This document shows positions 1 to 64,000 of a stretch of DNA of 64,000 nt, in pieces. Below the pieces are notes generated by a model. That model saw only the letters and a list, made by a program, of their open reading frames with translations. It had not been told where the DNA came from and searched no databases. The stretch's first letter is position 1, and each line of letters begins with the position of its first letter. The stretch is taken from assembly GCA_965178125.1 (NCBI GenBank), contig OZ237743.1, forward strand, positions 1,178,001-1,242,000, in the 5' to 3' direction. This DNA is from Bilabrum cf. latius. Lineage: Eukaryota. The translations under genes and the position numbers were made by a program.

Positions 1-76
1 TAGCGGGATTAAACCACCGGAGATATCAATTTAAATTTATCTATTTATTTATTTTTTTTATAAATAAAAAGATTTT

Positions 77-598
77 TCAACCTTTAATAACCATCCAATT
101 AGCCGACCAATCATTAGAGGAATTACCACCCGTTAAATGAATCGTAAATCCATCGGTTCCTGCTACTACGTGGGAAAATTCAACCGGCTCACTGGCGGGG
201 GTGATTGTAGTAATAAAAACCAAATCACTAGAAGTCATACCCGGAACACTAGCAAATTCAGTAGCACCTCCACCACTCCAATTTACCCTTCCTTTATGCG
301 CTACGGTGTTATTTGCTACTACTTCACCTTTTACGGTTAAATCACATTCGTGACCGTCTTCATCAAAACTCATAACTAAACCAGCAGATGCGGTATTGGC
401 ACCGAATCGTAAAGCTTGACCCGAAGTGATGTAAGAAATACCCTTACTGTCAAGATGTAATCCTGCGTTGCTAACAACTACATCACTACTATTCACAACA
501 GCATTTACATATAGACCACTACTATCTAATCTACCAGTTGCGACATTCTTACATTGAATAGATATATCATTAGGTTGCGATAATCTTGCTAAGCTCAT
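77..598 (-). CDS. Hypothetical 173-aa virophage protein, Gly/Ser/Val-rich, possibly fibre or receptor-binding-like
   Basis: Intact ORF ending TGA, TATATA upstream of ATG. Function inferred from composition only. Confidence 0.6.
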   Translation of the reverse strand: MSLARLSQPNDISIQCKNVATGRLDSSGLYVNAVVNSSDVVVSNAGLHLDSKGISYITSGQALRFGANTASAGLVMSFDEDGHECDLTVKGEVVANNTVAHKGRVNWSGGGATEFASVPGMTSSDLVFITTITPASEPVEFSHVVAGTDGFTIHLTGGNSSNDWSANWMVIKG

Positions 599-651
599 TT
601 TTTGTATATATAAATAAGAGAAAAACTAAAACTTATATCAAACCTATAATA

Positions 652-1359
652 TTAAACTTTCATTAATTTTTTAGCTCTATCTACGGCGTCCATAAAGCTA
701 TCTTTTAATGTTGGTTCATTCCATAATACAAACCTAGACCAAAAAGCGGGGGATTTATAGTCTTTAAAGTCTTCATTTATTGAATGTCTTTTAATATAAT
801 TTTTCTTTTTACGGTTTGCTTCCTTCTCTCCATCTTTATTATAATATTGTATAAAGTCCATATAAGGGGTACCATCATTCTTAATTCCACCAAAATGAAC
901 AGTAAACAGAATATTATTACCTTGAACTACTTTAATCATATATTTTTTATTTGATTTAGTTGATTTATATAAATTAAAAACTGGTTTAGGTCTAAATGAT
1001 TTCACGTGTCCGTTATTAAATTTTTCCTTCATTGCTTCCTCTATTTCTTCCGTGTCTAATTCTCCAAAGGTTAAAGGGGTCTCTTTATTTATTCTTTTAG
1101 TGGGTCTATATATATCTCCTTTTTCCTAATATCCCTTTTCTCCCTTCTAATTCTTCCAATCCTCTAATTTCCACCTTCTTAAATTTTTCTATGCTTCATT
1201 TAATTTAATTTTATCATATGTCCCCCCTAGTTTTTTATAACGAGCAAAATATGCTAATGAACGATAAGCTGAAGGCTTTTTATACGTTCTATTTACTTTC
1301 TCAACTGCCTGACGCCATAATTTAGGACTATTAACATAATTAGGTATATTATCATTCAT
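652..1359 (-). CDS. 235-aa protein fusing two small domains typical of giant viruses (DUF5872-like + DUF5754-like)
   Basis: With TAG=Q the 652..1032 ORF extends to ATG 1359. Motifs PSAYRS..YKKLGG..RW..E.W..YRP..RI..TP.T..EL, then KKYM..VHFG..YMDF..RH..SPAFWS..LW. Confidence 0.6.
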
Positions 1360-1367
1360 CTATATAA

Positions 1368-1526
1368 TTAATAAAATGATAATTTTTTAATTGCGTGAGC
1401 CGTTTTCTTTCTATATTCTTCATAGAGTCTTTTATTATTTGGATTCTTCATTAATTTATTTTTTACCTTCTTTAATGCCTTCTTAATAGCATACTAAACA
1501 AAGATATTACTAATAATATTAATCAT
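1368..1526 (-). CDS. Small basic 52-aa hypothetical protein
   Basis: ATG 1526 to TAA 1368 with one internal TAG; fills the gap between neighbours; TATATA upstream. Confidence 0.45.
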
Positions 1527-1553
1527 ATATTATATAATTAATAAATATTTAAT

Positions 1554-3505
1554 TCAAAGCATTAAACCGCCTTTTTTTCCTTTCCTTGATATAATTTCTT
1601 CTTTTTCATTTACGACCATTAAATCATTCTATCCGTGGATAATTAATTTCTATCCTTCTTCATTAATCTATTCTTTTTTATATTCACCTAATTCTTTACC
1701 TACTTTAAAATTTAATCTTTTGTTAAATGTGATACTGTCGGTGTGAATTCGTATAATATGTTTAGCGTTGTTCTTATTCACTTTCTTCATCAATCGTTGT
1801 CTTCCATATGCCAGAATAAAAGGTTTCAATTTTCCCCAGCTATATTTAAAGGGTACTTTATGTTTCAAATGATAAATAAATTCTCCGTCATTATCCATTT
1901 CTACACGGTCAATATCAAATTTATCTATATTTATTTTTTTATCGTCTTTTGATGTAATTGTCTTTTTAGAGGAACTACATAATTTACCCCATAATGAATT
2001 TAATATTTCTTTTGCTAGATATGATTTGCTTTTTAATTTGTAGAACATTGAGACATAGGATTTAAAAAGTGTTTCACTTTTGATATATTTATCATAGGTC
2101 ATAAAATTAAATTCGTCGCTTGACATCTCTATCTCACAACCATATTTAACAAACATATTCATATCTGTAAAGACATAATAAGTAAATTCATTTTCAAATA
2201 CCTTCATCATTTGAAAGATATTCGGGTCGCATTTTCCACGGCTTACCTTACATTTATAAATCCCTATTTCGTTTTTATTATTTATATATTTATTATCAAT
2301 TGTTTTATCGCGCGAAAATGCCATCGGCGAGCACACACCCGGGAGACCGTGGCGCAAGCAGCAGCCGAGCCCAACGGACCGAAGTCCCATCGATGTGCCG
2401 AGAAAGATGGATCACATCGAAGTAAATATTGGTTCGGATCCACTGGAGCGCCAAGTAGGCCGAGGATGGATGCACGATGTAGGCCGAACGGACCCACATG
2501 GACACGCGCGATAGTTGACACGGCGTTAAGCACTACCCGTGTGAGCACCAAACCGAACATAAATACTAAACAAAACAACGGCATGAGCCGGAACGGCCAC
2601 TGCCGCGCTGCCCCGCCCCCTTCCCTAAGGAAGGAGACGAGGGAATGCCTCGCAAGCTGCTGGTCGCACTGGCGGTTGCAACCTCGCGTTGGTAGACCGG
2701 AGCCTGTGTTCGAGTCTCGAACGCATCGCCACATCAACCCCGAACCCCATTCGGCGTTAGCATTAGGATTTCCATATGGTAGTAGTGAATTAGATGACAT
2801 AATGGCGGGGTAATGACTATTTATATCGTAGGTGATAAACTCCTCATATTGTCCCTTCTTGTGATATTGAATCCCGCCACGCGTTGAACCTTCAATAAAT
2901 ACCGCTTCCTCTGGGGTTATATCTGGTGGGCTATCTATCATCATATTAAACATTGTAAAGAAATGAAGGGCTGTTTGTCTGATTCCATATTTCATTACAT
3001 CTAATGATGGGTTCTCGTCGTGTAATTCATCACTTGCTATACTCAGCCTTAAGCTCCATTCTTTGATATCTTCATCCTCTGGGCATTCGTGAATGGTGTA
3101 ATGAAGATAATATTTCTTTGAATGATAATCGGTCAGGCTCTCAACTCTATATTTATCTTTTTCAATTATTTCGGCTTTATCGGTTAATTTAACAACCATA
3201 GATTTATGGCACCGCACAAATAAAGGTTTCATCCTCTAGACGGCTTTAAATGAACCATCTTTATATTCTAAACAAACCCTTTTAAAACTCTCTTTTTTCC
3301 TACTTAGATAATAGACCTTTATATCGTCTTTCTCTCTAATCTCTATATCCATTTTTAGACCTGAAACAAGTTTATAAAGGTTCTTTGTAGTTATGGGCTT
3401 ACCGTTAAATACCTTTTCTAGATACTTCACGGATTGAATGGGGTTATCATACTTTTTACCAAAGCATATATTTAATTGATTTAACACATTTTCGTAATTT
3501 ATCAT
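1554..3505 (-). pseudogene. Protein-primed family B DNA polymerase (~498 aa when restored), frameshifted by a 455-bp insertion at 2309-2763
   Basis: Motif A YDINSHYPAIM...LPYGNP, motif B KEILNSLWGK, motif C IHTDSI. ORFs 3236..3505 and 2282..3232 join over TAG. Removing 2309-2763 restores the frame (PYGNP-NKTIDNK). Stop is TGA at 1554. Confidence 0.85.
2309..2763. mobile_element. GC-rich non-coding insertion inside the polymerase gene (nested non-autonomous element or solo retroelement repeat)
   Basis: Abrupt GC-rich island in an AT-rich gene; AT dinucleotide at both junctions (2307-8, 2762-3); length not a multiple of 3; no GT-AG ends. Confidence 0.7.
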
Positions 3506-3583
3506 TTCCTATAGTATATTATATTTAATATATTTTTAAGCCATTTTAAACACATATTATAAAGTTTAAATTATAAAATGTAA

Positions 3584-3928
3584 TTATTGTTTCGGAGCAG
3601 TGAGGATTAATATAAATCTCTTCACTTGCTCATCGCTTAAGAAGGTATAACGAGAAGAAGGACTGAATAACATTACATCATCCTTTAATTTAAATGGTGA
3701 ACCAGTTCGCCAGCCTATGGGGTAGAGAGAGCTAACATACGCATCATAATTCTTTAAATGGGGCTTTTGTTTTAATAACCTCTAGATATATTTTTTTAAT
3801 AAAGTCTTCATTTCTAAATCATTATATCCATTATCATTTTCACGAAGAGGGAACACAAAATTATATACGGGCTTATTGTTTTTAACAAGTTGAGTTCTAA
3901 CGATTTGAATATCACTTAATTTAACCAT
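3584..3928 (-). CDS. 114-aa hypothetical protein with GWRTG motif, immediately upstream of pPolB
   Basis: ATG 3928 to TAA 3584 with one internal TAG; absent from the standard-code track. Confidence 0.65.
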
Positions 3929-3977
3929 TTTTATATATATAACCTATAGATATTTTATTTTTAAGCCAAATAGACGC

Positions 3978-3994
3978 GTTTAAAATGACTTAAA
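3978..3994 (+). promoter_or_regulatory. Conserved upstream motif GTTTAAAATGACTTAAA (putative promoter); minus-strand copies at 3535-3551, 5472-5488, 6077-6093, 19209-19225, 20318-20334
   Basis: Six near-identical copies, each 28-29 nt upstream of an ATG and oriented with the gene. Confidence 0.75.
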
Positions 3995-4022
3995 GATTTT
4001 ATTTTATTATAATATATATAGA

Positions 4023-4568
4023 ATGTCAAAATTTTAGAGTTATGAACCAAGCGAATTAATGGAACTTTTAGAAGAGGGAGCCATAAAGAAAGCCAAGAAA
4101 TATATTAATCAATTCTTCTTTAAAACTTTTAAAGGGATATTTTTTAATAATACCGTAGAAGATAAATTTGAACTGGTGGATGAAGACGAATTGAATGGTT
4201 TGTATCTAACCCCTGATATGAAGACCGACAGCGCCAAAAATCCATTTGTTCCATACATTTATATGTTTTCCAGTGAGCCCCCGATTTATTATACAGGAGA
4301 TTTTGAGAGTAAAGACCCCATAATGACAATTAAAAAGAAGGACAAACCCATCAAATATATTAATTTGTCATACGGTCAATTTATACCCGATGAAGTAGAG
4401 GAACCAGAAGAAGAAGAAGAACCAATAAGACCCAAGAAAAAGACTAAGAAGAGGAACAAGAAGAAACAAAAACGTGATAATAATAGAAATGTTGAGAAAC
4501 CAGATGATGAAGATGATGATGAAGAAGCCTTTAGAGAGCAACTTCAAGAAGCATTAAAAGATTTCTAA
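4023..4568 (+). CDS. 181-aa hypothetical protein with acidic/basic low-complexity C-terminus
   Basis: ORF 4059..4568 extends to ATG 4023 across one TAG; promoter motif 28 nt upstream. Confidence 0.75.
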
Positions 4569-4632
4569 ATAATTTAATATTTATACTAATATTAAATATG
4601 ATATCTTTATTAATAGTTGAACACCTTGACCA

Positions 4633-4810
4633 TCTAATAAAAGGGCTAGAATATTAAAATATATATGGTTATCTCTATAATAAAATCCATACGATGGCTA
4701 TATCCACAAATTGCGTATTAGTATATGTATTATTTAGCAAAACGTGGATGGATTAGTTTTATGAAGATGATTTGATTGATATCGTATTTCTAGCCCAAAA
4801 GTTCCATCAC
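4633..4810. repeat. Dispersed intergenic element, copy A (inverted relative to B and C)
   Basis: Reverse complement matches 9156-9334 and 20449-20580 (core CATCCACGTTTTG...TACGCAATTTGTGGATATAGCCATCGTATGG). Confidence 0.85.
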
Positions 4811-4890
4811 TTTAGAAGGTTGTAATATAGCCCCTTCTAACTCCCATCATCAATATGTTAAATATTAATTTTATCATTAATATCTAATTA

Positions 4891-5442
4891 TTATTTACCA
4901 ATATGACATTTATAACAAATTGAATATTTCATATCTTTAATTCTAGACACTCCGCATTTTTTACACGCCTTTTTTCCATATTTTGTAATCGTATAACAAG
5001 ACTTACAGGTTGTCCTCCAATCACCTCTAAGCATTTTACAAAGACACACATCACATCTTTTTTCATTCCTCTTTTTTTCCTCTAACTTTTTCTATTTCTT
5101 TTCTAACTCAATATGTCTTATTCCTTCACAGTGCTTATTATATCGGTCTCTTGCGACATCTTTTTTACATATTCCACACCACTAATATAAACATTTTTTA
5201 CGAATTTGATTTTCTTTATCCTTTATCATCTACTTTATACAACTAGAACCCACTTTAAAAACATATCCACTAGGGGTATGCTCTATTTCGTGCTCGGTTC
5301 GTATCTCGTGCCCACAAATACAATTACCCAATTTATCACCTTGAATAACGGTTGAGCCAATATGAATTAATTTCTTCTAAATGTCCATCCACTTTATATT
5401 ACCGGTATGTTCCTATATTTGTTCAATACACTTTTTACACAT
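4891..5442 (-). CDS. 183-aa multi-zinc-finger protein
   Basis: ATG 5442 to TAA 4891 with TAG=Q. CICGHEI...VGSSCI, CGIC..HCEGIRH and several CxxC pairs; promoter motif 29 nt upstream. Confidence 0.75.
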
Positions 5443-5593
5443 TCTCTATATAATATCTATATAATATAATCTTTAAGTCATTTTAAACGCGTTATATTAT
5501 AAATTAGGGGCTTAAAAATAGACACTATAGATATAAGTGATTATAATAATTAATATTATTAAAATATTAATTAATTAGACCGGTTAAATAGTT

Positions 5594-5706
5594 CTTTGGA
5601 AAGTATGAACCTACTTTGAAAAGTATGAACCAACTTCGGAAAGTATGAACCTACTTTGAAAAGTGTGAACCAACTTCGAAAAGTATGAACCTACTTTGGA
5701 AAGTAT
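5594..5706. repeat. Tandem array of ~5.6 x 20-bp units (CTTTGGAAAGTATGAACCTA)
   Basis: Directly visible; alternating CTA/CAA variants; TACTTT-NN-AAAGTA dyads across unit junctions. Confidence 0.9.
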
Positions 5707-5757
5707 CATTCACAGGTCATATATTTATTTAATATGTATAAATAAATAATAAAATGA

Positions 5758-6048
5758 TTATCTTGCCTTATATAATTGAATGGGTTTCTTTTCTAATAGA
5801 CAAACAGCCAAATAATGAAGTACAATGTCATCATCTCTATACTTATTCCTCGTCTATATAATACATTTATAGGTTGAATATTTGAGATATAATAGCTTCT
5901 CTCTACTGTCTTTTTTTAATTGATTGGTGATTTCTTTTACCTAATCACTGTTTGTAAAAATTACGGTCAAAACTCCATCAATTTCTGTCTGGATATAGAC
6001 ATCGTGTGTAGGCGGTAGATTCTCAATAATTTTATTTAACTTTTCCAT
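5758..6048 (-). CDS. 96-aa hypothetical protein
   Basis: ATG 6048 to TAA 5758 with two TAG; promoter motif 28 nt upstream. Confidence 0.65.
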
Positions 6049-6095
6049 TTGATATATATTAGTTAGTTAATATATATTTAAGTCATTTTAAACGT

Positions 6096-7985
6096 TTAAG
6101 ATGTGCTTAAAAGGGCCTCGAGATCTTCCCCACGCATAGCCTAGCCACCACGCATCGTAAGTTTTCCACCAAGCTTATTCAATTCTCCTCCACTATTTCC
6201 ATATCCATAATGTGCCGCCGCTTTGCCAATAGCGCTATTGTCTCCTGTTAGACTTTTGAGTGGTCCTATATTCCTAATGGTTTTCGCTAGGTTTTTAGCC
6301 TAATCACTTTTTGCCCAATCTTTAACCTGATTCCATCCGTGTTTAAAGGCTCGTCCAATCTTAGACCAGAAACGACCTTTTCCACCCATAACATTAGCAT
6401 AATTATCTAAATCCTCAAATACAGGCTAGAAACCTTTAGAACCACTTTCAGCATCACCACGTTTAGCAAGTTCAGAAAGCACTTTAGAAGGCTCAATAAG
6501 GGCGCCAGCCTCAGTATAGACACCGTTATCATTCACAAGAACATTATCATAAAACATCCATACTTTTATCTCGTATTTATCCTCATACGCACCATCCGCA
6601 TATTTATTATAAGGGTTGAAGCACTGAAGATTAACTTTAAGATTAAATCCAGTATTTACATTAGATTGAACACCAGCAAGTGTAGCAACATCTGAAGGTT
6701 TTAAAATCATATAGCAACCAGTACCGCGGTTTCCATCACTTCCATCAATTGATGAACCATAAAAGGATGAAGGAGGAAGAGCATATCCGTTCTTTCTACT
6801 AATTCTATATAATTCGTGTGGATTATCTACAGCCCCTAATTCCTCAGCGCTTCCATTGAGTGAGAAACCTATTCTTCTAATTGGTAAAGTTCTATTAGCC
6901 CAGTTAGGGTTATCATCACAACCAACAAGGCGGGCACATACCATAATAGCACTAGGGATACCATTCTCACGGGATAATTGATAATCAAAAGAAGTTAAAG
7001 AATTTTCAGTTGCGGATTTAGGTACAGGGACAGGCGCCTAAGACTAAAATTTAATTGTAGGCATATTATACATACAACGAGTCGGGGGGGCGTATCCACT
7101 CTAAAATTCAACTTCATCAACAAGAAGGGTCGTATTTGTTTCTCCTATAATTGACTAACCCGTTATTTTGTTAATATCTCCGTTATCTTTTGTAAAACTA
7201 GCCTTACACAGTCTTTGAATGGCATTTACGTGATAATCTAAATCAACCTGAAGGCTTCTCACACCGGTGAAATATTTAGCATTCACATCAACATCTGCTC
7301 CTTTTAGTGGTATAGCTTCTTGAAAATCAATAGTCCAATCAATTTGGTCTCTATTACCCGCAACGAAATCAGCATTTACAGTCGTAAAAGCATTCCCATA
7401 TGCTCCACGATAACTAAAGCTATCACCGGCACTATATCCAACATCCTAACCCCAAGCTAAAGGATTTTTAAGGGTATCACTTACTTCACGATAATCACCA
7501 ACAGTGTCAGGGCGTCCAACGGGTGAGATTGTGGATAAGGTTTCTTCACTGTTCATAACTTCGGTAGGTTCAGCCCATTCATAAACTTTTACTGTAAAAG
7601 GCTATCCATTAATTGTTAAAACACCACCTTGAAGCATTTTAAAGGTAGGTAATGAATTAGTTCCAAACCTAGATTTAAGATAAGATTGAGCGGTAATAGC
7701 ATCACCTCCAGCAGTTTGAGCTGGCACTGCTTGCTCTAGTTGTAGCCTAACTGTCATACGATGACGAAGACGAATAAACCTTGATACGGTTTTACTAGTA
7801 GGATTAACGGGGAAAGAAAGGGGAAGAAGAGAATTAGATTGATTAGATGATGGTCTAATTTCTCGGCGGGTATATTTTTGAACACCTAGTTCTGTTCCTA
7901 AACTAGCATCTTCAGGGGTTATCATTTGAAGGCTTTTAGGAGCCTTAATGCTTACTGGTAAATTCTGAACCATTTGTTGAGCCAT
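6096..7985 (-). CDS. Virophage major capsid protein (double jelly-roll), 629 aa
   Basis: One frame with 9 TAG and no TAA/TGA until 6096. Mavirus-MCP-like motifs ELYRISRKNGY, G.G..ILKPSD, VMGG, IRNIGPLK, YGYG. Confidence 0.92.
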
Positions 7986-8056
7986 TTTTTTATATATACA
8001 CTATAGATATAAATTTTTTAATATCTAAACATATTTTATAATCTTCTATAATTTAT

Positions 8057-9010
8057 TTAAAAATCTAAACTTAAATTATCGGTTTGTTTTTTAAATACTT
8101 GTTTAATGTGAGCTTCACCCCCGTTAAAATTCATTACGGGATACTTTTCATTTTGTTTATCAACCCAGTAGAACGCCATTGACACGCTCTTAAAGCTTCT
8201 ATCCTTCATCATTGAATACCAGCGGTAAGGATTAGAAACATATAATATATTTTCTATTGGTGAGCTGTCATTAGGATTATACGGGTAGCTGGTTAATATA
8301 GGGGATTTATTGACGGCTATAGAGCCACCAGTAGATGATTTTGTGGTCACCAATTCTTTATTCACTGGAATATCACTTTCTACGATAATAGATTTAACAG
8401 GGCACCAAGAATTTAAATTCGTCTATCTAGCCATAAAAACATAATCACCACTAGCAGGGGAATTATTATATGAAAGTTTAGCAAATAAATCACTCGGTGT
8501 GGTTGTTATTCCTTCATATTCAAATTTATCAAATAAAGCAAAAGCTTCAAAATTAACAAATAAATAATAATTATCTCTAAAATCTTCAGTTGTTGATAAA
8601 CTCCATTTATTATTTTCAAATTTAAAGACTGGTTTATCACCACTTGGAAGGCTTACCAAATCACAAATTCGGCTTAACTCTTCATTAAATTCATTTACAA
8701 TATCCTAATATGAATAATAAAATTTAGCTTTTTTACCTAGAACTATATAATCGCCTGCTCTGGCTCCTGATGTTTTATTCTCAAGAGTAAATTTTAAATA
8801 GGTTTTACCGCTGTCATCCTAATATTCAGGTTTAAACACCGGTAGCATAAATTTATTTAAATCCATCTCTTCAACAGCCGTTAAATAATTTTCACTTTGT
8901 TTTAATATTAAGCCTTCACGGGTTTCATTCACTACCGCCTATCTCGTCTAATTGTGGGGGACAGATGAACTAACTAAATTCAATCTTACAAATTCATCGC
9001 TATAACTCAT
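8057..9010 (-). CDS. Virophage minor capsid (penton) protein, 317 aa
   Basis: Fragments join over TAG. NYLTAVEE..LPVFKP, PVFKF..STTEDFR, PVKSIIVESDIPV resemble mavirus penton; lies between protease and MCP. Confidence 0.85.
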
Positions 9011-9155
9011 TTTATTTATATATTAAAGCTATACAAATAAATATTTATTAATAAACCTTATCTAATATTTCACCTTGATTTTTACCCTTCACTTTTACCA
9101 ATATATTTAAAAGTTTGATTGAATTTAGATGGATGAAAAATAGCCCTTCTAAAAC

Positions 9156-9334
9156 GATGGAACTTTTCTAAATAAAAGGGCTTATATCTTCATTTCACCT
9201 TCACAAGAGGCCCTACATCCACGTTTTGCTAGAAAACACTATAATATATACGCAATTTGTGGATATAGCCATCGTATGGATTTTATTTTAGAGATAATCA
9301 TATTTTATTATTTTATTCTAGCCCTTTTATTAGA
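9156..9334. repeat. Dispersed intergenic element, copy B
   Basis: Matches copies A and C; lies between protease stop and penton start. Confidence 0.85.
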
Positions 9335-9346
9335 AGGGCGGGGTAT

Positions 9347-9922
9347 TCAATGTAGAAGCAACGCCACTAACTAATCAGGACTAAGAGCCATAATTTTGGA
9401 TATTCTAAACATTTCATTTACAAACTAATCATTAGTTAAGAATGAGAAAACAGTTCTTAATAATGCCCATCTTCCACAAGTAGCACTCTAATTAGCATAA
9501 CTCTAAATAGGTTTATTATTATAGTCAATTTTCCAGCCGTGTAATTTCTACGTCAATAAATATTTAACTAGTGTGTTCTCTTCTCCTTCTCCTTGATACA
9601 ATTGGTTTCTATTAATAAATGGTTTCTATTGGTCGGGTTTTTCTCCATAGCTATCAAAAAAATAAATAGTTTTATTATTTTCGTCCTAAGTAAGAGCGCA
9701 ATAATGACCGTATGTGCTATTTAGTCCCGTCTTTTTATTAGGATAATAAATAATTACGCCGTCATAACCATCAAAAATATGTTCAATAGATGAGGTCTAT
9801 TTAATAATATCATCGTAAATAACTATTCTAGGTTTGTAATTCAAATGTGCTACACCTAATTTTTGAATTTCTAAAGGAGATAACGGTGTTTGGACTAGTC
9901 TATTTAAGTCGTTTATGTTCAT
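9347..9922 (-). CDS. Adenain-like maturation cysteine protease, 191 aa
   Basis: Invisible in the standard code (8 TAG). GHYCAL (His), FFDSYG (Asp), YNNKPI-Q(TAG)-S...ATCGRW (oxyanion Gln, catalytic Cys); ends TGA. Confidence 0.93.
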
Positions 9923-9930
9923 TTATATAT

Positions 9931-11001
9931 TCAATAGAGAAATATTTTTTTTGTGCTAACTACATAATTATTATCAACATTAATAGCAACATAACCAAAG
10001 AGAGGGAGAGAATGAAGGGTTTTTTTAATTCGTTTTCTAGTAGGAGCGTCAAAACTTAAGACTGTTTCTAAAATATATTTTAAACTTTTAGCTGTAATTG
10101 TTTTATAAATGATATGGGTTGTAATTTCGTTCATAATGGTTCGTGTCTTCATACCGTCGCTTATTTTGTGGGTGATGTCTAAAACGCTACTTGCTGTGTG
10201 CCTTCCTGTAGTTGCTAGGATTTCCAATAAAAAATAAGCCTTTGCTTTCTGGTTCCTTTTTTTAAAGCCTTCGTAATCATCCAGAATAAATAAATTAGGT
10301 TCAGCGGTCAATTTTTTAAAAAACTCAACATTTAATTTAAAACCTTTTTCTATTAAATCTTTCTCAGGTTTCAAATCCTCTATCTTTCTTTCAGCTTCAA
10401 TAACAACATCTAAAGGTTTAGATTTCATCAAAGAAGATTTCTTATATTTAAATTCTAATTTCATTTTTTTATAATAAGCCATTTTTTCCTTATATAAAGT
10501 GTTTTCATTCTCTTTAACCAAATCATCTATATCAATGAAGGTCGCGCCTTCTCTTTTATATTTAGGGTCTTGAATTGGTGATATAACATACATATTTTTA
10601 TATTTTAATCCTCTATACATCCTTATATAATGTAAAGCTAAATGACTTTTCCCGCTTCCACTCTTACCAAATAATCGCACATATTCACGCCCCTATGGAA
10701 AGAGCATAGGAAAAGGTAAATATTGACTATTATCTTTAATCGCAAATTCCTAAACTGACCGTATATATTCATCTTGTAATAGTTTATGTAATTGTTCCCT
10801 TTTCTTGTCCTTATCAACGTTATATCTTACTCGGCTTTCTCCGTAATAAGATTTTAAAACATCATCTGTTATCTCTTCCGCTTTGACGTGTTGAATATCT
10901 TTAGCGTTCGGGTCGTAATAAATAAACCGGTTCTATTGTGTTTTTTTGTATTTTTGAATAGCTACAATATGGCTATTTTCCGTATATTGTAAAGATAGCA
11001 T
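9931..11001 (-). CDS. FtsK/HerA (A32-like) genome packaging ATPase, 356 aa
   Basis: Walker A GKSGSGKS, Walker B FILDD, GRH arginine finger; extends to ATG 11001 over TAGs. Confidence 0.92.
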
Positions 11002-11093
11002 TATATATAATAATAAAATAAAATAAACCATTTATTCACACGGGTTTAAAATATTAAGTTGGTTCCTTCTTCTATCCTTCCTCACAAAAAAAG

Positions 11094-11909
11094 TTATAGA
11101 GACATAATTATATTTTTAATTTCCGCCCGTGTTTTCCTATTTATGTATTGGTCAATCCACGATATTATCTTATTAATATTTGCTTTAGAATACTTTGAAA
11201 ATTGTTTTATTATTTCCACATTTCCTAATGCTTTTCTCATTAGTCCTTTTAGGCTTTGAAATGATTTTGACTTCTCGCTTTGATGTCCTTTTATTCTTAG
11301 CATACTTTCTAATCGCATTCTTATGGAATATAAATATCCTAATGCTTCCCTATCAATTAAATCATTGACTCTTTTTTCATTCCTCTTCTCACCTCTTAAT
11401 TTAAATAAATCCTTCAATCGTTTTAATACTTTAAAATTATTAGAACCAAAATATTTATCTACATCTCTTATTAATCCATCTTTTACCTCGTCCTAATCTA
11501 TTTCATAATCACTTATATGATAAATTATGCTTATTTCATCTATAAATTTTCCATCAAAAGCCCAAAAATCAATTTTTAAGTATGGTTTATCTCCGCTAAA
11601 TATCTATTTATAAATGGTTTTAACGGGTGTAGATATGAATGCTTTTATGGTCTTGTATTTTTTATTACCAGCTTTAACCTCAATAAAATTAACCTAACTT
11701 ATAAAAACCTTTACAAATCTTATTAAACTATTTATAAATTCAGGCTCTACCCTCTAATATAAATCTATATCACTAGCAAACAAGGAATAATAAGGAATAG
11801 CATACGAACCATTTAAAAATAAATTAGCCCCCTTCTTAAAATTCACCTCATCAAATATATCGTTCTCGTATTCATTAAAATAAGCTTGTGTCAATTCATT
11901 AATTTTCAT
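11094..11909 (-). CDS. 271-aa protein with Pol-beta-type nucleotidyltransferase signature
   Basis: With TAG=Q: LNGSYAIPYYSLFASDIDLY (GS-x11-DxD), FIEVKAG, YLKIDF, KVLKR; directly upstream of the ATPase. Confidence 0.65.
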
Positions 11910-11966
11910 TATATATTATAAGTATGGATAAATAACAAATTATATATACCCAATATATACAATAAT

Positions 11967-12332
11967 ATGAGCGTTAAATAGAGCATAAATGATATGACAA
12001 ATAAAAGCCTTCATCATCTTGGAATAAACAGAAATGATTATAAAAAAGAAATTGATAAAATGGTTGAAGATACAGCAAACCAAATATTAAACGCAACCAC
12101 AAAAGGAAAGACAAAAGGGGGAGCTTTGAACCTTCTTGGTGGAAGTGTTAATTATATTGGAGGAAAAAAGAAGGGTTCCAAGAAAGCCCCTAAAACAAAA
12201 AAGCCCCGTAGTGCTAAACAATTAAAGAGGGATAAATTATTAAAGTGGTGTAGGTAGAAGGGAATGAATATGAAAGACAGCAATGCTTTTATAAAGAAAC
12301 ACGACCTTATTTCAAAAGACATTTAGTTTTAA
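11967..12332 (+). CDS. 121-aa basic protein with Gly-Gly motifs, putative virion core/DNA-binding protein
   Basis: ATG 11967 to TAA 12330 with TAG=Q; KGGAL, LLGGS, IGGKK; Lys-rich. Confidence 0.65.
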
Positions 12333-12406
12333 ATAGTGCTATATATACTTAAGGAAAAAACGAATAAAAACGAATTAAAGATATGCCCCCATATATATTA
12401 TACAAT

Positions 12407-13000
12407 ATGCCAGATTATAAGAAAGGAAAAATATATATTATGTATTCAACAGTAAAGAAGATTTTACCGTACATAGGCTCAACAGTTCAAACCCTATCAA
12501 AAAGGAAAGGGGGACACAAAGACGATTTTAGAAAATATAATCTAGGATAGCGTGGACGATGTTCATCTTTTGATGTATTAGAAGCGGGGAAATACAAAAT
12601 TGAACTTCTAGAGGAATACCCCTGTGATAATAAAATGTAGCTACTTAGAAGGGAAGGATATTGGTAGAGACAAATAAAATGTTGTAATAATAGAATAGCA
12701 GGACGAACACAAAAAGAATATGTTATAGATAACAAGGAAAAAATAAAAGAATATTAGAAAGAGTATCGTTTAAAGCATTCGGTAAGGCTCACCTAGGAGC
12801 GAAAGGAGAGGCGATTGAAAAATTTGGAGTCTGAAAAGGCCACAAATAAAAAGTATCGGGAAGCTAATAAAGAGAAAATACAAGCCCATAAGTCAGAAAA
12901 AATAATTTGTGAATTATGTGGAGCCACGGCGACAAGATGTCATTTGAGGAGACATCAAAGGACAGACAGATGTAAGAAAAACCGAAAGCAAGAAGTTTAA
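12407..13000 (+). CDS. GIY-YIG endonuclease with C-terminal zinc ribbon, 197 aa
   Basis: GKIY...YIGSTVQTLSKR..H, IELLEEYPC..REG, CELCG..HQRTDRC; continuous only if TAG is sense. Confidence 0.9.
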
Positions 13001-13077
13001 AAGACAGCCTACCAATTGACATATTATCTCTTAAGTTTATAAATTATTAATTATATCATTAATAATATATATATACA

Positions 13078-15159
13078 ATGTCAAACAATACAATTAATGA
13101 TTTACTGAAGGGTATTATGTAGAAACGGTCTAATCAACTTAGGATACAAAATGACCCACAAGTTAGATTAATGATATAGCAAGAAGAAGATGAAGCAGAA
13201 GCCAGAAGAAAAACCCTAAAAGATGATGCTTTCCTTCGTGCTAATTATGTTCCTATTGATGTTAGAATTGAAAGACAACAACAACAACAAGGAATTGAAA
13301 ATATTATTAAAAATATTAAGACTATGAACGCTAAAAAAGAATTACCAATTTATCAAATAGAAAATTTACAATCATTTATAAATAGAAATCCAGATTTACC
13401 GGATAAATTAAAAAGATAGGTTGTAGATACCATTAATAATATTAATGTAAGGTAGGTAGTAGGACCAGCAAGCGATAAGAAAAAGGTATTTGATGGAATT
13501 AAAAATATTAATATGAGATTATTTACAACCACTAAAGCACAACGGGACGCAGTATTAGAACAATTACCAAGCGATATGAGAGGATTAAAAGCAGTTCAAA
13601 TACGAAACGCTTTACGACAAGCTGGAATCACGAAAACCCCCCAAGGATAGAATGTTTCACAATTAACAAAAGTTGATGACGCTGTTAATGCTTTATAGGA
13701 TGTTTTAAATCCTCCTGAAGCCGTTCAACAATAGCAAAGAGATGACCCGCAACCTGATAGACCTGAACCAGATAACCCGCAACCGCCACCAGAACCAAGA
13801 CCAAAACCCCCTCCAACACCACAAGAAGCATTAAGCCCAGAACTACAAGAACAAATTGAAGCACTTGAAAGAGTAGCAAACGCCAATCCTTCAAGTAGTA
13901 GAAAAGCACCAAAGAAAACCGAACTAGCAAAAATACTTAGAGAGTCAAATGTTAAAGGTGTAAAAGGACGGTCTAAAGTTGATTTTATAAAAAGTGCTAA
14001 GAAGAAATTATCAGAACTTAAACAAGAAGCACAAGAACAAGAGGCATCACAATCATCAGGACAAGAAGAAGAAGGGGAGAACGCCAGTAGAAATTTATCA
14101 GGCTAGTTTTCAAAAGTATCACCCGCACCAGTTCCACCTAGTGGATTCTTACAATCACCAGAACCACAAGGACAATCACCAGAACAACAACAAGGACAAT
14201 CACCAGAACAACAACAAAGCACATTTGGTTCTTTAGGACAATCGGTTATGGATGGTATCAGTTATTTAACAGGAAAAACAGGCTCACAACCACAAGCACC
14301 AGCACCCCCCGCAGGTCAAGACAGAGGAAAAGGTGAAGCGATGGCAGTAGATGAAGATGGAGAACCTATTACAGATGAATTTGGAAGACAACTTACAGAA
14401 GTTCAATTCAGACAAAGACAAGCACAGGCAGAACGAGATGAAGCACAAAGACAACAAGAAGAAAAAGAAAGACAAGCTAGAGAACGGAGGGGAGCCCCAG
14501 ATGAAGAACCAAGAGATGGAGAAGCCGTAGAACCAGCACAACAAGCACAACCAGCAGAACCAGCACAAGAACCAGCAGAACCACAAGAACCACAGAAAAC
14601 AGATGATGAAATAGCCAAATCAATAGGAAAATCAATAAATGCTAAAGGCAATAAAAATGAAATATTATCATAGTTAAAAGCAAGAGGAATAAATCCAACA
14701 GACGCCAGCCCAACAATTAACACTTTAAAATATATTGTACGAAGGCTTAAAGCCGGAGTCTTACAACCTAATTTATCAACTGATGCTGTTAGGTCCTTAG
14801 TAGCTAGAGCAAATACAGAAGGAAGAGCAACCAGAAGTGATAGAACATTAGCAAAATCAAGACTAAACGATACGGGATATGAATTAAGCGGGAAGCCTCA
14901 ATGGACATATTCACCACCAGCTCAAGGTTTCGGAAATAAAGACCCTTATAATATGTTAATGAAAGCTATTAATTTAATTATTGATTAGAAAATAAAAACA
15001 TAGAACAGGGGCGGTAGTTGTGGATGTGGCAAGCATAAAGGAGGACAAATTGAACAAGAATATTTTAATGTAGCCGGTGGTAAAGGTAATCATAATGTGA
15101 AGGACAAGGTAAAACAAATCTTATATCAACACTTTGAAAAACTAAGATTATTAAAATAA
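13078..15159 (+). CDS. 693-aa Gln/Pro/Glu-rich hypothetical protein
   Basis: Single frame, only TAG interruptions (one inside a CAA CAA TAG CAA run), TAA at 15157. Confidence 0.85.
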
Positions 15160-15204
15160 TTAGTCTATAGGATAATAATATTTTGTTTTGTATAGATATA
15201 TATA

Positions 15205-15822
15205 ATGGCAGAGTTAGTAGCAACAGCAAGCACGGTTGGTGGGGTGTTGGTTCCTCTAGGATATGCGGGATGCTTCCTTTGGAACTTATGTTCCTCACTT
15301 GCGAATCGTAAAAAATTGTGTTTAGTCCTTCCACGAAAAGGAGGTAAAAGCTCACTTAACAAAAGTTTAACGTCTATAGACCCGAATATTCTATTAGTTG
15401 ATTTAGATGAAGTCCTTAAAGTTAATGCTGACACCAAACAGGTTTTATACCTAAACGAAGCAGAACGAAGAGGGGACTTATCAACGGCTAAATTATTAAA
15501 ATTTGAACTTATGAAAAAAAGTATTGAGTCTGTAAAGAAAAATTGGTTATAGAAAGCAGAACATAGAGCAGTCTTTTTAACAAGTGATTTTGAACTAGCA
15601 CAAGAAATATTCAAAAAATCCAGCATATGCGTAGCTATACCCAGCGATAAACTGTATAGCAAAATCCATAAAGATTTAGATAATGAAGATAAGGATGTAG
15701 CAAGACATTCACGAGCTGAATTTTTGAAAAGTTTTAACCCTAATGAGTATAGCGTGTATAATACGTTTGAAGGGCTTTCATAGATGGTTATGTCAGTCTA
15801 TAATATGACCTACAGAGTGTAA
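15205..15822 (+). CDS. 205-aa protein with N-terminal hydrophobic segment and P-loop-like motif
   Basis: LCLVLPRKGGKSSL ... LLVDLDE; extends over two TAG to TAA 15820. Confidence 0.7.
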
Positions 15823-15858
15823 TTATTTGAATATTATTAAAATATAAATTAATAATAT

Positions 15859-17016
15859 TTATTTAGTCTTATTATTAAAATTATCCTTTAGAGTTTTTGA
15901 TATATTTTTAGCCGGCTCCGTTGTTATCTTCCATTGAATTAAATATTCATCTTGTCCCTCTTGATTCTTTCTTCTCTTTATTATTTTACCTATATCATTC
16001 TAATATTTTCTTTTAGTAGCCTCATCAACATATGAATCTTTCCATTTAACCCTGTATGTATTATTTTTATTCTTTCTTATCAATTTTTCAATTATAAATA
16101 TATCTTGTGCTTTATTCTCGTATGGTTTAGATGCTAATAACAACTAATCTCTATTAAAGTATGTATAGGGTATGCCCTCAATTTTATATAATGGGGGGTT
16201 ATCTGGTTTTATTATTACTCTTTCAATTTTATAAGGCTTTACGCTATATTTAATATCTCCCGCCCTAAATGCTCCGGTTTCCTTTATCCCTTCTATACTT
16301 CTAGGATAATCTAATCCTATTCTTACCATTTCGCCCTCATTTAATACATCACATACTTCACCCTAACATCTAGGCGGTATATATGGTAGATTCTCCCTTT
16401 TCTTATTCAACATTTCCTATCTTGTTTTATAACGCTCGTTTAATATCTCCCTCAACTTTGGTATTAAATGTCTCCAGTTCGTAATAGTTGTCCCCGTTCT
16501 TATCTCCTATGAATTCAAATAATAAAATATAGCTCTCCCTATTTCCTCATTCAATCTCTCCACCAAAGCCATCTACGATTTACGCTTCACTCTTGAAAAT
16601 ATATGCTCTATCTTATTCTTCTTTAGATATTCTTTAAATAATTCATTATCAAATTCTCCCCCTTTATCTGTTCGTATCATTTTAGGTTTCATTAAATAAT
16701 TTCTTTTATAGATTTTTTGAAAAGCTTTTATCACATCCTCCGCCCCTCTATCCTTTAACTCTTCAAAATCTAACGCTAACCCGCTCGTATCTATCACAAC
16801 TAATAAATATTTTGAATCGTTCTTGGTAGCGTAAGGGAGATACAATAAATCAGCCTATTGGATAAGCCCCTCTTTAGTAGGTTTATAATATTTAACATAA
16901 TTCAATCCTTTCGGTTTCTTTATCGGCTTCATTAAATCGTTCGTGATAGACTTCGTATTAAATCCAAAACTTGACTCATTAATATCATTATCTTTTTTCT
17001 TTCCTCTCTTACTCAT
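15859..17016 (-). CDS. Retroviral-type (rve) DDE integrase with C-terminal chromodomain-like region, 385 aa
   Basis: Q(TAG)ADLLYLP..YLLVVID, RTDKGGEF, S-Q(TAG)-MALVERLN; C-terminal YRVKWK and EYLIQWK..TEP. Confidence 0.92.
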
Positions 17017-17056
17017 TATATATATTAATTGATTTTAATATTTATAAATTAATTAT

Positions 17057-17428
17057 TCACGAATTAAAAAGCCTATTAATAGCTTCATTCGTTTTAATGT
17101 GCTCCTTGGTGTCTCTTATCTCCTAATGGATATCAACCAGCTTTAATTTTTCTTTCTTAGTGAGTCCGTTCATCCTTCCTTTTAATGCTTTTAAAGTTTT
17201 CATATAAGGGGCTATAGCTTCTGCTTTCTTTTTGCTCACCTCTTTATATTCCACATTAAGAGCGGTTAATTTACTATTCACTTTATTTTTTAATTCTGTC
17301 TCTTTTATTTTTAGTTGCTTTAACTTTTGTTCTAATTCACGATTGGTCTTCTTAAAGTCTTCTACAATATCAAGAAATTCATTCTTTAACTTTGAGCGGG
17401 TATTAATCACTTTTTGTAATTTATCCAT
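17057..17428 (-). CDS. 123-aa coiled-coil hypothetical protein
   Basis: ORF 17123..17428 reads through TAG to TGA 17057. Confidence 0.7.
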
Positions 17429-17529
17429 TTATATATAATTACTAGATATTTTTTTTATTTTTTTTAAACTATAGAATTTTATAAAACGGGTTTAATAAAT
17501 TAAAATAAAATATTGGGCTACATTATAAT

Positions 17530-17946
17530 ATGTTCGTTAAGTTCCTGTTATCAAGTGTCAACGTTAAAAAGGTATTCCAGAATAAAAGCATCTCCACTTT
17601 TATGTCAATCGTATATATTTATGTTGAGAAGCACAAACCATCAATGTTAAAGCATTTTCAACTTGATGACCTTCGTGTCCCTCCAGATTGTAATGAACGA
17701 CTTAAAAAAAGAGTATTAAGTGAATTTGAAGAAATTGATTATATATCATATTTCGTTCAACCATTTAGAATAATACACAAGCTAAATGAAGAAAATGTTG
17801 AATGCCTAAGTGAAGACTTAAATGATACCGTAGCCATAGATTTATTGGTTAAAAAAGAGAAGGAAGCCATTGAGAAATCAATAAAGAAATAGAAGGATGA
17901 CATCATCAAAAAGGCTATAGATGACTTTATCTTACCCAAGGATTAA
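17530..17946 (+). CDS. 138-aa hypothetical protein
   Basis: ORF 17530..17892 reads through TAG to TAA 17944. Confidence 0.65.
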
Positions 17947-17993
17947 ACTATATATTAATAATAATAATAATAGTATTATTAAAATTCAAAAAT

Positions 17994-18341
17994 TTATTCT
18001 AAAAACTCAATATCAAACCATTCATTTGAATCATCATATTCTTCAGCATACATCAACGATAATTCTATATACTCTTCTAATTCACTATTAGTAAGGTTAT
18101 CAATTTCTTCTTCTTTCAATAGTTTGAAATCGGTTCCGTTGTCATCATTAAAACTTTCAACTTGACCTTCTGCTTCCTTTTTATATTCTTCTTTCCAATT
18201 ATCACTCCATACAACTCTCTTCGCTTGGTCTTTTAAAGTGTCAGTATAAAGCTTTTGTGCTTCTTCCTTATTATTAAACTTTTTAACCCAGTGTGTATGA
18301 TAACATTCACTACCCCACGCTAATGATACAATATAAACCAT
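17994..18341 (-). CDS. 115-aa acidic hypothetical protein
   Basis: Intact ORF ending TAA. Confidence 0.65.
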   Translation of the reverse strand: MVYIVSLAWGSECYHTHWVKKFNNKEEAQKLYTDTLKDQAKRVVWSDNWKEEYKKEAEGQVESFNDDNGTDFKLLKEEEIDNLTNSELEEYIELSLMYAEEYDDSNEWFDIEFLE

Positions 18342-18382
18342 ATCTATAATAATTAAAAATAAAATAATTATTATAATAAAAC

Positions 18383-19180
18383 TTAATTAAAATTATCCTC
18401 TATCTCGTCTCGCTCCTCGTTATCCAATACCCAATCTAATCTTGAAGGGTGCCACGCTCTAGAAATTAATTCTTCTTTGATTTTTTTAGTTTGTTCAATT
18501 GTTTCATCTTTCCGCTCTTCTAATGATGGGATTAATGTCGTGGAATAATCAATTCGTTCATCCTTAATTCCATTCTCCAAATGATTAAAACTAAAACAAT
18601 TAGAAAACATACATTCCATATCTACAACATTTGAAACATCCCAGTTATTTAAAGGTTGATTTAGTGAATGGCAATCATAAAACATTCCGCACATATCTTT
18701 AACATTTGAAACGTTCCAATTATTCAATGGTTGGTTAAATGAATGGCAATCATTAAACATTTCACTCATATCTTCAACATTTGAAACATTCCAATTATTC
18801 AATGGTTGGTTAAACGAATGACACTCATTAAACATACCGCCCATATCTTCAACATTTGAAACATCCCAGTTATTTAAAGGTTGATTAAACGAATGACACC
18901 CATAAAACATATCGGTCATATCTTTAACATTTGAAACATCCCATGAATTTATTGGTGATTCAATTATCATATTATCAAATAGGTTTAACATATTCGTAAT
19001 AAATGTTGTTACTAATAATTCAGGTTTCAAAAACTACAATGCGTGAAGAAGAAAATCTGTATCTTTAGCTACGTAATATGTTTTACCTTCAAATTTCACA
19101 ATATAATTATCTTTTCTAAAATAATATTCTTTTGGTTTTGTAGCTTTCAAGGTTCCATTTTCCCATTTTAAAACTTCCAT
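18383..19180 (-). CDS. DUF285/BspA-like 25-aa-repeat protein, copy 1 (265 aa)
   Basis: Repeats FNQPLNNWDVSNVEDMxxMFxxC; C-terminal EELI..AWHPSR; ATG 19180 reached over one TAG. Confidence 0.88.
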
Positions 19181-19269
19181 TCTGTATATACCTATAATAA
19201 ATATATTATTTAAGCCTTTTTAAACTCACACTATAATATTAAATAATCATTAATATTATTAAAATTCTA

Positions 19270-20289
19270 TTAATTAAAATTATCCTCTATCTCGTCTCGC
19301 TCCTCGTTATCCAATACCCAATCTAATCTTGAAGGGTGCCACGCTTTAGCAATTAATTCCTCTCTATATTTCTTTGTTTTTTTAATGGTTTTATGTTTTC
19401 GTCTTTCTAACAACGGTATCAATGTTGTAGAATAATCAATTCTTATACCCTTAATACCGTTCTCTAAATGATTGAAACTTTCACAATCTTTTAACATCTA
19501 AAACTTACTCTAGACATTGGAAACATCCCAATTATCCAATGGTTGATTGAAGTTCTAACATCCATTAAACATAGAGGATATATATTCAACGTTAGAAACA
19601 TCCCAATTACCCAATGGTTGATTGAATCTTGAACAAGAACCAAACATACCACTCATATCCCTAACATTACTAACATTCCAATCGTTCAATGATTGATTGA
19701 ATTCAGAATGATAGAACATAGACGACATTTTTTCAACCTTAGAAACATCCCAATTATTTAATGGTTGATTGAAGTTCCAACATCCATTAAACATAGAGGA
19801 CATATTTTCAACGTTAGAAACATTCCAGTTTGTTAATGATTGATTGAATCTTGAACAAGAACCAAACATACCACTCATATCCCTAACATTACTAACATTC
19901 CAATCGTTCAATGATTGATTGAATTTAGAACAAAAATAGAACATAGACGACATTTTTTCAACCTTAGAAACATCCCAATTGCTCAATGGTTGATTAAAGC
20001 TTCTACAACTTTGAAACATTAAACTCATATCCTTAACATTTGAAACATCCCAAGTATTCAAAGGTTCATTAAATTTATCCTATCCATTGAATACTTCACT
20101 CATATCTGTTATGAATGTTGTTATTATTTCATAAGGTTTATAGTCCTTCAAAAACCATCTTATATAATCTTTATCCATTGCTATATGATAGGTTTTCCCT
20201 TCAAAATTAACCTAAAATCCATTTCGTTCATAATATTCTTTTGGTTGTGTAGCTTTCAAGGTTCCATTTTCCCATTTTAATAATTCCAT
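19270..20289 (-). CDS. DUF285/BspA-like 25-aa-repeat protein, copy 2 (339 aa)
   Basis: Fragments 19270..19497 and 19555..20061 join over TAG; termini nearly identical to copy 1. Confidence 0.88.
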
Positions 20290-20448
20290 TCTGTATATAC
20301 CTATAATAAATATATTTTTTAAGTCAATTTAAACGCTCTATAACAATTTAAAAATAAAAGCGCGTTTGTTCCATTTGTGAAGGTATAAGCGAGGATAAGG
20401 GGGTATAATGAAGGTAGTTTAGAAGGTTGAATAATGGAGTCCCATAAA

Positions 20449-20580
20449 GTGATGGAACTTTTGGCTAGAAAATGGCTAGAGTCCCATAACACCTTCACAA
20501 GAGGGCTACATCCACGTTTTGATTAGAACTTACATATACTAATACGCAATTTATGGATATGGTCATCGTATAGAGTTTTA
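20449..20580. repeat. Dispersed intergenic element, copy C (partial)
   Basis: Matches copy B directly and copy A inverted. Confidence 0.8.
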
Positions 20581-20599
20581 TATATAATTGATTTTATAT

Positions 20600-21320
20600 A
20601 ATTAGAAGGATAAAGCAGTTATATGAAGTAGCAGTATGAAGAGGACCACCTTGACTTTTGGAGCGACTAGCTCCAAAAGGAGTGGAACGGACTGAAGAGC
20701 TTTAGCTCTGATGGACTGGAACTATTGAAACTTGTTTCCTTAACCGAAGGGAATAAATTTATTTATTACCGTAGCGGGGGGGTCCTTACGAGGATGGCTC
20801 GGGCTCACTCTCCTTCCCTCTGGTCCTTTGGTGGATGAGTGGCTGAGTTTCAGGGTGATCGTCTCGGTATGTGTAGCACCATGATGTTTCGGAAATCCTC
20901 TTTGGGACGAGGGGTTCTTCTTTCTTTTGCTTTCTTTTGAGGCTTTGGCCCTTGCTCTAGGGGGGGGCTGCGGGTCTTTTGATCGCGTTGTTCTCTGAGG
21001 TCATCATTGATGGCCCCACCTTGGGGGTGTGACAGCCATTCGTGAAAAGTCGTATCGTTACATTCAATCATCATCATCACCTTCGAGATCTCGCATCGGA
21101 CCCTCGTCCAACACTTAAGGTTGCACATTACTTTGTGTGGTTTCTTTACCCTACAAATTATTCTGGTATTCTGGTATTCGGCGGTGAAAGGGTCGGGGGT
21201 CTTGTAGTCCTTCGTTTTAGGGCTCCTCCGGATCTAGGTGATCACCCAAACCCCTTCGGGGGCGACGGTGCATCTGGGTGCTTACGGAATCTTTACCCAA
21301 CAATGTATTTCTGTATTTCT
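20600..21320. other. Probable right terminal region (TIR candidate) of the virophage, hairpin-rich
   Basis: Intermediate GC, no convincing ORF, many stem-loops, sits between last viral gene and host gene 3' end. The partner repeat is not in the window. Confidence 0.5.
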
Positions 21321-21415
21321 GTATCGGGCCTCGCGTGCAAGCCATCAACTAGGGCTGTTTCATGACCTACATGCTGTACGAGAGAACCTGTACGACACCT
21401 GGCGTTGCACTCCGG

Positions 21416-24400
21416 TCAGTGCCCCGGCTCTGGCGCCTCCTTCAGCGGCTTGGCCTAGCCCATCGCGAGCCTCGCCTCCCCCTCGTCGTCAAACAGCCGC
21501 AAGAACTTGTCCCTCGTGGCGTAGAAGCTCGGTCCCGCCCAGAACAGCTTCCCGCAGGTCCTGCACTCGAAGTACTCGTCCACGGTGGCGAGCACCTTGG
21601 GATGCACGCCCAGCCCACCCCGCTCCTGCACCGTCTGCGAGTCCAGCACGAAGTAACCCACTCCGTTGCATGACCCGCACCTGCTCATTAGGTCATCCGC
21701 GGCACACGTCAGGCCAAACGCGTCCACCAGCTCTCCGAACTGGTCCGACGTCTCGTGCTGGGGGAGGAAATACAGCGCCCCGCCGCCGGCCTTGCGCCCC
21801 TGCATGAGTCTCCTGTCCCTCGTGATCACGATCCGGCCGTCCCTCGCCCCGCACGCGGACACCCACTCTCGCTTCGCGTCGCCCCTGTGCGCCGCATCGG
21901 CACCAACCACCCTCAGCCAGCGGCACAGCCGTCCCAAGTTCGCGTCAAGCACGAACATGGGCTGCAAGAATAGCTTGCGAGCCAGGGAAGCATCGCTCGG
22001 CGGCTGTTGCTTCCTGTCTTCGTGCGGCTGCAGGTGCCACGGGACGTAAGCCGCCCGTCTCTTCGCGGCCTCCTCCGGCTCAGAGGCACCCGAATGTCCA
22101 GGAGGCAGGGCGGCCGCACCGGCTCCCCTTGTGCCGGCGTGCGACTTTGGCTTCCTGCCCTTGCCTCCATTGCTGCCATTTGGCTTGCCCGCCACCGCCC
22201 CACTGCCGGCAGCATTCTCGCCTGCTTCTCCAACTACCACGCGAGCATCCCGTCGGTCCCCCTCGGGACTCGTGGCGCACAGTCGAGCCACCGTAGCGCC
22301 GCTGGCGTCATGCAGCTCAGGCCACGTCAGCCTGACCATGTGGCGACTCGTGCCCCCACCAGCAAACAGATTCACGCCAGCAGCAGCCTCTGCACCGCTG
22401 CCATCGCCATCACTTGCCCCCGCGCCGCTAGACGGGTCAGCCTTGCTGGCGCCAGAGGTATCGCCGGCAGCAGTAGCAGCCGCCGCCCGCCATGCAGCCG
22501 GCACAGCAGCATCCGCCAGCACACGGAGTCCCTTCACACCGCCGTGACCGCAAGGCGGGAACGCCCCGGGCCTGTACCCGAAGATCTCCTCGCACTGGGC
22601 AGGAGATGCCATGCGCACGCGCCGCCGAGATACGCCGCACGCTGCTGCGATGAGACCGTAGTCGACGCGATCGTTGCCGCCTGCCAGCACCAGCACTGGG
22701 GTGGGCTCAAGGATCGGCCCTGCGTCTGACGCTGCACTGCTTTCAGCGCCTTTGCCCTTCGCCTGCTTGGGTTTCTTCTGCTTGGTTGGCGCAAGCACGA
22801 ATGCGAGGGACTTGACCACCATGCCAACACCCACTCCCAGCGACTCCGCGGCATCCTCCGCCGTCGCGCTTTCCCCAGACTCAAATACGCGGCCCATGTC
22901 AATACCGTGGGCTAAAAGTGCGGCACGGACAGCATCTGGTCCAGTGGAGTGCCCACCCTAAGCGACCGCTCCCCCAGAACCGGCCGCTGTGCGACCAGCA
23001 GGCTTCTAGGGTGACTGCTGCGCGGCGTCCGCGGCCCCCTTCTTCGGCACGACCAGAGGGGAGTACACGACCCTTCTCCATGCCTGTCGCAAAGCTCGAT
23101 CGGCGGGAGCCTCTTCCTCGCTCTGGCTGCCTGCAGCAGCACGAGCGGCCCTCGCTTCGGATTTTGCCGATGGGCCGCATGCGCCTGCCTCCTCCACTGG
23201 CGCACCACCAGTCGCCACAGCGACCGCACTCGACAACTCGGAGGGTGTGATAAAGGAGGCTGAGCCCTTCTCTAGCTCTTTTGGGGTGAGCCTGGCGGGG
23301 CCCAGGCACGGCACGAGTGACGCAGCCACGAGACTTCTGCCTGCGTGAAGCACACTCGCTGATCCAGGGGTCGCTCCCGCGCTCGTGAGAGCAGCGGATG
23401 GACCCGATCGACTAACGCGTTGCAAGCTCTCCGCCAGCGACACGAGGCACAGGGCGTCGCTCGCGGCGTATCTCACCTGCTGCGGAGTGAGTGGCCTCCT
23501 CTGCCAGTCGCTAATCTGCTGCCGCTTGTTCAGAGGAAGGCCCAGGTACCGACGCGCAATTCCGCTGAGTCCCTCCCTGCGGAATGACGTCACCGCGGCA
23601 GACCTCCCCGGGTCATCGCTTGCCGCGCTGCCGGCGGCCAGAGCCTCAGCAGCCGCCGCCAGATGGGGCAGATCACACGCCGCTGCGACCTGGCCAAAGG
23701 CGCGGGCCCATCGGGGGTAGGATCCGGCGAGTCTAGACAGGTCACCATCGATCCCACAGGCGAGCTTCGCGGCCCACTCGGCCCGCAGCAGACGGCCAAC
23801 GCTCGCGTCCAGCAGCCCCGACACATCCGCTGCATCTGAGCCTGAGGTCCGTGTGCCAGTATCCGTGGGTGTGCGGGTCTCGGACTCGGGGGTCGCATAC
23901 CTGTGCACTTCCTCCTCCTGGTAAAGAGCAAGCAAATCAACGATCAGGACCAGCCGAGGCCCCAGGGACAGCTGCAGGGTGCTTACGGGCCAGGATACGC
24001 GGCCAGGGTGCGACGCGGACAGCGGTAATGGCTTCAAAAGCGTGCCCGACAGCCCCGGCTGGAGGTCGAAACCGCCTACTGACCGCATCGAAGAAGGCCC
24101 GGGCGCAGGCATCATGTGATCGTACCTTCCAGACGGCCGCCATTCCGCGTCGAGTCCCACCCACAGGCGACCAATCAGCACGCCATCGCTGCCGGTCAGA
24201 GCCTCAGCCAGCCGCTCCACCACACGAGCCATCGCCCTGAGGCTAACCGTATCCTTGACAAGATACACGTCGCATCGGCCAGCGTCGCTGCCTAAAGGAG
24301 CAATGCCGTCGCTGCTAGGTCGCACTCCCGAGGATGCACCGGTGTCCTCTGCCTTGGTATTGATGCCGAGCACAGAGTCAGGCACCTCCTCGCTGGATCT

Positions 24401-27400
24401 CAGAGGCCCTCTCAGCTGCATCGTAGGGGTCCAGTGCTTGGGCACATGATGGGCGGGATTGGTGCCACTGTGTGCTCCGGACGATGGCGATGAAGATGAA
24501 GATGAAGCACCAGTGCCCTTGCCAGATCCAGCGAGCCCAGCAGATGATGAGACCGCCGAGTGCTGTCTCACGGCGCGCAGCCTATCCCAAGCGAGCTTTG
24601 GAAACCACGGCAGATCCGAAGCCGCCGAGTCGACTGGTGGAATCAAAGCGAGCATGGTATGGTCTTCGCTGGACGATTCGCCTTCCGTTGACTTGGCGCC
24701 AGCTGCTGTAGTCGGTGCAGTCTCCGACGCAGCTCCTTCCGTACCTAGGGCTTCCTGTTGTAACCTAGAGGTGGATGCCTGTCGCTGCCGGATCCTAGCA
24801 GACAGGTCTTCATAGCTCGAGCACAGGGGTATCAATGCCCACCACCTGGCCGGCTGCTCGCCGGAGCCGTCCTCCTGGCCATCAGTGCCCCTCGCCGTGA
24901 TGGACCGCAGAGGTGCTCCGTCCGCCTTCCTTGGCTCTGGAAGCAGAGATACTTCCTACGGTCGAGCGGGTGCCTGCCCTTCTTCACCAAGTGACAAGAG
25001 CCAGAGGGCATGAATGTGCTGGGGAGACAGCTCAACCATCTCGTGCTGGCCGATTGAAGTGCTGCCTGCGCTCCCTTCACTGCACCCCGAATCACTGGAC
25101 GCGGCACCAGCACGCGTGGCGGGTCCACCTCGTCGCGCCGGATCGTCACCCGGAGCGAAGGCTCCTGCAGCAGCGGTGCTGGTGCCGTCTCTTGACTTGC
25201 GGTGCAACGGCAGCTGCATCTTCCAGCCCTCGCACATGAGGCACGCTTCCCTGAACCACCCGGCCCCGATGCACCACCGCACCACGGCTCGCTGCAGCTG
25301 GGGGTCAGCGCCGGCGTATGCGCACGCAAGAGGCAGCTGAGCTTGCCTCAGCAACTCTGCCAGCGATGTCATCCTGTATCCGCTGGACGCTGCAGCCGCC
25401 CTCCGCTTGCTCTGCTTCCTGCCGCCCCCGACCGTGGCTTGATCAGGGGCTCTCGTTTCCGGCAGAGGCTCGTCTGGGTCGATGGCGGCAGGCGCATGCA
25501 CGCCCCTGCCAGTGTACAGCTTCTCGTGCCTCAGCGCCCGCCCCTTCGCAGTCTCATCTCCAGCGGTCGCCGCGGCGATGGCAATGGCGCGGCCCTGCCG
25601 CAACGCCTGGCTCACTGCACGCACTGTGCCCGAGCCGCCGTCCGCCCCTGCTGCAGAGGCAGCCGCGTCCGCCGTTGTGAGCCTAGGCTTCTGCGCGCCG
25701 CGGTGACCTGGGTCCTCACCAGCCGTCTACAGCTCACTAGATGGTCCGATGTCCTCACTTTCGTCATCATCGGAATTGGGAGCAGGCGGCAGCACCCCCA
25801 CCACCTCCCTCTCCACCCAACGGACAGACCCATCGGGGAGCACCTCCGGACGGAATTGGGAAGACCTTGACAGCGCCTGGGCGCGGCTCTAAGGGTCACC
25901 CCCGGGGCCTCCGATCGCCTCTTTCTGCCTCTTTCGGAGCCTCTCGAGGTGCTGCGAGGTGGACGGCATGGCGCCCTCTTCGTCCTGCCTCTTGCGCCAG
26001 CCCTTGACCGGCCGATAGCTCTGGTTCGTGGACGGGTCTCCGAGCACCGCCGTCCCGTCCCCAGTTGTGCCGCTAGTAGCGCCTGCGGCAGCGCTCGGAG
26101 CACCCCGGTGGAACGACTCTGGCGCGCCACCGCCCAGAGACAGCATGGCCGTGCCCGCGGCCGACTTGGCGCTCACCCGGCTGTGCATGCCGGCAAGCCC
26201 AGGCCTCCAAACCGGGGTCCGGATCTGGCGCGGGAACCGCTGCGTGGAGCCATGCACGGAGGGAACACCGATGGAGCCATCTATCCCCGCGCCAGGGGCG
26301 TCCGGTGCTCCCGATGGCTCCTGCTCGCCCGATTGCGCGGTACCGCTGCGGAACCGGGCGGCGTCCCGCTCCGCAGCCAGAGCCGCCCTTGACAGCGACT
26401 CGACGGCCCGGGGCCTGGACTGTGCCCTGGCCATGCCCTCCACCGCGCGGAGGGCCCTCGCGCGGTGTGATGAGTGCGATTCAGTGGCCTCGGGCCAGAG
26501 GCAGGCCGCGAGGGGCTGTGCCGCTGAGAAGTTTCGGCCCGCGAGCTGAGTGGCCTGCAGCAGCTGGTCCACTTCCGCCTCGCTGAGAGCGCCAGCAGGG
26601 GCATCCGGCCAAACTGGTGCGGGCGAGATTGCAGTGGCACTAGCGTTCGTGCCAGCAGCCGGGTCATCATCGAAGGAACCCTCAGAGGCAGCAGGTTTGC
26701 TCGCAGGCGCTGCACCAGCGCCTTCAGTCTTGGCCGAGTCTTTGGATGGACCGGCATCCCCCCCAACGTTACTAGCTCCACCCGCATCTGCTAGATCGTT
26801 CTATATCAAACCTGCATCTCCGAGCGCGCGCTACACCACGTCGCTACCGCCAGCAGACGGCCGTGGTTCCCCCCCGCTTCCACCAGTCCCTGTCGAGGAC
26901 GATGCAGCAGTCCCTGTCGAGGACGATGCAGCAGTCCCTGTCGAGGACGATGCAGCAGTCCCTGTCGAGGACGATGCAGCAGTCCCTGTCGAGGACGATG
27001 CAGCAGTCCCGATCGAGGACGATGCAGCAGTCCCGATCGAGGACGATGCAGCAGTCCCTGTCGAGGACGATGCAGCAGTCCCGATCGAGGACGATGCAGC
27101 AGTTTCATCGAAGGCACCATCGGCGCGCAGACGGGCAGCGAGCACAATCTACAAGGCAGACACGAGGCAAAGCCTCTTCTCCCTCTGGCGCAGGCTCTTG
27201 GCCTGTGAGGCAGCCTTGGCTTGTTCCCTGGCTTGTTCCCTGGAAACTGCTTTCTCGCCCTCTGCTGCAGCACCTGGCGCTGGCTCTGCAGCTGCCACTC
27301 CCCCTAGTCTAGCTGCGGGCCCAGAGCTCGATCGATCCTCCTCGTCTAGTCGTCCAGCGGCTCGAAGCAACGCGTGGACCAACCGCGGCGCCGCGCACGG

Positions 27401-28414
27401 GTTCCGCAGCGCCCTCCAGTGCAGGATGGGCAGGGCCTCGATGGCGCCTGGGAGCACGGCGAGGTTTGCGTCGCGGTCTGCCTGCGAGCCGAAGCTGGAT
27501 TGCTTCGATACGCTGGGTATGGCAGTGGCCCGGGGGGGCTGGTTCCCTTCGCTAGTGGTGGCGGGAGTCGTCGTTGTGCTGGGGGTTGAAATGCGAGTGC
27601 CAGTGGTGCCAGTGGCAGCCTTGCCCGGCGCACTTGCGAGAGCAGTGGGTGCCTCAGGGAGAGTGCTGGGGTCTGGCTGGTCTGCTCTTCCTGTTGTACG
27701 CTGCTGCAGCCAAACCAGATGCATGGATATACATCGTAGTATCGACGCTAGTGGTGACCACGGGAGGTCTGCGGCCTCGGGGGCAGTGCCGGCTGGGCTC
27801 GAACTGCCGTGCAGCTCGACATCGTGCTGTGATCGCAGCGCTGCGGCAAGCCCGCTAAATAGAAGCAGGTCGCGTTCCTTCGGTGAACTACCGGATGGTG
27901 CACCATCTGGCCGGAGTGCAACCGGAATTGACTGGGGAATGGACGCAGCTGATGGCCTGCAGCAAGCACACACGAGAGACGATTCCGCGTCCTGGTCTCC
28001 CTCGGCGCCATCAACAACGCGAAATGCACCCATCTTCGCCAATGACAAAATGGCAATAGAGGCTCTGGCAATTGGTGACAGTTGCGATTGCAGCCAGCAA
28101 TTTTCGACTAGCTGCGCGGGTTGAAAAAGGCGGGACCCCACTCGTCGTGCACAGACTTGGAACTCAGCGGCCATTCTCCGTACTCATTGAATACATCTTA
28201 CCAGCGACAATCTTTTGATAACATCTGGTACGTCTCCGCGAACAATCGCGGCTGCCAGTGATTTGCGAGCAGTGGCTACGACGCTTTTTGTTGGCGGGCC
28301 GTGGCTTGGAGTTACCAACTCTCTTGACACACGCAATGCCTCTCTGACAAACTCGGCATCAGACGCATGCGACCCGATCATTGTTCCGTGGAAATCATCG
28401 ATTGACGACTGCAT
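21416..28414 (-). CDS. Mut-7/EXD3-like 3'-5' exonuclease fused to YbaK-like and Mut7-C domains (~2300 aa); predicted intron 28112-28201
   Basis: Six ORF fragments share one frame, separated only by TAG. GLDAEWRP, QISDWQRRPL..QVRYAASDA (DEDDy); VKSLAF..GYRPGAFPP (YbaK); DANLGRLCRWLRVVG..SRCGSCN..CRTCGKLFW (Mut7-C). Stop TGA 21416. Confidence 0.85.
26884..27103. repeat. Coding minisatellite, ~9 x 24 bp (TAASSSTG)
   Basis: CAGTCCCTGTCGAGGACGATGCAG tandem copies. Confidence 0.92.
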
Positions 28415-28537
28415 CTTTCTTTCTGTAAGTGCGCAAGAGCCGCTGGAGAGAAACGGTACTCGTTCTCGCCATTCCGAGTTGCCATGAAGAACGAAGCGTG
28501 AGTGCACTCGAGAAATCGTGACGAGGGCGTTCCGGCT

Positions 28538-30250
28538 TCACTCCGGTCGAAGCCACTGCCTCGCTCTCCACTACGGCTCGATCGGCTCCCACTCCAGCTC
28601 GCCCTCGCCGTGCTCACCCGCGCCCGCATCGGAATCCAGCCTCCTCGCCCTGCTCTCGAGCATGTCAGCGTCCAGGTACAGCCCGTGCAGCAGCCGCTCC
28701 CCCGCCATGGGGTCGAACGGTTCCCTGCCGTGAAGCATCCTGCGGTTGTCGAAGACGAGCACGTCACCCGGCCGCAAGCGGAACCTCAGCACCGCGGCGC
28801 CGGGCACGTCTCCCTCCGCCTCGCTCACCCCAGGCCCGCCCAGATCCATGGCCAGGTCAGAGGGGTCGATGGGGGGCAGCTCGCTGTCCAGAAGCCGAGC
28901 CAGCTGCCCGTAGGCCGTCATGAAGCGGTCACCTGCCTCCCTCATTCCACTCGTCACACCCCCACCCTTGCCAGCGGCGCTGCTTGCAGCGGCCGCGGCG
29001 GGCCAAAAGTCCTGCATGCAGATGTTCCTCGAGTCCACGTGGATCGCTCGCATGTCCACTTTGCCCACCCACGATGCGTCCACTTCAGGTGCGTGATCCG
29101 CACTCGACAAGCCACCCAAGCCGCCAGTTCCCCGCCCGGTTGTTCCCTGGGCCCAGTCCTCGAACGCGACAGAGGGCCTGTAGCCAGCGCGGGCCACGCC
29201 ATGGGTCCCCCCCTCCCCCTCTTCCTCCTCCTCCTTCACGGAGGCTCCTACCAGCCAGGCCCTCCTGGCCTCCAGTACAGGGTGCACTGCACGAAGGCGG
29301 TCGCGCTGGTTGCCCTGCCAGCGGAAGCCCACCGGAGTTGTAGTTAGTTCCGCAGCGGCGCGCGGCGCCACTTTACGGAGGCGCGCGGCCGCTCGGAATC
29401 CATCGGCCAGCGTGGAGGCCCCTCCGCCCGACGGGGCAGCCTTGGCACAGTGCAGCAGCTGCACGGTGGGCGGCTGCTCTCTGTACGGCAGATCGGTGTG
29501 GAGGGGCAAGGCGGCCCCCGTGTAGGCCATCGATTCCGGGTTGGGCTTGGACTGCACCTTGAAGGTCGGCTCGTAGTGAGTGGATCGCGGGCCCCCGCCG
29601 GTGAGGCGCTGGGCAGTTGCCATCGCCACGGCGTCGCCGGGGTCAGACGTGCTCGCTCGTATGTGCTCGGGGAGCGAACCTGGAGCAAGTGCCTCGGGGA
29701 TGTGGGCCGAGTCCGCACCACGCAGCACCACGAACCCGAACGAGCGGAAGGACTCAAGGGCCTTTCCTAGCGCCGCGTTTGCAGTCATCACGTGGGCCCA
29801 TTCGAAACAAGCGGCGCCCTCTGCCGTCGATTCGGCACGATCGAAAGAGCTTCCAAGCAAGGCGTCGCGATGCGCCGTGCCGTGCCAAAGTGCGGTCGCA
29901 CCGATCAAAGAAGTGTCCTTTCCGCAGCCGTTGATAGCATCCCAATCTTTTTGGCTGAATGATACTCTGCTATGCGCCGACTTACTCCCTCGGAAGGCAA
30001 CGTCCACTGTTTCAGCACGCGAATGCATTGGATCGCCAACTGCTGTGACGTCGCGAATACTAGTACACTAAGCAAAATCAATGATTCTTTGGTTCGTTCC
30101 TGCATCTCTGTACGGCGCTGATCGATCGGCTGCACGGAGTATTCCAGGGCTAATGCTTTCCAAAGCGTAACTTGCCTATCGGGCCAACGAAACACGTCGG
30201 AAACCCTACGGCAGTACTGTTGATGTCAAACTCTTTCGCATCATTTTCAT
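28538..30250 (-). CDS. TauD/gamma-butyrobetaine-type Fe(II)/2-oxoglutarate dioxygenase, 570 aa, possible mitochondrial presequence
   Basis: LHTDLPY (HxD), VQLLHC, DGF, FDNRRMLHGR. TAG read-through adds a GBBH-N-like segment (TNQR) and an Arg/Ser-rich N-terminus; stop TGA 28538. Confidence 0.85.
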
Positions 30251-30430
30251 GATATTTAAATTCTACCCGGAAAATCTGTCTCAGGCATCTGAGCGACGCA
30301 AGATTCGAACATGGATCGTGGTTCTGCGCGCTATCGTGCAATGCATACAAAAAATCAGTATTTTGGCATTTGTACGTTACAAATGGTATTGCCAGCTGCA
30401 CCACACCGCAAATCACAACAATTCTTGCGA

Positions 30431-33400
30431 ATGACATCGATTCCTAGAATATAGCGCCTTGCATCCATTGGAGACGATGGTGATTTATCAACACAAACTG
30501 TAGCTGTCGCGGTTGATTGGTCCAACATCAAATGGCCGGCTAGATCGGCAGGGTACGAGGTCGATCCTGCCAGGTTCATTGAGCAGGTTGTTCGCGGTAG
30601 GACTGTGCTCCAAAATACCGATGGTGCAAATAACATTCACTTTGAGGGATCCGCAGGTTCAGCTGCATCTGCTAGGGCCTTGAAGAGGAGGTTCGAGTCG
30701 CTTCCGTGCAAACCGACCGCAGAATTTGAGATCAGGGACGGGAAGGAGCTGCAGGTGGACGCAAACGTCCGCTACAAGGCCATGTCAATGGTCTCAGAGA
30801 TGGTGCGACAAATGGATCGCACAAGGGATGAGCTCACTAGAACTGGGGGAAACCCGCGGCAAGCAATGAGGCATACCCTCGTGCTGTGCACTGGTGAGCA
30901 GTTTCAGAGCCCCATGCCATGCACCGGGAGCTCAGCATGCGCATCAAGTCTGTTTCAAATCGAATGAGCTTGCCGTAACTTCGTCCGCCAATTCGCATGA
31001 GCTTCGCAGGTGACGGGAATTCGAGTGGGCATCTCAGGTCTACAATCCATACTTTCCCGAGTCTGGTCTCGGAGATTCTGGACAGAGGACTGTATGTTGA
31101 AGTGGTGGCATGCAAAAATGCCATCAGCCCGAAGTTCCGCCAGATTCAGAGGAACCATCGCTACGGAAACCGTCTGAGCATCCGTTTGGTCGGAGAGCCT
31201 GGCGGCACGCCTCCCTATCACATCGAATACCAGTCGGTAGAGAAAGGGGCACCCAGGATGGGTCAAGCGGCGACGCAATTGGATCCTACAAGTCAGAGCG
31301 TTCTTTCTAAGCTGCTTTCTCCTACCGGCGATGCCGGCGCGCTACTGAGAGAGTCTTGCCTGCACAGGCAGCGCCAGGCCCGGAGGGTGGTCGACGACAT
31401 GCCACTGTGGTGCGTGGACGCGATCGACCCCGCGAGGGCTCCCCCGGTGGCCGCGGAGACAATGGAAGATGCTACCAAGCTGCTGGACGAGTCCCTTCAG
31501 TTGCTCAAGGACGAGGCATTGAAGGCTGACACTGCCATGGCAATGGCGGCCACATCAAAGTCGATCACCTGCGAGGACCCAGCCGTTCCGCAGCAGGACG
31601 GTGCCGGACCCAGGTCAGATCCAGAGGAAGTCGTGCTCAGCAACGCGATGGTGCCTGGCCAGCGCTATTCAATCACAGTACCTCGGAACTCCACACTGGA
31701 GGAGCTCACCGCGCGTGCATCTGCACAATTCCACGTCGACGTCAACCTCGAGTACATGTGCAGGCAGCCGCAGGGACACGACGCGCTTGAGTCTGTGTTT
31801 ACCACTGGACGGCTTCGTCAAGCTTGGGATGTGGCAGAGATGGACCACAAGACGCTCGAGCTGTTCTGCATGCCGACTAGCAGCGACTCTGTGTCCAAGA
31901 CCACCAAGTCAGCTGCCTTGGAAGAAACGGGGCACAGCGAAAGCAAGGAGGCCCCAACTGACGACTCAAGCGGTGTACGTCCCAGTTTCTCTTCTGTGGG
32001 GCAGACCCCGCCTGCCTCGGGAGCCGGTTCCAGTGGTGGTGCAGCCGAGGCATCCGGAGATAGGGCCTCAGGCCGCCAAGCCCCTGTCGATTTGAAGAGA
32101 ATCCCAGAGAAAGAAGTGCCGTCTCTCAAGCTCATCAGGACTGCTGCCCGTGCGGAGATCTAGGAGGCCAGACAAGCAATGAAGGAGGTGCTGACAGGCA
32201 AGCACTCAAAGACGGCATCCACGGAGAGTGCAGCAACAGGCATGACTCGGGATGCTGTCGTGCAAAACGAGCAGACGAAGCGATTCAATCAAACCCTGCT
32301 GGTGCAGTCATTCAAGCGCTCCAATCTCCTGTATGCGCGAATGATCGGTGATTTGCACGATGTCGCGAGAATCTGGGAGGAGGCTGCGAGCGTGCCAAAG
32401 CACGAGACAGACGAGGCGAAGATGAGGCGGGAAGCCATGGAGGCAGCAGGCATCCCGTGCCCGAAACCAGTCGTAGACATGCGGCCTGCATTGATTGCCG
32501 CACTGCATGGACGCATGTGCTTAAACCTCAACGCGTGTTCTCGCGGCCTGCGCATCTTCGAGCAGGAGTCTGGAGTCGTCGCCAAGTGCCGTGAGATTGT
32601 CAACGCACGCACTCGGCCAATCATCACACCTGTGGCTCTGGTCACCGGCCGCACCGGCAGCGGCAAGTCCACCCAGATCCCCCAGATCCTGCAGCAGTAC
32701 GGCATCGTGTCGAGGCACAGGGGCAATCGCATGCTGGTCACGGAGCCGAGCGCCAGTGCCGCCCGCATGCTCGCAGACCGTGTGGCGAGGGAGATGGGCG
32801 AGGGCAAGGTCGGTGGCAGGGTGGGGCTGGTGCTGGAGAGCAAGGGTCAGACTACAGTCAGCGTGTCTGAGGAGACCGCCATCGTGTTTACCACGGAGGG
32901 CACTGCCCTGCACATGGCAGGCAAGCTGCTAGCCAGCGGAGGAGAGGAGGGTGGCGTCGATGGGGACCTGCCGCCCGTGTCTGACTTCGGCTTGATCATG
33001 GTGGATGAGGTGCACGAGCGGGGAGTGCAGTGCGATGCACTCCTGGGCATGCTCAAGGAGGCCCTGAAAGTCCGGCCAGTAGATGAGGCCGCAGCAACGG
33101 CCGCTGGTGCGGCTGATGCGGCAATGCGCTACAGGCCTGCCGTGTTGGTGGCATCAGCCACGCTAGACACGGATAAGCTGCAGAGCTACTTGCAGAGCTC
33201 CTAGCGACTCAACATCCGCGGCTAGAGCTACGAGACGTCCACAAGACACGAGCGCCTGGACTCGATCACGCGACGCGTGTACAAATTCTACAACGAGTGC
33301 AAGATAAAGGTGCCCAGGTTCTCGGTTCTGGGACCACATGCTGCAGCCAGGAGAACTGATAGGGTGCGCCCCATCTACAGGCCAAGTGCGTAGGACCTGT

Positions 33401-36400
33401 CCACTAGGCTGGTGCATGCAGCAGCACTCTTGGCATTCAGGGAGGCAACCAGCCTCGTCGATGCTCGCAGCCACAGGAGCATGCTGGTGTTCCTGCCGGG
33501 CCAGGACGAGGAGCGCCAGGCAAGGCGGGTATTCAACGGGATGATGCAGCAGCAGCACGGTACACATCCCGTGGTGTGGAGCCGCGGCCTCGACGGGGGC
33601 AACATGTCTCCCAAAGCGCTCGCTCGCATGATGCAGGACACCTCAAGGCCCACTGTCTACTTCTCAACACGGGTGGCCGAGTCCAGTGTGACCATCCCAG
33701 ATCTGGCTTGCGTGATCGATTGTGGGTACGACTGGCAAGACGTCTATGATCCTGACCTGCGCATCTCGCAGCGCCGCCTCGAGCGCATCTCCCAGGCAGC
33801 TGCCATCCAGCGGGAGGGCAGGACCGGGAGGACCTGCCCGGGCAAGTGCATCCGGCTCTACTCAACGGACACGTTCAACGTGATGCAGGCCCAGCGACCT
33901 CCCGGAGTGATGCGGTGCAACATGGCTCGCATGGCGCTTGACGTGATGGCGGCCAACATCTCGCTGGACCGATTCCAATGGGTGGATCGGCCGCGTGGAG
34001 ACGACATGCGAGCCGCAGTGACCACGCTCAAGACTCTTGGTCTGGCGGAAAGCCTCGGCACTGCTGGAGGGGGTGCATCTATGGCACGGACCACCAGCGA
34101 CGGGTCTGTAGCTGACCTGATGGCCAGCATCACGCCTGCTGGCAGGGTGGTCCGTGGTCTCGGTGTGGAGCCGTGGATTGGCGCACTGGCCGTGAAGGCC
34201 GTGCAGACCGACGGCGAGCTTGGTGTCGGCAGTGGTCCCGCAGTTCACCTCGTGGCCCTTCTTCGGTAGGGTGCATCGCGGTATGCCTCGCGCATGCGGG
34301 GATGCATGGCAGCGGGTGCATCCAGCCGCGGAGATCTCGTGACCCTGCTGCGAGTGTTTGTGGCGTGGCAGCGGCTAGGCAAAGACGAGGCTGCAGGGAA
34401 GCATCGGCAGCAGCTGCTGCTCAGCACCGTGTTCGGGGACGACGATACCGAGGAGATCATGCAGCTTTTCAGTGGTCAACAAGCTGTGTATCAATAGACT
34501 GTGGTGTACCTCGTCAATAATGGAATCCGCTGGATGGGAGCGAGGGCAATCGCGCAAAAACCATTCGAGCGAGAGGCATTGGAGGCGCTGGAAGCCCTGA
34601 GGCCGCATGCTGCATCTGGTGCCGGTGATGCTAGTGATAGGCCGGCAGTAGAAGGTGGCTCCGATGGACCGGAAGAAGACGATGATGAAGGCACCGGTGA
34701 AGCAGCCAGCGGTGGTGCGGCGGGAGGAGCTGCCGCGGACACGCGTCCCAATCGTGAACGCGAGGCAGTACGGAAGCTCGTCGTCGACTTGCGGGATGCG
34801 CATGATGTCGGTGATGAGGTTGACCTGGAGCGCGCCGTTGCCTGTTTCATCGGATGGGCGCTGGCAGAGAACCTTGCCGCCGCGAACAACGAGGCCAGTG
34901 CGGGCTACAGCCTCACACGGGCCGGCAAGTGGATCGGGATGGCCTAGATCCACCCCAAGTCGTGTGTTGCTCTGAAGGAGGACGCAGCCAGACCCGACCT
35001 GGTGGTGTTCGAGTCTGTGCAAGACAACGGCGGCTACATGCTGTGCAATGCCACTGTCGTCAGCAAGGCGGATCTGGTAGGACTTCTTGAGATGCCTGCA
35101 TCTCTGTTTCCTGAGGGGCTGCGAATGATCCAGCTGCAGGCCGATGGGTTAGACACAGCCACTTACCGGAGCCTGCTGGGTCATGACTACACAGAGACTG
35201 CTCGGATCACGAAGCATCAGGGCGTCAGGGGCGACATGAAAAAGATGATGCTCCACACACCATGGTCGCGCAGCAAGCCGCCGGTGCCGCTCGGAGCTCT
35301 CCGCGTGTGGGTTCCGGACACCTGCCAGGACGATGCAAAGAAATGGTTGGAAGCCTTGGTAGATAGCCACTTCCACATGCAGAGGCACGCTGTGGATGTG
35401 GTCGAGCTGCCTGCAGTGTCTGGCGTCCGGCAGCACGCCAGGCTGCTCGTGGGGGCCGGTGGTCGCCCGATACAACTCACAACACGCGGCTCTGGCTCAG
35501 GGGGTACTCAGTCTACAGGGCCGGCATCTGGAGCAGGAGACAATGGGGGCAGTCCACCCGGGTCGATCGTAAGTGATCAACAGCTGCAGGTCATTGTGTG
35601 GGCGAGACAAGACACGGGGGGAAGCGATGCGGTCGAAGCGAAAGCCAGCATGCGTCGATCTGCACCTGTCTGCTGGATGCAGCTCCTGAATGCCTTCCAA
35701 CTTCACGTGGGTTCCTCACACCCGGGAGTATCCTCAGAGCTGGCAGCAGCTGATCGTACCATGGCGGCTACTGTACCGTGCTACCGCGAGCTGGACAGCC
35801 CATTTCAGCCCACTTGCAGGGCAGTGTTCACCGCCACCAGTGAGGAGGGAGCGCGGGCATTCCACGCTCTCGTTCGCGAGCATGGTAGGCAAATCTTGGC
35901 CGGCAACGACGTTCAAGCCGACATCGATAGTTTCGTGGGAGACGGTGACGATGGTGCGGAGAATGCCCAGGCCCAGTCGCACGTGGTGCTGTCGTGGATG
36001 AGTAGGATGCACGACGGGGCATGCATCTTCAAACTGCATCTAAAAGCCCGGGACCTGGCTGACACTCTGACGAGATCAAGCGGCCATGTAGTGAACGATG
36101 GAGACGTCGACCCTACTGAAACTTCAGTTCCAGATAGCAGCATCGCCCCAGGTGAGAAGATCACACTGCACTTCCAGCAGGAAAGCCACGGATACTTTGT
36201 CGCTTGGGGCTTCCCGCGCACGATGCATCCGGCTGATATGGCGCAAACCCTTGATAGGTTGATTCGGTCCCTCAAGCCGAGTATACCCGACGTGGATGCA
36301 GTGTCAAGGCTAGAGATCCACGTGCGCGGTGCACAGGTCAAAGCAGCGAGGGCTCCACATTCTGCCAAGAAGAGCATGACCAAGCACCAGTACCATGGGG

Positions 36401-39400
36401 GGAAGTGGTCAAAGTCTCCATCCCACAAGCCATCAGAACATCGGCCCATTGAAAGCCACCAATTCGATACAGTTCCTGCCTGGAAGGATGGACAGCGGAT
36501 TCTTTCGAGAGTCGAACCGCATCCACGCAATACTACCAGCTTCAGGCTAGTACTGGCCCTTCCATCGATCCCTGACAAGTACGTCGAGTAGTACAAAGCC
36601 ACAGGGATGAAGCTTGCTTCTCGCATGCTGCCTGGTATCGGTGCGCACGGCATCTCTGCGAACAGGTCATCCGGAAAGCCAAGCAGCATGTAGCTTCGTC
36701 TTTTCCGCAAAGCAACCAATACTCGTCCTATCCCGAGCCCTGAACGGATCTTGGACGCATTCGAGGCTGATCTTCGCGCTTTCTTTCTGAAGAATCCTTC
36801 GAATGTGCCGCAAAAGCGAGTAAAGAGGGTAGATATTGTCGCAGGGCACCTCAAACGGTCACCTGTGTCACCATCCGCTCCTGTAGTCAGTACTGGCACC
36901 GTCGGAGTTGGCGATACCCGTGGCTTGGACGTTTTCAACGTTGAGTTCAAGACCGCCAGGGACGCGGAGCCATTCCAGACCCCATGCGATGATCCCAAGT
37001 CTAAAGGAAGGTGGATAGCCCACGGTATCAATGTTTCGTACTGGCACGGCAAGTACCCCCAGCCCGGCCAAACCACCCGGAAGCTGCAGGTGTACTTTCC
37101 ATCCGGTAGGTACGTAGCTGCAAGAGTCAGTGCCACGCTGGAGTCAATGGTAAGTGCATTGAAGTAGGCGGCTGAGCCGGCCGCAGTTAGTGTTCCCGGT
37201 CGAGCTATGCGGCGAGCTATGCAACCCCTGCCTTCGACTGCTCTAAACGTGACTCCAGGAACCGTCGGAGTCGGCGATACCCGTGGCTTGGACGTTTTCA
37301 ACGTTGAGTTCAAGACCGCCAGGGACGCGGAGCCATTCCAGACCCCATGCGATGATCCCAAGTCTAAAGGAAGGTGGATAGCCCACGGTATCAATGTTTC
37401 GTACTGGCACGGCAAGTACCCCCAGCCCGGCCAAACCACCCGGAAGCTGCAGGTGTACTTTCCATCCGGTAGGTACGTAGCTGCAAGAGTCAGTGCCACG
37501 CTGGAGTCAATGGTAAGTGCATTGAAGTAGGCGGCTGGACCATCCGCAGCACCGCCTCGGCCGCCTGGCCAACCGCCGCTGCCGCCTGGCCATCCGCCGC
37601 TGCCGCATGGCCATCCGCCGCGGCTGCCTGGCCAACCGCCGCTGCCGCCTGGCCCTCCGCCGGCTGAGACTGTCGCAGCGGCTGCTTTAGCGGCTGCTGT
37701 AGGATCTAAGCCTCCACCTGCTCCCGCTGGCCGTCCTGGCGCCGCCATAGCGGCAGCTTCCCGCTTGGCAGACAGAATCCCGCAGGAATCCATGCCGCCG
37801 AGGCCGGGGCCTGTGGACTCGCCATCCCGTGCGGCAGTTTCAAAGGCCGCAGCGGCGGCACTGCCTGCTGCAGGCACAACCGAGAAATCAACAGCAGAAC
37901 CCACGCACGCCCCAGTCTTGCCCCCACCCCCGAGCTACCCAGACTCTGTGGCAGCCCTTGACGATGGTGCGATGCTGAACGACCTTGTGCTTCTCGGCAG
38001 TCTCGTAGACAGCATTGGAGGCATGGTGGGCGAGCTCACATGGTCTTCACCTGACCCGCAAACTGGCATCACTGCGGTTCGCATCACGGCCAGATCCACG
38101 GATGCGGCCCAGCGACTGAAAGATCGCCTGGATGGCGCTGACATTGCGCTATCGTCCAAACTGGTCGGCACACCGATCCGTGCTGATCTGATGCTGGTAG
38201 ACATGGTCAAGGTGGGGCAAAGAGAGATGCAGTCAGCTAAGACCGCATTTCAAGTGGAAGCCAGGGGACCCCGTAGCCAGCTCCCGTACGCGTCGCCTCG
38301 CTAGACTGTAGACTCGGTTGTGAAAGACATGCAGCTGGGTCACGTGAGCATATACCACAGGCGTCCTCGACTCTTGCACGTCGGTGGATCGCGTGATGAT
38401 CCCATCAATATGGTGGGCTTCGCGACAAGCAGCAAGGGCAGGTTCAATCGATGGTCGAGACAGCTGCACCAAGCGTGCGCTGGGATTGACCTCGTGCAGG
38501 CGCTGGTGCAGGAAGATCCGACCAGGAAGCCGGACGATGTCCGGGCGCAAGTGGTCGCTCCGATCTTCTATCGGGACATCATTGGAATCGCCACGAGGTG
38601 CCAATGTACTGTCGTAATGTCCCATCGACAGCGCAACGATGATGACGAGGACCAAGCCGCTGACGCAGGACGTCGCGCATCCGCTGCAGTCCGGGTCCTT
38701 GGCTAGCGGGATCAGCGAGTCGAGATGGTGCAAGAGCTGGCGAAAGTGCTCAAGAGCAAGGCTGTGCCTCACATGGAGCGCCTGAGTGAGCAGGAGCTCA
38801 GCGTGGCCGAAACATAGACCATGCGGGACCTCTGCCAGATGCGACCGTACCAGCTCGTGCAACGAATTGAGAGCGCGGACTAGACTAGCGGGTCCTTCGT
38901 GCTTTCCAAGGACAGGATGGATTCTATTCGGGAAGTGGTCGATGCTGCAATCAGGAGCGGATCTCTGCTCAGTCCCCTGCAGTAGGCCATCAGCAGCACT
39001 CGCGCACGCGGCATCTCAATCGAGATATCGTACCGTCCGCACCTTGCGCTCGCCTTCGTGGACATGGACTAGGAGCACTGCAAGAGAGCCAAGGCGCGGA
39101 TGCTTGAGGTCATACGCGCCGATGTAGCGAGGGTCGATTCAGGTGCTGGAGACGATGGCGCTGGCGCAGGCATGGAGATGTGCGAGATTTCATTCGCAGC
39201 GGTTGCCTCTGACAGCCGAGATTTGCTGGTCCTAGGGCTAGGGACAGAGCGTCCACTGGTTACGGTCGTGCCATGCACCGGGCCTGGTAGCGATGGTGGG
39301 CCCCCGGCTGCGGTCAGGCAGAGCAGCGTGCCCCAGCCAGGCAGCATCAAGATTTTGAACGCAAGCCTCACTGATTCGATACGTATGCATGACACCGATG

Positions 39401-40248
39401 CAGCGACACAGGTAGTTGGGCCTACAGCAGGCTGCACGGAGCCCCTGCCTCTCTACACCATGTACGACGCAGTGGGGCGCGCAGAGATCAGTCGGCTGGC
39501 ATACCAGACGCTAGCCGCCCACACCAGGGATGGATGCATGCACCTTCCTGCGGGTACCATTCGAGACATTGGGGTGACAGAGGATACTGCCGCTGCTCGC
39601 GAGATCGCGGCTGCAGCGCAGGTTCGGCAGATTGCCATCAAGCCGCACCTGCAGCGCGTGGTGCGGTGTCCCAGTGAACAATGCGGCCGCATCACCGTGC
39701 TCCCGCCCCTGGCGCAGTGCGGCACTGGCCATGGGCAGCTGCTCCCGACGGAGGGGCGATGCATGAGAACAGAATGCGACCAGGAGCCCTGGTGCCTGCG
39801 GTGTGGGGAGCCCATGCATGCCGGGTCTTGCGGAGCGGCCAAGATGTGGGACAAGCACAATCGGCAATCTCGCAACTTGGATGAATCCAGGTTCGAGACT
39901 GGCCTTGACCTTCGGCAGTGCGGCAACCCCGACTGTGGCAAGCCCATCGACAAGGTTGATGGTTGCAACCACATGACATGCAGCGACTGTGACGCCCACT
40001 TCTGCTGGCTTTGTGGCTTTCCTTGGGGCAAAGGGTGCCCTGGAATGCGCATTTACACACACTAGCGGGAATGCTCGAACCAGTAGGGCTGGCACAAGCT
40101 GTCGCAAGATGGTCTCCGCAAGAAGCGAGCCGAGGCGCAGGCCTGGCTCGACCAGCACGGCGGGCACAGGCTGGACCCGTGCTTAGCTCTGGGGGAAGGC
40201 GACGCGGGTGGGAGCGCCGCGGGGGCAGCGGCCGGTGGGTGGCGTTAA
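30431..40248 (+). CDS. Giant NYN-like nuclease + DEAH/RHA helicase + IBR-RING2 (RBR E3) protein, ~3233 aa; intron 30894-31009
   Basis: VDWSNI..QVDANV..VLCT-G/DGN (rebuilt by splicing); GRTGSGKSTQIPQ, DEVH, SAT, VFLPG, AESSVTIP, QREGRTGR; C-terminal IBR and KVDGCNHMTC..HFCWLC. About 9.2 kb in one frame with only TAG; TAA at 40246. Confidence 0.9.
36898..37537. repeat. In-frame internal duplication, 2 x 277 bp (36898-37174, 37261-37537)
   Basis: Near-identical copies (one substitution seen), period 363 bp. Confidence 0.92.
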
Positions 40249-40493
40249 TTGATAACGACATGATAGTAGCGGCTGCCCAGGCCAGCCGGAAAGGGCTGGC
40301 AAGTTGGCCATAGACTTAGATCAGGATCCTTTGGATCCTCGATTCGCAGTCCGTCTGGATCCGGAATCCGGATTCCGCATTCACAGAGTCCAACATTTAG
40401 TCACCTTGTCATGCGATTACACATTCGGATTCTTGGTAGCTATGCTACTTTAAATACCAGGACGATTTAAGTTGCCGACCCGTGTAAATTAAG

Positions 40494-43400
40494 TCAACTC
40501 CTCGGCAGTCCAGCCACGCCCCCGCTCTTCTCGTACGGAGTCATCCCCGACCCCAGTCCCCCCCCTTGCATTTTCACGTCGTACTTGGCCATCGCTGCCG
40601 CCTCCTGCAGCGTCGGCGCATGCCTGGCCCCCGACCCCGCTACTGACCTGCGGCCTCTGGCAGAGGTCTGTTCCAGCGCCGCCTCCTGCGCCTCAAGCAC
40701 TTCCACGTCGTCCACTGTCCCGAAGTGCCACTGGGTCCGCGCCTGCCTCCAGCGCTTGCGCACGTACCGCCAGTGGGCTAGGTGCCTGAGTGAGTTCATG
40801 AGAGCGGTGTCGCGCACGGCCCGCCGCTGCGCCACCCCAGCTTCCCTCCTCGCTGCACTCTCCGACCCCGCTCTGCTGAGGTCATCCTGCGAGTGGAGGG
40901 ACAGCTCGTCCTCCGGTGCGATGGTGCGGCCCACCGACGAGCCAGGGAAGATCCGGTCGAAGCCCGCCACGAACGCGTCAGGGATGGCCAGGGCACGGTC
41001 CTGGTCCGTGATCTGCTGCGCGAGCGTCCTGCTCTCCTGGATCAGATCATCGCCGTTCCCCGCGGGCTGCACGCCGGGCGGGGGATTGCCGCCGCCTGGC
41101 CCGCTGGCCTTCTGCATCAAGTCCATGCTCCGTTCGGCAGCCTCCGCAGGACTCATGCCCTGCATCTCCTAGCCGTTGAGCTGGTGGTTCCGCAGGGCCT
41201 GCCTCGCTGCCCTTAGGATGGCCTTCTCCTCCGCCGCTAGACGGGACACTGCGGCAGGAGCCCTTGTTCCCTCCCTCACCAGCCCCGAAGGTGTCTGCAG
41301 GGCGGCACGGGCCCGGCTCAGCAGCATGGCCCCCGCATCCGGAATGGCACCTGTGGCTACCCGTCGCGTGTGCTCTGCCGACCGCGCGTTGTGCAGCGCG
41401 GTCATGGCTGTCTCGCTCGCGTGGGGGTGCTCGGGCAGGCGGGGGTCCCCCTCTGCCGCCGGGGGAGGGTTCTCACCGAACCTTCGCCGAGCGCCGGCGG
41501 GGGCCCCGTGCACCGGCACCAGCTGCGCACTGACCTGGCTGTCCCGGGCCAGGAGCACCCCCGCGGCACCGGCCTGGTTCCCTCGCGCCGACGAAGGTTC
41601 GGAGGGAACCAGAGCCTCTGGCCCGGTTACCACCAGTGCCCCAGGTCTCAGACGTGGTGTCTCACCCGGCACCCCCGACTCGATCAGCCCCTGTTCCCTG
41701 GAATGGTGGTCGTGTTCACCACGGACTCCGTCCATCAGTGCCAGCCGACCAACCGCCCTGTCGCCACCAGCACCATTCCGCTGCACAGGTGTAGATACCC
41801 GCCCATCACCGAGCCCCGCTGCCGCCCCTGCTGCCGGCGTGCTTGCGCCTCTGCTCCCGCTCCCGCTCCCCACGGAGCCGTCCTCCAGTAACCTGCCCTC
41901 TGGCCCGGCCACGTCGAGGGCTTCCTGCAGCAGCCCCCTGCCGTCTCGATGCACCGCCATGCGATGATCTGACAGCGGGATCCGCAAGAAGGCGCCGCTA
42001 GGCAGTGCGATGGTCTTGATCGTAATACCCGGCGCCTCCTCCAGCGGCACTGGCTCCTGCCACCCGGCAGCGATCCGCATCGCCTCTGCGCCCTGCTTGC
42101 CCATGGCCGCGGTGGACGGCCCGCCCCTGGACCTGCCGAAGGACGTGGGCGCTCGGCCTCGTTTCTTCTGCGCGCTCTGCGCTCGGACGGCCATGAACGC
42201 GTCCTCAGCGGTCTTAGCCGAGGTCTCTTTCATCTGCAGGCGCATCCTGTGGTTGTGGGACTCGAACGGGAACAGAAACCCGACGGAGCTGGCCCTGGCA
42301 GCCTCTAGGGCAGAGCTGGGCAGAAGGGAGAGGGGGTCTGGTTGCCGGATGCCGAATCGGGGCGCGGGTGCAGGGCCGTCCCTTGTCATCGGGTATCCAC
42401 CCCCACCGCCCCCCGCGCCCGCCTCCCCGCCGGCAGCGGCGTCGGCGCGTGCATCGTCTTCCTCGTCGTCTCCCGGGCCACGGCGCGCACCCACGCCCAC
42501 AAACTCGATCCCTTTCTGCTAGATCATACCCCCGAGCGAGGGGCCTGCGAGGGTCTGCCCCATCACGACGTTCGGCAGCGCCTTGATCTTGCGCTTGCGG
42601 ACGACCTGGGTCCTGGTCTGGGGCCCACGGGTCGGGATGATGGAGCCGCCGCCTCCCATCCCTGCAGAGCTGCTCTTGTCCTTCCTCTTCTTCCTTCTTG
42701 ACTGCGTCCCCGGAGCCAGCTGAGACCCTTTCAGAAGGTCCGAGTCCTCGATGGCCCTCTGCTCCTCGTCCAGCCCGCTCAGCACCCCCGCCGCCTCCTT
42801 CCTCGCAAGCATCCCCTCAAGCCGGTCCTCCTCCTCCTCGCTCGTGCTAGCCAGGCTCTCCGCGTCCTCCTCGTCAGAAGAGGCGAACAGCGCCTCTACC
42901 CCGTGCTGCCGGGCGGCCATCCGACGTTCCGCTAGCATCGCGCGGCGCCGCTCGCGCTGCCTCCGGTGCGCGCGCCGCTGCACAGCCTCGTCCGTCAGGG
43001 CAGCGATCCTGGCCCTGGCCTCCGGGCCGAACAGGGGCAGCCCGTGTTTCCGCCTCCTCCGCAACGAGGACAAGATGGCCCGCGCCCCGTCCTACTCCTC
43101 CTGGGTCAGGGGCAGCACCTCCCCCTCCACCCCCTCCAGCGGATCCGATCCGCCGGTTTGGCCATCCGCTCGATCGGCCAGGTCGGCCGCCCAAGGAGCA
43201 GGTTTGGTGGCCCGGGAGTACGCCTGGGCCTGCTGCTCCTCGAGCGTCTGCGCCTGTCCTTTTTCCCTGCGCCTGCGGGCTGCTCGGAGGGCTTTGATTC
43301 CGTCAGTCTCGCCGCCCTCCATCGCAGCCCTGCCCTTGCGGGACTTGGTCCTGTCCAGCGCCTGCCAGCTGGACTTGCGCGCCATGGACTCCCGCCGCCT

Positions 43401-46400
43401 GGCCAGCATCGCGCGCTCCTCCACGCGCCTGAGCTTGCGGCCCTCCCGCGCCGCCTCGATCCGTTTCCGCATGCGCTCCAGCTCCGAGAACGGCACGGAT
43501 CCGGAGCCGTATCTCGGGGCCAGGGCGTACATGGCCATGGCCTCGTCCTGCAGCCTGCGCTCCTTGACCTCGTACATGCGGCGTGCCCGCGCCTCTGCGC
43601 CCGTCTCGGCCCTCCCGTCGATGGCCGCCTTGAACTGGTCCTCGCGCATCTTTGCGTTTGCTGCCACCTGTACCAGCTGCGCGGCTTTCTCCTGCTTCTC
43701 TGCCTGCCGCTGCTTCTGGCGCTCGGCGGCCCCGGCCGACGGTGACGGTGACGTTCCCGCGCCACCGCTGCTGGCGCTGCTTTGCTCCCGACTGCCGTCC
43801 CTGCCCCTGCTCGGGTGAGGCGTCAGCGGGGTCGCGTCCGGCCCCGCAATGCGATGCACTTCCTTCCTGGTATCATGGTCGGTAACGCTCCGCAGGTCCT
43901 CGTGGATCCGGCGCCGCGCAGGCGTGAACGGAACCACTGGGATGGCGCGACCCTCCGATGGCGGGCTGCTCCCCGACCCCGCTGCGGACCCGCCTGCCTT
44001 TGTGGTGAGCATGGCGCGCCCGGGCGTAAACGGATTCGCGCCGACCTTGCCGGTGAGGGGACCGGCAGCGGCAGCGGAGGTGGTGGTCCTGGCTCCACCG
44101 CTACCAGCAGCAGCAGCAGTTCCGGTGAAGCTGACACGCCGGTTGCCCTTGCCCCGCCCCTTCTCAAGCCGCTCCACGCTCGCTTCTCCCAGATCGAAGG
44201 CGGGACCGCCGCGTCTGCCCGAGTTGTCCCCGCCTCTGGTGCTCTGCTGCGACCGCCGCTTGATTTTCTTGGCGGCCGCCCCCACGGCCGCCTCTCTCTG
44301 CTTCTGCTTGCTCCTGGTGGCATCCAGCACCGCCCTTTTTCTCCTCTGCGCCTCCAGCCGAGCCCTCTCCCGGATGGCCTCCCACCTCACCTGCTCCTGC
44401 AGCTCCTCCTCGCCGCCCTCCAGCCACCACTCCTCGCCGTCGGCATCATCAGCCGCTGCCTGCGCCTCCTCGTCGTCCTCCTCCTTGCCACTGCCAGCGC
44501 CCACACCGCCAGCGCCGCTCCCAGCCTTCTTGCTGCCGCCACCCCCGTGCGATGACGTCGCTGCTTTGACCACCCCAGGGCACACTAACTCGTGATACTG
44601 TTCCCCAAACACGGCCTTTTCCAGTCCCGATGTGGGCAGGCTCGGGGGCCGCTCCGCGTGGAGGTTCACCGCGCTGTGGGGAACAAAGGCCACCTGCCCC
44701 CTCGGTTGCAACCGGCTGGCTCGCCACCTCCCGGAGACTGTCACGGCGTCGTACTGTCCAAATATGTCCTAACCGTACTCTGCCTTGGATCCCTTGTTGA
44801 ACGCCGTGGAGATAGTTTTCTTCTTCCTGCGCTCGTCTCGCTTGCGTTTCTCGATCGCCGCCGCCTGTGCTGCCCTCCTCGCGATCGCCTCGGAGCCGCC
44901 CCTGCGAAGGGCATTGGTCGGGAGTGCCTTCTTCGCCGTGCCGTTGCCGCTGCCCGGAGCCCCCGCGCTCCCGCCCCCCTCCTCATCCTCATCCGCACCG
45001 ACATCGTCGTCCACACCCTCGCCCTTCACGGCAGCCACGGCAATCCCCGTGGCCGACAGCCTGCCTCCCGCCGCGTCCTGAGTCAGGGCGTGCAGGCAGC
45101 CCCTGCCCGTCTTCATGCCCAGCTGGAAGAAACCGTCGTACACGGTCTGCCCGCCACGGGTCAGCCACCGCCCGCGGCCCGCCGCTTGCCCGCGGTGAAA
45201 CCTGCCTGCGTACATGTCTCCGTACATGCCCCCGCCGGTTCTGACCGCTCTCCCGTGCAGCTGCCCCATCCTCCACTCGCCCTCCGATACCACCCCGTGC
45301 TGCGAGATGTGCGTCCCTTTCCCCTCCAGCATGCCGTCCTTAAAGTACCCCTCGAAGACCGCCCCTTGCGCAGACTCATACCTCCCCTTGCCCTCTATCT
45401 TGCCGTCCCGCATCTCACCCGCGTAAACGGAGCCGTCCGCAAACACGATCCGGGCGTTTCCGCTGTCGTCGTCAGGCACCCCGTACTGGAAATACTTGTT
45501 CCGCGCGGACGCCACGTCAGTGTTCCGCACCACCGCACCGGCTCTACCGCCCACGTGGTGCTCCAGAGCCGCGAGACCCGCGCGGATCCTCAGCGCGTCG
45601 GCGTCCGCGCTCGCGATGGCCTGGGCCTGTGACGCGTGCTGCAAAACGGAAGGCCGACCCAGGGGCGGCACTTCGCCCGCGGCCCCGCGGGAGCCTTCCG
45701 CCCCCGTGTCAGGCCTGTTGCCCTTGCCGCTGTCACTCCCAGGATAGCCCGCATTCGCATCACCACCATCAGCGGATCGCTCGGGCCCGTCTATCTCCCC
45801 CCTTGCTTCGCTGTCGTCGATTGGGGCGTCGAACTCGGCAGGATCGCTCGGTGCACCGACGACCGAGTCCTCCACGCGCTTCCGCTGGCGAGCATACCTT
45901 GTCAGCCCGTGCCTCGGAGGCCCGAACCTGCCCGTGTACGTGTCGCCGTGCGCGCTGCGGAGAGTGCCGAGCCCCCACCGGGTGTCCATCTTGAACGCTC
46001 CAGAGTACATGCCGCAAGCATCAAGCTCGACGCCCCGCCCCGATTTCTTGCCGCACCACCACCTGCCGGCGTATATGCTCTTCGTGCCCGCCCCCCTCGC
46101 TACGCCCCTCCCGTGCCTCAGCCGAATCACGAACACGCCCCTCATGTCCACCTCCTCGTACACGTCGTCCCCGCCCAGCGACTCTATCGTCGGTTTCTGC
46201 CCCTCGAACGCCTCCCCATCCCCGTTCGGACTCACCCGCACCATCACCGCACGGTCGGGACCCCTCTCGTAGAACGCCACGGGGGGGGGCTCGGCCGCCT
46301 CGTCGGTCTTCCGCATGCCCCGGATGAGCTTGGCGATGGCCTGCTGCCCCTGGCTCGCGTACCCGCCCCCGCCCTTGGCCTGCATGCTCACGCGCCTGTT

Positions 46401-48062
46401 AAACGCAGTCAGACTCTCACCCTTGCTACGGGCCCCGCCGCCCTGCATGAGACCACCGGTGCCCCCACCGCCACGTCGAGACGTTGTCGTCCTGATGTCC
46501 AGCCCGTCTCCCTCCTCTGAGTCCGAGTCGCCGCCCACGTTCTCCGCCTCCTCGCGCTCCTTCTGAGCGACCCGGAGCCGCTCGAGCCGCCTGGATATAG
46601 ACTCCGGGTCCCTCTTCGGGATGTACAGCCGCACGCGCTCCCACTCGGCAAACTGCAGGGCGGCAACGGCCACGGCCCCGTCCTCGTCGCTTGGCAGCTG
46701 CATGCGCCACAGGTGCATCCGCTGGGTCCCCGGCCGCTCCACCCCCAGGGCCGCCATGTGTTTGGCTGCCTCCATGACGGCCTCCCTGTCCGGGTGCTTG
46801 GTCACCCTCGAGAGCCCGCTGGACAGGGCCTGCTGCACGTCCCTCGGTGCCGTTGAGCCCTTCCTCCCCCCTGCGCTCGTGGGCCTGCCGAGGTTCACCT
46901 GGGCCAGGTCGTGAGGGTGGCCGCCGCCGTCTGGACCCCGCCTGTGCGCCTTGAGGTCGGCGGACTGGCTCCGGATGTCTCGCTCCGCGCGGGTCTTGGC
47001 CGCCCGACCCCCTTGTACTCTCGCATCGTGCCTCGCGTCCCTGGCGCTGGCATCCATCGCACTGCGGTGCAGCTCCTCCCGGCCCGAGTAGTCCGCTCCC
47101 ACCCAGGGGGCGACCGACCTTGCCTCTAGCTCCGACTGTTCCCCCACGTGCTCGAAGAAAACATCCATGGCGGCTGCCGTGTCCATCAGCTGGGCACGTC
47201 GGGCGCGCAGAGCCGGGAGCTTGACCTCCTCAAGCTCCTCCAGCTTTGCCCGGAGGCCCTCCAGCCTGCGGCCCGCCGCCTCCGCCTACCCGCCCCCCGC
47301 CGCCTCCACGTCCAGCCCCGCGCCCGCGCCCCCTTCCTCCTCTGCTCTGTCCCTCCTCCTCTGCTGCACGGCCTGCAGGCGTCCCACCTCCTCGCTGAGC
47401 CGAGCCATGTCCCCGCGGAGCACCTCTGCCTGCTCGTCGCCCTCCAGCAGCTGCTTGGTGATGGACACGAGTTCCTCGTCCCCACCCACGATGCCGGCCC
47501 GGAACCACGCCTGCAGGTCGCGGACCCGGAGCGCGTGCGGGACGTTGCAGGCGAAGACCTGGGTGCTTCCAACGAACCGCTTATCGAAGGCGTCGTCGGT
47601 AAAGTCGACCCTTCGTTCTTTTAGGTGCAGAAAATATACGTAAGGGGCAGGGAGGCAGCGCGTGCGCCACTGGTACGGATACAGCACTTCGCCGTCCTGG
47701 TCCACCAGAAAGTCCTGTGAAGTGTGGGCTAGAAGAATAGTAGCGTTAAAGGTAGCCCAACTATGTATTGCACGCGCGGGTGGCCGCGACAACGTCTGGC
47801 AAAAGGCCCAGGGGACTCGATTTGTAGCTTTCAACAAAATGGACAGCTGCTGCAGCCGCGATTCGCACGCAGGAACAGCTGCCAGCGCCGAACTCACAAG
47901 CTGGCCCTCTGGAATATTAAACACACGCTCCAAAATGATCAACGTCATTTTGGTCTGAGGGACCTTCTTGATGGAGTCAGCGTCGTGCGCCCACCCGACG
48001 CGGACCAGACGAGTGGCCCTTGACGCCTCCATGCGCTCTGCCGCCAGCATTCGCTGCACCAT
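40494..48062 (-). CDS. Large MORN-repeat and coiled-coil protein (~2500 aa; in-frame introns cannot be excluded)
   Basis: Six fragments in one frame separated by TAG; MORN units YAGEMRDGKIEGKG, FEGYFKDGMLEGKG, YDGFFQLGMKTGRG; stop TGA 40494. Confidence 0.8.
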
Positions 48063-48212
48063 GGTGGAATCACGTTTTCAGTGAAACGAAATAGTTCCTA
48101 TCGCTACCGATATTAATCACAGATCTTGCGTATGGGGCCTATATCGTTGCGACTTTCCGTTGGTCGCTTAACACCGGAAGTAATCCTCTTTTTGATCGCA
48201 AAGTTCTCATTT

Positions 48213-49470
48213 ATGGCGAACATGGCCGCAGTCTACAGGTGCCAACATGGCGCACGAGACCAGTCCGTCTTCCAGATGATCTTCAACACCAAGAACCGCA
48301 AGCAGCTGAAACGAACGTTCACCTCGTGGCTGTGCCCGTATATCCTACGGGACGCGACTGCACTGCTGAAGTCGAGCTCCAGCACGCACGCTGCCGGTAT
48401 ACTGCGCGAAGCAGAAACGATGCACCCGGTAGCGACAGACGCCTGGGCAAAGTTTGACGAGGACTCTGTAGGCATGAAATACCTACAGAGCTGCATCGGT
48501 TTGGACAATTCCCGGATCCTCGGCCCTTCGGCCATGCCGGCGATAGCACGGAGCACCTGGCGAGGCCGAGACGGCCGCCTCATCCTACGATGGCTCACTG
48601 GGCGTTACCCTCGGGAAGGGACCATGCACCACAGAGGAGAACGCTCGGTACAGGCCGAAATGATGCGCGCGGAAGCCACGCACACGGACGTACCCTGGGC
48701 ACCCACGGCAGTGGGGAGAGCACTATGGATGGAACACGTCAAAACGGAGCAGGTGCTGACACAGGAACACCGAGGGGACGCAGACTCCTTGGAGCTCTCT
48801 ATCGTCCAAGGCACCCTCGAACAACTCCAAGAACGGTGCCGACGTGCAATCCGACGCTTGTAGCAGAGGGCCAATGAGAGCTTCGGACGAGCCATCGAGG
48901 GGTTGTAGTCCTGCCAACTGTGCGTAGCTGAACAACTCAGCTCGGGCAGCCCAACAGCCCGAGACCTTGCAATCCGAGCCCACCCGCTCGGACACATACT
49001 GAATCCCTCCGAGAACTAGTTCATCGGAGAGTGGATGACAGGAACGCTGGGCCGTTGCGCCCTCAGCAAGGAGCTTCAGGTGCTAGAACGCATCTGGGCG
49101 AAGGGAACGGCAAGGCTAGCACGCTCCCGGATCTGGAGCAGGCAACAAGTCCTAGAGGCGGACTATGTGGCGGTCTGGTGGCGAGAGGCTGAACGCCTCA
49201 CGCCTCGCCAGGCCTTCCTCGCGCATGCTCCCTCACTGCGGACGTTCGACTGGGTCTGACTCCCAGGAGATCTCAACGCGATGCGCTTAGGACACGGGTC
49301 CTAGGCATGTATCGGTCTTAACCAGACCAACTATTTCTTCAGAGGCCTTTTCAGGTCCTGACTGGCTCCGCCAACGCGGGTACAGCTGGGTCCCCTGTTA
49401 AGGTGCGCGTTACTTTGGTGGCAGTCCTCGGATTGTCTCTGGTATTGAATTGCGTGCGAAAACTCTATTT

Positions 49471-49501
<31 letters not shown>

Positions 49502-51871
49502 TGGTGCAACATGCAGGCTGAAGTGGAAGGGCTCGTGCAGTCATTGGGAAATCTTACATTTGGTGGTGGACTGACAGCCGCCCTGGGTCAGTCTTCGGCC
49601 AGCAACGACAGGGAAGCCGCCGAGAGAGCTCTTTCTGCTGTTCCAACAACCACGGTACTCTTGGAGTCTGAGGAAGAGGGATCCAGGAAAGAATTGCTCG
49701 ACTGCAACTTAGCCTGTCGTTTAAATGAGAGGGGTATCATTTCAATCGAATTTTCAGGCAAACGCGGCGGTTCGAGCGACGACAGCCACGCTGCTCGCTC
49801 GTTCGAATTTGGACCGACTCTTGGTGCAGACGCAGGCGCTGGTTCTGCCGATCTTGCGGCAACTGATGATGGCAGTGACGATGATGATGTGACGTTAGCC
49901 ACCGTGAAGCTCCCTGCTTCCCAAATGTGCCGAGTTGGCAGCCTCAAATCGGCCCTTCTCCGCGAATGCAGGCCAAAGGCCCCTCGCAGCCCGGAGGAAT
50001 CGTCTGCAGGGAGCCCACCGGCAACCTCTGCCACAGAAGACCCGTCAAGGAGCTCTAGGGGTCCTGAGTATGGCCGCGGCATGCGGAGCAGGGGCAGGGC
50101 TGGCCTGCTGGATAGAGCACCGACTGGAGCGAGGCACGCAGACGGATCCCCAGCCCAAGGCCCCCTAGGGCTCCGAATCCTGGACGTGTGGAGGGCCCGG
50201 CCGCGCATGCCGCGCTTCCGCACGAGGCAAGGTCGTGCTGATGCCGCTACTGTGGGTAGTGGTGCATCGCACGATGGTGCGCCCGGGATCGTGCTGCCTC
50301 TCGTTGCGGCGCTGTGCCCGGTCGGTCCCGATCTTCTACAGAGCGGGGCAGGAACAAGGAGAGGCGACCGCGAGGACGCGGCTGGGGGGGTGTCTGCGCC
50401 GACCACATCGCAGGGGCCTCCAAGTCCGATCGTTTCGGCTCCGAATCCGCCCCGCAATGGGGGCCTCGTGCTCGCCCTCCGGTGGGTGGTGGACGTCGAC
50501 GGGCCTGCACAACGGACAGCAGCCGCTAATGTGCCGGGCTCCAAAAGCGCTGAGAAATGCGTGTTCAAGGACGCCCGTGCTAGCCCTGAGCACGTGCAAC
50601 TAGGACTCATCATCGACGTGCTGGCGGCGTGTCCCGCTCTGCTCCAAGACGGAGGTGTGCTAGACGCACGCGAAGCGATGCTGGACGAGGGGCCGGCCCT
50701 GGGTCGCAGAGCCGTGGATGCAGGGGCGGGCCTGCAACCCAGGGCCACCACGCCCTCGCTGCTGCACGTGGCCTCGCTTCGCGTGCCTTCGCTGGTGTAG
50801 CCAGCTGGGGATGGTTCCGGGGGTGGCGTTGTTGAAAGCGATGCAGAGCGCGATGGAAGTGTGGCGCACTTGGCGACCTTGTGGGGTTGCGCCGTGCGGG
50901 GGCCGGCGGCTGGTGCCGAGTCAGTCATTTTGCCTGGGGTCTGGCCCCACGGCGGGGTTAAACAAGTTGGGGTCGTTGCCGGGAGCGATGCAAGGGGCTC
51001 GTCGAATGAAAGCAAGGCGAGCGATCAAGGCGAAGAACAGCAGGCTCTGTGGCCCGCTGCACCCGCCTGCGTGCTGCCTGGTAGGGGGCTGCTCTCAGCG
51101 GGCTGCAGTAGCGGCGCTGCAGATGCCCCTATGTTCCTGATTTGTTTTGGTGAGTGGGCCGTCCCTTTGTACGGCGATGTCGGGATGTCGGGTGGCCGCA
51201 GCGCAGGTGGGTTGTGCACTGACGAGGTAGGGAAACGGCTAGGCGACGGGCTGGCGGCTGCATGCCTGAAGCTGCGCGGGATCAGGGAGCTTTCAGTGGG
51301 GCCCTCGTCGTCATGGGTTCGAATTCCAGGAGTCGTGCTGGGGTGCGACCGGCTGCAAAAGCATGACCGTGGGTACGTATTGCGGTGGACGCCACAGCCT
51401 TCTGAAACGTGTGCTGAACCCGGTTGCGCTGGTGAAGCAGCACTGGTCTCGAAGCCTGCAGTCATCGATCGTGCAAGCGAGGCCAGTCGCAGGCTTTGCG
51501 AGCTGTGCGGCCATGCAGTCGAGATGGACCGGGGCGACTGCGGTGGTGCCACTGCTTCAACCTGTCGGGCAGAGTTTGGCGGCTTATAGGCTCGGGCGGT
51601 AGGTGCTCCTGTTGCTTGCCATTGCTAGCTGTGGGACGCAAACTGGGTTATAGATGGAGGAAAGGTCAGCCAAGTCACCAAAGAGTTGGGAACCTTGACA
51701 TCGGATCGTGCAAGTGGATCGATGGCAGTACCAGCGATACCTCCCGCGGTGGTGGTGGGGACATGTGGATGCCTGGGAGCGGCCGAGGTGAGAGCGGAGG
51801 CAGGCGAGGCGTTTGCTGGGGATGGAGCGATATGGATCCAGCAAGTACGTGGGTTGCCACATGGCGTGTGA
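48213..51871 (+). CDS. Hypothetical protein; probably one gene with introns ~49254-49354 and 49403-49516 (or two genes split near 49259)
   Basis: 48213-49259 and 49517-51871 are each open with TAG=Q. 49403-49516 has GT..(CT)n..CAG; the first intron donor is weak. No recognisable domain. Confidence 0.45.
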
Positions 51872-52108
51872 AGGTGCCAGCTAGTTTGCCGTGAGGTTTC
51901 CACAATCCGATACGTATCATTTGGTTACATTGGCACTAAAAAAGCAAATTTTTGAATCAATCACATGCAGATTCCGGAATCCAGAATCCGGATGGCTGGC
52001 AAAGGAAGGGCATTGCATCCGATCTGTGGAGAGTCTTCCAAAGCGACCTGGCAGGGGGAAAAGCCCAGGATGGGTGCCACCAGACCCACGCCCAAGCCTG
52101 GATCATCT

Positions 52109-55100
52109 TCACTTGCCTCGTTTTCTCCTGCGTTTTCTCTTGCCGCCCCCTCTACCCCGTCCACCGCGAACGCCACCATCATCACCTCGAATGGCTCGAT
52201 CGGTGCTACCCAATCCACTGGTCTTGTCCGCACGTGCGCTGCCAGACTGCGAGCTTGCAGATACCCCTGCAGCTCCCCCGGTGGCAGCCTACTCTTGATC
52301 CCTGCCTGCAGGTCCACCAGACCTTGGGCTTGGAAGCATGGCTGCAGCTCCACCAGTGGCTTGGGCCGAATCCCTTCGTGCAGCTCCACCAGTGGCTTGG
52401 GCCGAATCCCTTCGTGCAGCTCCACCTGTGGCAGCCAAACCACGAGCACTGTCTGCCTTAACAATACTCCGTGAGCTTGGATTTCTGGCTGCGAAACCAC
52501 CGGTGTATGCTGAAGCAGCTTTGGCTGCAGTTTCACGTTGGCTTGACAATGCTGCCGCCTCGAGCTGTCCGTACTCGACAGCAAGGTACTCATTTCGTTT
52601 CTCCCAAGTTTTCAGGGCGAACAAAGCGGCACTTTCTAGCCCAGCTAGATCCTCAATGGTGCTCAGGGGCATCGGCATCTCGTCGCTGATGCTCTAGGCA
52701 CCACACGGAATGCATGGCTTCGACCCGCGAATCAGCTGGACGTGCAACCACTCGGACACCGCAGTAACCTCTTCAACAAGCGGTTTCTAGATGCTTCTTG
52801 CAGCCGAACCACAGGGAGCTACATCGACGCCATCTTCGTTTCCCAGATTAGGTGATATCTTCGGCCGGCAGCTCCACAGTACAAGGGGGTTCACAATTTG
52901 CGCTGCGCCTTTGTGCTGCGCAGCAACTCGTTCCCTGTCTGCTTCTGTTAACAATGTCCTGCTAGAGGAAAGCTGCTTTCGCATCACGGTAGGGGCAGGC
53001 GGTCTCAACGATACTTTCGGGCTGGCGCGGAAAATCCGCAGCATCTGCTCAACGTGGCACACGTAGGCAAACACCTGCTTTTTTGGACCGTACAAGTCAA
53101 CCAAGCATCTATCAGGGCTGTGAATGCCGCGTATGTGCCCACCGTTGAGGTCACGAATACTTCCACGAGACGCAATACCCACGCCGTACTTGCGTGCACT
53201 CAGCATCAACTCTTCCGTTCCTGACTTGGATTTGGAGCCATCGATAGCAAATTGGCTTGCTAGCCACATGCGTCGGTTTTGAAGCTCGTCGTGATTTTCG
53301 TTTTGCATTTCTTCACGTATATTTGGGTGTTGCAGCATCACCCCCATCACGTCCTTGCCCCACAGGAACCCCTCCTGAGCAGGTTCAGCATCGAAATGAG
53401 CCACGCCAACCATCATGCGCCGTGTTGAGCGGTACAGAGATGGGCCACTTGCTCCTGTTAACCAGATACCGTGCGTCAGTCTGGCCTGGTGTGCCTCATG
53501 AAACCCAAATTGATCTCCCACCCATTCAGGAACAGGGCGCCGCGCAGGCTGGGCTTGCTAAGCCCACGCCCAGTAGCTTGCCAGAACCTCGTTGCCGACT
53601 TGGTACTATCCGGTTGGATGTACATCTGCTTCTATGGTGTGCATAGCCTGAGCCTACAGCCTAGAATGGTCTATTGGGAGCCAACTAGGAGCATTGCATT
53701 CTGGTCGGTTGAGCTCTCGGACGAGTTCAGCTGCCTCTTCTGCGGAGCTGACGTCTATACAGGCGCACACTAGTCCACCCTTACCGTGATTACTAGCGTT
53801 ATACACAACGATGTTTTCAATTCCACCGATCGGCACGGATCTAATGTGGTTATTGACACTCATGAACCGGTCCACGACAGACATTCTCCGCCACGTTTCA
53901 GTCTACTAGCTCAAGGCCGGTTTCTAGGTGCGACGAGGCACTGCGTCATTGTAGCGCCGCTGACCACAATGCAGTTGCATTCGATCTTGGATCGATCTCC
54001 CAATCGCTGTGAATGAGGGAGATCCCCCTTCTCGAAGAGGAGCATCCAATCCAAGGGTCACGATGTCCAGGCATCCACCGCCACCTGTGGCTCGCTTGCC
54101 TTTCTTCTTCTTCATTGTCACCTCCATGCCGCAGAACTCCCACGATTCCTGCTTGTCCAGGTGAGTGCCTAGTGGCTAAGCGGTTCGTTTGGCGTGACCT
54201 TCGACTTCGATGTGACCCAATGCAGCACCACTGCCCTATATTGCTCGGTAGAATCCTCTCATTGCCCTGCCGCTGCTAGCGGTTAACATCTACTACGTTG
54301 GATGCAGGTGCTTGGCAGACTCGGGGATACCACTGAAATGCAGATGCAGCTGAACCACTCTCGGCTTGGTATGCCGGTCAGCCTGTTCCAAAGTGCGGTC
54401 AAGTCTCTCCTGCACTTCAGCAGGGTGCTTCCTTGTACCAAATCCGCTAACAAAGTAAGCACCGTTCAGAAGGGGTAGCACATTGAGGTTGTTGTGCCCA
54501 GCAATTGCGATCCATTGGGGCTCCACCTCCTTCGACAAAGCCGTGACCGTGATGGTGCAGCAGCCCTGGTGACGGTGACGAAGCCACGACACGTACACGT
54601 AGTGGTTGCGCCTTGCCGCCTCCTGCGGAGGCTCATGGGAAAGCAGTTCGACGTGTAAACGAGGACGACACCATTTGCACTTAAGATCTGGCTATTCGGC
54701 AGCAAAGTCCTTGAAAGACTGCGCAGTTCGCGGGGCACAAGCAGTAAAAACTGCTCTGCACGATTGCTAGCATGGGCTGTCCAGCTCCCGAAATGTCACA
54801 TCATTGTATTTCCTATCATTTCTGGAATCATCAGTGCCCATGGATTCGTCACCATTGGCCTATCTGGAATCGATTTTCGCTTGAAATGCGTTGAGCAAGC
54901 CCATCCAGTCCATGAAAATAGGCTTGTTAGGATTGCTCTCGTCCGCCACGGCAGTGTGCTTGACAAGAACCTGGCAGGAGTTTTCACAATCTTCGCGATC
55001 GCTGTCCAAGCTGCCAGATTCAACAAATGGGTGCGCGGGAGGCTCTGATGAGCTGGGAGCAAGCTTACTCTCGCTCAGATTACTGCCCAACTCGTCCACT

Positions 55101-58100
55101 GGGGCAAAAACGGGGGGTCTCAGTAGCACAGCACCCGCCTGAAGAACTGCATAGCTCGCATGACCCGGAGACCCATCTGATCCGCGAAGCACCCCCGCTA
55201 CATCGAGAAAACTGTCCTGTAGCTTGGCATGTTGTGACACAAGGCTTTCGAATTTTGTCTGGAGCTCCTTCTGCTAACTTGCTTTTACCCAAACCCGAAG
55301 ATCCCCATGCTTGACTCGCATGGCATGTTCATGAATTCGCGACCATGGCGATTCGAGGTACAGCCGCGGCATCTTCCCCTCGATCTGCATTGCCTGCGAC
55401 AGAGCCACTCTCTCGACCTCGTCACACTCCTGCCCAAGCAGGCTGCGGTATGTCGCGGTGTCGAGGCCCCGGACAACAATATCCGTATACTCGCCAACTT
55501 CAACACCGCTCGTGGCGATTTCAACGGCAGCTAGCTCCTCCTCCTCTAGTCGAACGGCATTGAGCATGAGGTAGTCTCCCTTGCGCTACATGCGCTCGTA
55601 TACCACCACGTCGGATGCACCCGTCTTGGCCAACATGCCGTGGATCCTCGCTAGCACGAAACGGGACGCATCGTTAGCTCCATGGACGAGCATCTCGTAC
55701 AGACCGGATGTGCCGTAAGTCCTTCGGGCCAAGTTGTATCGCAGGCACCGCGCCACCTCCTTGGCCACGTGCGTCTCAACAGGATCCGGATCCCGAGGAG
55801 GAGTACCATCTTGAGAAATGCCAAAGGAAACTGACAAAGGTTGCACAACAGAGCCAAAGCATGCTTCGAACGATTTACCCGAAGAGCCGACGTTCACATA
55901 CTCCTTGATTGCGTCGATTACCCCCTCACCAACCGCAGATAGCTAAGGTACATCTGGTATCTGCTGCATCTTGCCAAGTGGCTCGCGCTAGGCGTGCTGC
56001 ATGGAGTTGTGCACGATCCGCTTGAAGCCAGTGCTACTGACGTTCTTGAATATACGGCCGAGCACTCGCGATGCATCCTCAGTATACATGCCTCTCAGCA
56101 GTGTATGCTGTTGCATGTCAATCGTCGCACTTCTCTGTCTCTTTGGCAAACCAATGCGCTACCATGCAACGTACACACGCAGCAACGTCAACAGATCACC
56201 TCGGGGGGAAGCAACCGCAGCGGCACGATCCAGAAGTCTTGATGAGTACCTGCTAGCGCCGGCGTCGACAAGTGCGACCAACGTGAGCGTGAAGCGAGCC
56301 TGAATGAGCCGAGTCAGCAAACCATGAACTTGACCAGATGCGCTCGCATCAGGAATTGCAGCTGGAATAGCTTCACTGCCACTCGCAGCACCGGTTGAAG
56401 TTGACAGGGCCTCGCTGCCGCTCGCAGCACCGGTTGAAGTTGACAGGGCCTCGCTGCCGCTCGCAGCACCGGTTGAAGTTGACAGGGCCTCACTGCCGCT
56501 CGCAGCACCGGTTGAAGTTGACAGGGCCTCACTGCCGCTCGCAGCACCGGTTGAAGATGACAGGGCCTCGCTGCCGCTCGCAGCACCGGTTGAAGTTGAC
56601 AGGGCCTCACTGCCGCTCGCAGCACCGGTTGAAGTTGACAGGGCCTCACTACTGCTCGCAGCACCGGTTGAAGTTGACAGGGCCTCGCTGCCGCTCGCAG
56701 CACCGGTTGAAGATGACAGGGCCTCGCTGCCGCTCGCAGCACCGGTTGAAGATGACAGGGCCTCGCTGCCGCTCGATTTGACGGTTGTTCCACAGTCTGT
56801 CCCATCACTAGGCGGATCCGGATCCAGGGCATGGGTGATGTCCTTGGCGGCCCTAATAGCCAGGGCTCCTAGCCATGGCTTGAGTCCAGTCCTGATAACC
56901 CAGTACCCATCCGCAGTCACTTTCGCAGCAGGATCCAAACAATCGTCTTGCTGCCCCGCTGGTCGCGATGCCTCGTCCAGATTGATGAGACCCATGCTAA
57001 CCAGCTGATCCACGGCTTGCTGGATTCGCTCATCCGAAGGCCGTTCAATCCAAGGAAACTTAAGCGGTGAAGAACCCGCAGCATACAGCGCCAGCACACC
57101 ACGGGTGATGCTGCATCGCTGCACGCCAGGCGGTCTGGTCGTTGGCAACGAGTCAAAGGTAGGCTCAGAGTATAGCCGAATGCAGCGACCTGGGCGCGTC
57201 CTTGCGGCTCGTCCGGCACGCTGAATAGCAGACACCTTCGAGATTCGACATAGTCGCCGCTAGGACACTCGCAGGTTCGGGTCGTATACCTCTTGCCAGT
57301 CGAAGCCCGAGTCGATCACGCAAGTGAGCCCAGGAATCGTGATGCTGGATTCAGCATCACGGGTGGCGAAGTATACGACTGGGGACGATCCATGCGGCTC
57401 CATCGCATCGATCGAACCGTTGAGATTATCCTTTGTCAAACTGACCACCTCGCCTGGCCTCGGGGCTTTCCCTCCGTTCGCGGCTGCCATCATCCACTTG
57501 TAGCATTCCATGCACCGGCGCACGTCTCCTTCGCCGGGCAGGAAGACGAGAAGACTGCCTTGGTTGTCCGACTTCTTCAGCTACATCACCTCCCTCATTG
57601 CAGCGTAGGCGCTCGAATTCACTATCTTCGATATCTGGTCAAACCGCACTGACTCGACTGGGGTGAACTGCTTCATACTCTTGGAATCCCTGAATACAGG
57701 AGGAGAGCGCTCTCCGAGGAAGCTGAAACGGGTGCAGGTAACATCCTTGTACTCGTCTACAAACGCCTCCACATGCTTGTAGAGCTGCTCAGGGTCCTAA
57801 TGATTAACCGTCAGCTTGTAGCTCTAGCTTTCTAGCTATAAGAGTTTTGCGTCCCTCTCGTCGCTACCACTGGCAGGGAGCCAGTATTCGTGAAGTGCGC
57901 CAAACTCTGGCAAATTGCCTCGAGAACCAGGCGATTCCTTCTGCCCCCCCATCGTAGCAGAGGATATAATAACGACGGGAGAGGTCTTCTCTTTCATTTT
58001 TTTCCTCGAATCGTTAGCCTGCACCGTTTTTAGCAAACCCTGCAGCACGTCGCAAGCGACCCCGCGCTCGTGCACCTCATCCACCATTACGACACCGAAC

Positions 58101-60211
58101 TCACGGAGGCTGGGCAGCCTGGCGTCAAGCATTTCATGGTCGGCAAAGCTTGCGGTTCTGTCTACCTATTGCAGCGCTTGCAGTTGCATAGCCAAGATCC
58201 CAAGAGCGGTTATCTCGTCGCAATACACGAGAGACGATTTGTCCCACCCCCACCATGGCGCTGTGCCATCCTGCAAGGCGCGCGCTGACACGTGAGTTAC
58301 AGTTTCTCCTAAATGCTCCGAAAGCTAGCTGGCTACTCTAGCAGCTAGTAGGCCGGCAGCTGCCTCGCTCGGCTACACAATCAGCATGCGGTTCCCGGGC
58401 GATGACGAGACGTGACCGAATAGCAGGAGTGTCTGCGGGATCTAGGTCGACTTTCCACTCCCGGTTCTTCCTGACAGCATCAATACACGGCCTTTGTGCT
58501 CTGCGGCGGCTCCCTTGGCCACAGGGCCGCAATCCGTAGCGCACCCCCCACTTTCCTTGATGTGTAGGTACTTCTCCAAGAATTTTCCTTGCTAAACGAA
58601 GGCATCGAGGTCTCTCTGGAAAGCGTTGGCGTGCCTACTCACACGTTGCTCAAAGTGCCGCAATAGGACCGGACGGACGTCAACGCTCTGGCGCTCGACT
58701 CCGAGCGCTGCAAAAAGGGCTCCCCTGGCTGATGGCATTTTCGTGTCGACAGGGACACTCTTTGCATCGTCCCATACCCGCAGGAGGTCAATCATGTCTC
58801 CAGCAATCCTCGCATGCAACAAGTCCGCATACGAAGTCGCCTTGTCGGTCATACTTTTGGCCATGTCGACCCAGCCAGTGCGCCCCTGAACAGTCGCCGC
58901 GTCCATTGCGTCTGGCACGTCGAGCAGGCCAGTGTTGCGGCGCACGTCGGTCCTTCTACGCCCGTCCGCCTTCTAGCTATATTCCTGGATACGACCATTA
59001 AAATAACGCTGCAACTGGTCGAACATCGAGCGCACTGCTGGCAATCCAAGAGTTTGACCCTTAGCTCCGTGAATATCCCTGAGCACCTCGAGCACTGCCT
59101 CGTGGGCCGAGGCAAGGTCGCCTTCATCAGACCCTGCGCCAGAAGCGGGGCGGTACTGACTTTTCTTCTGTACTTTCTTATCCAGATACTCAACAGCCCT
59201 TTGCTGGTGGCCTGTGATCTGCGCAAGCCACGGCGCTTTGTTGGAGTAGTCGTCGTCCAACACGTGAGAGCACCAGGCTGCTCCCGAAGTGCCAGTGGGA
59301 CCTTGACAAACAAGGTGCATGTACCTTTTGACGCTCTCCATGAAATTTTTGGCATCGGAATCGTTTGGAACTTCGGTGATGCGAGGATATAATATCTCGC
59401 CCTGTTCGACCAAATTAATCTACTTGTCACCTTTGCGGTGATGCAGGAATCCAACCGTGCAGATTGAGAGTCTGTGTCTCATTCTGTGTTCCCTCTAGAT
59501 CGTGAAAAACTTCTTTTTGATGCTCGACTCGAAACCAACGACTTCCACGTACAGACCACTGTCGAGTGCGGCGCAAACCAACTTTGGGAAGCTGTGGATC
59601 GTGTCCTCATGCATTCCGTCTGTATTGCCATCACCTGCGTATGGATGAGCAATTTTGGTTTAGTCGTGTGGCTGTGAAAAAACCAGGGACAAGTTTAAGT
59701 GCGCATTGCTGGAAATAGCCTCACCAGTACACAGCACAAGTATACCCCTTCGCAAATGCCTACTACTAGCGGCTCCCACACTGCTTGCGGCATGATGAGA
59801 TTTTGAATTAAGCTACGTCAAGCTCTCCATAGCAATTCGGGCGGAATTTCGAACATTTGCATCCACTTCATGCTCTTTTCCTTCTTTGCGAAGCACGAAG
59901 TTAGGAGGTTGGTGGCAAAAGGAACTTTGGAACTGTTTTTCTAGGCCTTCTCTGTCCTCCTTTGTCGGAGCAGACCCTTCAATGAAAACAGCTGGTTGGT
60001 TTGAATCACGCAGGCGATGAACGCTCCGCCCGCCAATGACTGCGTCTAGAAATTCCTGAGGATCTAGCTGCATGCCTCCCTCGATTGGCTGCAATGATGA
60101 ACACGCCATGTTTGACCAATCAACAACCACAGCAACCTCCTGTGTAAAAACATCTGTAGAACTTCCGATAGAATTCTGTCTAGACAGCTATACTTTTCCT
60201 AATGTAGCCAT
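52109..60211 (-). CDS. Paralogous NYN-like nuclease + DEAH helicase protein, ~2670 aa, no RBR, RGG/basic tail; intron 59635-59724
   Basis: VDWSNM, HEVDANV, VLCT-G/DGN, GRTGSGKST-Q(TAG)-IPQ, DEVH, SAT, VFLPG, AESSITIPG, QRAGRAAR; single frame, stop TGA 52109. Confidence 0.9.
56368..56775. repeat. Coding minisatellite, ~10 x 39 bp (ASGSEALSTSTGA)
   Basis: Directly visible tandem copies inside the helicase paralog. Confidence 0.92.
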
Positions 60212-60773
60212 TTCAGCCAGGGATTCAGTGTGTGGCTGCACGGGATCATATATCTGATCGAATTCAAATAGTGCACGTTACACATAATAGAATCGGCTTG
60301 ATTTTGGGGGAGGGCTGAAAGGAAGGCCAAACGGGCACTCGTGAGTGTGGTTTGGGAGAACTTTGCCAGCCCGGCTGTAGGGGCAGCCGATGACAAAAAC
60401 TTTGCCGCGGTGGTCGCCGACGTCAATGCGGGTTTAGACCAGAAAGGGTAGCCGGACGGGATGCTGACAGATAGCGCCGGCGAAAACGAGAGCGCTGACG
60501 CCTGCCAGAGGAATATAGGTCCTACAGGTGTTGCTGAGGTGGCTTAGGCTAGCCGGGATTGCAGCCGAGCTTTTCGAAGCATGAAGTCAGGTCTGCCCAC
60601 GGCGTTACTTCCAGAATCCAGATGTGCCATCGTAATTGCGTGCGCTATTGAGATGAATTCACAGATTACCGGATCAAAGTCCCCTTCTTCTATCTGTGTC
60701 ATGGCAGGCTTCTCGGGCCGATCCGGGCATGGACCGGCAATCCTCACTGGGAAGGCCAGGGCTCGGTACGACA

Positions 60774-63245
60774 TCACTTGCCCCCGGCGCCACCCGCGTA
60801 CACCGCCTCGAGCTCCTCGGCGTACCTGTCGTAGATCACCTTGTGCTTGTTCTTCTGCGAGTCCGTCACCAGCTCCACTCCCTTCTCAAGCCAGTCGTCG
60901 CCCACGACCAGCACGTCCCCCGGCACCTCGGCCCGACCCATCCTGGCCTGCTTGGCAGACTGCCTGCCCACCTGCTGGACCTCCTCCTTGATCTCGCGCC
61001 GCACCGCCTCCACCTTGGCCAGGGCCGCCATGGCGTCACCGGGCTTGCAGTCGGCCGCGTCGCAGTCCGCGTCCCGCAGCGCGGCGGCATACCTCTCGTC
61101 TCCCATGGAGGCCTTGAAGTAGGCGGGGTCTGGCACGGCCACCGCCACGCAGTAGTCGTGGTCGGGGTCCACGTGCACCGCCAGGAAGGCGGTGGTCTTG
61201 CACGCGCCCAGCTCCGACTCGACGATGCCCCTGTTCACGTACTCCCCGTTGGACAGCTTGATGAGTGCCTTGGTGCGCCCCGTGATGCGAAGGATCCCGT
61301 CCGGCGTCCACTGCCCGATGTCGCCCGTGTTGAACCACGTGCGGCCCCACCTCTGCTGGAAGACCTCTCGGTTGAGCCGGTCCATCTTTTCCTTCTGCTC
61401 CCCCACGGCGAGGTATCCCGGGGACACGTTGCTGCCCGACAGCCAGATCTCCCCCGTGGGGGGCGCCCCCGTCGCAGGGTCACCGGCGGGCTTCTTGTCG
61501 GGGTGGTCCTTGTGCGCCCTGAGCCAAACGCGGGCGGACCCGATGGGGGGACCCACAGTCCCCGTGTTGTACTCGTACATCATCGACACGGTCCCGCCCG
61601 CGCTCGTCTCGGTGAGGCCGTACCCCTGCTGCATGGAGCAGCAGAAGACTGCCTGCAGCCACCTCTGCGCCGAGGGGCTCGTGGGCCCCGCCCCGCCGAT
61701 AAGCACCCTGAGCCTGCCCCCAGTCACCTTCTTCCTGACGCCGTCAAAGACCAGCTTGTCCCAGAACCCGTGCCTGCAGCCTGCCAGCCCGTACTTCTCG
61801 ATGTTGGCCAGCTTGACCTTGAGCCCGGCCCCAAAGAGCACCTTGGCCACGGGTGAGGCCGCCACCTTGGCTTCGATCCCGTTGCGGATCTTGTTGAAGA
61901 TCCGAGGCACGCCGGCCATGAAGGTCGGCCGGTACACGAGGAGGTCGCCCTCCGTGGCCGCCTGTGCGCCCCCCTTGCGCGCCACGGGATTCTTGTCGAT
62001 GGCGGGAGAGGTGCCGGTGAGAGTGAAGGGCGAGCCGTACGCGATGGGCACTCCCGTCCCGAGCATGGCCAGCTCTGCGGCCACCTCGAAGATGTGGGCC
62101 AGGGGCAGGTACCCGTGGTAGACGTCGCTCGAGTCCAGAGCCGGCAGCGCCTCTTTGAAGCCGTGCACGATCCCAGCGATGGTGCGGTGCAGCAGCTGCA
62201 CGCCCTTGGGCTTGCCCGTGGTGCCCGAGGTGTACATGATCATAGCGGGCTGGGCGGGGGAGATGGCCGCCGGGGTGATGGGCTTGGGGTAGCCCGCGGG
62301 GGAGTCGCCAGGGTCGTACCTGAGCGGCCCCACCTTGACGTCCTTGCCCGCCAGCTCGCCCTCGGCCTCCTTGGAGTCTACCTCCAGCTCCTCGCAGAGG
62401 GAGGCGTGGTCGGGGATGGTGAACAGGTGGGTCACGGAGCGGAGGTGCTCCCTGCTGAGCTGGGACACGATGGGGAGGAGTGACCTGTCGCATACAATGG
62501 CGGAGCACCGCGCCTCGTGCACCGTGTGAGCAAGGGCGTCTGGGCCCAACGAGGCGTACGAGGTCACCACGGTGAAGCCCGCGTTCCAGCAAGCCATGGC
62601 GGTGAGCATCCACTGGTGCGAGGTGGATGCGAAGACGTTGACCCGGTCGCCCGTCTCTAGGCCCGCCTCCCTGAGCTGCTCCCCGATGACGTCGAGAGCG
62701 GCGAGGACCTTGCTGCGGGGCCACGCGCTGGCCTCGTTCTCGAAGTGGGAGACCACCTTCTCGATCGAGAGTTTCTTGCCACTGCTGCTGCTAGCTGCAC
62801 CGCCGGATCCGGAGGCTGGCTTCCGGGGCCTCGCGAGGCGGGAGGCAATCGGTTTCCGGAAGAGCATGCAGTCGGCGTCGGGGTTCGATTCCGAGGGTTT
62901 CATGGCGCTGCGGAGGCGATGGGAGCAGAGGGGACAAACAAAGAGGGGAAAGACTAAGTAACATTACATGTACTATAATATATTCGTAGGGGGCTGCACT
63001 TTCACGGCACAGGTGGACAGCAAGCGGGTCTGTCCAGTTGCGATCCCAAACAGCGAAAAGGTGATCCTGGATCAAACTCACTTGATGACGTCTTTTGCGG
63101 TCTGGGCACCGTCGATTCCAGAAAGAGTATCTTGGAAGAAAACAGAGCGGCGCGGGCGCGCCTCGATCGGTAGATCGTCGTCTTCGGCGCTCCCGGACTT
63201 GCCGGCGCAATCCTCGGCTGGCACGGACAGCAGCGTGTCGGTCAC
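60774..63245 (-). CDS. Long-chain acyl-CoA synthetase (AMP-binding); intron 62908-63081; further 5' exons possibly up to 63784
   Basis: IMYTSGTTGKPKG, YLPLAHIFE, QGYGLTET, WFNTGDIG, KLSNGEYV; ends TGA. 5' exon structure unresolved. Confidence 0.9.
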
Positions 63246-64000
63246 CTGCGTGAACCCAATCCGGAAGGGCACTAACTAACAAAAGAAGCTCACCGTCGAC
63301 TGTGGGCATGGCTAGATGATGGGAGGCAGTTCCGGGTCCGCAACTCACGGCAGTTTGCGACGGGATCGTTGTGGACTGACCGCAGACAAGATTGTAAAGG
63401 CACAGGCTCCCGATTGAAGCGAGGGAAACTGCCAGTGCAGTCGACTGATGCGAAGGCGACACTACTGCGCAAGGGCATGGGCTTGTAGGTGGAATGAGTC
63501 CATGATCGCTGCAGGCAGTGGTCCAGCTCTGCAGACTTCTTAAATCTCGATCAAGCCGTGCACTTTAAACCATAGCAAATGATGATTTTCGGAGCAGACT
63601 TACATGCATCAATGGAGTAGTACGAAGCAGCGCTGAGGACGCCAAACATGGTCGCTGAAACCGCAAAGTCTCGTGCCAGCAGTCCAGTTGTCGATAGCTC
63701 AGCAAGGCGTGCGGCATCATCACCAAGCTTGCGGAGCTCAACAGATCTCGATAAGTTTAGCTTGTTGAAATAGCCATCTGACATGGCTGCCCTTCACCAC
63801 GTTGCGGAAGGATGAGATATCCGAAAAATCCGACTTTTTGGGAACTAATTGTAACGAGTGGATATAGGAAGGAGGCAAAATGCAACCATTTCAGAAGCAC
63901 AGAATGTGAGCGCTTGCGCAAACCGTGCGTGTTCCGGGATCTATTGATCTTTAACGATCGTTGGTGTGGTACACCTGCCGGGGCGAACTTGCACCCAGTT

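What the first reader, a model, noticed from the sequence alone, without database searches (positions are those of the whole stretch)
1..21320. Integrated mavirus-like virophage whose genes are written in a UAG=Gln code
Seen: the hallmark genes are broken in the standard code only by TAG (apart from the PolB insertion) and become full length, ending in TAA/TGA, when TAG=Gln (MCP 629 aa with 9 TAG; protease 191 aa with 8 TAG). The protease oxyanion-hole Gln (9503-9505) and the integrase Q-ADL and SQ..VER glutamines are TAG. Knowledge: ATPase-PRO-PEN-MCP order plus pPolB plus rve integrase is the mavirus/EMALE architecture, and virophages depend on giant viruses. Inference: the virophage is adapted to a recoded host, so its genetic code restricts host range, and standard-code virus searches would largely miss it. 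I do not recall a described mavirus-type provirophage with a UAG-only recoding, but could not check the literature.
Basis: partly seen in the sequence, partly recalled or inferred. Interest (0 to 1): 0.92.

Follow-up and report, generated by a model that had tools for sequence, protein, structure and literature searches.

The report
Integrated virophage using UAG-glutamine code
An AT-rich, mavirus-like virophage genome sits next to GC-rich DNA of an unidentified eukaryote, and both read the stop codon TAG as glutamine, so the parasite has adopted its host's unusual genetic code.

Summary
Window 1 to about 20,600 is AT-rich (25-40% GC). With TAG read as sense it gives 23 ORFs holding 81 in-frame TAG and no in-frame TAA or TGA. 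All end in TAA (18) or TGA (5).

The capsid genes match mavirus: MCP (E 3.7e-8), penton (E 2.4e-24) and protease (41% identity). An rve integrase, a protein-primed PolB and a P-loop ATPase lie in mavirus order.

TAG means Gln. It fills near-invariant Gln columns of the integrase (13/14, 12/14, 14/14) and the invariant Gln of the protease active site (37/39 loci). Summed substitution scores rank Q first.

New here: the GC-rich flank also uses TAG as Gln. Four ORFs of 2,255-3,089 codons carry 5-34 TAG each. TAG fills the invariant Gln of two DEAH helicase motifs. None of 43 related virophage contigs shows this code.

PolB is broken by a GC-rich insertion of about 440 bp. The left end lies outside the window. 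No read evidence for the junction was obtained.

One paper reports endogenous viral elements using a host TAA/TAG=Gln code (Streblomastix). I found no report of a UAG-only, mavirus-type case. Verdict: real, a new variant of a known kind.

The parts
1..20603 (.). AT-rich virophage-like element. It is cut on the left by the window edge. Its right end lies somewhere in about 20,604-20,800.
   Evidence: GC is 0.21-0.47 in 200-bp steps, except the PolB insert. No terminal inverted repeat pair lies inside the window. The last copy of an element-internal repeat ends at 20,603.
6096..7985 (-). Major capsid protein, 629 aa, 9 TAG, stop TAA
   Evidence: Matches mavirus MCP PDB 6g45 at E 3.7e-8 over residues 92-620. 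55 relatives at E<=0.001 among 1.84 billion representatives. Pfam MCP_V20_C at E 0.0037, below the curated cut-off.
8057..9010 (-). Penton (minor capsid) protein, 317 aa, 5 TAG
   Evidence: Matches mavirus minor capsid protein PDB 6g41 at E 2.4e-24. Pfam V18-19 scores 29.2 bits against a cut-off of 27.
9347..9922 (-). CE-clan cysteine protease, 191 aa, 8 TAG, stop TGA. H73, D90, Q140 (a TAG codon) and C149 are invariant.
   Evidence: 41% identical, E 1.6e-30, to 'PRO [Cafeteriavirus-dependent mavirus]'. Invariant columns. AlphaFold model with pLDDT 83.2. Foldseek finds Ulp1 2hl8 at E 1.6e-5 and adenovirus proteinase 1nln at E 1.6e-4.
9931..11031 (-). Putative packaging ATPase, 366 aa, 3 TAG. 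It has a P-loop (GKSGSGKS) and a Walker-B-like LFILDD.
   Evidence: Only weak P-loop Pfam matches, E 0.014-0.043. Homologues in 7 of 43 virophage loci (L003 1e-26, L002 5e-24), directly upstream of the protease as here. No PDB match.
11094..11909 (-). Conserved virophage ORF, 271 aa, 4 TAG, function unknown
   Evidence: Homologues in L002 (2e-17) and L003 (1e-15), next to the ATPase. No Pfam family.
12383..13000 (+). Conserved ORF, 205 aa, 5 TAG. Its N-terminus looks GIY-YIG-like, but this motif is recalled and was not confirmed.
   Evidence: Homologues in 9 of 43 loci, best L026 at 4e-29. No Pfam hit at E<=1.
13078..15159 (+). ORF of 693 aa, rich in Gln, Pro and Glu, 11 TAG, function unknown
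   Evidence: Open only with TAG as sense. No Pfam hit. No homologue in the 43 loci.
15205..15822 (+). Conserved virophage ORF, 205 aa, 2 TAG
   Evidence: Homologues in L003 (1e-13) and L002 (2e-12).
15859..17016 (-). rve-family integrase with a chromodomain-like C-terminus, 385 aa, 7 TAG
   Evidence: Pfam rve at E 5.8e-11. Chromo at E 1.8e-4, below the cut-off. 17 relatives found, several carrying PF00385. TAG 54, 148 and 291 fall in near-invariant Gln columns.
2757..3505 (-). Protein-primed DNA polymerase B, N-terminal part, up to the YDINSHYP motif
   Evidence: Pfam DNA_pol_B_2 at E 1.9e-7, 30.8 bits against a cut-off of 25.8. Aligns to residues 216-365 of the L003 PolB.
2315..2756 (-). GC-rich insertion of about 440 bp (52-58% GC) that splits PolB and shifts its frame. 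Boundaries are approximate.
   Evidence: Composition, sequence. The L003 PolB is continuous across this point, with 22 aa between the two aligned blocks. The insert is not repeated elsewhere in the window. No Rfam match at E<=1. RNA fold z-score -2.68.
1554..2321 (-). Protein-primed DNA polymerase B, C-terminal part, in another frame
   Evidence: Aligns to residues 388-575 of the L003 PolB at E 4e-17.
652..1359 (-). DUF5872-family protein, 235 aa, 3 TAG
   Evidence: Pfam DUF5872 at E 8e-21. Homologues in 6 of 43 loci.
18383..20289 (-). Two paralogous DUF285 repeat proteins (18383-19180, 265 aa; 19270-20289, 339 aa)
   Evidence: Pfam DUF285 at E 2.6e-80. 75-nt repeat family. No homologue in the 43 loci.
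21416..28183 (-). Host gene nearest the junction: a frame of 2,255 codons with 9 TAG, stop TGA (Mut7-C RNase, 3'-5' exonuclease, tRNA_edit)
52109..59659 (-). Host DEAH helicase gene: a frame of 2,516 codons with 34 TAG. TAG fills the Gln of motif I (GSGKST-Q-IPQ) and of motif Ia (Q-P in TQPRR).
   Evidence: Aligned to Prp43/DHX chains, E down to 1.3e-40. Codon counts.
30979..40248 (+). Host paralogue: DEAH helicase plus IBR domain, a frame of 3,089 codons with 19 TAG, stop TAA

Best explanation
The left 20.6 kb of the window is the larger part of a mavirus-like virophage genome, of the endogenous kind called EMALE in Cafeteria. It lies in the nuclear DNA of a GC-rich, apparently intron-poor eukaryote that I could not identify.

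Both partners use a code in which UAG is glutamine and UAA and UGA are stops. The element's mRNAs are translated by the host's ribosomes. A host that decodes UAG with a tRNA-Gln and does not terminate there lets C-to-T drift turn CAG into TAG in an AT-rich parasite. TAG now makes up 31% of the element's Gln codons, more than CAG.

Shown:
- the gene set and its order;
- the meaning of TAG in the element's genes and in the host genes;
- the absence of this code in 43 related virophage contigs;
- the break in PolB.

Inferred:
- insertion by the rve integrase;
- reactivation by a giant virus through the element's own upstream motifs, with that giant virus also translated in this code;
- that this copy cannot replicate with its own PolB unless the insertion is spliced out.
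For: Virophage identity:
- MCP matches mavirus MCP 6g45 at E 3.7e-8.
- Penton matches mavirus 6g41 at E 2.4e-24.
- Protease is 41% identical to mavirus PRO, E 1.6e-30, and has a CE-clan fold.
- rve and pPolB Pfam hits pass their cut-offs.
- 10 of the 23 listed ORFs (the two PolB halves counted apart) have homologues in L002 and/or L003. The block o11094-ATPase-PRO-MCP (penton too in L002) keeps the window's order.

Code in the element:
- 81 TAG, 0 TAA and 0 TGA in 6,030 codons.
- Integrase TAG54 aligns to Q in 13 of 14 homologues, TAG148 in 12 of 14, TAG291 in 14 of 14. The 75%-identical P0062 was left out.
- Protease TAG140 aligns to Q in 9 of 9 homologues and in 37 of 39 loci. TAG99 aligns to Q in 23 of 41 loci.
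- Summed BLOSUM62 over 24 TAG columns: Q 25.0, E 9.9, K 7.9. Over 41 columns against standard-code loci: Q 22.7, K 16.1, E 11.7.
- Protease and MCP end at the same residues as their relatives, so TGA and TAA are true stops.

Code in the host:
- ORFs of 2,255, 3,089, 2,527 and 2,516 codons appear only with TAG as sense. The longest standard-code ORF is 839 codons.
- In the helicase, 5 of the 10 TAG in the stretch searched fall in the two alignments shown. Against the two chains they read Q/Q, Q/Q, E/E, D/Q and S/S. The two Q/Q sites are the invariant Gln of motifs I and Ia.
- In 25 TAG columns between two host paralogues, Q is the commonest partner: Q 6, E 3, A 3, gaps 3, TAG 2.
- Host Gln codons are CAG 351, CAA 99 and TAG 72. 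The element has CAA 167, TAG 81 and CAG 15.

Specificity: none of the 43 IMG/VR loci gains more than 0.08 coverage with TAG as sense, against +0.44 here.

Linkage: a 6-kb stretch across the junction has 0.88-0.92 of its sampled words in runs of two studies.
Against:
- The share of words shows that both halves are in one run, not that they are joined. One of those runs may be the window's own source.
- The left end, the terminal repeats and the target-site duplication are outside the window.
- The mavirus promoter motif TCTA is not enriched: 9 of 22 upstream regions against 7.0 expected, with 229 of 1000 shuffles reaching this.
- The ATPase has no family-level match.
- MCP TAG columns are weak evidence: Q 1.85-fold enriched, but K 2.6-fold and H 3.1-fold.
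- One TAG column (ORF 12383-13000, codon 95) aligns to Ile in 8 of 9 loci. Protease TAG166 aligns to Glu in its 3 closest relatives and to Glu in 12 and Asp in 7 of 27 loci.
- No tRNA gene of any kind lies in the window, so the decoding tRNA was not seen.
- Q at TAG positions in the near-identical database proteins (P0001, P0056, P0057, P0062) is not independent, because the collection reads TAG as Q in the window's own integrase.
Confidence: 0.76

Rival explanations
1. The element is a polinton/Maverick-type self-synthesising transposon that uses the host's code but does not depend on a giant virus. It would then be virophage-like in genes only.
For: rve integrase plus pPolB plus the capsid module is also the polinton gene set (established knowledge). 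The mavirus TCTA motif is not enriched. No giant-virus sequence lies in the window.
Against: The best named matches of MCP, penton and protease are mavirus proteins. The closest contigs are IMG/VR viral contigs with the same gene order. A long motif sits at a fixed -45/-46 before 6 of 22 genes, and TATAG lies before 14 of 22 against 4.3 expected. These look like a private promoter system, as reported for EMALEs of other types (PMC8547959, passage read).
Confidence: 0.13
2. Assembly chimera: a free virophage of the same host, or of a related recoded host, was joined by the assembler to a host contig.
For: No read evidence for the junction. The transition zone 20.6-21.4 kb has intermediate GC. 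A free virophage of this host would share its code.
Against: An integrase is present. A GC-rich insertion of host-like composition sits inside PolB. Both halves occur together in runs of at least two studies at 0.88-0.92 of the sampled words. Host intergenic stretches in the window have a similar GC of about 54-57% in 2-kb steps.
Confidence: 0.08
3. The TAG codons are real stops: a decayed, pseudogenised element in a standard-code genome, with CAG changed to TAG by C-to-T damage.
For: AT-rich elements are prone to C-to-T change. PolB is broken.
Against: C-to-T damage would also turn CAA into TAA. There are 167 CAA and 0 in-frame TAA. Host genes carry TAG at invariant Gln positions. ORF lengths match those of relatives once TAG is read through.
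Confidence: 0.01
4. The GC-rich flank is a giant-virus genome rather than cellular DNA, with the virophage integrated in its helper as reported for Sputnik in a mimivirus (recalled).
For: Long intron-free ORFs; MORN repeats occur in some giant viruses (recalled).
Against: Six genes with Pfam domains lie in about 43 kb, and four of them span 2,255-3,089 codons. They are a Prp43-like DEAH helicase fused to an IBR domain, Mut7-C, a TauD-type oxygenase and an acyl-CoA synthetase. No viral hallmark family turned up in the frames I scanned.
Confidence: 0.02

Closest known systems
Mavirus and the endogenous mavirus-like elements (EMALEs) of Cafeteria burkhardae (Hackl et al. 2021, PMC8547959; passages read)
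   Same: A low-GC element in a high-GC host (EMALEs 30-50% in a 70% GC genome; here about 30% against 55-70%). Same gene set: MCP, penton, protease, ATPase, rve integrase, pPolB. Mavirus proteins are the best named matches. EMALEs are interrupted by host mobile elements, once inside pPolB, and carry solo repeats of them. Here PolB is split by a GC-rich insert.
   Different: All genes carry in-frame TAG read as Gln. The data paper on the Cafeteria genomes mentions a non-standard code only for the mitochondrion (PMC6972860, passage read). The TCTA motif of mavirus and type 4 EMALEs is not enriched; other motifs are. The MCP aligns at only about 23-25% identity to loci L001 and L003. TIRs and TSD could not be examined.
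Endogenous viral elements of Streblomastix strix that use the host's code (Bellas et al. 2023, PMC10120064; passage read)
   Same: An integrated element with a polinton-like or virophage-like capsid gene uses the same non-standard translation table as its protist host. The authors read this as a long association.
   Different: There both TAA and TAG are Gln and the MCPs fall in a 'Metamonada group'. Here only TAG is reassigned, TAA is the main stop, the host is GC-rich, and the element is mavirus-type.
Eukaryotic nuclear codes with UAG alone reassigned (Panek et al. 2017, PMC5304391; abstract read)
   Same: UAG is sense while UAA and UGA stay stops. UAG=Gln is reported for Iotanema spirale.
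   Different: That work concerns cellular transcriptomes. No virus or mobile element is treated in the abstract. The present host is unidentified.
Giant-virus metagenome-assembled genomes better annotated with alternative codes (PMC13524828; passages read)
   Same: It raises the idea that giant viruses match hosts with reassigned stop codons. Code 15 is among the codes tested.
   Different: The genomes are giant viruses, not virophages. Code choice rests on gene-calling scores, with no host flank.

Membership tests
Mavirus-like virophages / EMALEs | Major capsid protein homologous to the mavirus MCP | tested here: met
   PDB 6g45 at E 3.7e-8 over 529 residues. 55 relatives found.
Mavirus-like virophages / EMALEs | Penton (minor capsid) protein homologous to that of mavirus | tested here: met
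   PDB 6g41 at E 2.4e-24. Pfam V18-19 above its cut-off.
Mavirus-like virophages / EMALEs | Adenain-like (CE clan) cysteine protease | tested here: met
   41% identity to mavirus PRO. H73, D90, Q140 and C149 invariant. Fold matches Ulp1 and adenovirus proteinase.
Mavirus-like virophages / EMALEs | FtsK/HerA-type packaging ATPase | tested here: inconclusive
   P-loop protein in the conserved position, with homologues in 7 of 43 virophage loci. Only weak generic P-loop Pfam matches and no PDB match.
Mavirus-like virophages / EMALEs | rve integrase and protein-primed PolB | tested here: met
   rve at E 5.8e-11 and DNA_pol_B_2 at E 1.9e-7. PolB is interrupted by an insertion of about 440 bp.
Mavirus-like virophages / EMALEs | Terminal inverted repeats and a target-site duplication at both host junctions | tested here: inconclusive
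   No inverted-repeat pair between the right end and the rest of the window. The left end lies outside the window.
Mavirus-like virophages / EMALEs | TCTA late-promoter motif before the genes (mavirus and type 4 EMALEs) | tested here: not met
   9 of 22 upstream regions against 7.0 expected; 229 of 1000 shuffles reach this. Other motifs are enriched instead.
Mavirus-like virophages / EMALEs | Replication depends on a co-infecting giant virus | not testable with these tools
   No giant-virus sequence in the window; this needs an infection experiment.
UAG=Gln nuclear code (NCBI table 15 type) | In-frame TAG at conserved Gln positions of host genes | tested here: met
   DEAH motifs I and Ia. In the paralogue table, Q is commonest: 6 of 25.
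UAG=Gln nuclear code (NCBI table 15 type) | In-frame TAG at conserved Gln positions of the element's genes | tested here: met
   Integrase columns 54, 148 and 291; protease columns 99 and 140.
UAG=Gln nuclear code (NCBI table 15 type) | TAA and TGA remain stops | tested here: met
   Element: TAA x18 and TGA x5, none in frame, with ends matching relatives. Host: TGA x5 and TAA x1.
UAG=Gln nuclear code (NCBI table 15 type) | A tRNA-Gln with anticodon CUA and an eRF1 that spares UAG | not testable with these tools
   No tRNA gene in the window. No whole genome is held.

The most novel reading that the evidence does not exclude
The window samples a three-partner system living entirely under a UAG=Gln code: a protist, a giant virus and a virophage.

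The virophage lineage has been in this code for a long time. TAG is 31% of its Gln codons, occupies catalytic and invariant Gln positions, and outnumbers CAG five to one. This predicts an undescribed giant virus written in the same code. It also predicts that the code fences this host-virus-virophage community off from standard-code relatives.

The GC-rich host may itself be an unreported lineage with UAG alone reassigned.
Probability: 0.35. Interest if true: 0.8.

Novelty: new variant of a known kind. Interest (0 to 1): 0.62.

Why it matters
- It gives a clean natural case in which a parasite of a parasite has taken on its host cell's altered genetic code. Host DNA and parasite DNA lie on one molecule for direct comparison.
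- The code becomes a host label. Virophage or giant-virus contigs that open only with TAG as sense can be tied to UAG=Gln hosts.
- It makes testable the question of whether a code change limits virus host range.
- It predicts a giant virus in the same code.
- It warns that gene callers using the standard code cut such elements into fragments. Coverage by long ORFs is 0.46 in the standard code against 0.90 with TAG as sense.
- It points to a GC-rich eukaryote with UAG alone reassigned, a kind of code known from few lineages (PMC5304391, abstract).

Tried and rejected
Tools that gave no answer:
- No whole genome is held, so copy number, tRNAs and eRF1 could not be examined.
- Metagenome contigs: a scan with P0002 found none. 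Scans with alignment A2 did not complete.

Searches that found nothing:
- The look-up of sequencing runs listed no RNA holder.
- The word-index search with the MCP found nothing. Its 98%-identical relative is 325 aa, below the length window.
- The IMG/VR scan with the MCP found no close relative. An MCP alignment was too divergent to search with.
- tblastn of the MCP against the phage collection gave no match.
- Rfam gave no match, either for the whole window at gathering scores or for the PolB insert at E<=1. There is no tRNA.

Tests that did not help:
- The FNQ motif of the DUF285 repeats is always CAA, in 10 of 10 repeats, so it says nothing about TAG.
- MCP TAG columns against 53 relatives are too variable to decide.
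- The penton's TAG columns against mavirus fall in variable positions.
- The Atlas search with the host acyl-CoA synthetase gave only the family, nothing on the host's kinship.

Readings of the PolB insert I considered:
- Spliceosomal intron: rejected, as I saw no AG near the 3' border on reading the sequence.
- Intein: rejected, because the frame shifts.
- Remnant of a host mobile element: left open, by analogy with the solo repeats in EMALEs (PMC8547959).

Literature, nine searches:
- None turned up a mavirus-type or UAG-only recoded virophage.

Full report
**What is in the sequence.** The window falls into two parts. Bases 1-20,000 have 28-38% GC in 2-kb steps and bases 22,001-64,000 have 54-70%. 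In 200-bp steps the change lies between about 20,600 and 21,400. Inside the AT-rich part there is one GC-rich island, about 2,315-2,756 at 52-58% GC.

Under the standard bacterial or nuclear stop set, the AT-rich part gives only 18 ATG-ORFs of at least 100 aa, the longest 316 aa. With TAG read as sense it gives a compact set of ORFs. I tabulated 23 of them, the two PolB halves among them. They hold 6,030 codons with 81 in-frame TAG, no in-frame TAA or TGA, and stops TAA x18 and TGA x5.

**Is it more than chance?** Three controls say yes.
- The six raw frames of the same 20.4 kb each hold 238-300 TAA, 90-125 TAG and 85-164 TGA per about 6,800 codons. Random breakage of frames would therefore leave more TAA than TAG. 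The ORFs contain none.
- Making TAG sense raises the codons in stop-to-stop ORFs of at least 150 codons from 2,729 to 6,304. Making TGA sense gives 3,128. Making TAA sense gives 5,128, with a longest ORF of only 324 codons against 698 for TAG.
- In 43 related virophage contigs from IMG/VR, of similar AT content, making TAG sense adds 0-0.08 to the fraction covered by ORFs of at least 120 codons. In the window element it adds 0.44, from 0.46 to 0.90.

**What the element is.** The hallmark genes match mavirus or mavirus-like contigs.
- The 629-aa ORF 6096-7985(-) matches the solved mavirus major capsid protein (6g45) at E 3.7e-8, over residues 92-620. It has 55 relatives among 1.84 billion representative proteins.
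- The 317-aa ORF 8057-9010(-) matches the mavirus minor capsid protein (6g41) at E 2.4e-24. It passes the Pfam V18-19 cut-off.
- The 191-aa ORF 9347-9922(-) is 41% identical (E 1.6e-30, 98% coverage) to a protein named 'PRO [Cafeteriavirus-dependent mavirus]'.
- A model of that protease (pLDDT 83.2) finds CE-clan proteases: Ulp1 at E 1.6e-5 and adenovirus proteinase at E 1.6e-4.
- ORF 15859-17016(-) is an rve integrase (E 5.8e-11) with a weak chromodomain match. Several relatives carry PF00385.
- ORF 3505-2757(-) carries the organellar/viral PolB family, at E 1.9e-7.
- ORF 9931-11031(-) has a P-loop and only generic Pfam matches. It has homologues in 7 of 43 virophage loci, directly upstream of the protease.

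Ten of the 23 tabulated ORFs have homologues in contigs L002 and/or L003. The block o11094-ATPase-PRO-MCP (penton too in L002) keeps the window's order there.

Thirteen ORFs have no homologue in L002 or L003, and twelve of them have none in any of the 43 loci. These include two DUF285 repeat proteins (E 2.6e-80). A DUF5872 protein (E 8e-21) has homologues in 6 loci.

**What TAG means in the element.** The integrase gives the clearest answer. I aligned it with 14 homologues, leaving out the 75%-identical P0062.
- TAG54, the residue before the first catalytic Asp in Q-A-D-L, faces Q in 13 of 14.
- TAG148, in S-Q-x-x-x-V-E-R before the catalytic Glu, faces Q in 12 of 14.
- TAG291 faces Q in 14 of 14.

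In the protease, TAG140 faces Q in all 9 homologues aligned and in 37 of 39 standard-code loci. TAG99 faces Q in 23 of 41 loci. H73, D90, Q140 and C149 are the invariant columns, in the His, Asp/Glu, Gln, Cys order of the CE clan. The role of that Gln in the oxyanion hole is established knowledge of the clan and was not measured here.

Summed BLOSUM62 scores rank the candidate residues the same way in two data sets. Over 24 TAG columns they give Q 25.0, E 9.9, K 7.9. Over 41 columns against the 43 loci they give Q 22.7, K 16.1, E 11.7.

Some evidence runs the other way.
- MCP columns are too variable to decide: Q 1.85-fold enriched, K 2.6-fold, H 3.1-fold.
- One column (ORF 12383-13000, codon 95) faces Ile in 8 of 9 loci.
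- Protease TAG166 faces Glu in its three closest relatives.

The database proteins that are 74-98% identical (P0001, P0056, P0057, P0058, P0062) mostly show Q at TAG positions. I do not count them. The collection holds the window's own 385-aa integrase read through 7 TAG (P0061), so its gene caller reads TAG as Q.

**The host uses the same code.** With TAG as sense, the GC-rich part opens into ORFs of 2,255, 3,089, 2,527 and 2,516 codons carrying 9, 19, 5 and 34 TAG. The longest standard-code ORF there has 839 codons.

These ORFs carry eukaryote-type domains: Mut7-C, a 3'-5' exonuclease, DEAH helicase plus IBR, and MORN. A TauD-type oxygenase and an acyl-CoA synthetase lie nearby.

I aligned a 601-aa stretch of one helicase, with TAG shown as X, to solved Prp43/DHX chains (E down to 1.3e-40). 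Five of its 10 TAG fall in the two alignments shown. Against the two chains they face Q/Q, Q/Q, E/E, D/Q and S/S. The two Q/Q sites are the invariant Gln of GSGKT-T-Q-IPQ and of T-Q-PRR.

Between the two host helicase paralogues, 25 TAG columns face Q 6 times, E 3, A 3, gaps 3 and TAG 2. S and R occur twice each, and K, N, C and H once each.

Host stops are TGA x5 and TAA x1. Host Gln codons are CAG 351, CAA 99 and TAG 72 in 11,696 codons. The element has CAA 167, TAG 81 and CAG 15. So the AT-rich element uses TAG about twice as often per codon as the host, and five times more often than CAG. That pattern fits long residence in this code better than a recent arrival.

**How it most likely works.**

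Shown:
- an AT-rich virophage genome and GC-rich eukaryotic genes lie on one assembled molecule;
- both need TAG=Gln to be read;
- TAA and TGA terminate.

Inferred:
- the element is translated by host ribosomes with the host's UAG-reading tRNA-Gln, since no tRNA gene lies in the window;
- it entered by its rve integrase;
- it is expressed from its own signals.

On those signals, a 17-nt motif (GTTTAAA-WW-G-R-CTTAAA) sits 45-46 nt before the ATG of 6 of 22 genes. TATAG lies within 80 nt upstream of 14 of 22 genes, against 4.3 expected, and 0 of 1000 shuffles reach this. The mavirus TCTA motif is not enriched, at 9 against 7.0 expected. EMALEs other than type 4 likewise lack TCTA and have other putative promoters (PMC8547959, passage). 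By analogy, a giant virus other than a CroV-like one would activate this element, and it would also have to be readable in this code.

**State of this copy.** PolB is split. Its N-terminal block (to YDINSHYP...PYGNPNA) and its C-terminal block are in different frames, about 440 bp of GC-rich DNA apart. In contig L003 the same two blocks are 22 aa apart in one ORF of 595 aa.

The insert is not repeated in the window. It has no Rfam match at E<=1 and folds only moderately better than shuffles, z = -2.68. Its nature is open. Host retrotransposons and their solo repeats inside EMALEs, once in pPolB, are a published precedent (PMC8547959, passage). All other genes are intact.

**Integration.** No TIR pair lies inside the window, so the element continues beyond base 1. 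The right border lies after 20,603. That is the end of the third copy of a roughly 200-bp repeat also found at 4,617-4,840 and 9,124-9,350. It lies before the host gene's stop at 21,416.

A 6-kb stretch across the border has 0.92 of its sampled words in one run (study P1), 0.88-0.91 in four runs of a second study, 0.53 in a third and 0.30 in a fourth. This shows co-occurrence, not adjacency, and one of these runs may be the source of the window. A chimera therefore stays possible. I put it at about 0.08, because of the integrase, the host-like insert in PolB and the shared rare code.

**Comparison with what is known.** The nearest system is mavirus and the EMALEs of Cafeteria. They share the gene set, a low-GC element in a high-GC host, and interruption by host elements.

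The idea that an endogenous viral element uses its host's non-standard table is in print for Streblomastix strix, with TAA and TAG as Gln (PMC10120064, passage). Codes with UAG alone reassigned are known from few eukaryotes (PMC5304391, abstract). Giant-virus MAGs that annotate better under alternative codes have been reported (PMC13524828, passages). One virophage survey noted an ochre suppressor tRNA as a hint of recoded hosts (PMC6905037, passage).

Nine full-text searches found no mavirus-type or UAG-only recoded virophage.

**Verdict.** The added result is that the flanking host genes prove the host's UAG=Gln code. It is a new variant of a known kind, not a new category. Interest 0.62. 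I did not identify the host organism.

Noticed in passing
window 2315-2756: A GC-rich (52-58%) insertion of about 440 bp splits the PolB gene and shifts its frame. It is not repeated in the window, has no Rfam match, and its RNA fold z-score is -2.68. It may be a remnant of a host mobile element or an unusual intron.
   Followed up: partly
window 4617-4840, 9124-9350, 20419-20603: Three copies of an intergenic repeat of about 200 bp (74-86% alike). The first is inverted relative to the other two. The third marks the last element-specific sequence before the host flank.
   Followed up: partly
window 5574-5726: A tandem array of a 20-nt unit (CTTTGRAAAGTATGAACCWA, six overlapping 53-nt copies at 20-nt spacing) lies in the gap downstream of the stop of ORF 5758-6048 and upstream of the start of ORF 4891-5442. 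It may be a binding-site array or an origin.
   Followed up: no
window, 45-46 nt upstream of the starts at 3505, 4023, 5442, 6048, 19180 and 20289: A long conserved motif, GTTTAAA-WW-G-R-CTTAAA, sits at a fixed distance before 6 of 22 genes. TATAG lies before 14 of 22 genes. The mavirus TCTA motif is not enriched.
   Followed up: yes
window 30979-40248 (+) and 52109-59659 (-): Two very large host paralogues (3,089 and 2,516 codons) share a 64-aa N-terminal block at 55% identity and a DEAH helicase core at 34%. They differ sharply in TAG use (19 against 34) and in GC (0.61 against 0.56). One carries about 11 tandem copies of a 13-aa Ser/Gly/Ala-rich unit.
   Followed up: partly
window 60774-62963 (-): The host acyl-CoA synthetase has GC3 of 0.91 and no TAG or CAA at all (19 CAG). 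TAG use in the host seems to follow local GC and perhaps expression level.
   Followed up: no
protein P0058 (873-bp contig of another data set): A 74%-identical protease fragment ends exactly before the column of the window's TAG99. It starts with a stretch that carries a precomputed prenyltransferase family (PF01255). This hints that a relative is also broken at TAG by a standard-code gene call, in a different gene neighbourhood.
   Followed up: no
window 20640-20720: Two short perfect hairpins (CTTTTGGAGC...GCTCCAAAAG and AGAGCT..AGCTCT) lie just beyond the last repeat copy, near the presumed right border of the element.
   Followed up: no

Follow-up and report, generated by a model that had tools for sequence, protein, structure and literature searches.

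The window (the whole stretch of DNA analysed, 64,000 nt) contains an AT-rich element that extends from position 1 to about 20,600, and the GC-rich DNA of its eukaryotic host. The element carries virophage capsid genes, an rve integrase and a protein-primed polymerase, which is the gene set of a mavirus-like virophage. It represents an integrated (endogenous) virophage of this kind in the genome of a protist. TAG is read as sense by the element, as it is by the host. No RNA polymerase gene is present among the annotated open reading frames of the integrated virophage.

The pPolB (protein-primed DNA polymerase B) gene is broken at about 2312–2758 by some 450 bp of inserted GC-rich DNA, and its Pfam match is on the N-terminal open reading frame. 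The major capsid protein (MCP) shows only a weak match to PF22031 (E-value = 0.0037, below the cut-off) but has 55 relatives by HMMER, the best full-length ones with 29%–32% identity. The penton match to PF21507 (29.2 bits, cut-off 27) is the only Pfam match among the penton, protease and ATPase genes; the names protease-like and packaging-ATPase-like are putative and were given from gene order and a reading of the sequences. The start of the ATPase-like gene is probably at 11001. The gene with its ATG at 4023 encodes a 181 aa acidic/basic protein of no known family, the gene at 4891–5442 a 183 aa Cys-rich protein with no Pfam family, and the gene with its ATG at 6048 a 96 aa protein. Two paralogous genes with ATGs at 19180 and 20289 encode DUF285 repeat proteins (PF03382, E-values = 8e-55 and 2.6e-80, respectively). 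Dispersed non-coding repeats other than the motif described below are also found in the element.

Table 1. Positions of genes, motif copies and promoter blocks in the AT-rich element.
Feature	Position	Strand	Remarks
pPolB gene	1554..3505	-	PF03175, E-value = 1.9e-7
Motif copy GTTTAAAATGGCTTAAA	3535..3551	-	29 nt before ATG 3505 of pPolB
Promoter of gene 3584–3928	3929..3960	-	TCTATAG + TATATA block as in MCP promoter
3′ half-motif TGGCTTAAA	3960..3968	-	31 nt before ATG 3928
Motif copy, exact consensus	3978..3994	+	28 nt before ATG 4023
Motif copy, exact consensus	5472..5488	-	29 nt before ATG 5442 (Cys-rich protein)
Motif copy, exact consensus	6077..6093	-	28 nt before ATG 6048; directly after MCP stop codon
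MCP gene, 629 aa	6096..7985	-	9 in-frame TAG; no 17-mer upstream
MCP promoter: ATATCTATAG, TATATA, A-run, ATG	7986..8017	-	33-nt block in common with promoter of gene 3928 (3928–3960)
Penton (Sputnik V18/19-like), putative protease-like and packaging-ATPase-like genes	8057..11031	-	No 17-mer; TATATA adjoins ATG
Degenerate 17-mer copy, 12/17	12363..12379	+	27 nt before second ATG (12407) of GIY-YIG-like gene
rve integrase, chromodomain-like tail	15859..17016	-	PF00665, E-value = 5.8e-11; no 17-mer; TATATA adjoins ATG
Motif copy GTTTAAAAAGGCTTAAA	19209..19225	-	28 nt before ATG 19180 (DUF285)
Motif copy GTTTAAATTGACTTAAA	20318..20334	-	28 nt before ATG 20289 (DUF285 paralog)

The 17-mer and its place among the upstream sequences

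The consensus 17-mer, GTTTAAAATGACTTAAA, is found at six sites in the element when up to two mismatches are allowed. All six are intergenic and each is oriented toward the next gene. The gaps that separate the end of the motif from the first base of the ATG bear out the interval of 28–29 nt given in a preliminary description of this DNA (Table 1). The motif consists of GTTTAAA, four variable bases and CTTAAA, with AAAATGA or AAATTGA in the centre, and 14 of its 17 positions are invariant among the window copies. A TATA-type hexamer (TATA[TAC][AT]) begins 18–19 nt after the motif in five of the six copies; in the pPolB copy the nearest such hexamer (TATACT) begins at +16. Position, orientation and spacing support the view that the 17-mer behaves as a promoter element.

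Shuffles of the whole window give 0.19 expected matches, and none of 100 reaches six. For the AT-rich element alone, dinucleotide shuffles yield 0.045 matches on average at two or fewer mismatches, with a maximum of 1 in 200 shuffles. The concatenated intergenic DNA (2,560 nt, GC 0.21), when shuffled, yields 0.14 on average at three or fewer mismatches, with a maximum of 2 in 300. The enrichment over AT-matched shuffles anticipated in the preliminary description is therefore present, i.e. six copies against 0.045. In addition, GTTTAAAATG is the top non-TATA 10-mer of the 60-nt upstream regions (4 of 22 genes). The six sites cannot be counted as six separate events, however, because the DUF285 paralogs agree at 88% over their upstream 123 nt, and a stretch of 34 nt recurs at 94% identity in the promoters of 4023 and 5442. 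The copies at 3535 and 6077 show little likeness to the others outside of the motif. Judged from these flanks, the six copies represent about four independent origins. The DUF285 paralogs have kept the outer halves GTTTAAA and CTTAAA while the centre differs at three positions.

The MCP, penton, protease, ATPase and integrase genes all lack the 17-mer, as had been claimed. This supports a motif that marks a gene subset excluding the capsid module, although the class split within the window is not significant alone, the genes being too few. TATATA beside the ATG had been taken to set the capsid and integrase genes apart, and this distinction is lost: TATATA is found within 20 nt of the ATG in 19 of 22 genes, including five of the six motif genes, or in 17 of 22 when the ATPase and GIY-YIG genes are taken to start at their first ATG. 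The tetramer TCTA is present upstream of MCP, 3928 and 17428 as described, but it is at chance level, i.e. 5 of 22 genes against 4.0 expected from shuffles (50 nt) and 9 of 22 against 9.0 (100 nt). Enrichment is seen for the longer TCTATAG, with 4 of 22 genes against 0.06 expected, and only 4–5 genes have it.

Weaker versions of the 17-mer had also been listed before 3928, 12407 and 17530, and only one of the three has support of any kind. This is the degenerate copy at 12363–12379; homologs of its GIY-YIG-like gene in two loci of the IMG/VR collection (L117, L120) have a perfect motif. The copy is suggestive only, as the element has about 45 matches this good. The half-motif before 3928 is within a 94-bp divergent promoter region common to genes 3928 and 4023. 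No 17-mer match within five mismatches precedes 17530; a 13/17 match at positions 17453–17469 (minus strand) is 24 nt before the ATG of 17428, not of 17530.

Occurrence in metagenomic contigs and comparison with known promoters

IMG/VR was scanned with the pattern GTTTAAAWWGRCTTAAA, with the reversed pattern as control, and 79 evaluable matches of the motif were compared with 79 of the control. An ATG at +15 to +35 that opens an open reading frame of at least 60 aa follows 16 of 79 motif matches and 4 of 79 control matches. Of these ATG-positioned matches, 14 of 79 against 1 of 79 are intergenic, and 9 of 79 against 0 of 79 also have a TATA between motif and ATG. Giant-virus-like loci with the 17-mer are L095/L165 (topoisomerase IB, RNase III, SNF2-type helicase), L098 (MutS, photolyase, A22 resolvase) and L106 (NCLDV capsid, VLTF3, A32). 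Contigs of polinton-like or virophage size with the motif are L099, L107, L114, L115, L117, L120 and L151, and the 14-mer core is in promoter position in giant-virus-like contigs L423, L469 and L472.

The genes behind the motif encode primase-helicases (L099, L114, L151, L247), GIY-YIG/HNH endonucleases (L117, L120, L106), DUF5832 proteins (L095, L165, L229), a methylase (L181), TFIIS (L423) and SWIB (L469, L451). Capsid-module genes are absent from the identified genes behind the motif in these loci. In giant-virus contigs there are one or two motif copies per 11–20 kb examined, and the 17-mer usually occurs once per contig. Relaxed variants, AAAAAATTGATTTAAA in L117 and ATTTAAATTGATTTAAA in L099, form a bridge to the canonical octamer, and in L106 AAATTGA is also found before VLTF3. 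The motif-bearing contigs found, giant-virus and polinton-like and including several unrelated ones, all use the standard code and thus none is the helper of this host. The claim that the helper avoids UAG as a stop is backed by in-frame TAG inside the host's own long open reading frames, since a helper that replicates in this host must tolerate TAG as sense.

The early promoter of the Mimiviridae type is published as AAAATTGA (mimivirus, CroV) and AAAAATGA (Aureococcus virus AaV) and is summarised as WWWWWTGW(WWWW) (PMC5917014; PMC11502894; bioRxiv 10.1101/2022.07.28.501842). The 17-mer resembles it in being AT-rich with AAAATGA or AAATTGA, intergenic and sense-oriented upstream of the ATG in all six copies, and in its location before replication-type genes. 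WWWWWTGW is fitted by four of the six window copies in one register, although an AT-rich pattern scores high on AT-rich DNA anyway. The best octamer matches are 7/8, for three copies to the AaV AAAAATGA and for one copy to AAAATTGA; none of the six is exact. Against the AaV extended pattern, in which an A-run a few bases after TGA is in register with the window TTAAA, the copies score 14–16 of 20. None fits the 12-mer WWWWWTGWWWWW, the cause being the C at position 12. The 17-mer differs from the published type in this fixed C, in a G at position 1, in its 14 invariant positions, in its rigid spacing to the ATG and in having no exact published octamer. The "conserved" TG is itself replaced, by AAG in the 19209 copy and by TGG in the 3535 copy, and the changed centre between kept outer halves in the DUF285 paralogs fits a bipartite site better than an octamer of the AAAATTGA type. 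Because of the high scores that AT-rich patterns reach on AT-rich DNA, likeness to published logos is a lead rather than a test. Published early motifs precede 35%–50% of genes (PMC5294985), whereas the 17-mer is rare in the giant-virus contigs found, where it may at best be a special strong form and not the general early promoter.

The CroV late promoter, TCTA with AT-rich flanks, is reported to be common to mavirus and the type-4 endogenous mavirus-like elements of Cafeteria. In the window, MCP and gene 3928 are comparable and have ATATCTATAG 16–25 nt before the ATG. Unlike the CroV/mavirus case, TCTA alone is not enriched before most genes, and the conspicuous motif is of the early type and precedes 6 of 22 genes rather than most. 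The bipartite promoters of poxviruses, ASFV and iridovirus IIV-6 have an upstream core, a spacer and, where transcription starts, an AT-rich initiator, for instance TATATA. In vaccinia the early core AAAANTGAAAA occupies −25 to −13, and in ASFV TATATA occupies −1 to +5 (PMC5294985). The element has the same plan, with a 17-bp core, a spacer fixed in five of six copies and TATATA near the ATG as the putative initiator; the viruses are different and the likeness is architectural only.

Proposed function of the motif

The 17-mer may be the upstream core of an early-class promoter of the kind found in mimivirus-like giant viruses (order Imitervirales), a reading given a probability of roughly 0.6. 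The binder, the start site and the timing are inferred, and the proposed course of events is as follows. A compatible giant virus would infect, and its early transcription factor would bind the GTTTAAA-N4-CTTAAA core of the integrated virophage. Transcription by the viral polymerase would begin at a short, constant distance downstream of the core, within the TATATA that follows the motif or immediately ahead of it, and would leave a leader of roughly 5–20 nt before the ATG. The fixed start and short leader are proposed to hold the motif–ATG distance constant. Six genes would use the core (the DNA polymerase, the Cys-rich protein, two small proteins and the two DUF285 repeat proteins) while the remaining genes, including the capsid module and integrase, have the proximal TATATA only. 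The TATATA + TCTATAG block of MCP and gene 3928 would represent a later class, and the element may contain two temporal promoter classes.

The preliminary description had proposed the motif as the fingerprint of an unknown helper virus. Giant-virus contigs do have it in the same architecture. However, several unrelated contigs share it, and it appears to belong, as a variant, to the early promoter type published for Mimiviridae. It illustrates a known strategy and is not the signature of one specific helper. A bolder form of the early-promoter reading is tentative: the 17-mer would be a deeply conserved, high-affinity "first-wave" element of Imitervirales-type transcription, kept almost letter for letter by virophages, polinton-like viruses and giant viruses across genetic codes, and a TAG-as-glutamine giant virus, as yet undiscovered, is predicted in the host.

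A promoter or operator read by a virophage or host factor, with helper-independent or autoregulated expression, is unlikely. The Cys-rich protein is a candidate DNA binder with the 17-mer on its own gene, the two halves lie 10 bp apart and have changed less than the centre, which would suit a sequence-specific dimer or tandem binder, and the motif is rare in giant-virus contigs. However, a tblastn search with all 23 window proteins shows that some giant-virus-like contigs in which the 17-mer precedes genes have no relative of the window capsid or Cys-rich gene, no copies occur in the host part of the window (43 kb), and AT-rich promoters of such build are described as typical of cytoplasmic giant-virus transcription (PMC5294985). 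It is similarly doubtful that giant viruses read the 17-mer as an intermediate or late promoter, or as an element of strength and not of timing, in which case the two temporal classes would not exist. Mavirus and Sputnik reportedly rely on late promoters of their helpers, and the proximal TATATA is common to both gene classes so that the 17-mer could simply boost a common promoter. The core nevertheless resembles early motifs rather than late ones (TCTA or AT-rich), in other loci it precedes genes for replication, endonucleases and transcription and never for capsids, and MCP and gene 3928 have a different block in common.

The two duplicated copy pairs and the other dispersed repeats could suggest that the 17-mer belongs to a recently duplicated promoter cassette or is a selfish short repeat, or that it has a role other than transcription (origin, packaging, integrase binding), its spacing to the ATG having been inherited and not selected. 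This is very improbable, as the 3535 and 6077 copies share little with the rest beyond the motif, every copy points at a gene start, and in unrelated contigs the motif recurs, with the same arrangement downstream, far more often than the composition-matched control.

The choice of giant virus that wakes an integrated virophage is believed to depend on the match of promoters, as described for the Cafeteria elements and CroV, and the element resembles that case in having promoters that match those of giant viruses. Here, six genes of a capsid- and integrase-bearing virophage, the polymerase gene among them, appear to be under an early-type promoter of giant viruses. Such use has so far been reported for a polinton-like virophage, the cultured PgVV/Gezel-14T, which reportedly has its helper's early motif before the polymerase and a GIY-YIG gene, while mavirus and Sputnik are described with late promoters. 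Any helper must share the code of a host that reads TAG as sense, and this constraint reduces the range of candidates among the giant-virus MAGs with alternative codes that were reported in 2026. If the "first-wave" proposal is true, motif and code together would provide a two-key search among giant-virus MAGs for which a TAG-sense code gives the best gene calls. The 17-mer is nearly identical in metagenomic viruses that are unrelated, and it is a concrete candidate for a portable giant-virus-responsive promoter.

The 17-mer and promoter layout

The six-copy consensus 17-mer is matched six times at ≤2 mismatches in the AT-rich element and nowhere else in the 64 kb; the host part of the window has no copy at this threshold. 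All six copies are intergenic and oriented toward the next gene, and the gap between motif and ATG is 28 or 29 nt in every copy, as the preliminary description had it. Shuffles of the element give 0.045 matches at ≤2 mismatches, thus the enrichment over AT-matched shuffles expected there is upheld. With only the intergenic DNA shuffled, the figure is 0.14 at ≤3 mismatches. About four copies count as independent: one pair belongs to the DUF285 paralogs and another to genes 4023 and 5442, whose promoters have 34 nt in common. Of the 17 positions, 8, 9 and 11 vary; the other 14 are invariant. Three weaker versions had also been proposed; only the one before ATG 12407 (correctly spaced, 12 of 17 positions matching) was recovered, and it is suggestive and not significant.

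For five of the six genes with the motif, a TATA-type hexamer begins 18–19 nt past it. Their promoters run from the core through a spacer, TATATA and a few bases to the ATG. TATATA had been considered a mark of the genes without the motif. This does not hold, as 19 of the 22 genes, among them five of the six with the motif, have it no more than 20 nt from the ATG; two of the 19 counts rest on a start moved to a downstream ATG that was picked partly for its TATATA. TATATA is found at −40 to −21 in three of the 22 genes and at −60 to −41 in two. In the ATPase and GIY-YIG open reading frames, the first ATG lacks the TATATA found at nearly all other genes; because it is present at a downstream ATG in each, these downstream ATGs are the likelier starts. 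The TCTA previously noted upstream of MCP and other genes is at chance level as a bare tetramer, but the longer TCTATAG is enriched. A 33-nt promoter block containing TCTATAG is common to MCP and gene 3928.

Coordinates of features in the window
Feature	Position	Strand	Remarks
Motif copies	3535, 3978, 5472, 6077, 19209, 20318		ATGs at 3505 (pPolB), 4023, 5442, 6048, 19180 and 20289 (the last two DUF285)
pPolB gene	1554–3505	−	
pPolB insert	2312–2758		~450 bp, GC 0.44–0.68 (~0.3 around)
Repeat, ~200 bp, non-coding	4617–4820		inverted relative to the other two copies
Repeat, ~200 bp, non-coding	9145–9350		
Repeat, ~200 bp, non-coding	20445–20586		at virophage right end
Tandem repeat, 20-nt CTTTGGAAAGTATGAACCTA-like unit	5574–5726		~6–7 copies, between genes 5442 and 5758; adjoins one motif promoter
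ATPase ORF	9931–11031		likelier start ATG 11001
GIY-YIG ORF	12383–13000		likelier start ATG 12407
DUF285 genes	18383–20289		
Host ORF	21416–28183	−	2,255 codons, 9 in-frame TAG
Host ORF	30979–40248	+	3,089 codons, 19 in-frame TAG
Host ORF	40494–48077	−	2,527 codons, 5 in-frame TAG
Host ORF	52109–59659	−	2,516 codons, 34 in-frame TAG

The virophage element and its genetic code

The GC content is ~0.30 from window position 1 to ~20,600 and 0.55–0.70 in the adjoining DNA; the left side of the element extends past the window start. Open reading frames of ≥100 aa cover 37% of the element with the standard code versus 86% with TAG as sense, where the fragmentary frames fuse. Pfam analysis of the element shows a Sputnik V18/19-type penton above the cut-off, a weak V20-type capsid match, an rve integrase with a chromodomain-like tail, a protein-primed polymerase B (pPolB), DUF5872 and two DUF285 repeat proteins. 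A HMMER search with the capsid protein finds 55 relatives. The closest is a fragment of 98% identity, which at the five TAG positions covered has Q at four and A at one. Judged by this domain content and these capsid relatives, the element is a mavirus-like endogenous virophage in which TAG is a sense codon, with glutamine as its probable meaning.

The MCP gave no match as query in a word-based protein search and no locus as a single-protein query against IMG/VR. An IMG/VR locus search with a four-sequence MCP alignment (A2) gave one relative, L292, of 28% identity; this locus does not have the 17-mer, TATA adjoins its ATGs and TAG is a stop in four of its 14 open reading frames. Rfam shows no match in window positions 1–21500. 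The element is carried by seven sequencing runs in three studies, none listed as RNA, and is present in two organisms.

The standard code splits the four long host frames into adjacent pieces, and three of the four display eukaryote-type domains (Mut7-C, IBR, MORN). From these frames, the TAG-as-sense code is assigned to the host (nuclear) genome and not to the virus. Host genes in the window appear intron-free.

The GC-rich insert divides the polymerase gene into two frames, with which the polymerase is probably inactivated or in need of insert removal. The insert occurs once in the window and matches no Rfam family. The three ~200-bp repeats are 76–79% identical and could be derived from terminal repeats or represent a small mobile insert. 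Should the true ends lie at 4617 and 20586, the polymerase side (the left 4.6 kb) would be either rearranged or a piece of its own. The DUF285 proteins, whose genes lie behind motif copies, recall the FNIP/FGxxFN repeat proteins common to mavirus-like elements and CroV, a possible interaction interface according to an excerpt of PMC10945749.

The motif in other viruses

The IUPAC pattern of the six copies, scanned exactly against IMG/VR, gives 83 stretches, each on a separate contig and 80 with flanks; the majority fall within phage genes. Of these matches 79 could be evaluated, and in 16 of them an ATG 15–35 nt downstream opens a frame of ≥60 aa. Fourteen of these 16 are outside any long frame, and nine also have TATA between motif and ATG. 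A reversed-pattern control (80 loci with flanks analyzed) gives 4, 1 and 0 of 79 for the ATG, non-frame and TATA criteria among the matches listed, and rules out chance as the source of the motif matches.

The positive loci form two groups (Pfam coverage 115 of 135 open reading frames; 18 of 20 in L165). The giant-virus-like loci are the homologous L095 and L165 (topoisomerase IB, RNase III, RNase H, Ulp1 protease, SNF2-type helicase, PEPCK), L098 (MutS, photolyase, A22 resolvase, DEAD helicase) and L106 (NCLDV capsid, VLTF3, A32). We take the MutS of L098 to be a link to Mimiviridae; the whole record of this locus has one motif match. The polinton-like or virophage-size loci are L099 (prim-pol), L114 (DUF5906 helicase), L151 (D5 primase-helicase), L115 (pPolB, DUF5872), L117 and L120 (GIY-YIG; L120 also a double-jelly-roll capsid and A32) and L107 (lipase). 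Genes directly 3′ of the motif encode primase-helicases, GIY-YIG or HNH endonucleases, DUF5832 and unknowns. The GIY-YIG gene of the window is homologous to those of L117 (tblastn E-value = 1.9e-21) and L120 (5e-17) and has kept only a degenerate motif copy.

The positive contigs are well coded by the standard code with TAG as stop, and come from other hosts. As they use the standard code, they are ruled out as the helper of this host. A helper NCLDV that carries the motif and avoids UAG as a stop had been anticipated; the giant-virus-like loci have the motif 15–35 nt before ATGs but the standard code.

A metagenome scan with the exact 17-mer gives at least 117 stretches, all single matches, and at least 14 pass a loose promoter filter. 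Among those listed, about seven have an AT-rich/TATA build by eye (L181, L211, L223, L229, L247, L274, L275). No contig among the matches listed has several copies and none is recognizable as this virophage. With the 14-mer core, six of 79 evaluable matches among those listed are promoter-like; only one of the six has the full 17-mer, therefore nothing firm can be said of motif positions 1, 2 and 17. Genes behind the motif among the matches listed in these two scans encode a methylase, D5 helicase, TFIIS and SWIB proteins. No capsid-module gene is directly behind the motif among the IMG/VR positives and the matches listed in both scans.

L167 (IMGVR_UViG_3300045988_126816) has three tandem copies of a 23-nt unit with the motif at ~920–990 on the reverse-complement strand as scanned; two exact copies are at locus positions 10001–10017 and 10024–10040 (−). 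The frame that follows is 274 aa by the standard code versus 889 aa with TAG as sense. L167 is possibly a TAG-recoded phage with no relation to the virophage.

Relation to known promoters and to the helper

Published promoters are compared here from excerpts of the sources. AAAATTGA is present in 45% (mimivirus) and 35% (CroV) of genes as an early-gene motif, TCTA is the CroV late-gene motif, the vaccinia early core is AAAANTGAAAA at −25 to −13, and ASFV requires TATATA at the start site (PMC5294985). In AaV, early-expressed genes are enriched in a 20-nt pattern that has AAAAATGA at its core and an A-run behind it (PMC5917014). The polinton-like virophage PgVV has its helper's AAAATTGA-type motif before the polymerase, a GIY-YIG gene and others, unlike mavirus and Sputnik, which have late promoters (bioRxiv 10.1101/2022.07.28.501842). 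WWWWWTGWWWWW served to link PLVs with giant viruses (PMC11502894). Endogenous mavirus-like elements have type-specific promoters, and CroV reactivates only the type matching its own (PMC8547959, PMC10945749).

The Mimiviridae-type early pattern WWWWWTGW is matched 8/8 in four of the six window copies. AaV AAAAATGA is matched 7/8 in three and the mimivirus/CroV AAAATTGA 7/8 in one; the AaV 20-nt pattern is matched at 14–16 of 20 positions, and the published 12-mer at 12/12 in none. The small contigs have variants that lead step by step from the canonical octamer to the window form. On these scores and these graded variants, the motif is best classed with the Mimiviridae-type early promoter, as an extended variant and not a new kind of signal. 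By eye, the majority of other genes in L099, L114, L117 and L120 have ATCT(A/C/T), ~10 nt, TATA and ATG. This is a TCTA-type late grammar that resembles the MCP promoter of the window, and with one or two early-type 17-mers these contigs have the same two-tier layout as the element. Three sub-strings of the motif gave only unrelated primer-type matches among those listed from literature text; published logos in figures or supplements may already include it.

A giant-virus early transcription factor would recognize the motif, and transcription would initiate near TATATA, a reading to which we give a probability of about 60%. The timing of motif-gene expression is wholly our inference. Each giant-virus contig has few copies of the motif and the "conserved" TG is absent in one window copy, both of which count against an early factor. 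There is room for a bipartite GTTTAAA-N4-CTTAAA site with a dedicated factor, which suits the DUF285 paralog pair, where the outer halves are kept and the center is changed. By the motif, the helper is narrowed down to Imitervirales-type transcription, and all known virophage helpers fall there anyway. Its proposed use as a fingerprint of one helper fails: the motif is common to viruses of several hosts and so cannot identify any one of them. A helper that avoids TAG as stop is a reasonable expectation, because the host code reads TAG as sense. Giant-virus MAGs for which alternative codes give better gene calls are on record (PMC13524828; the codes tested included code 15), and the helper may be sought there.

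As a promoter element the motif is real and well placed, and it is a variation on a known strategy. What it mainly yields is a corrected grammar (core, 18–19 nt, TATATA, ATG), conservation across viruses and a two-key search for the missing helper.
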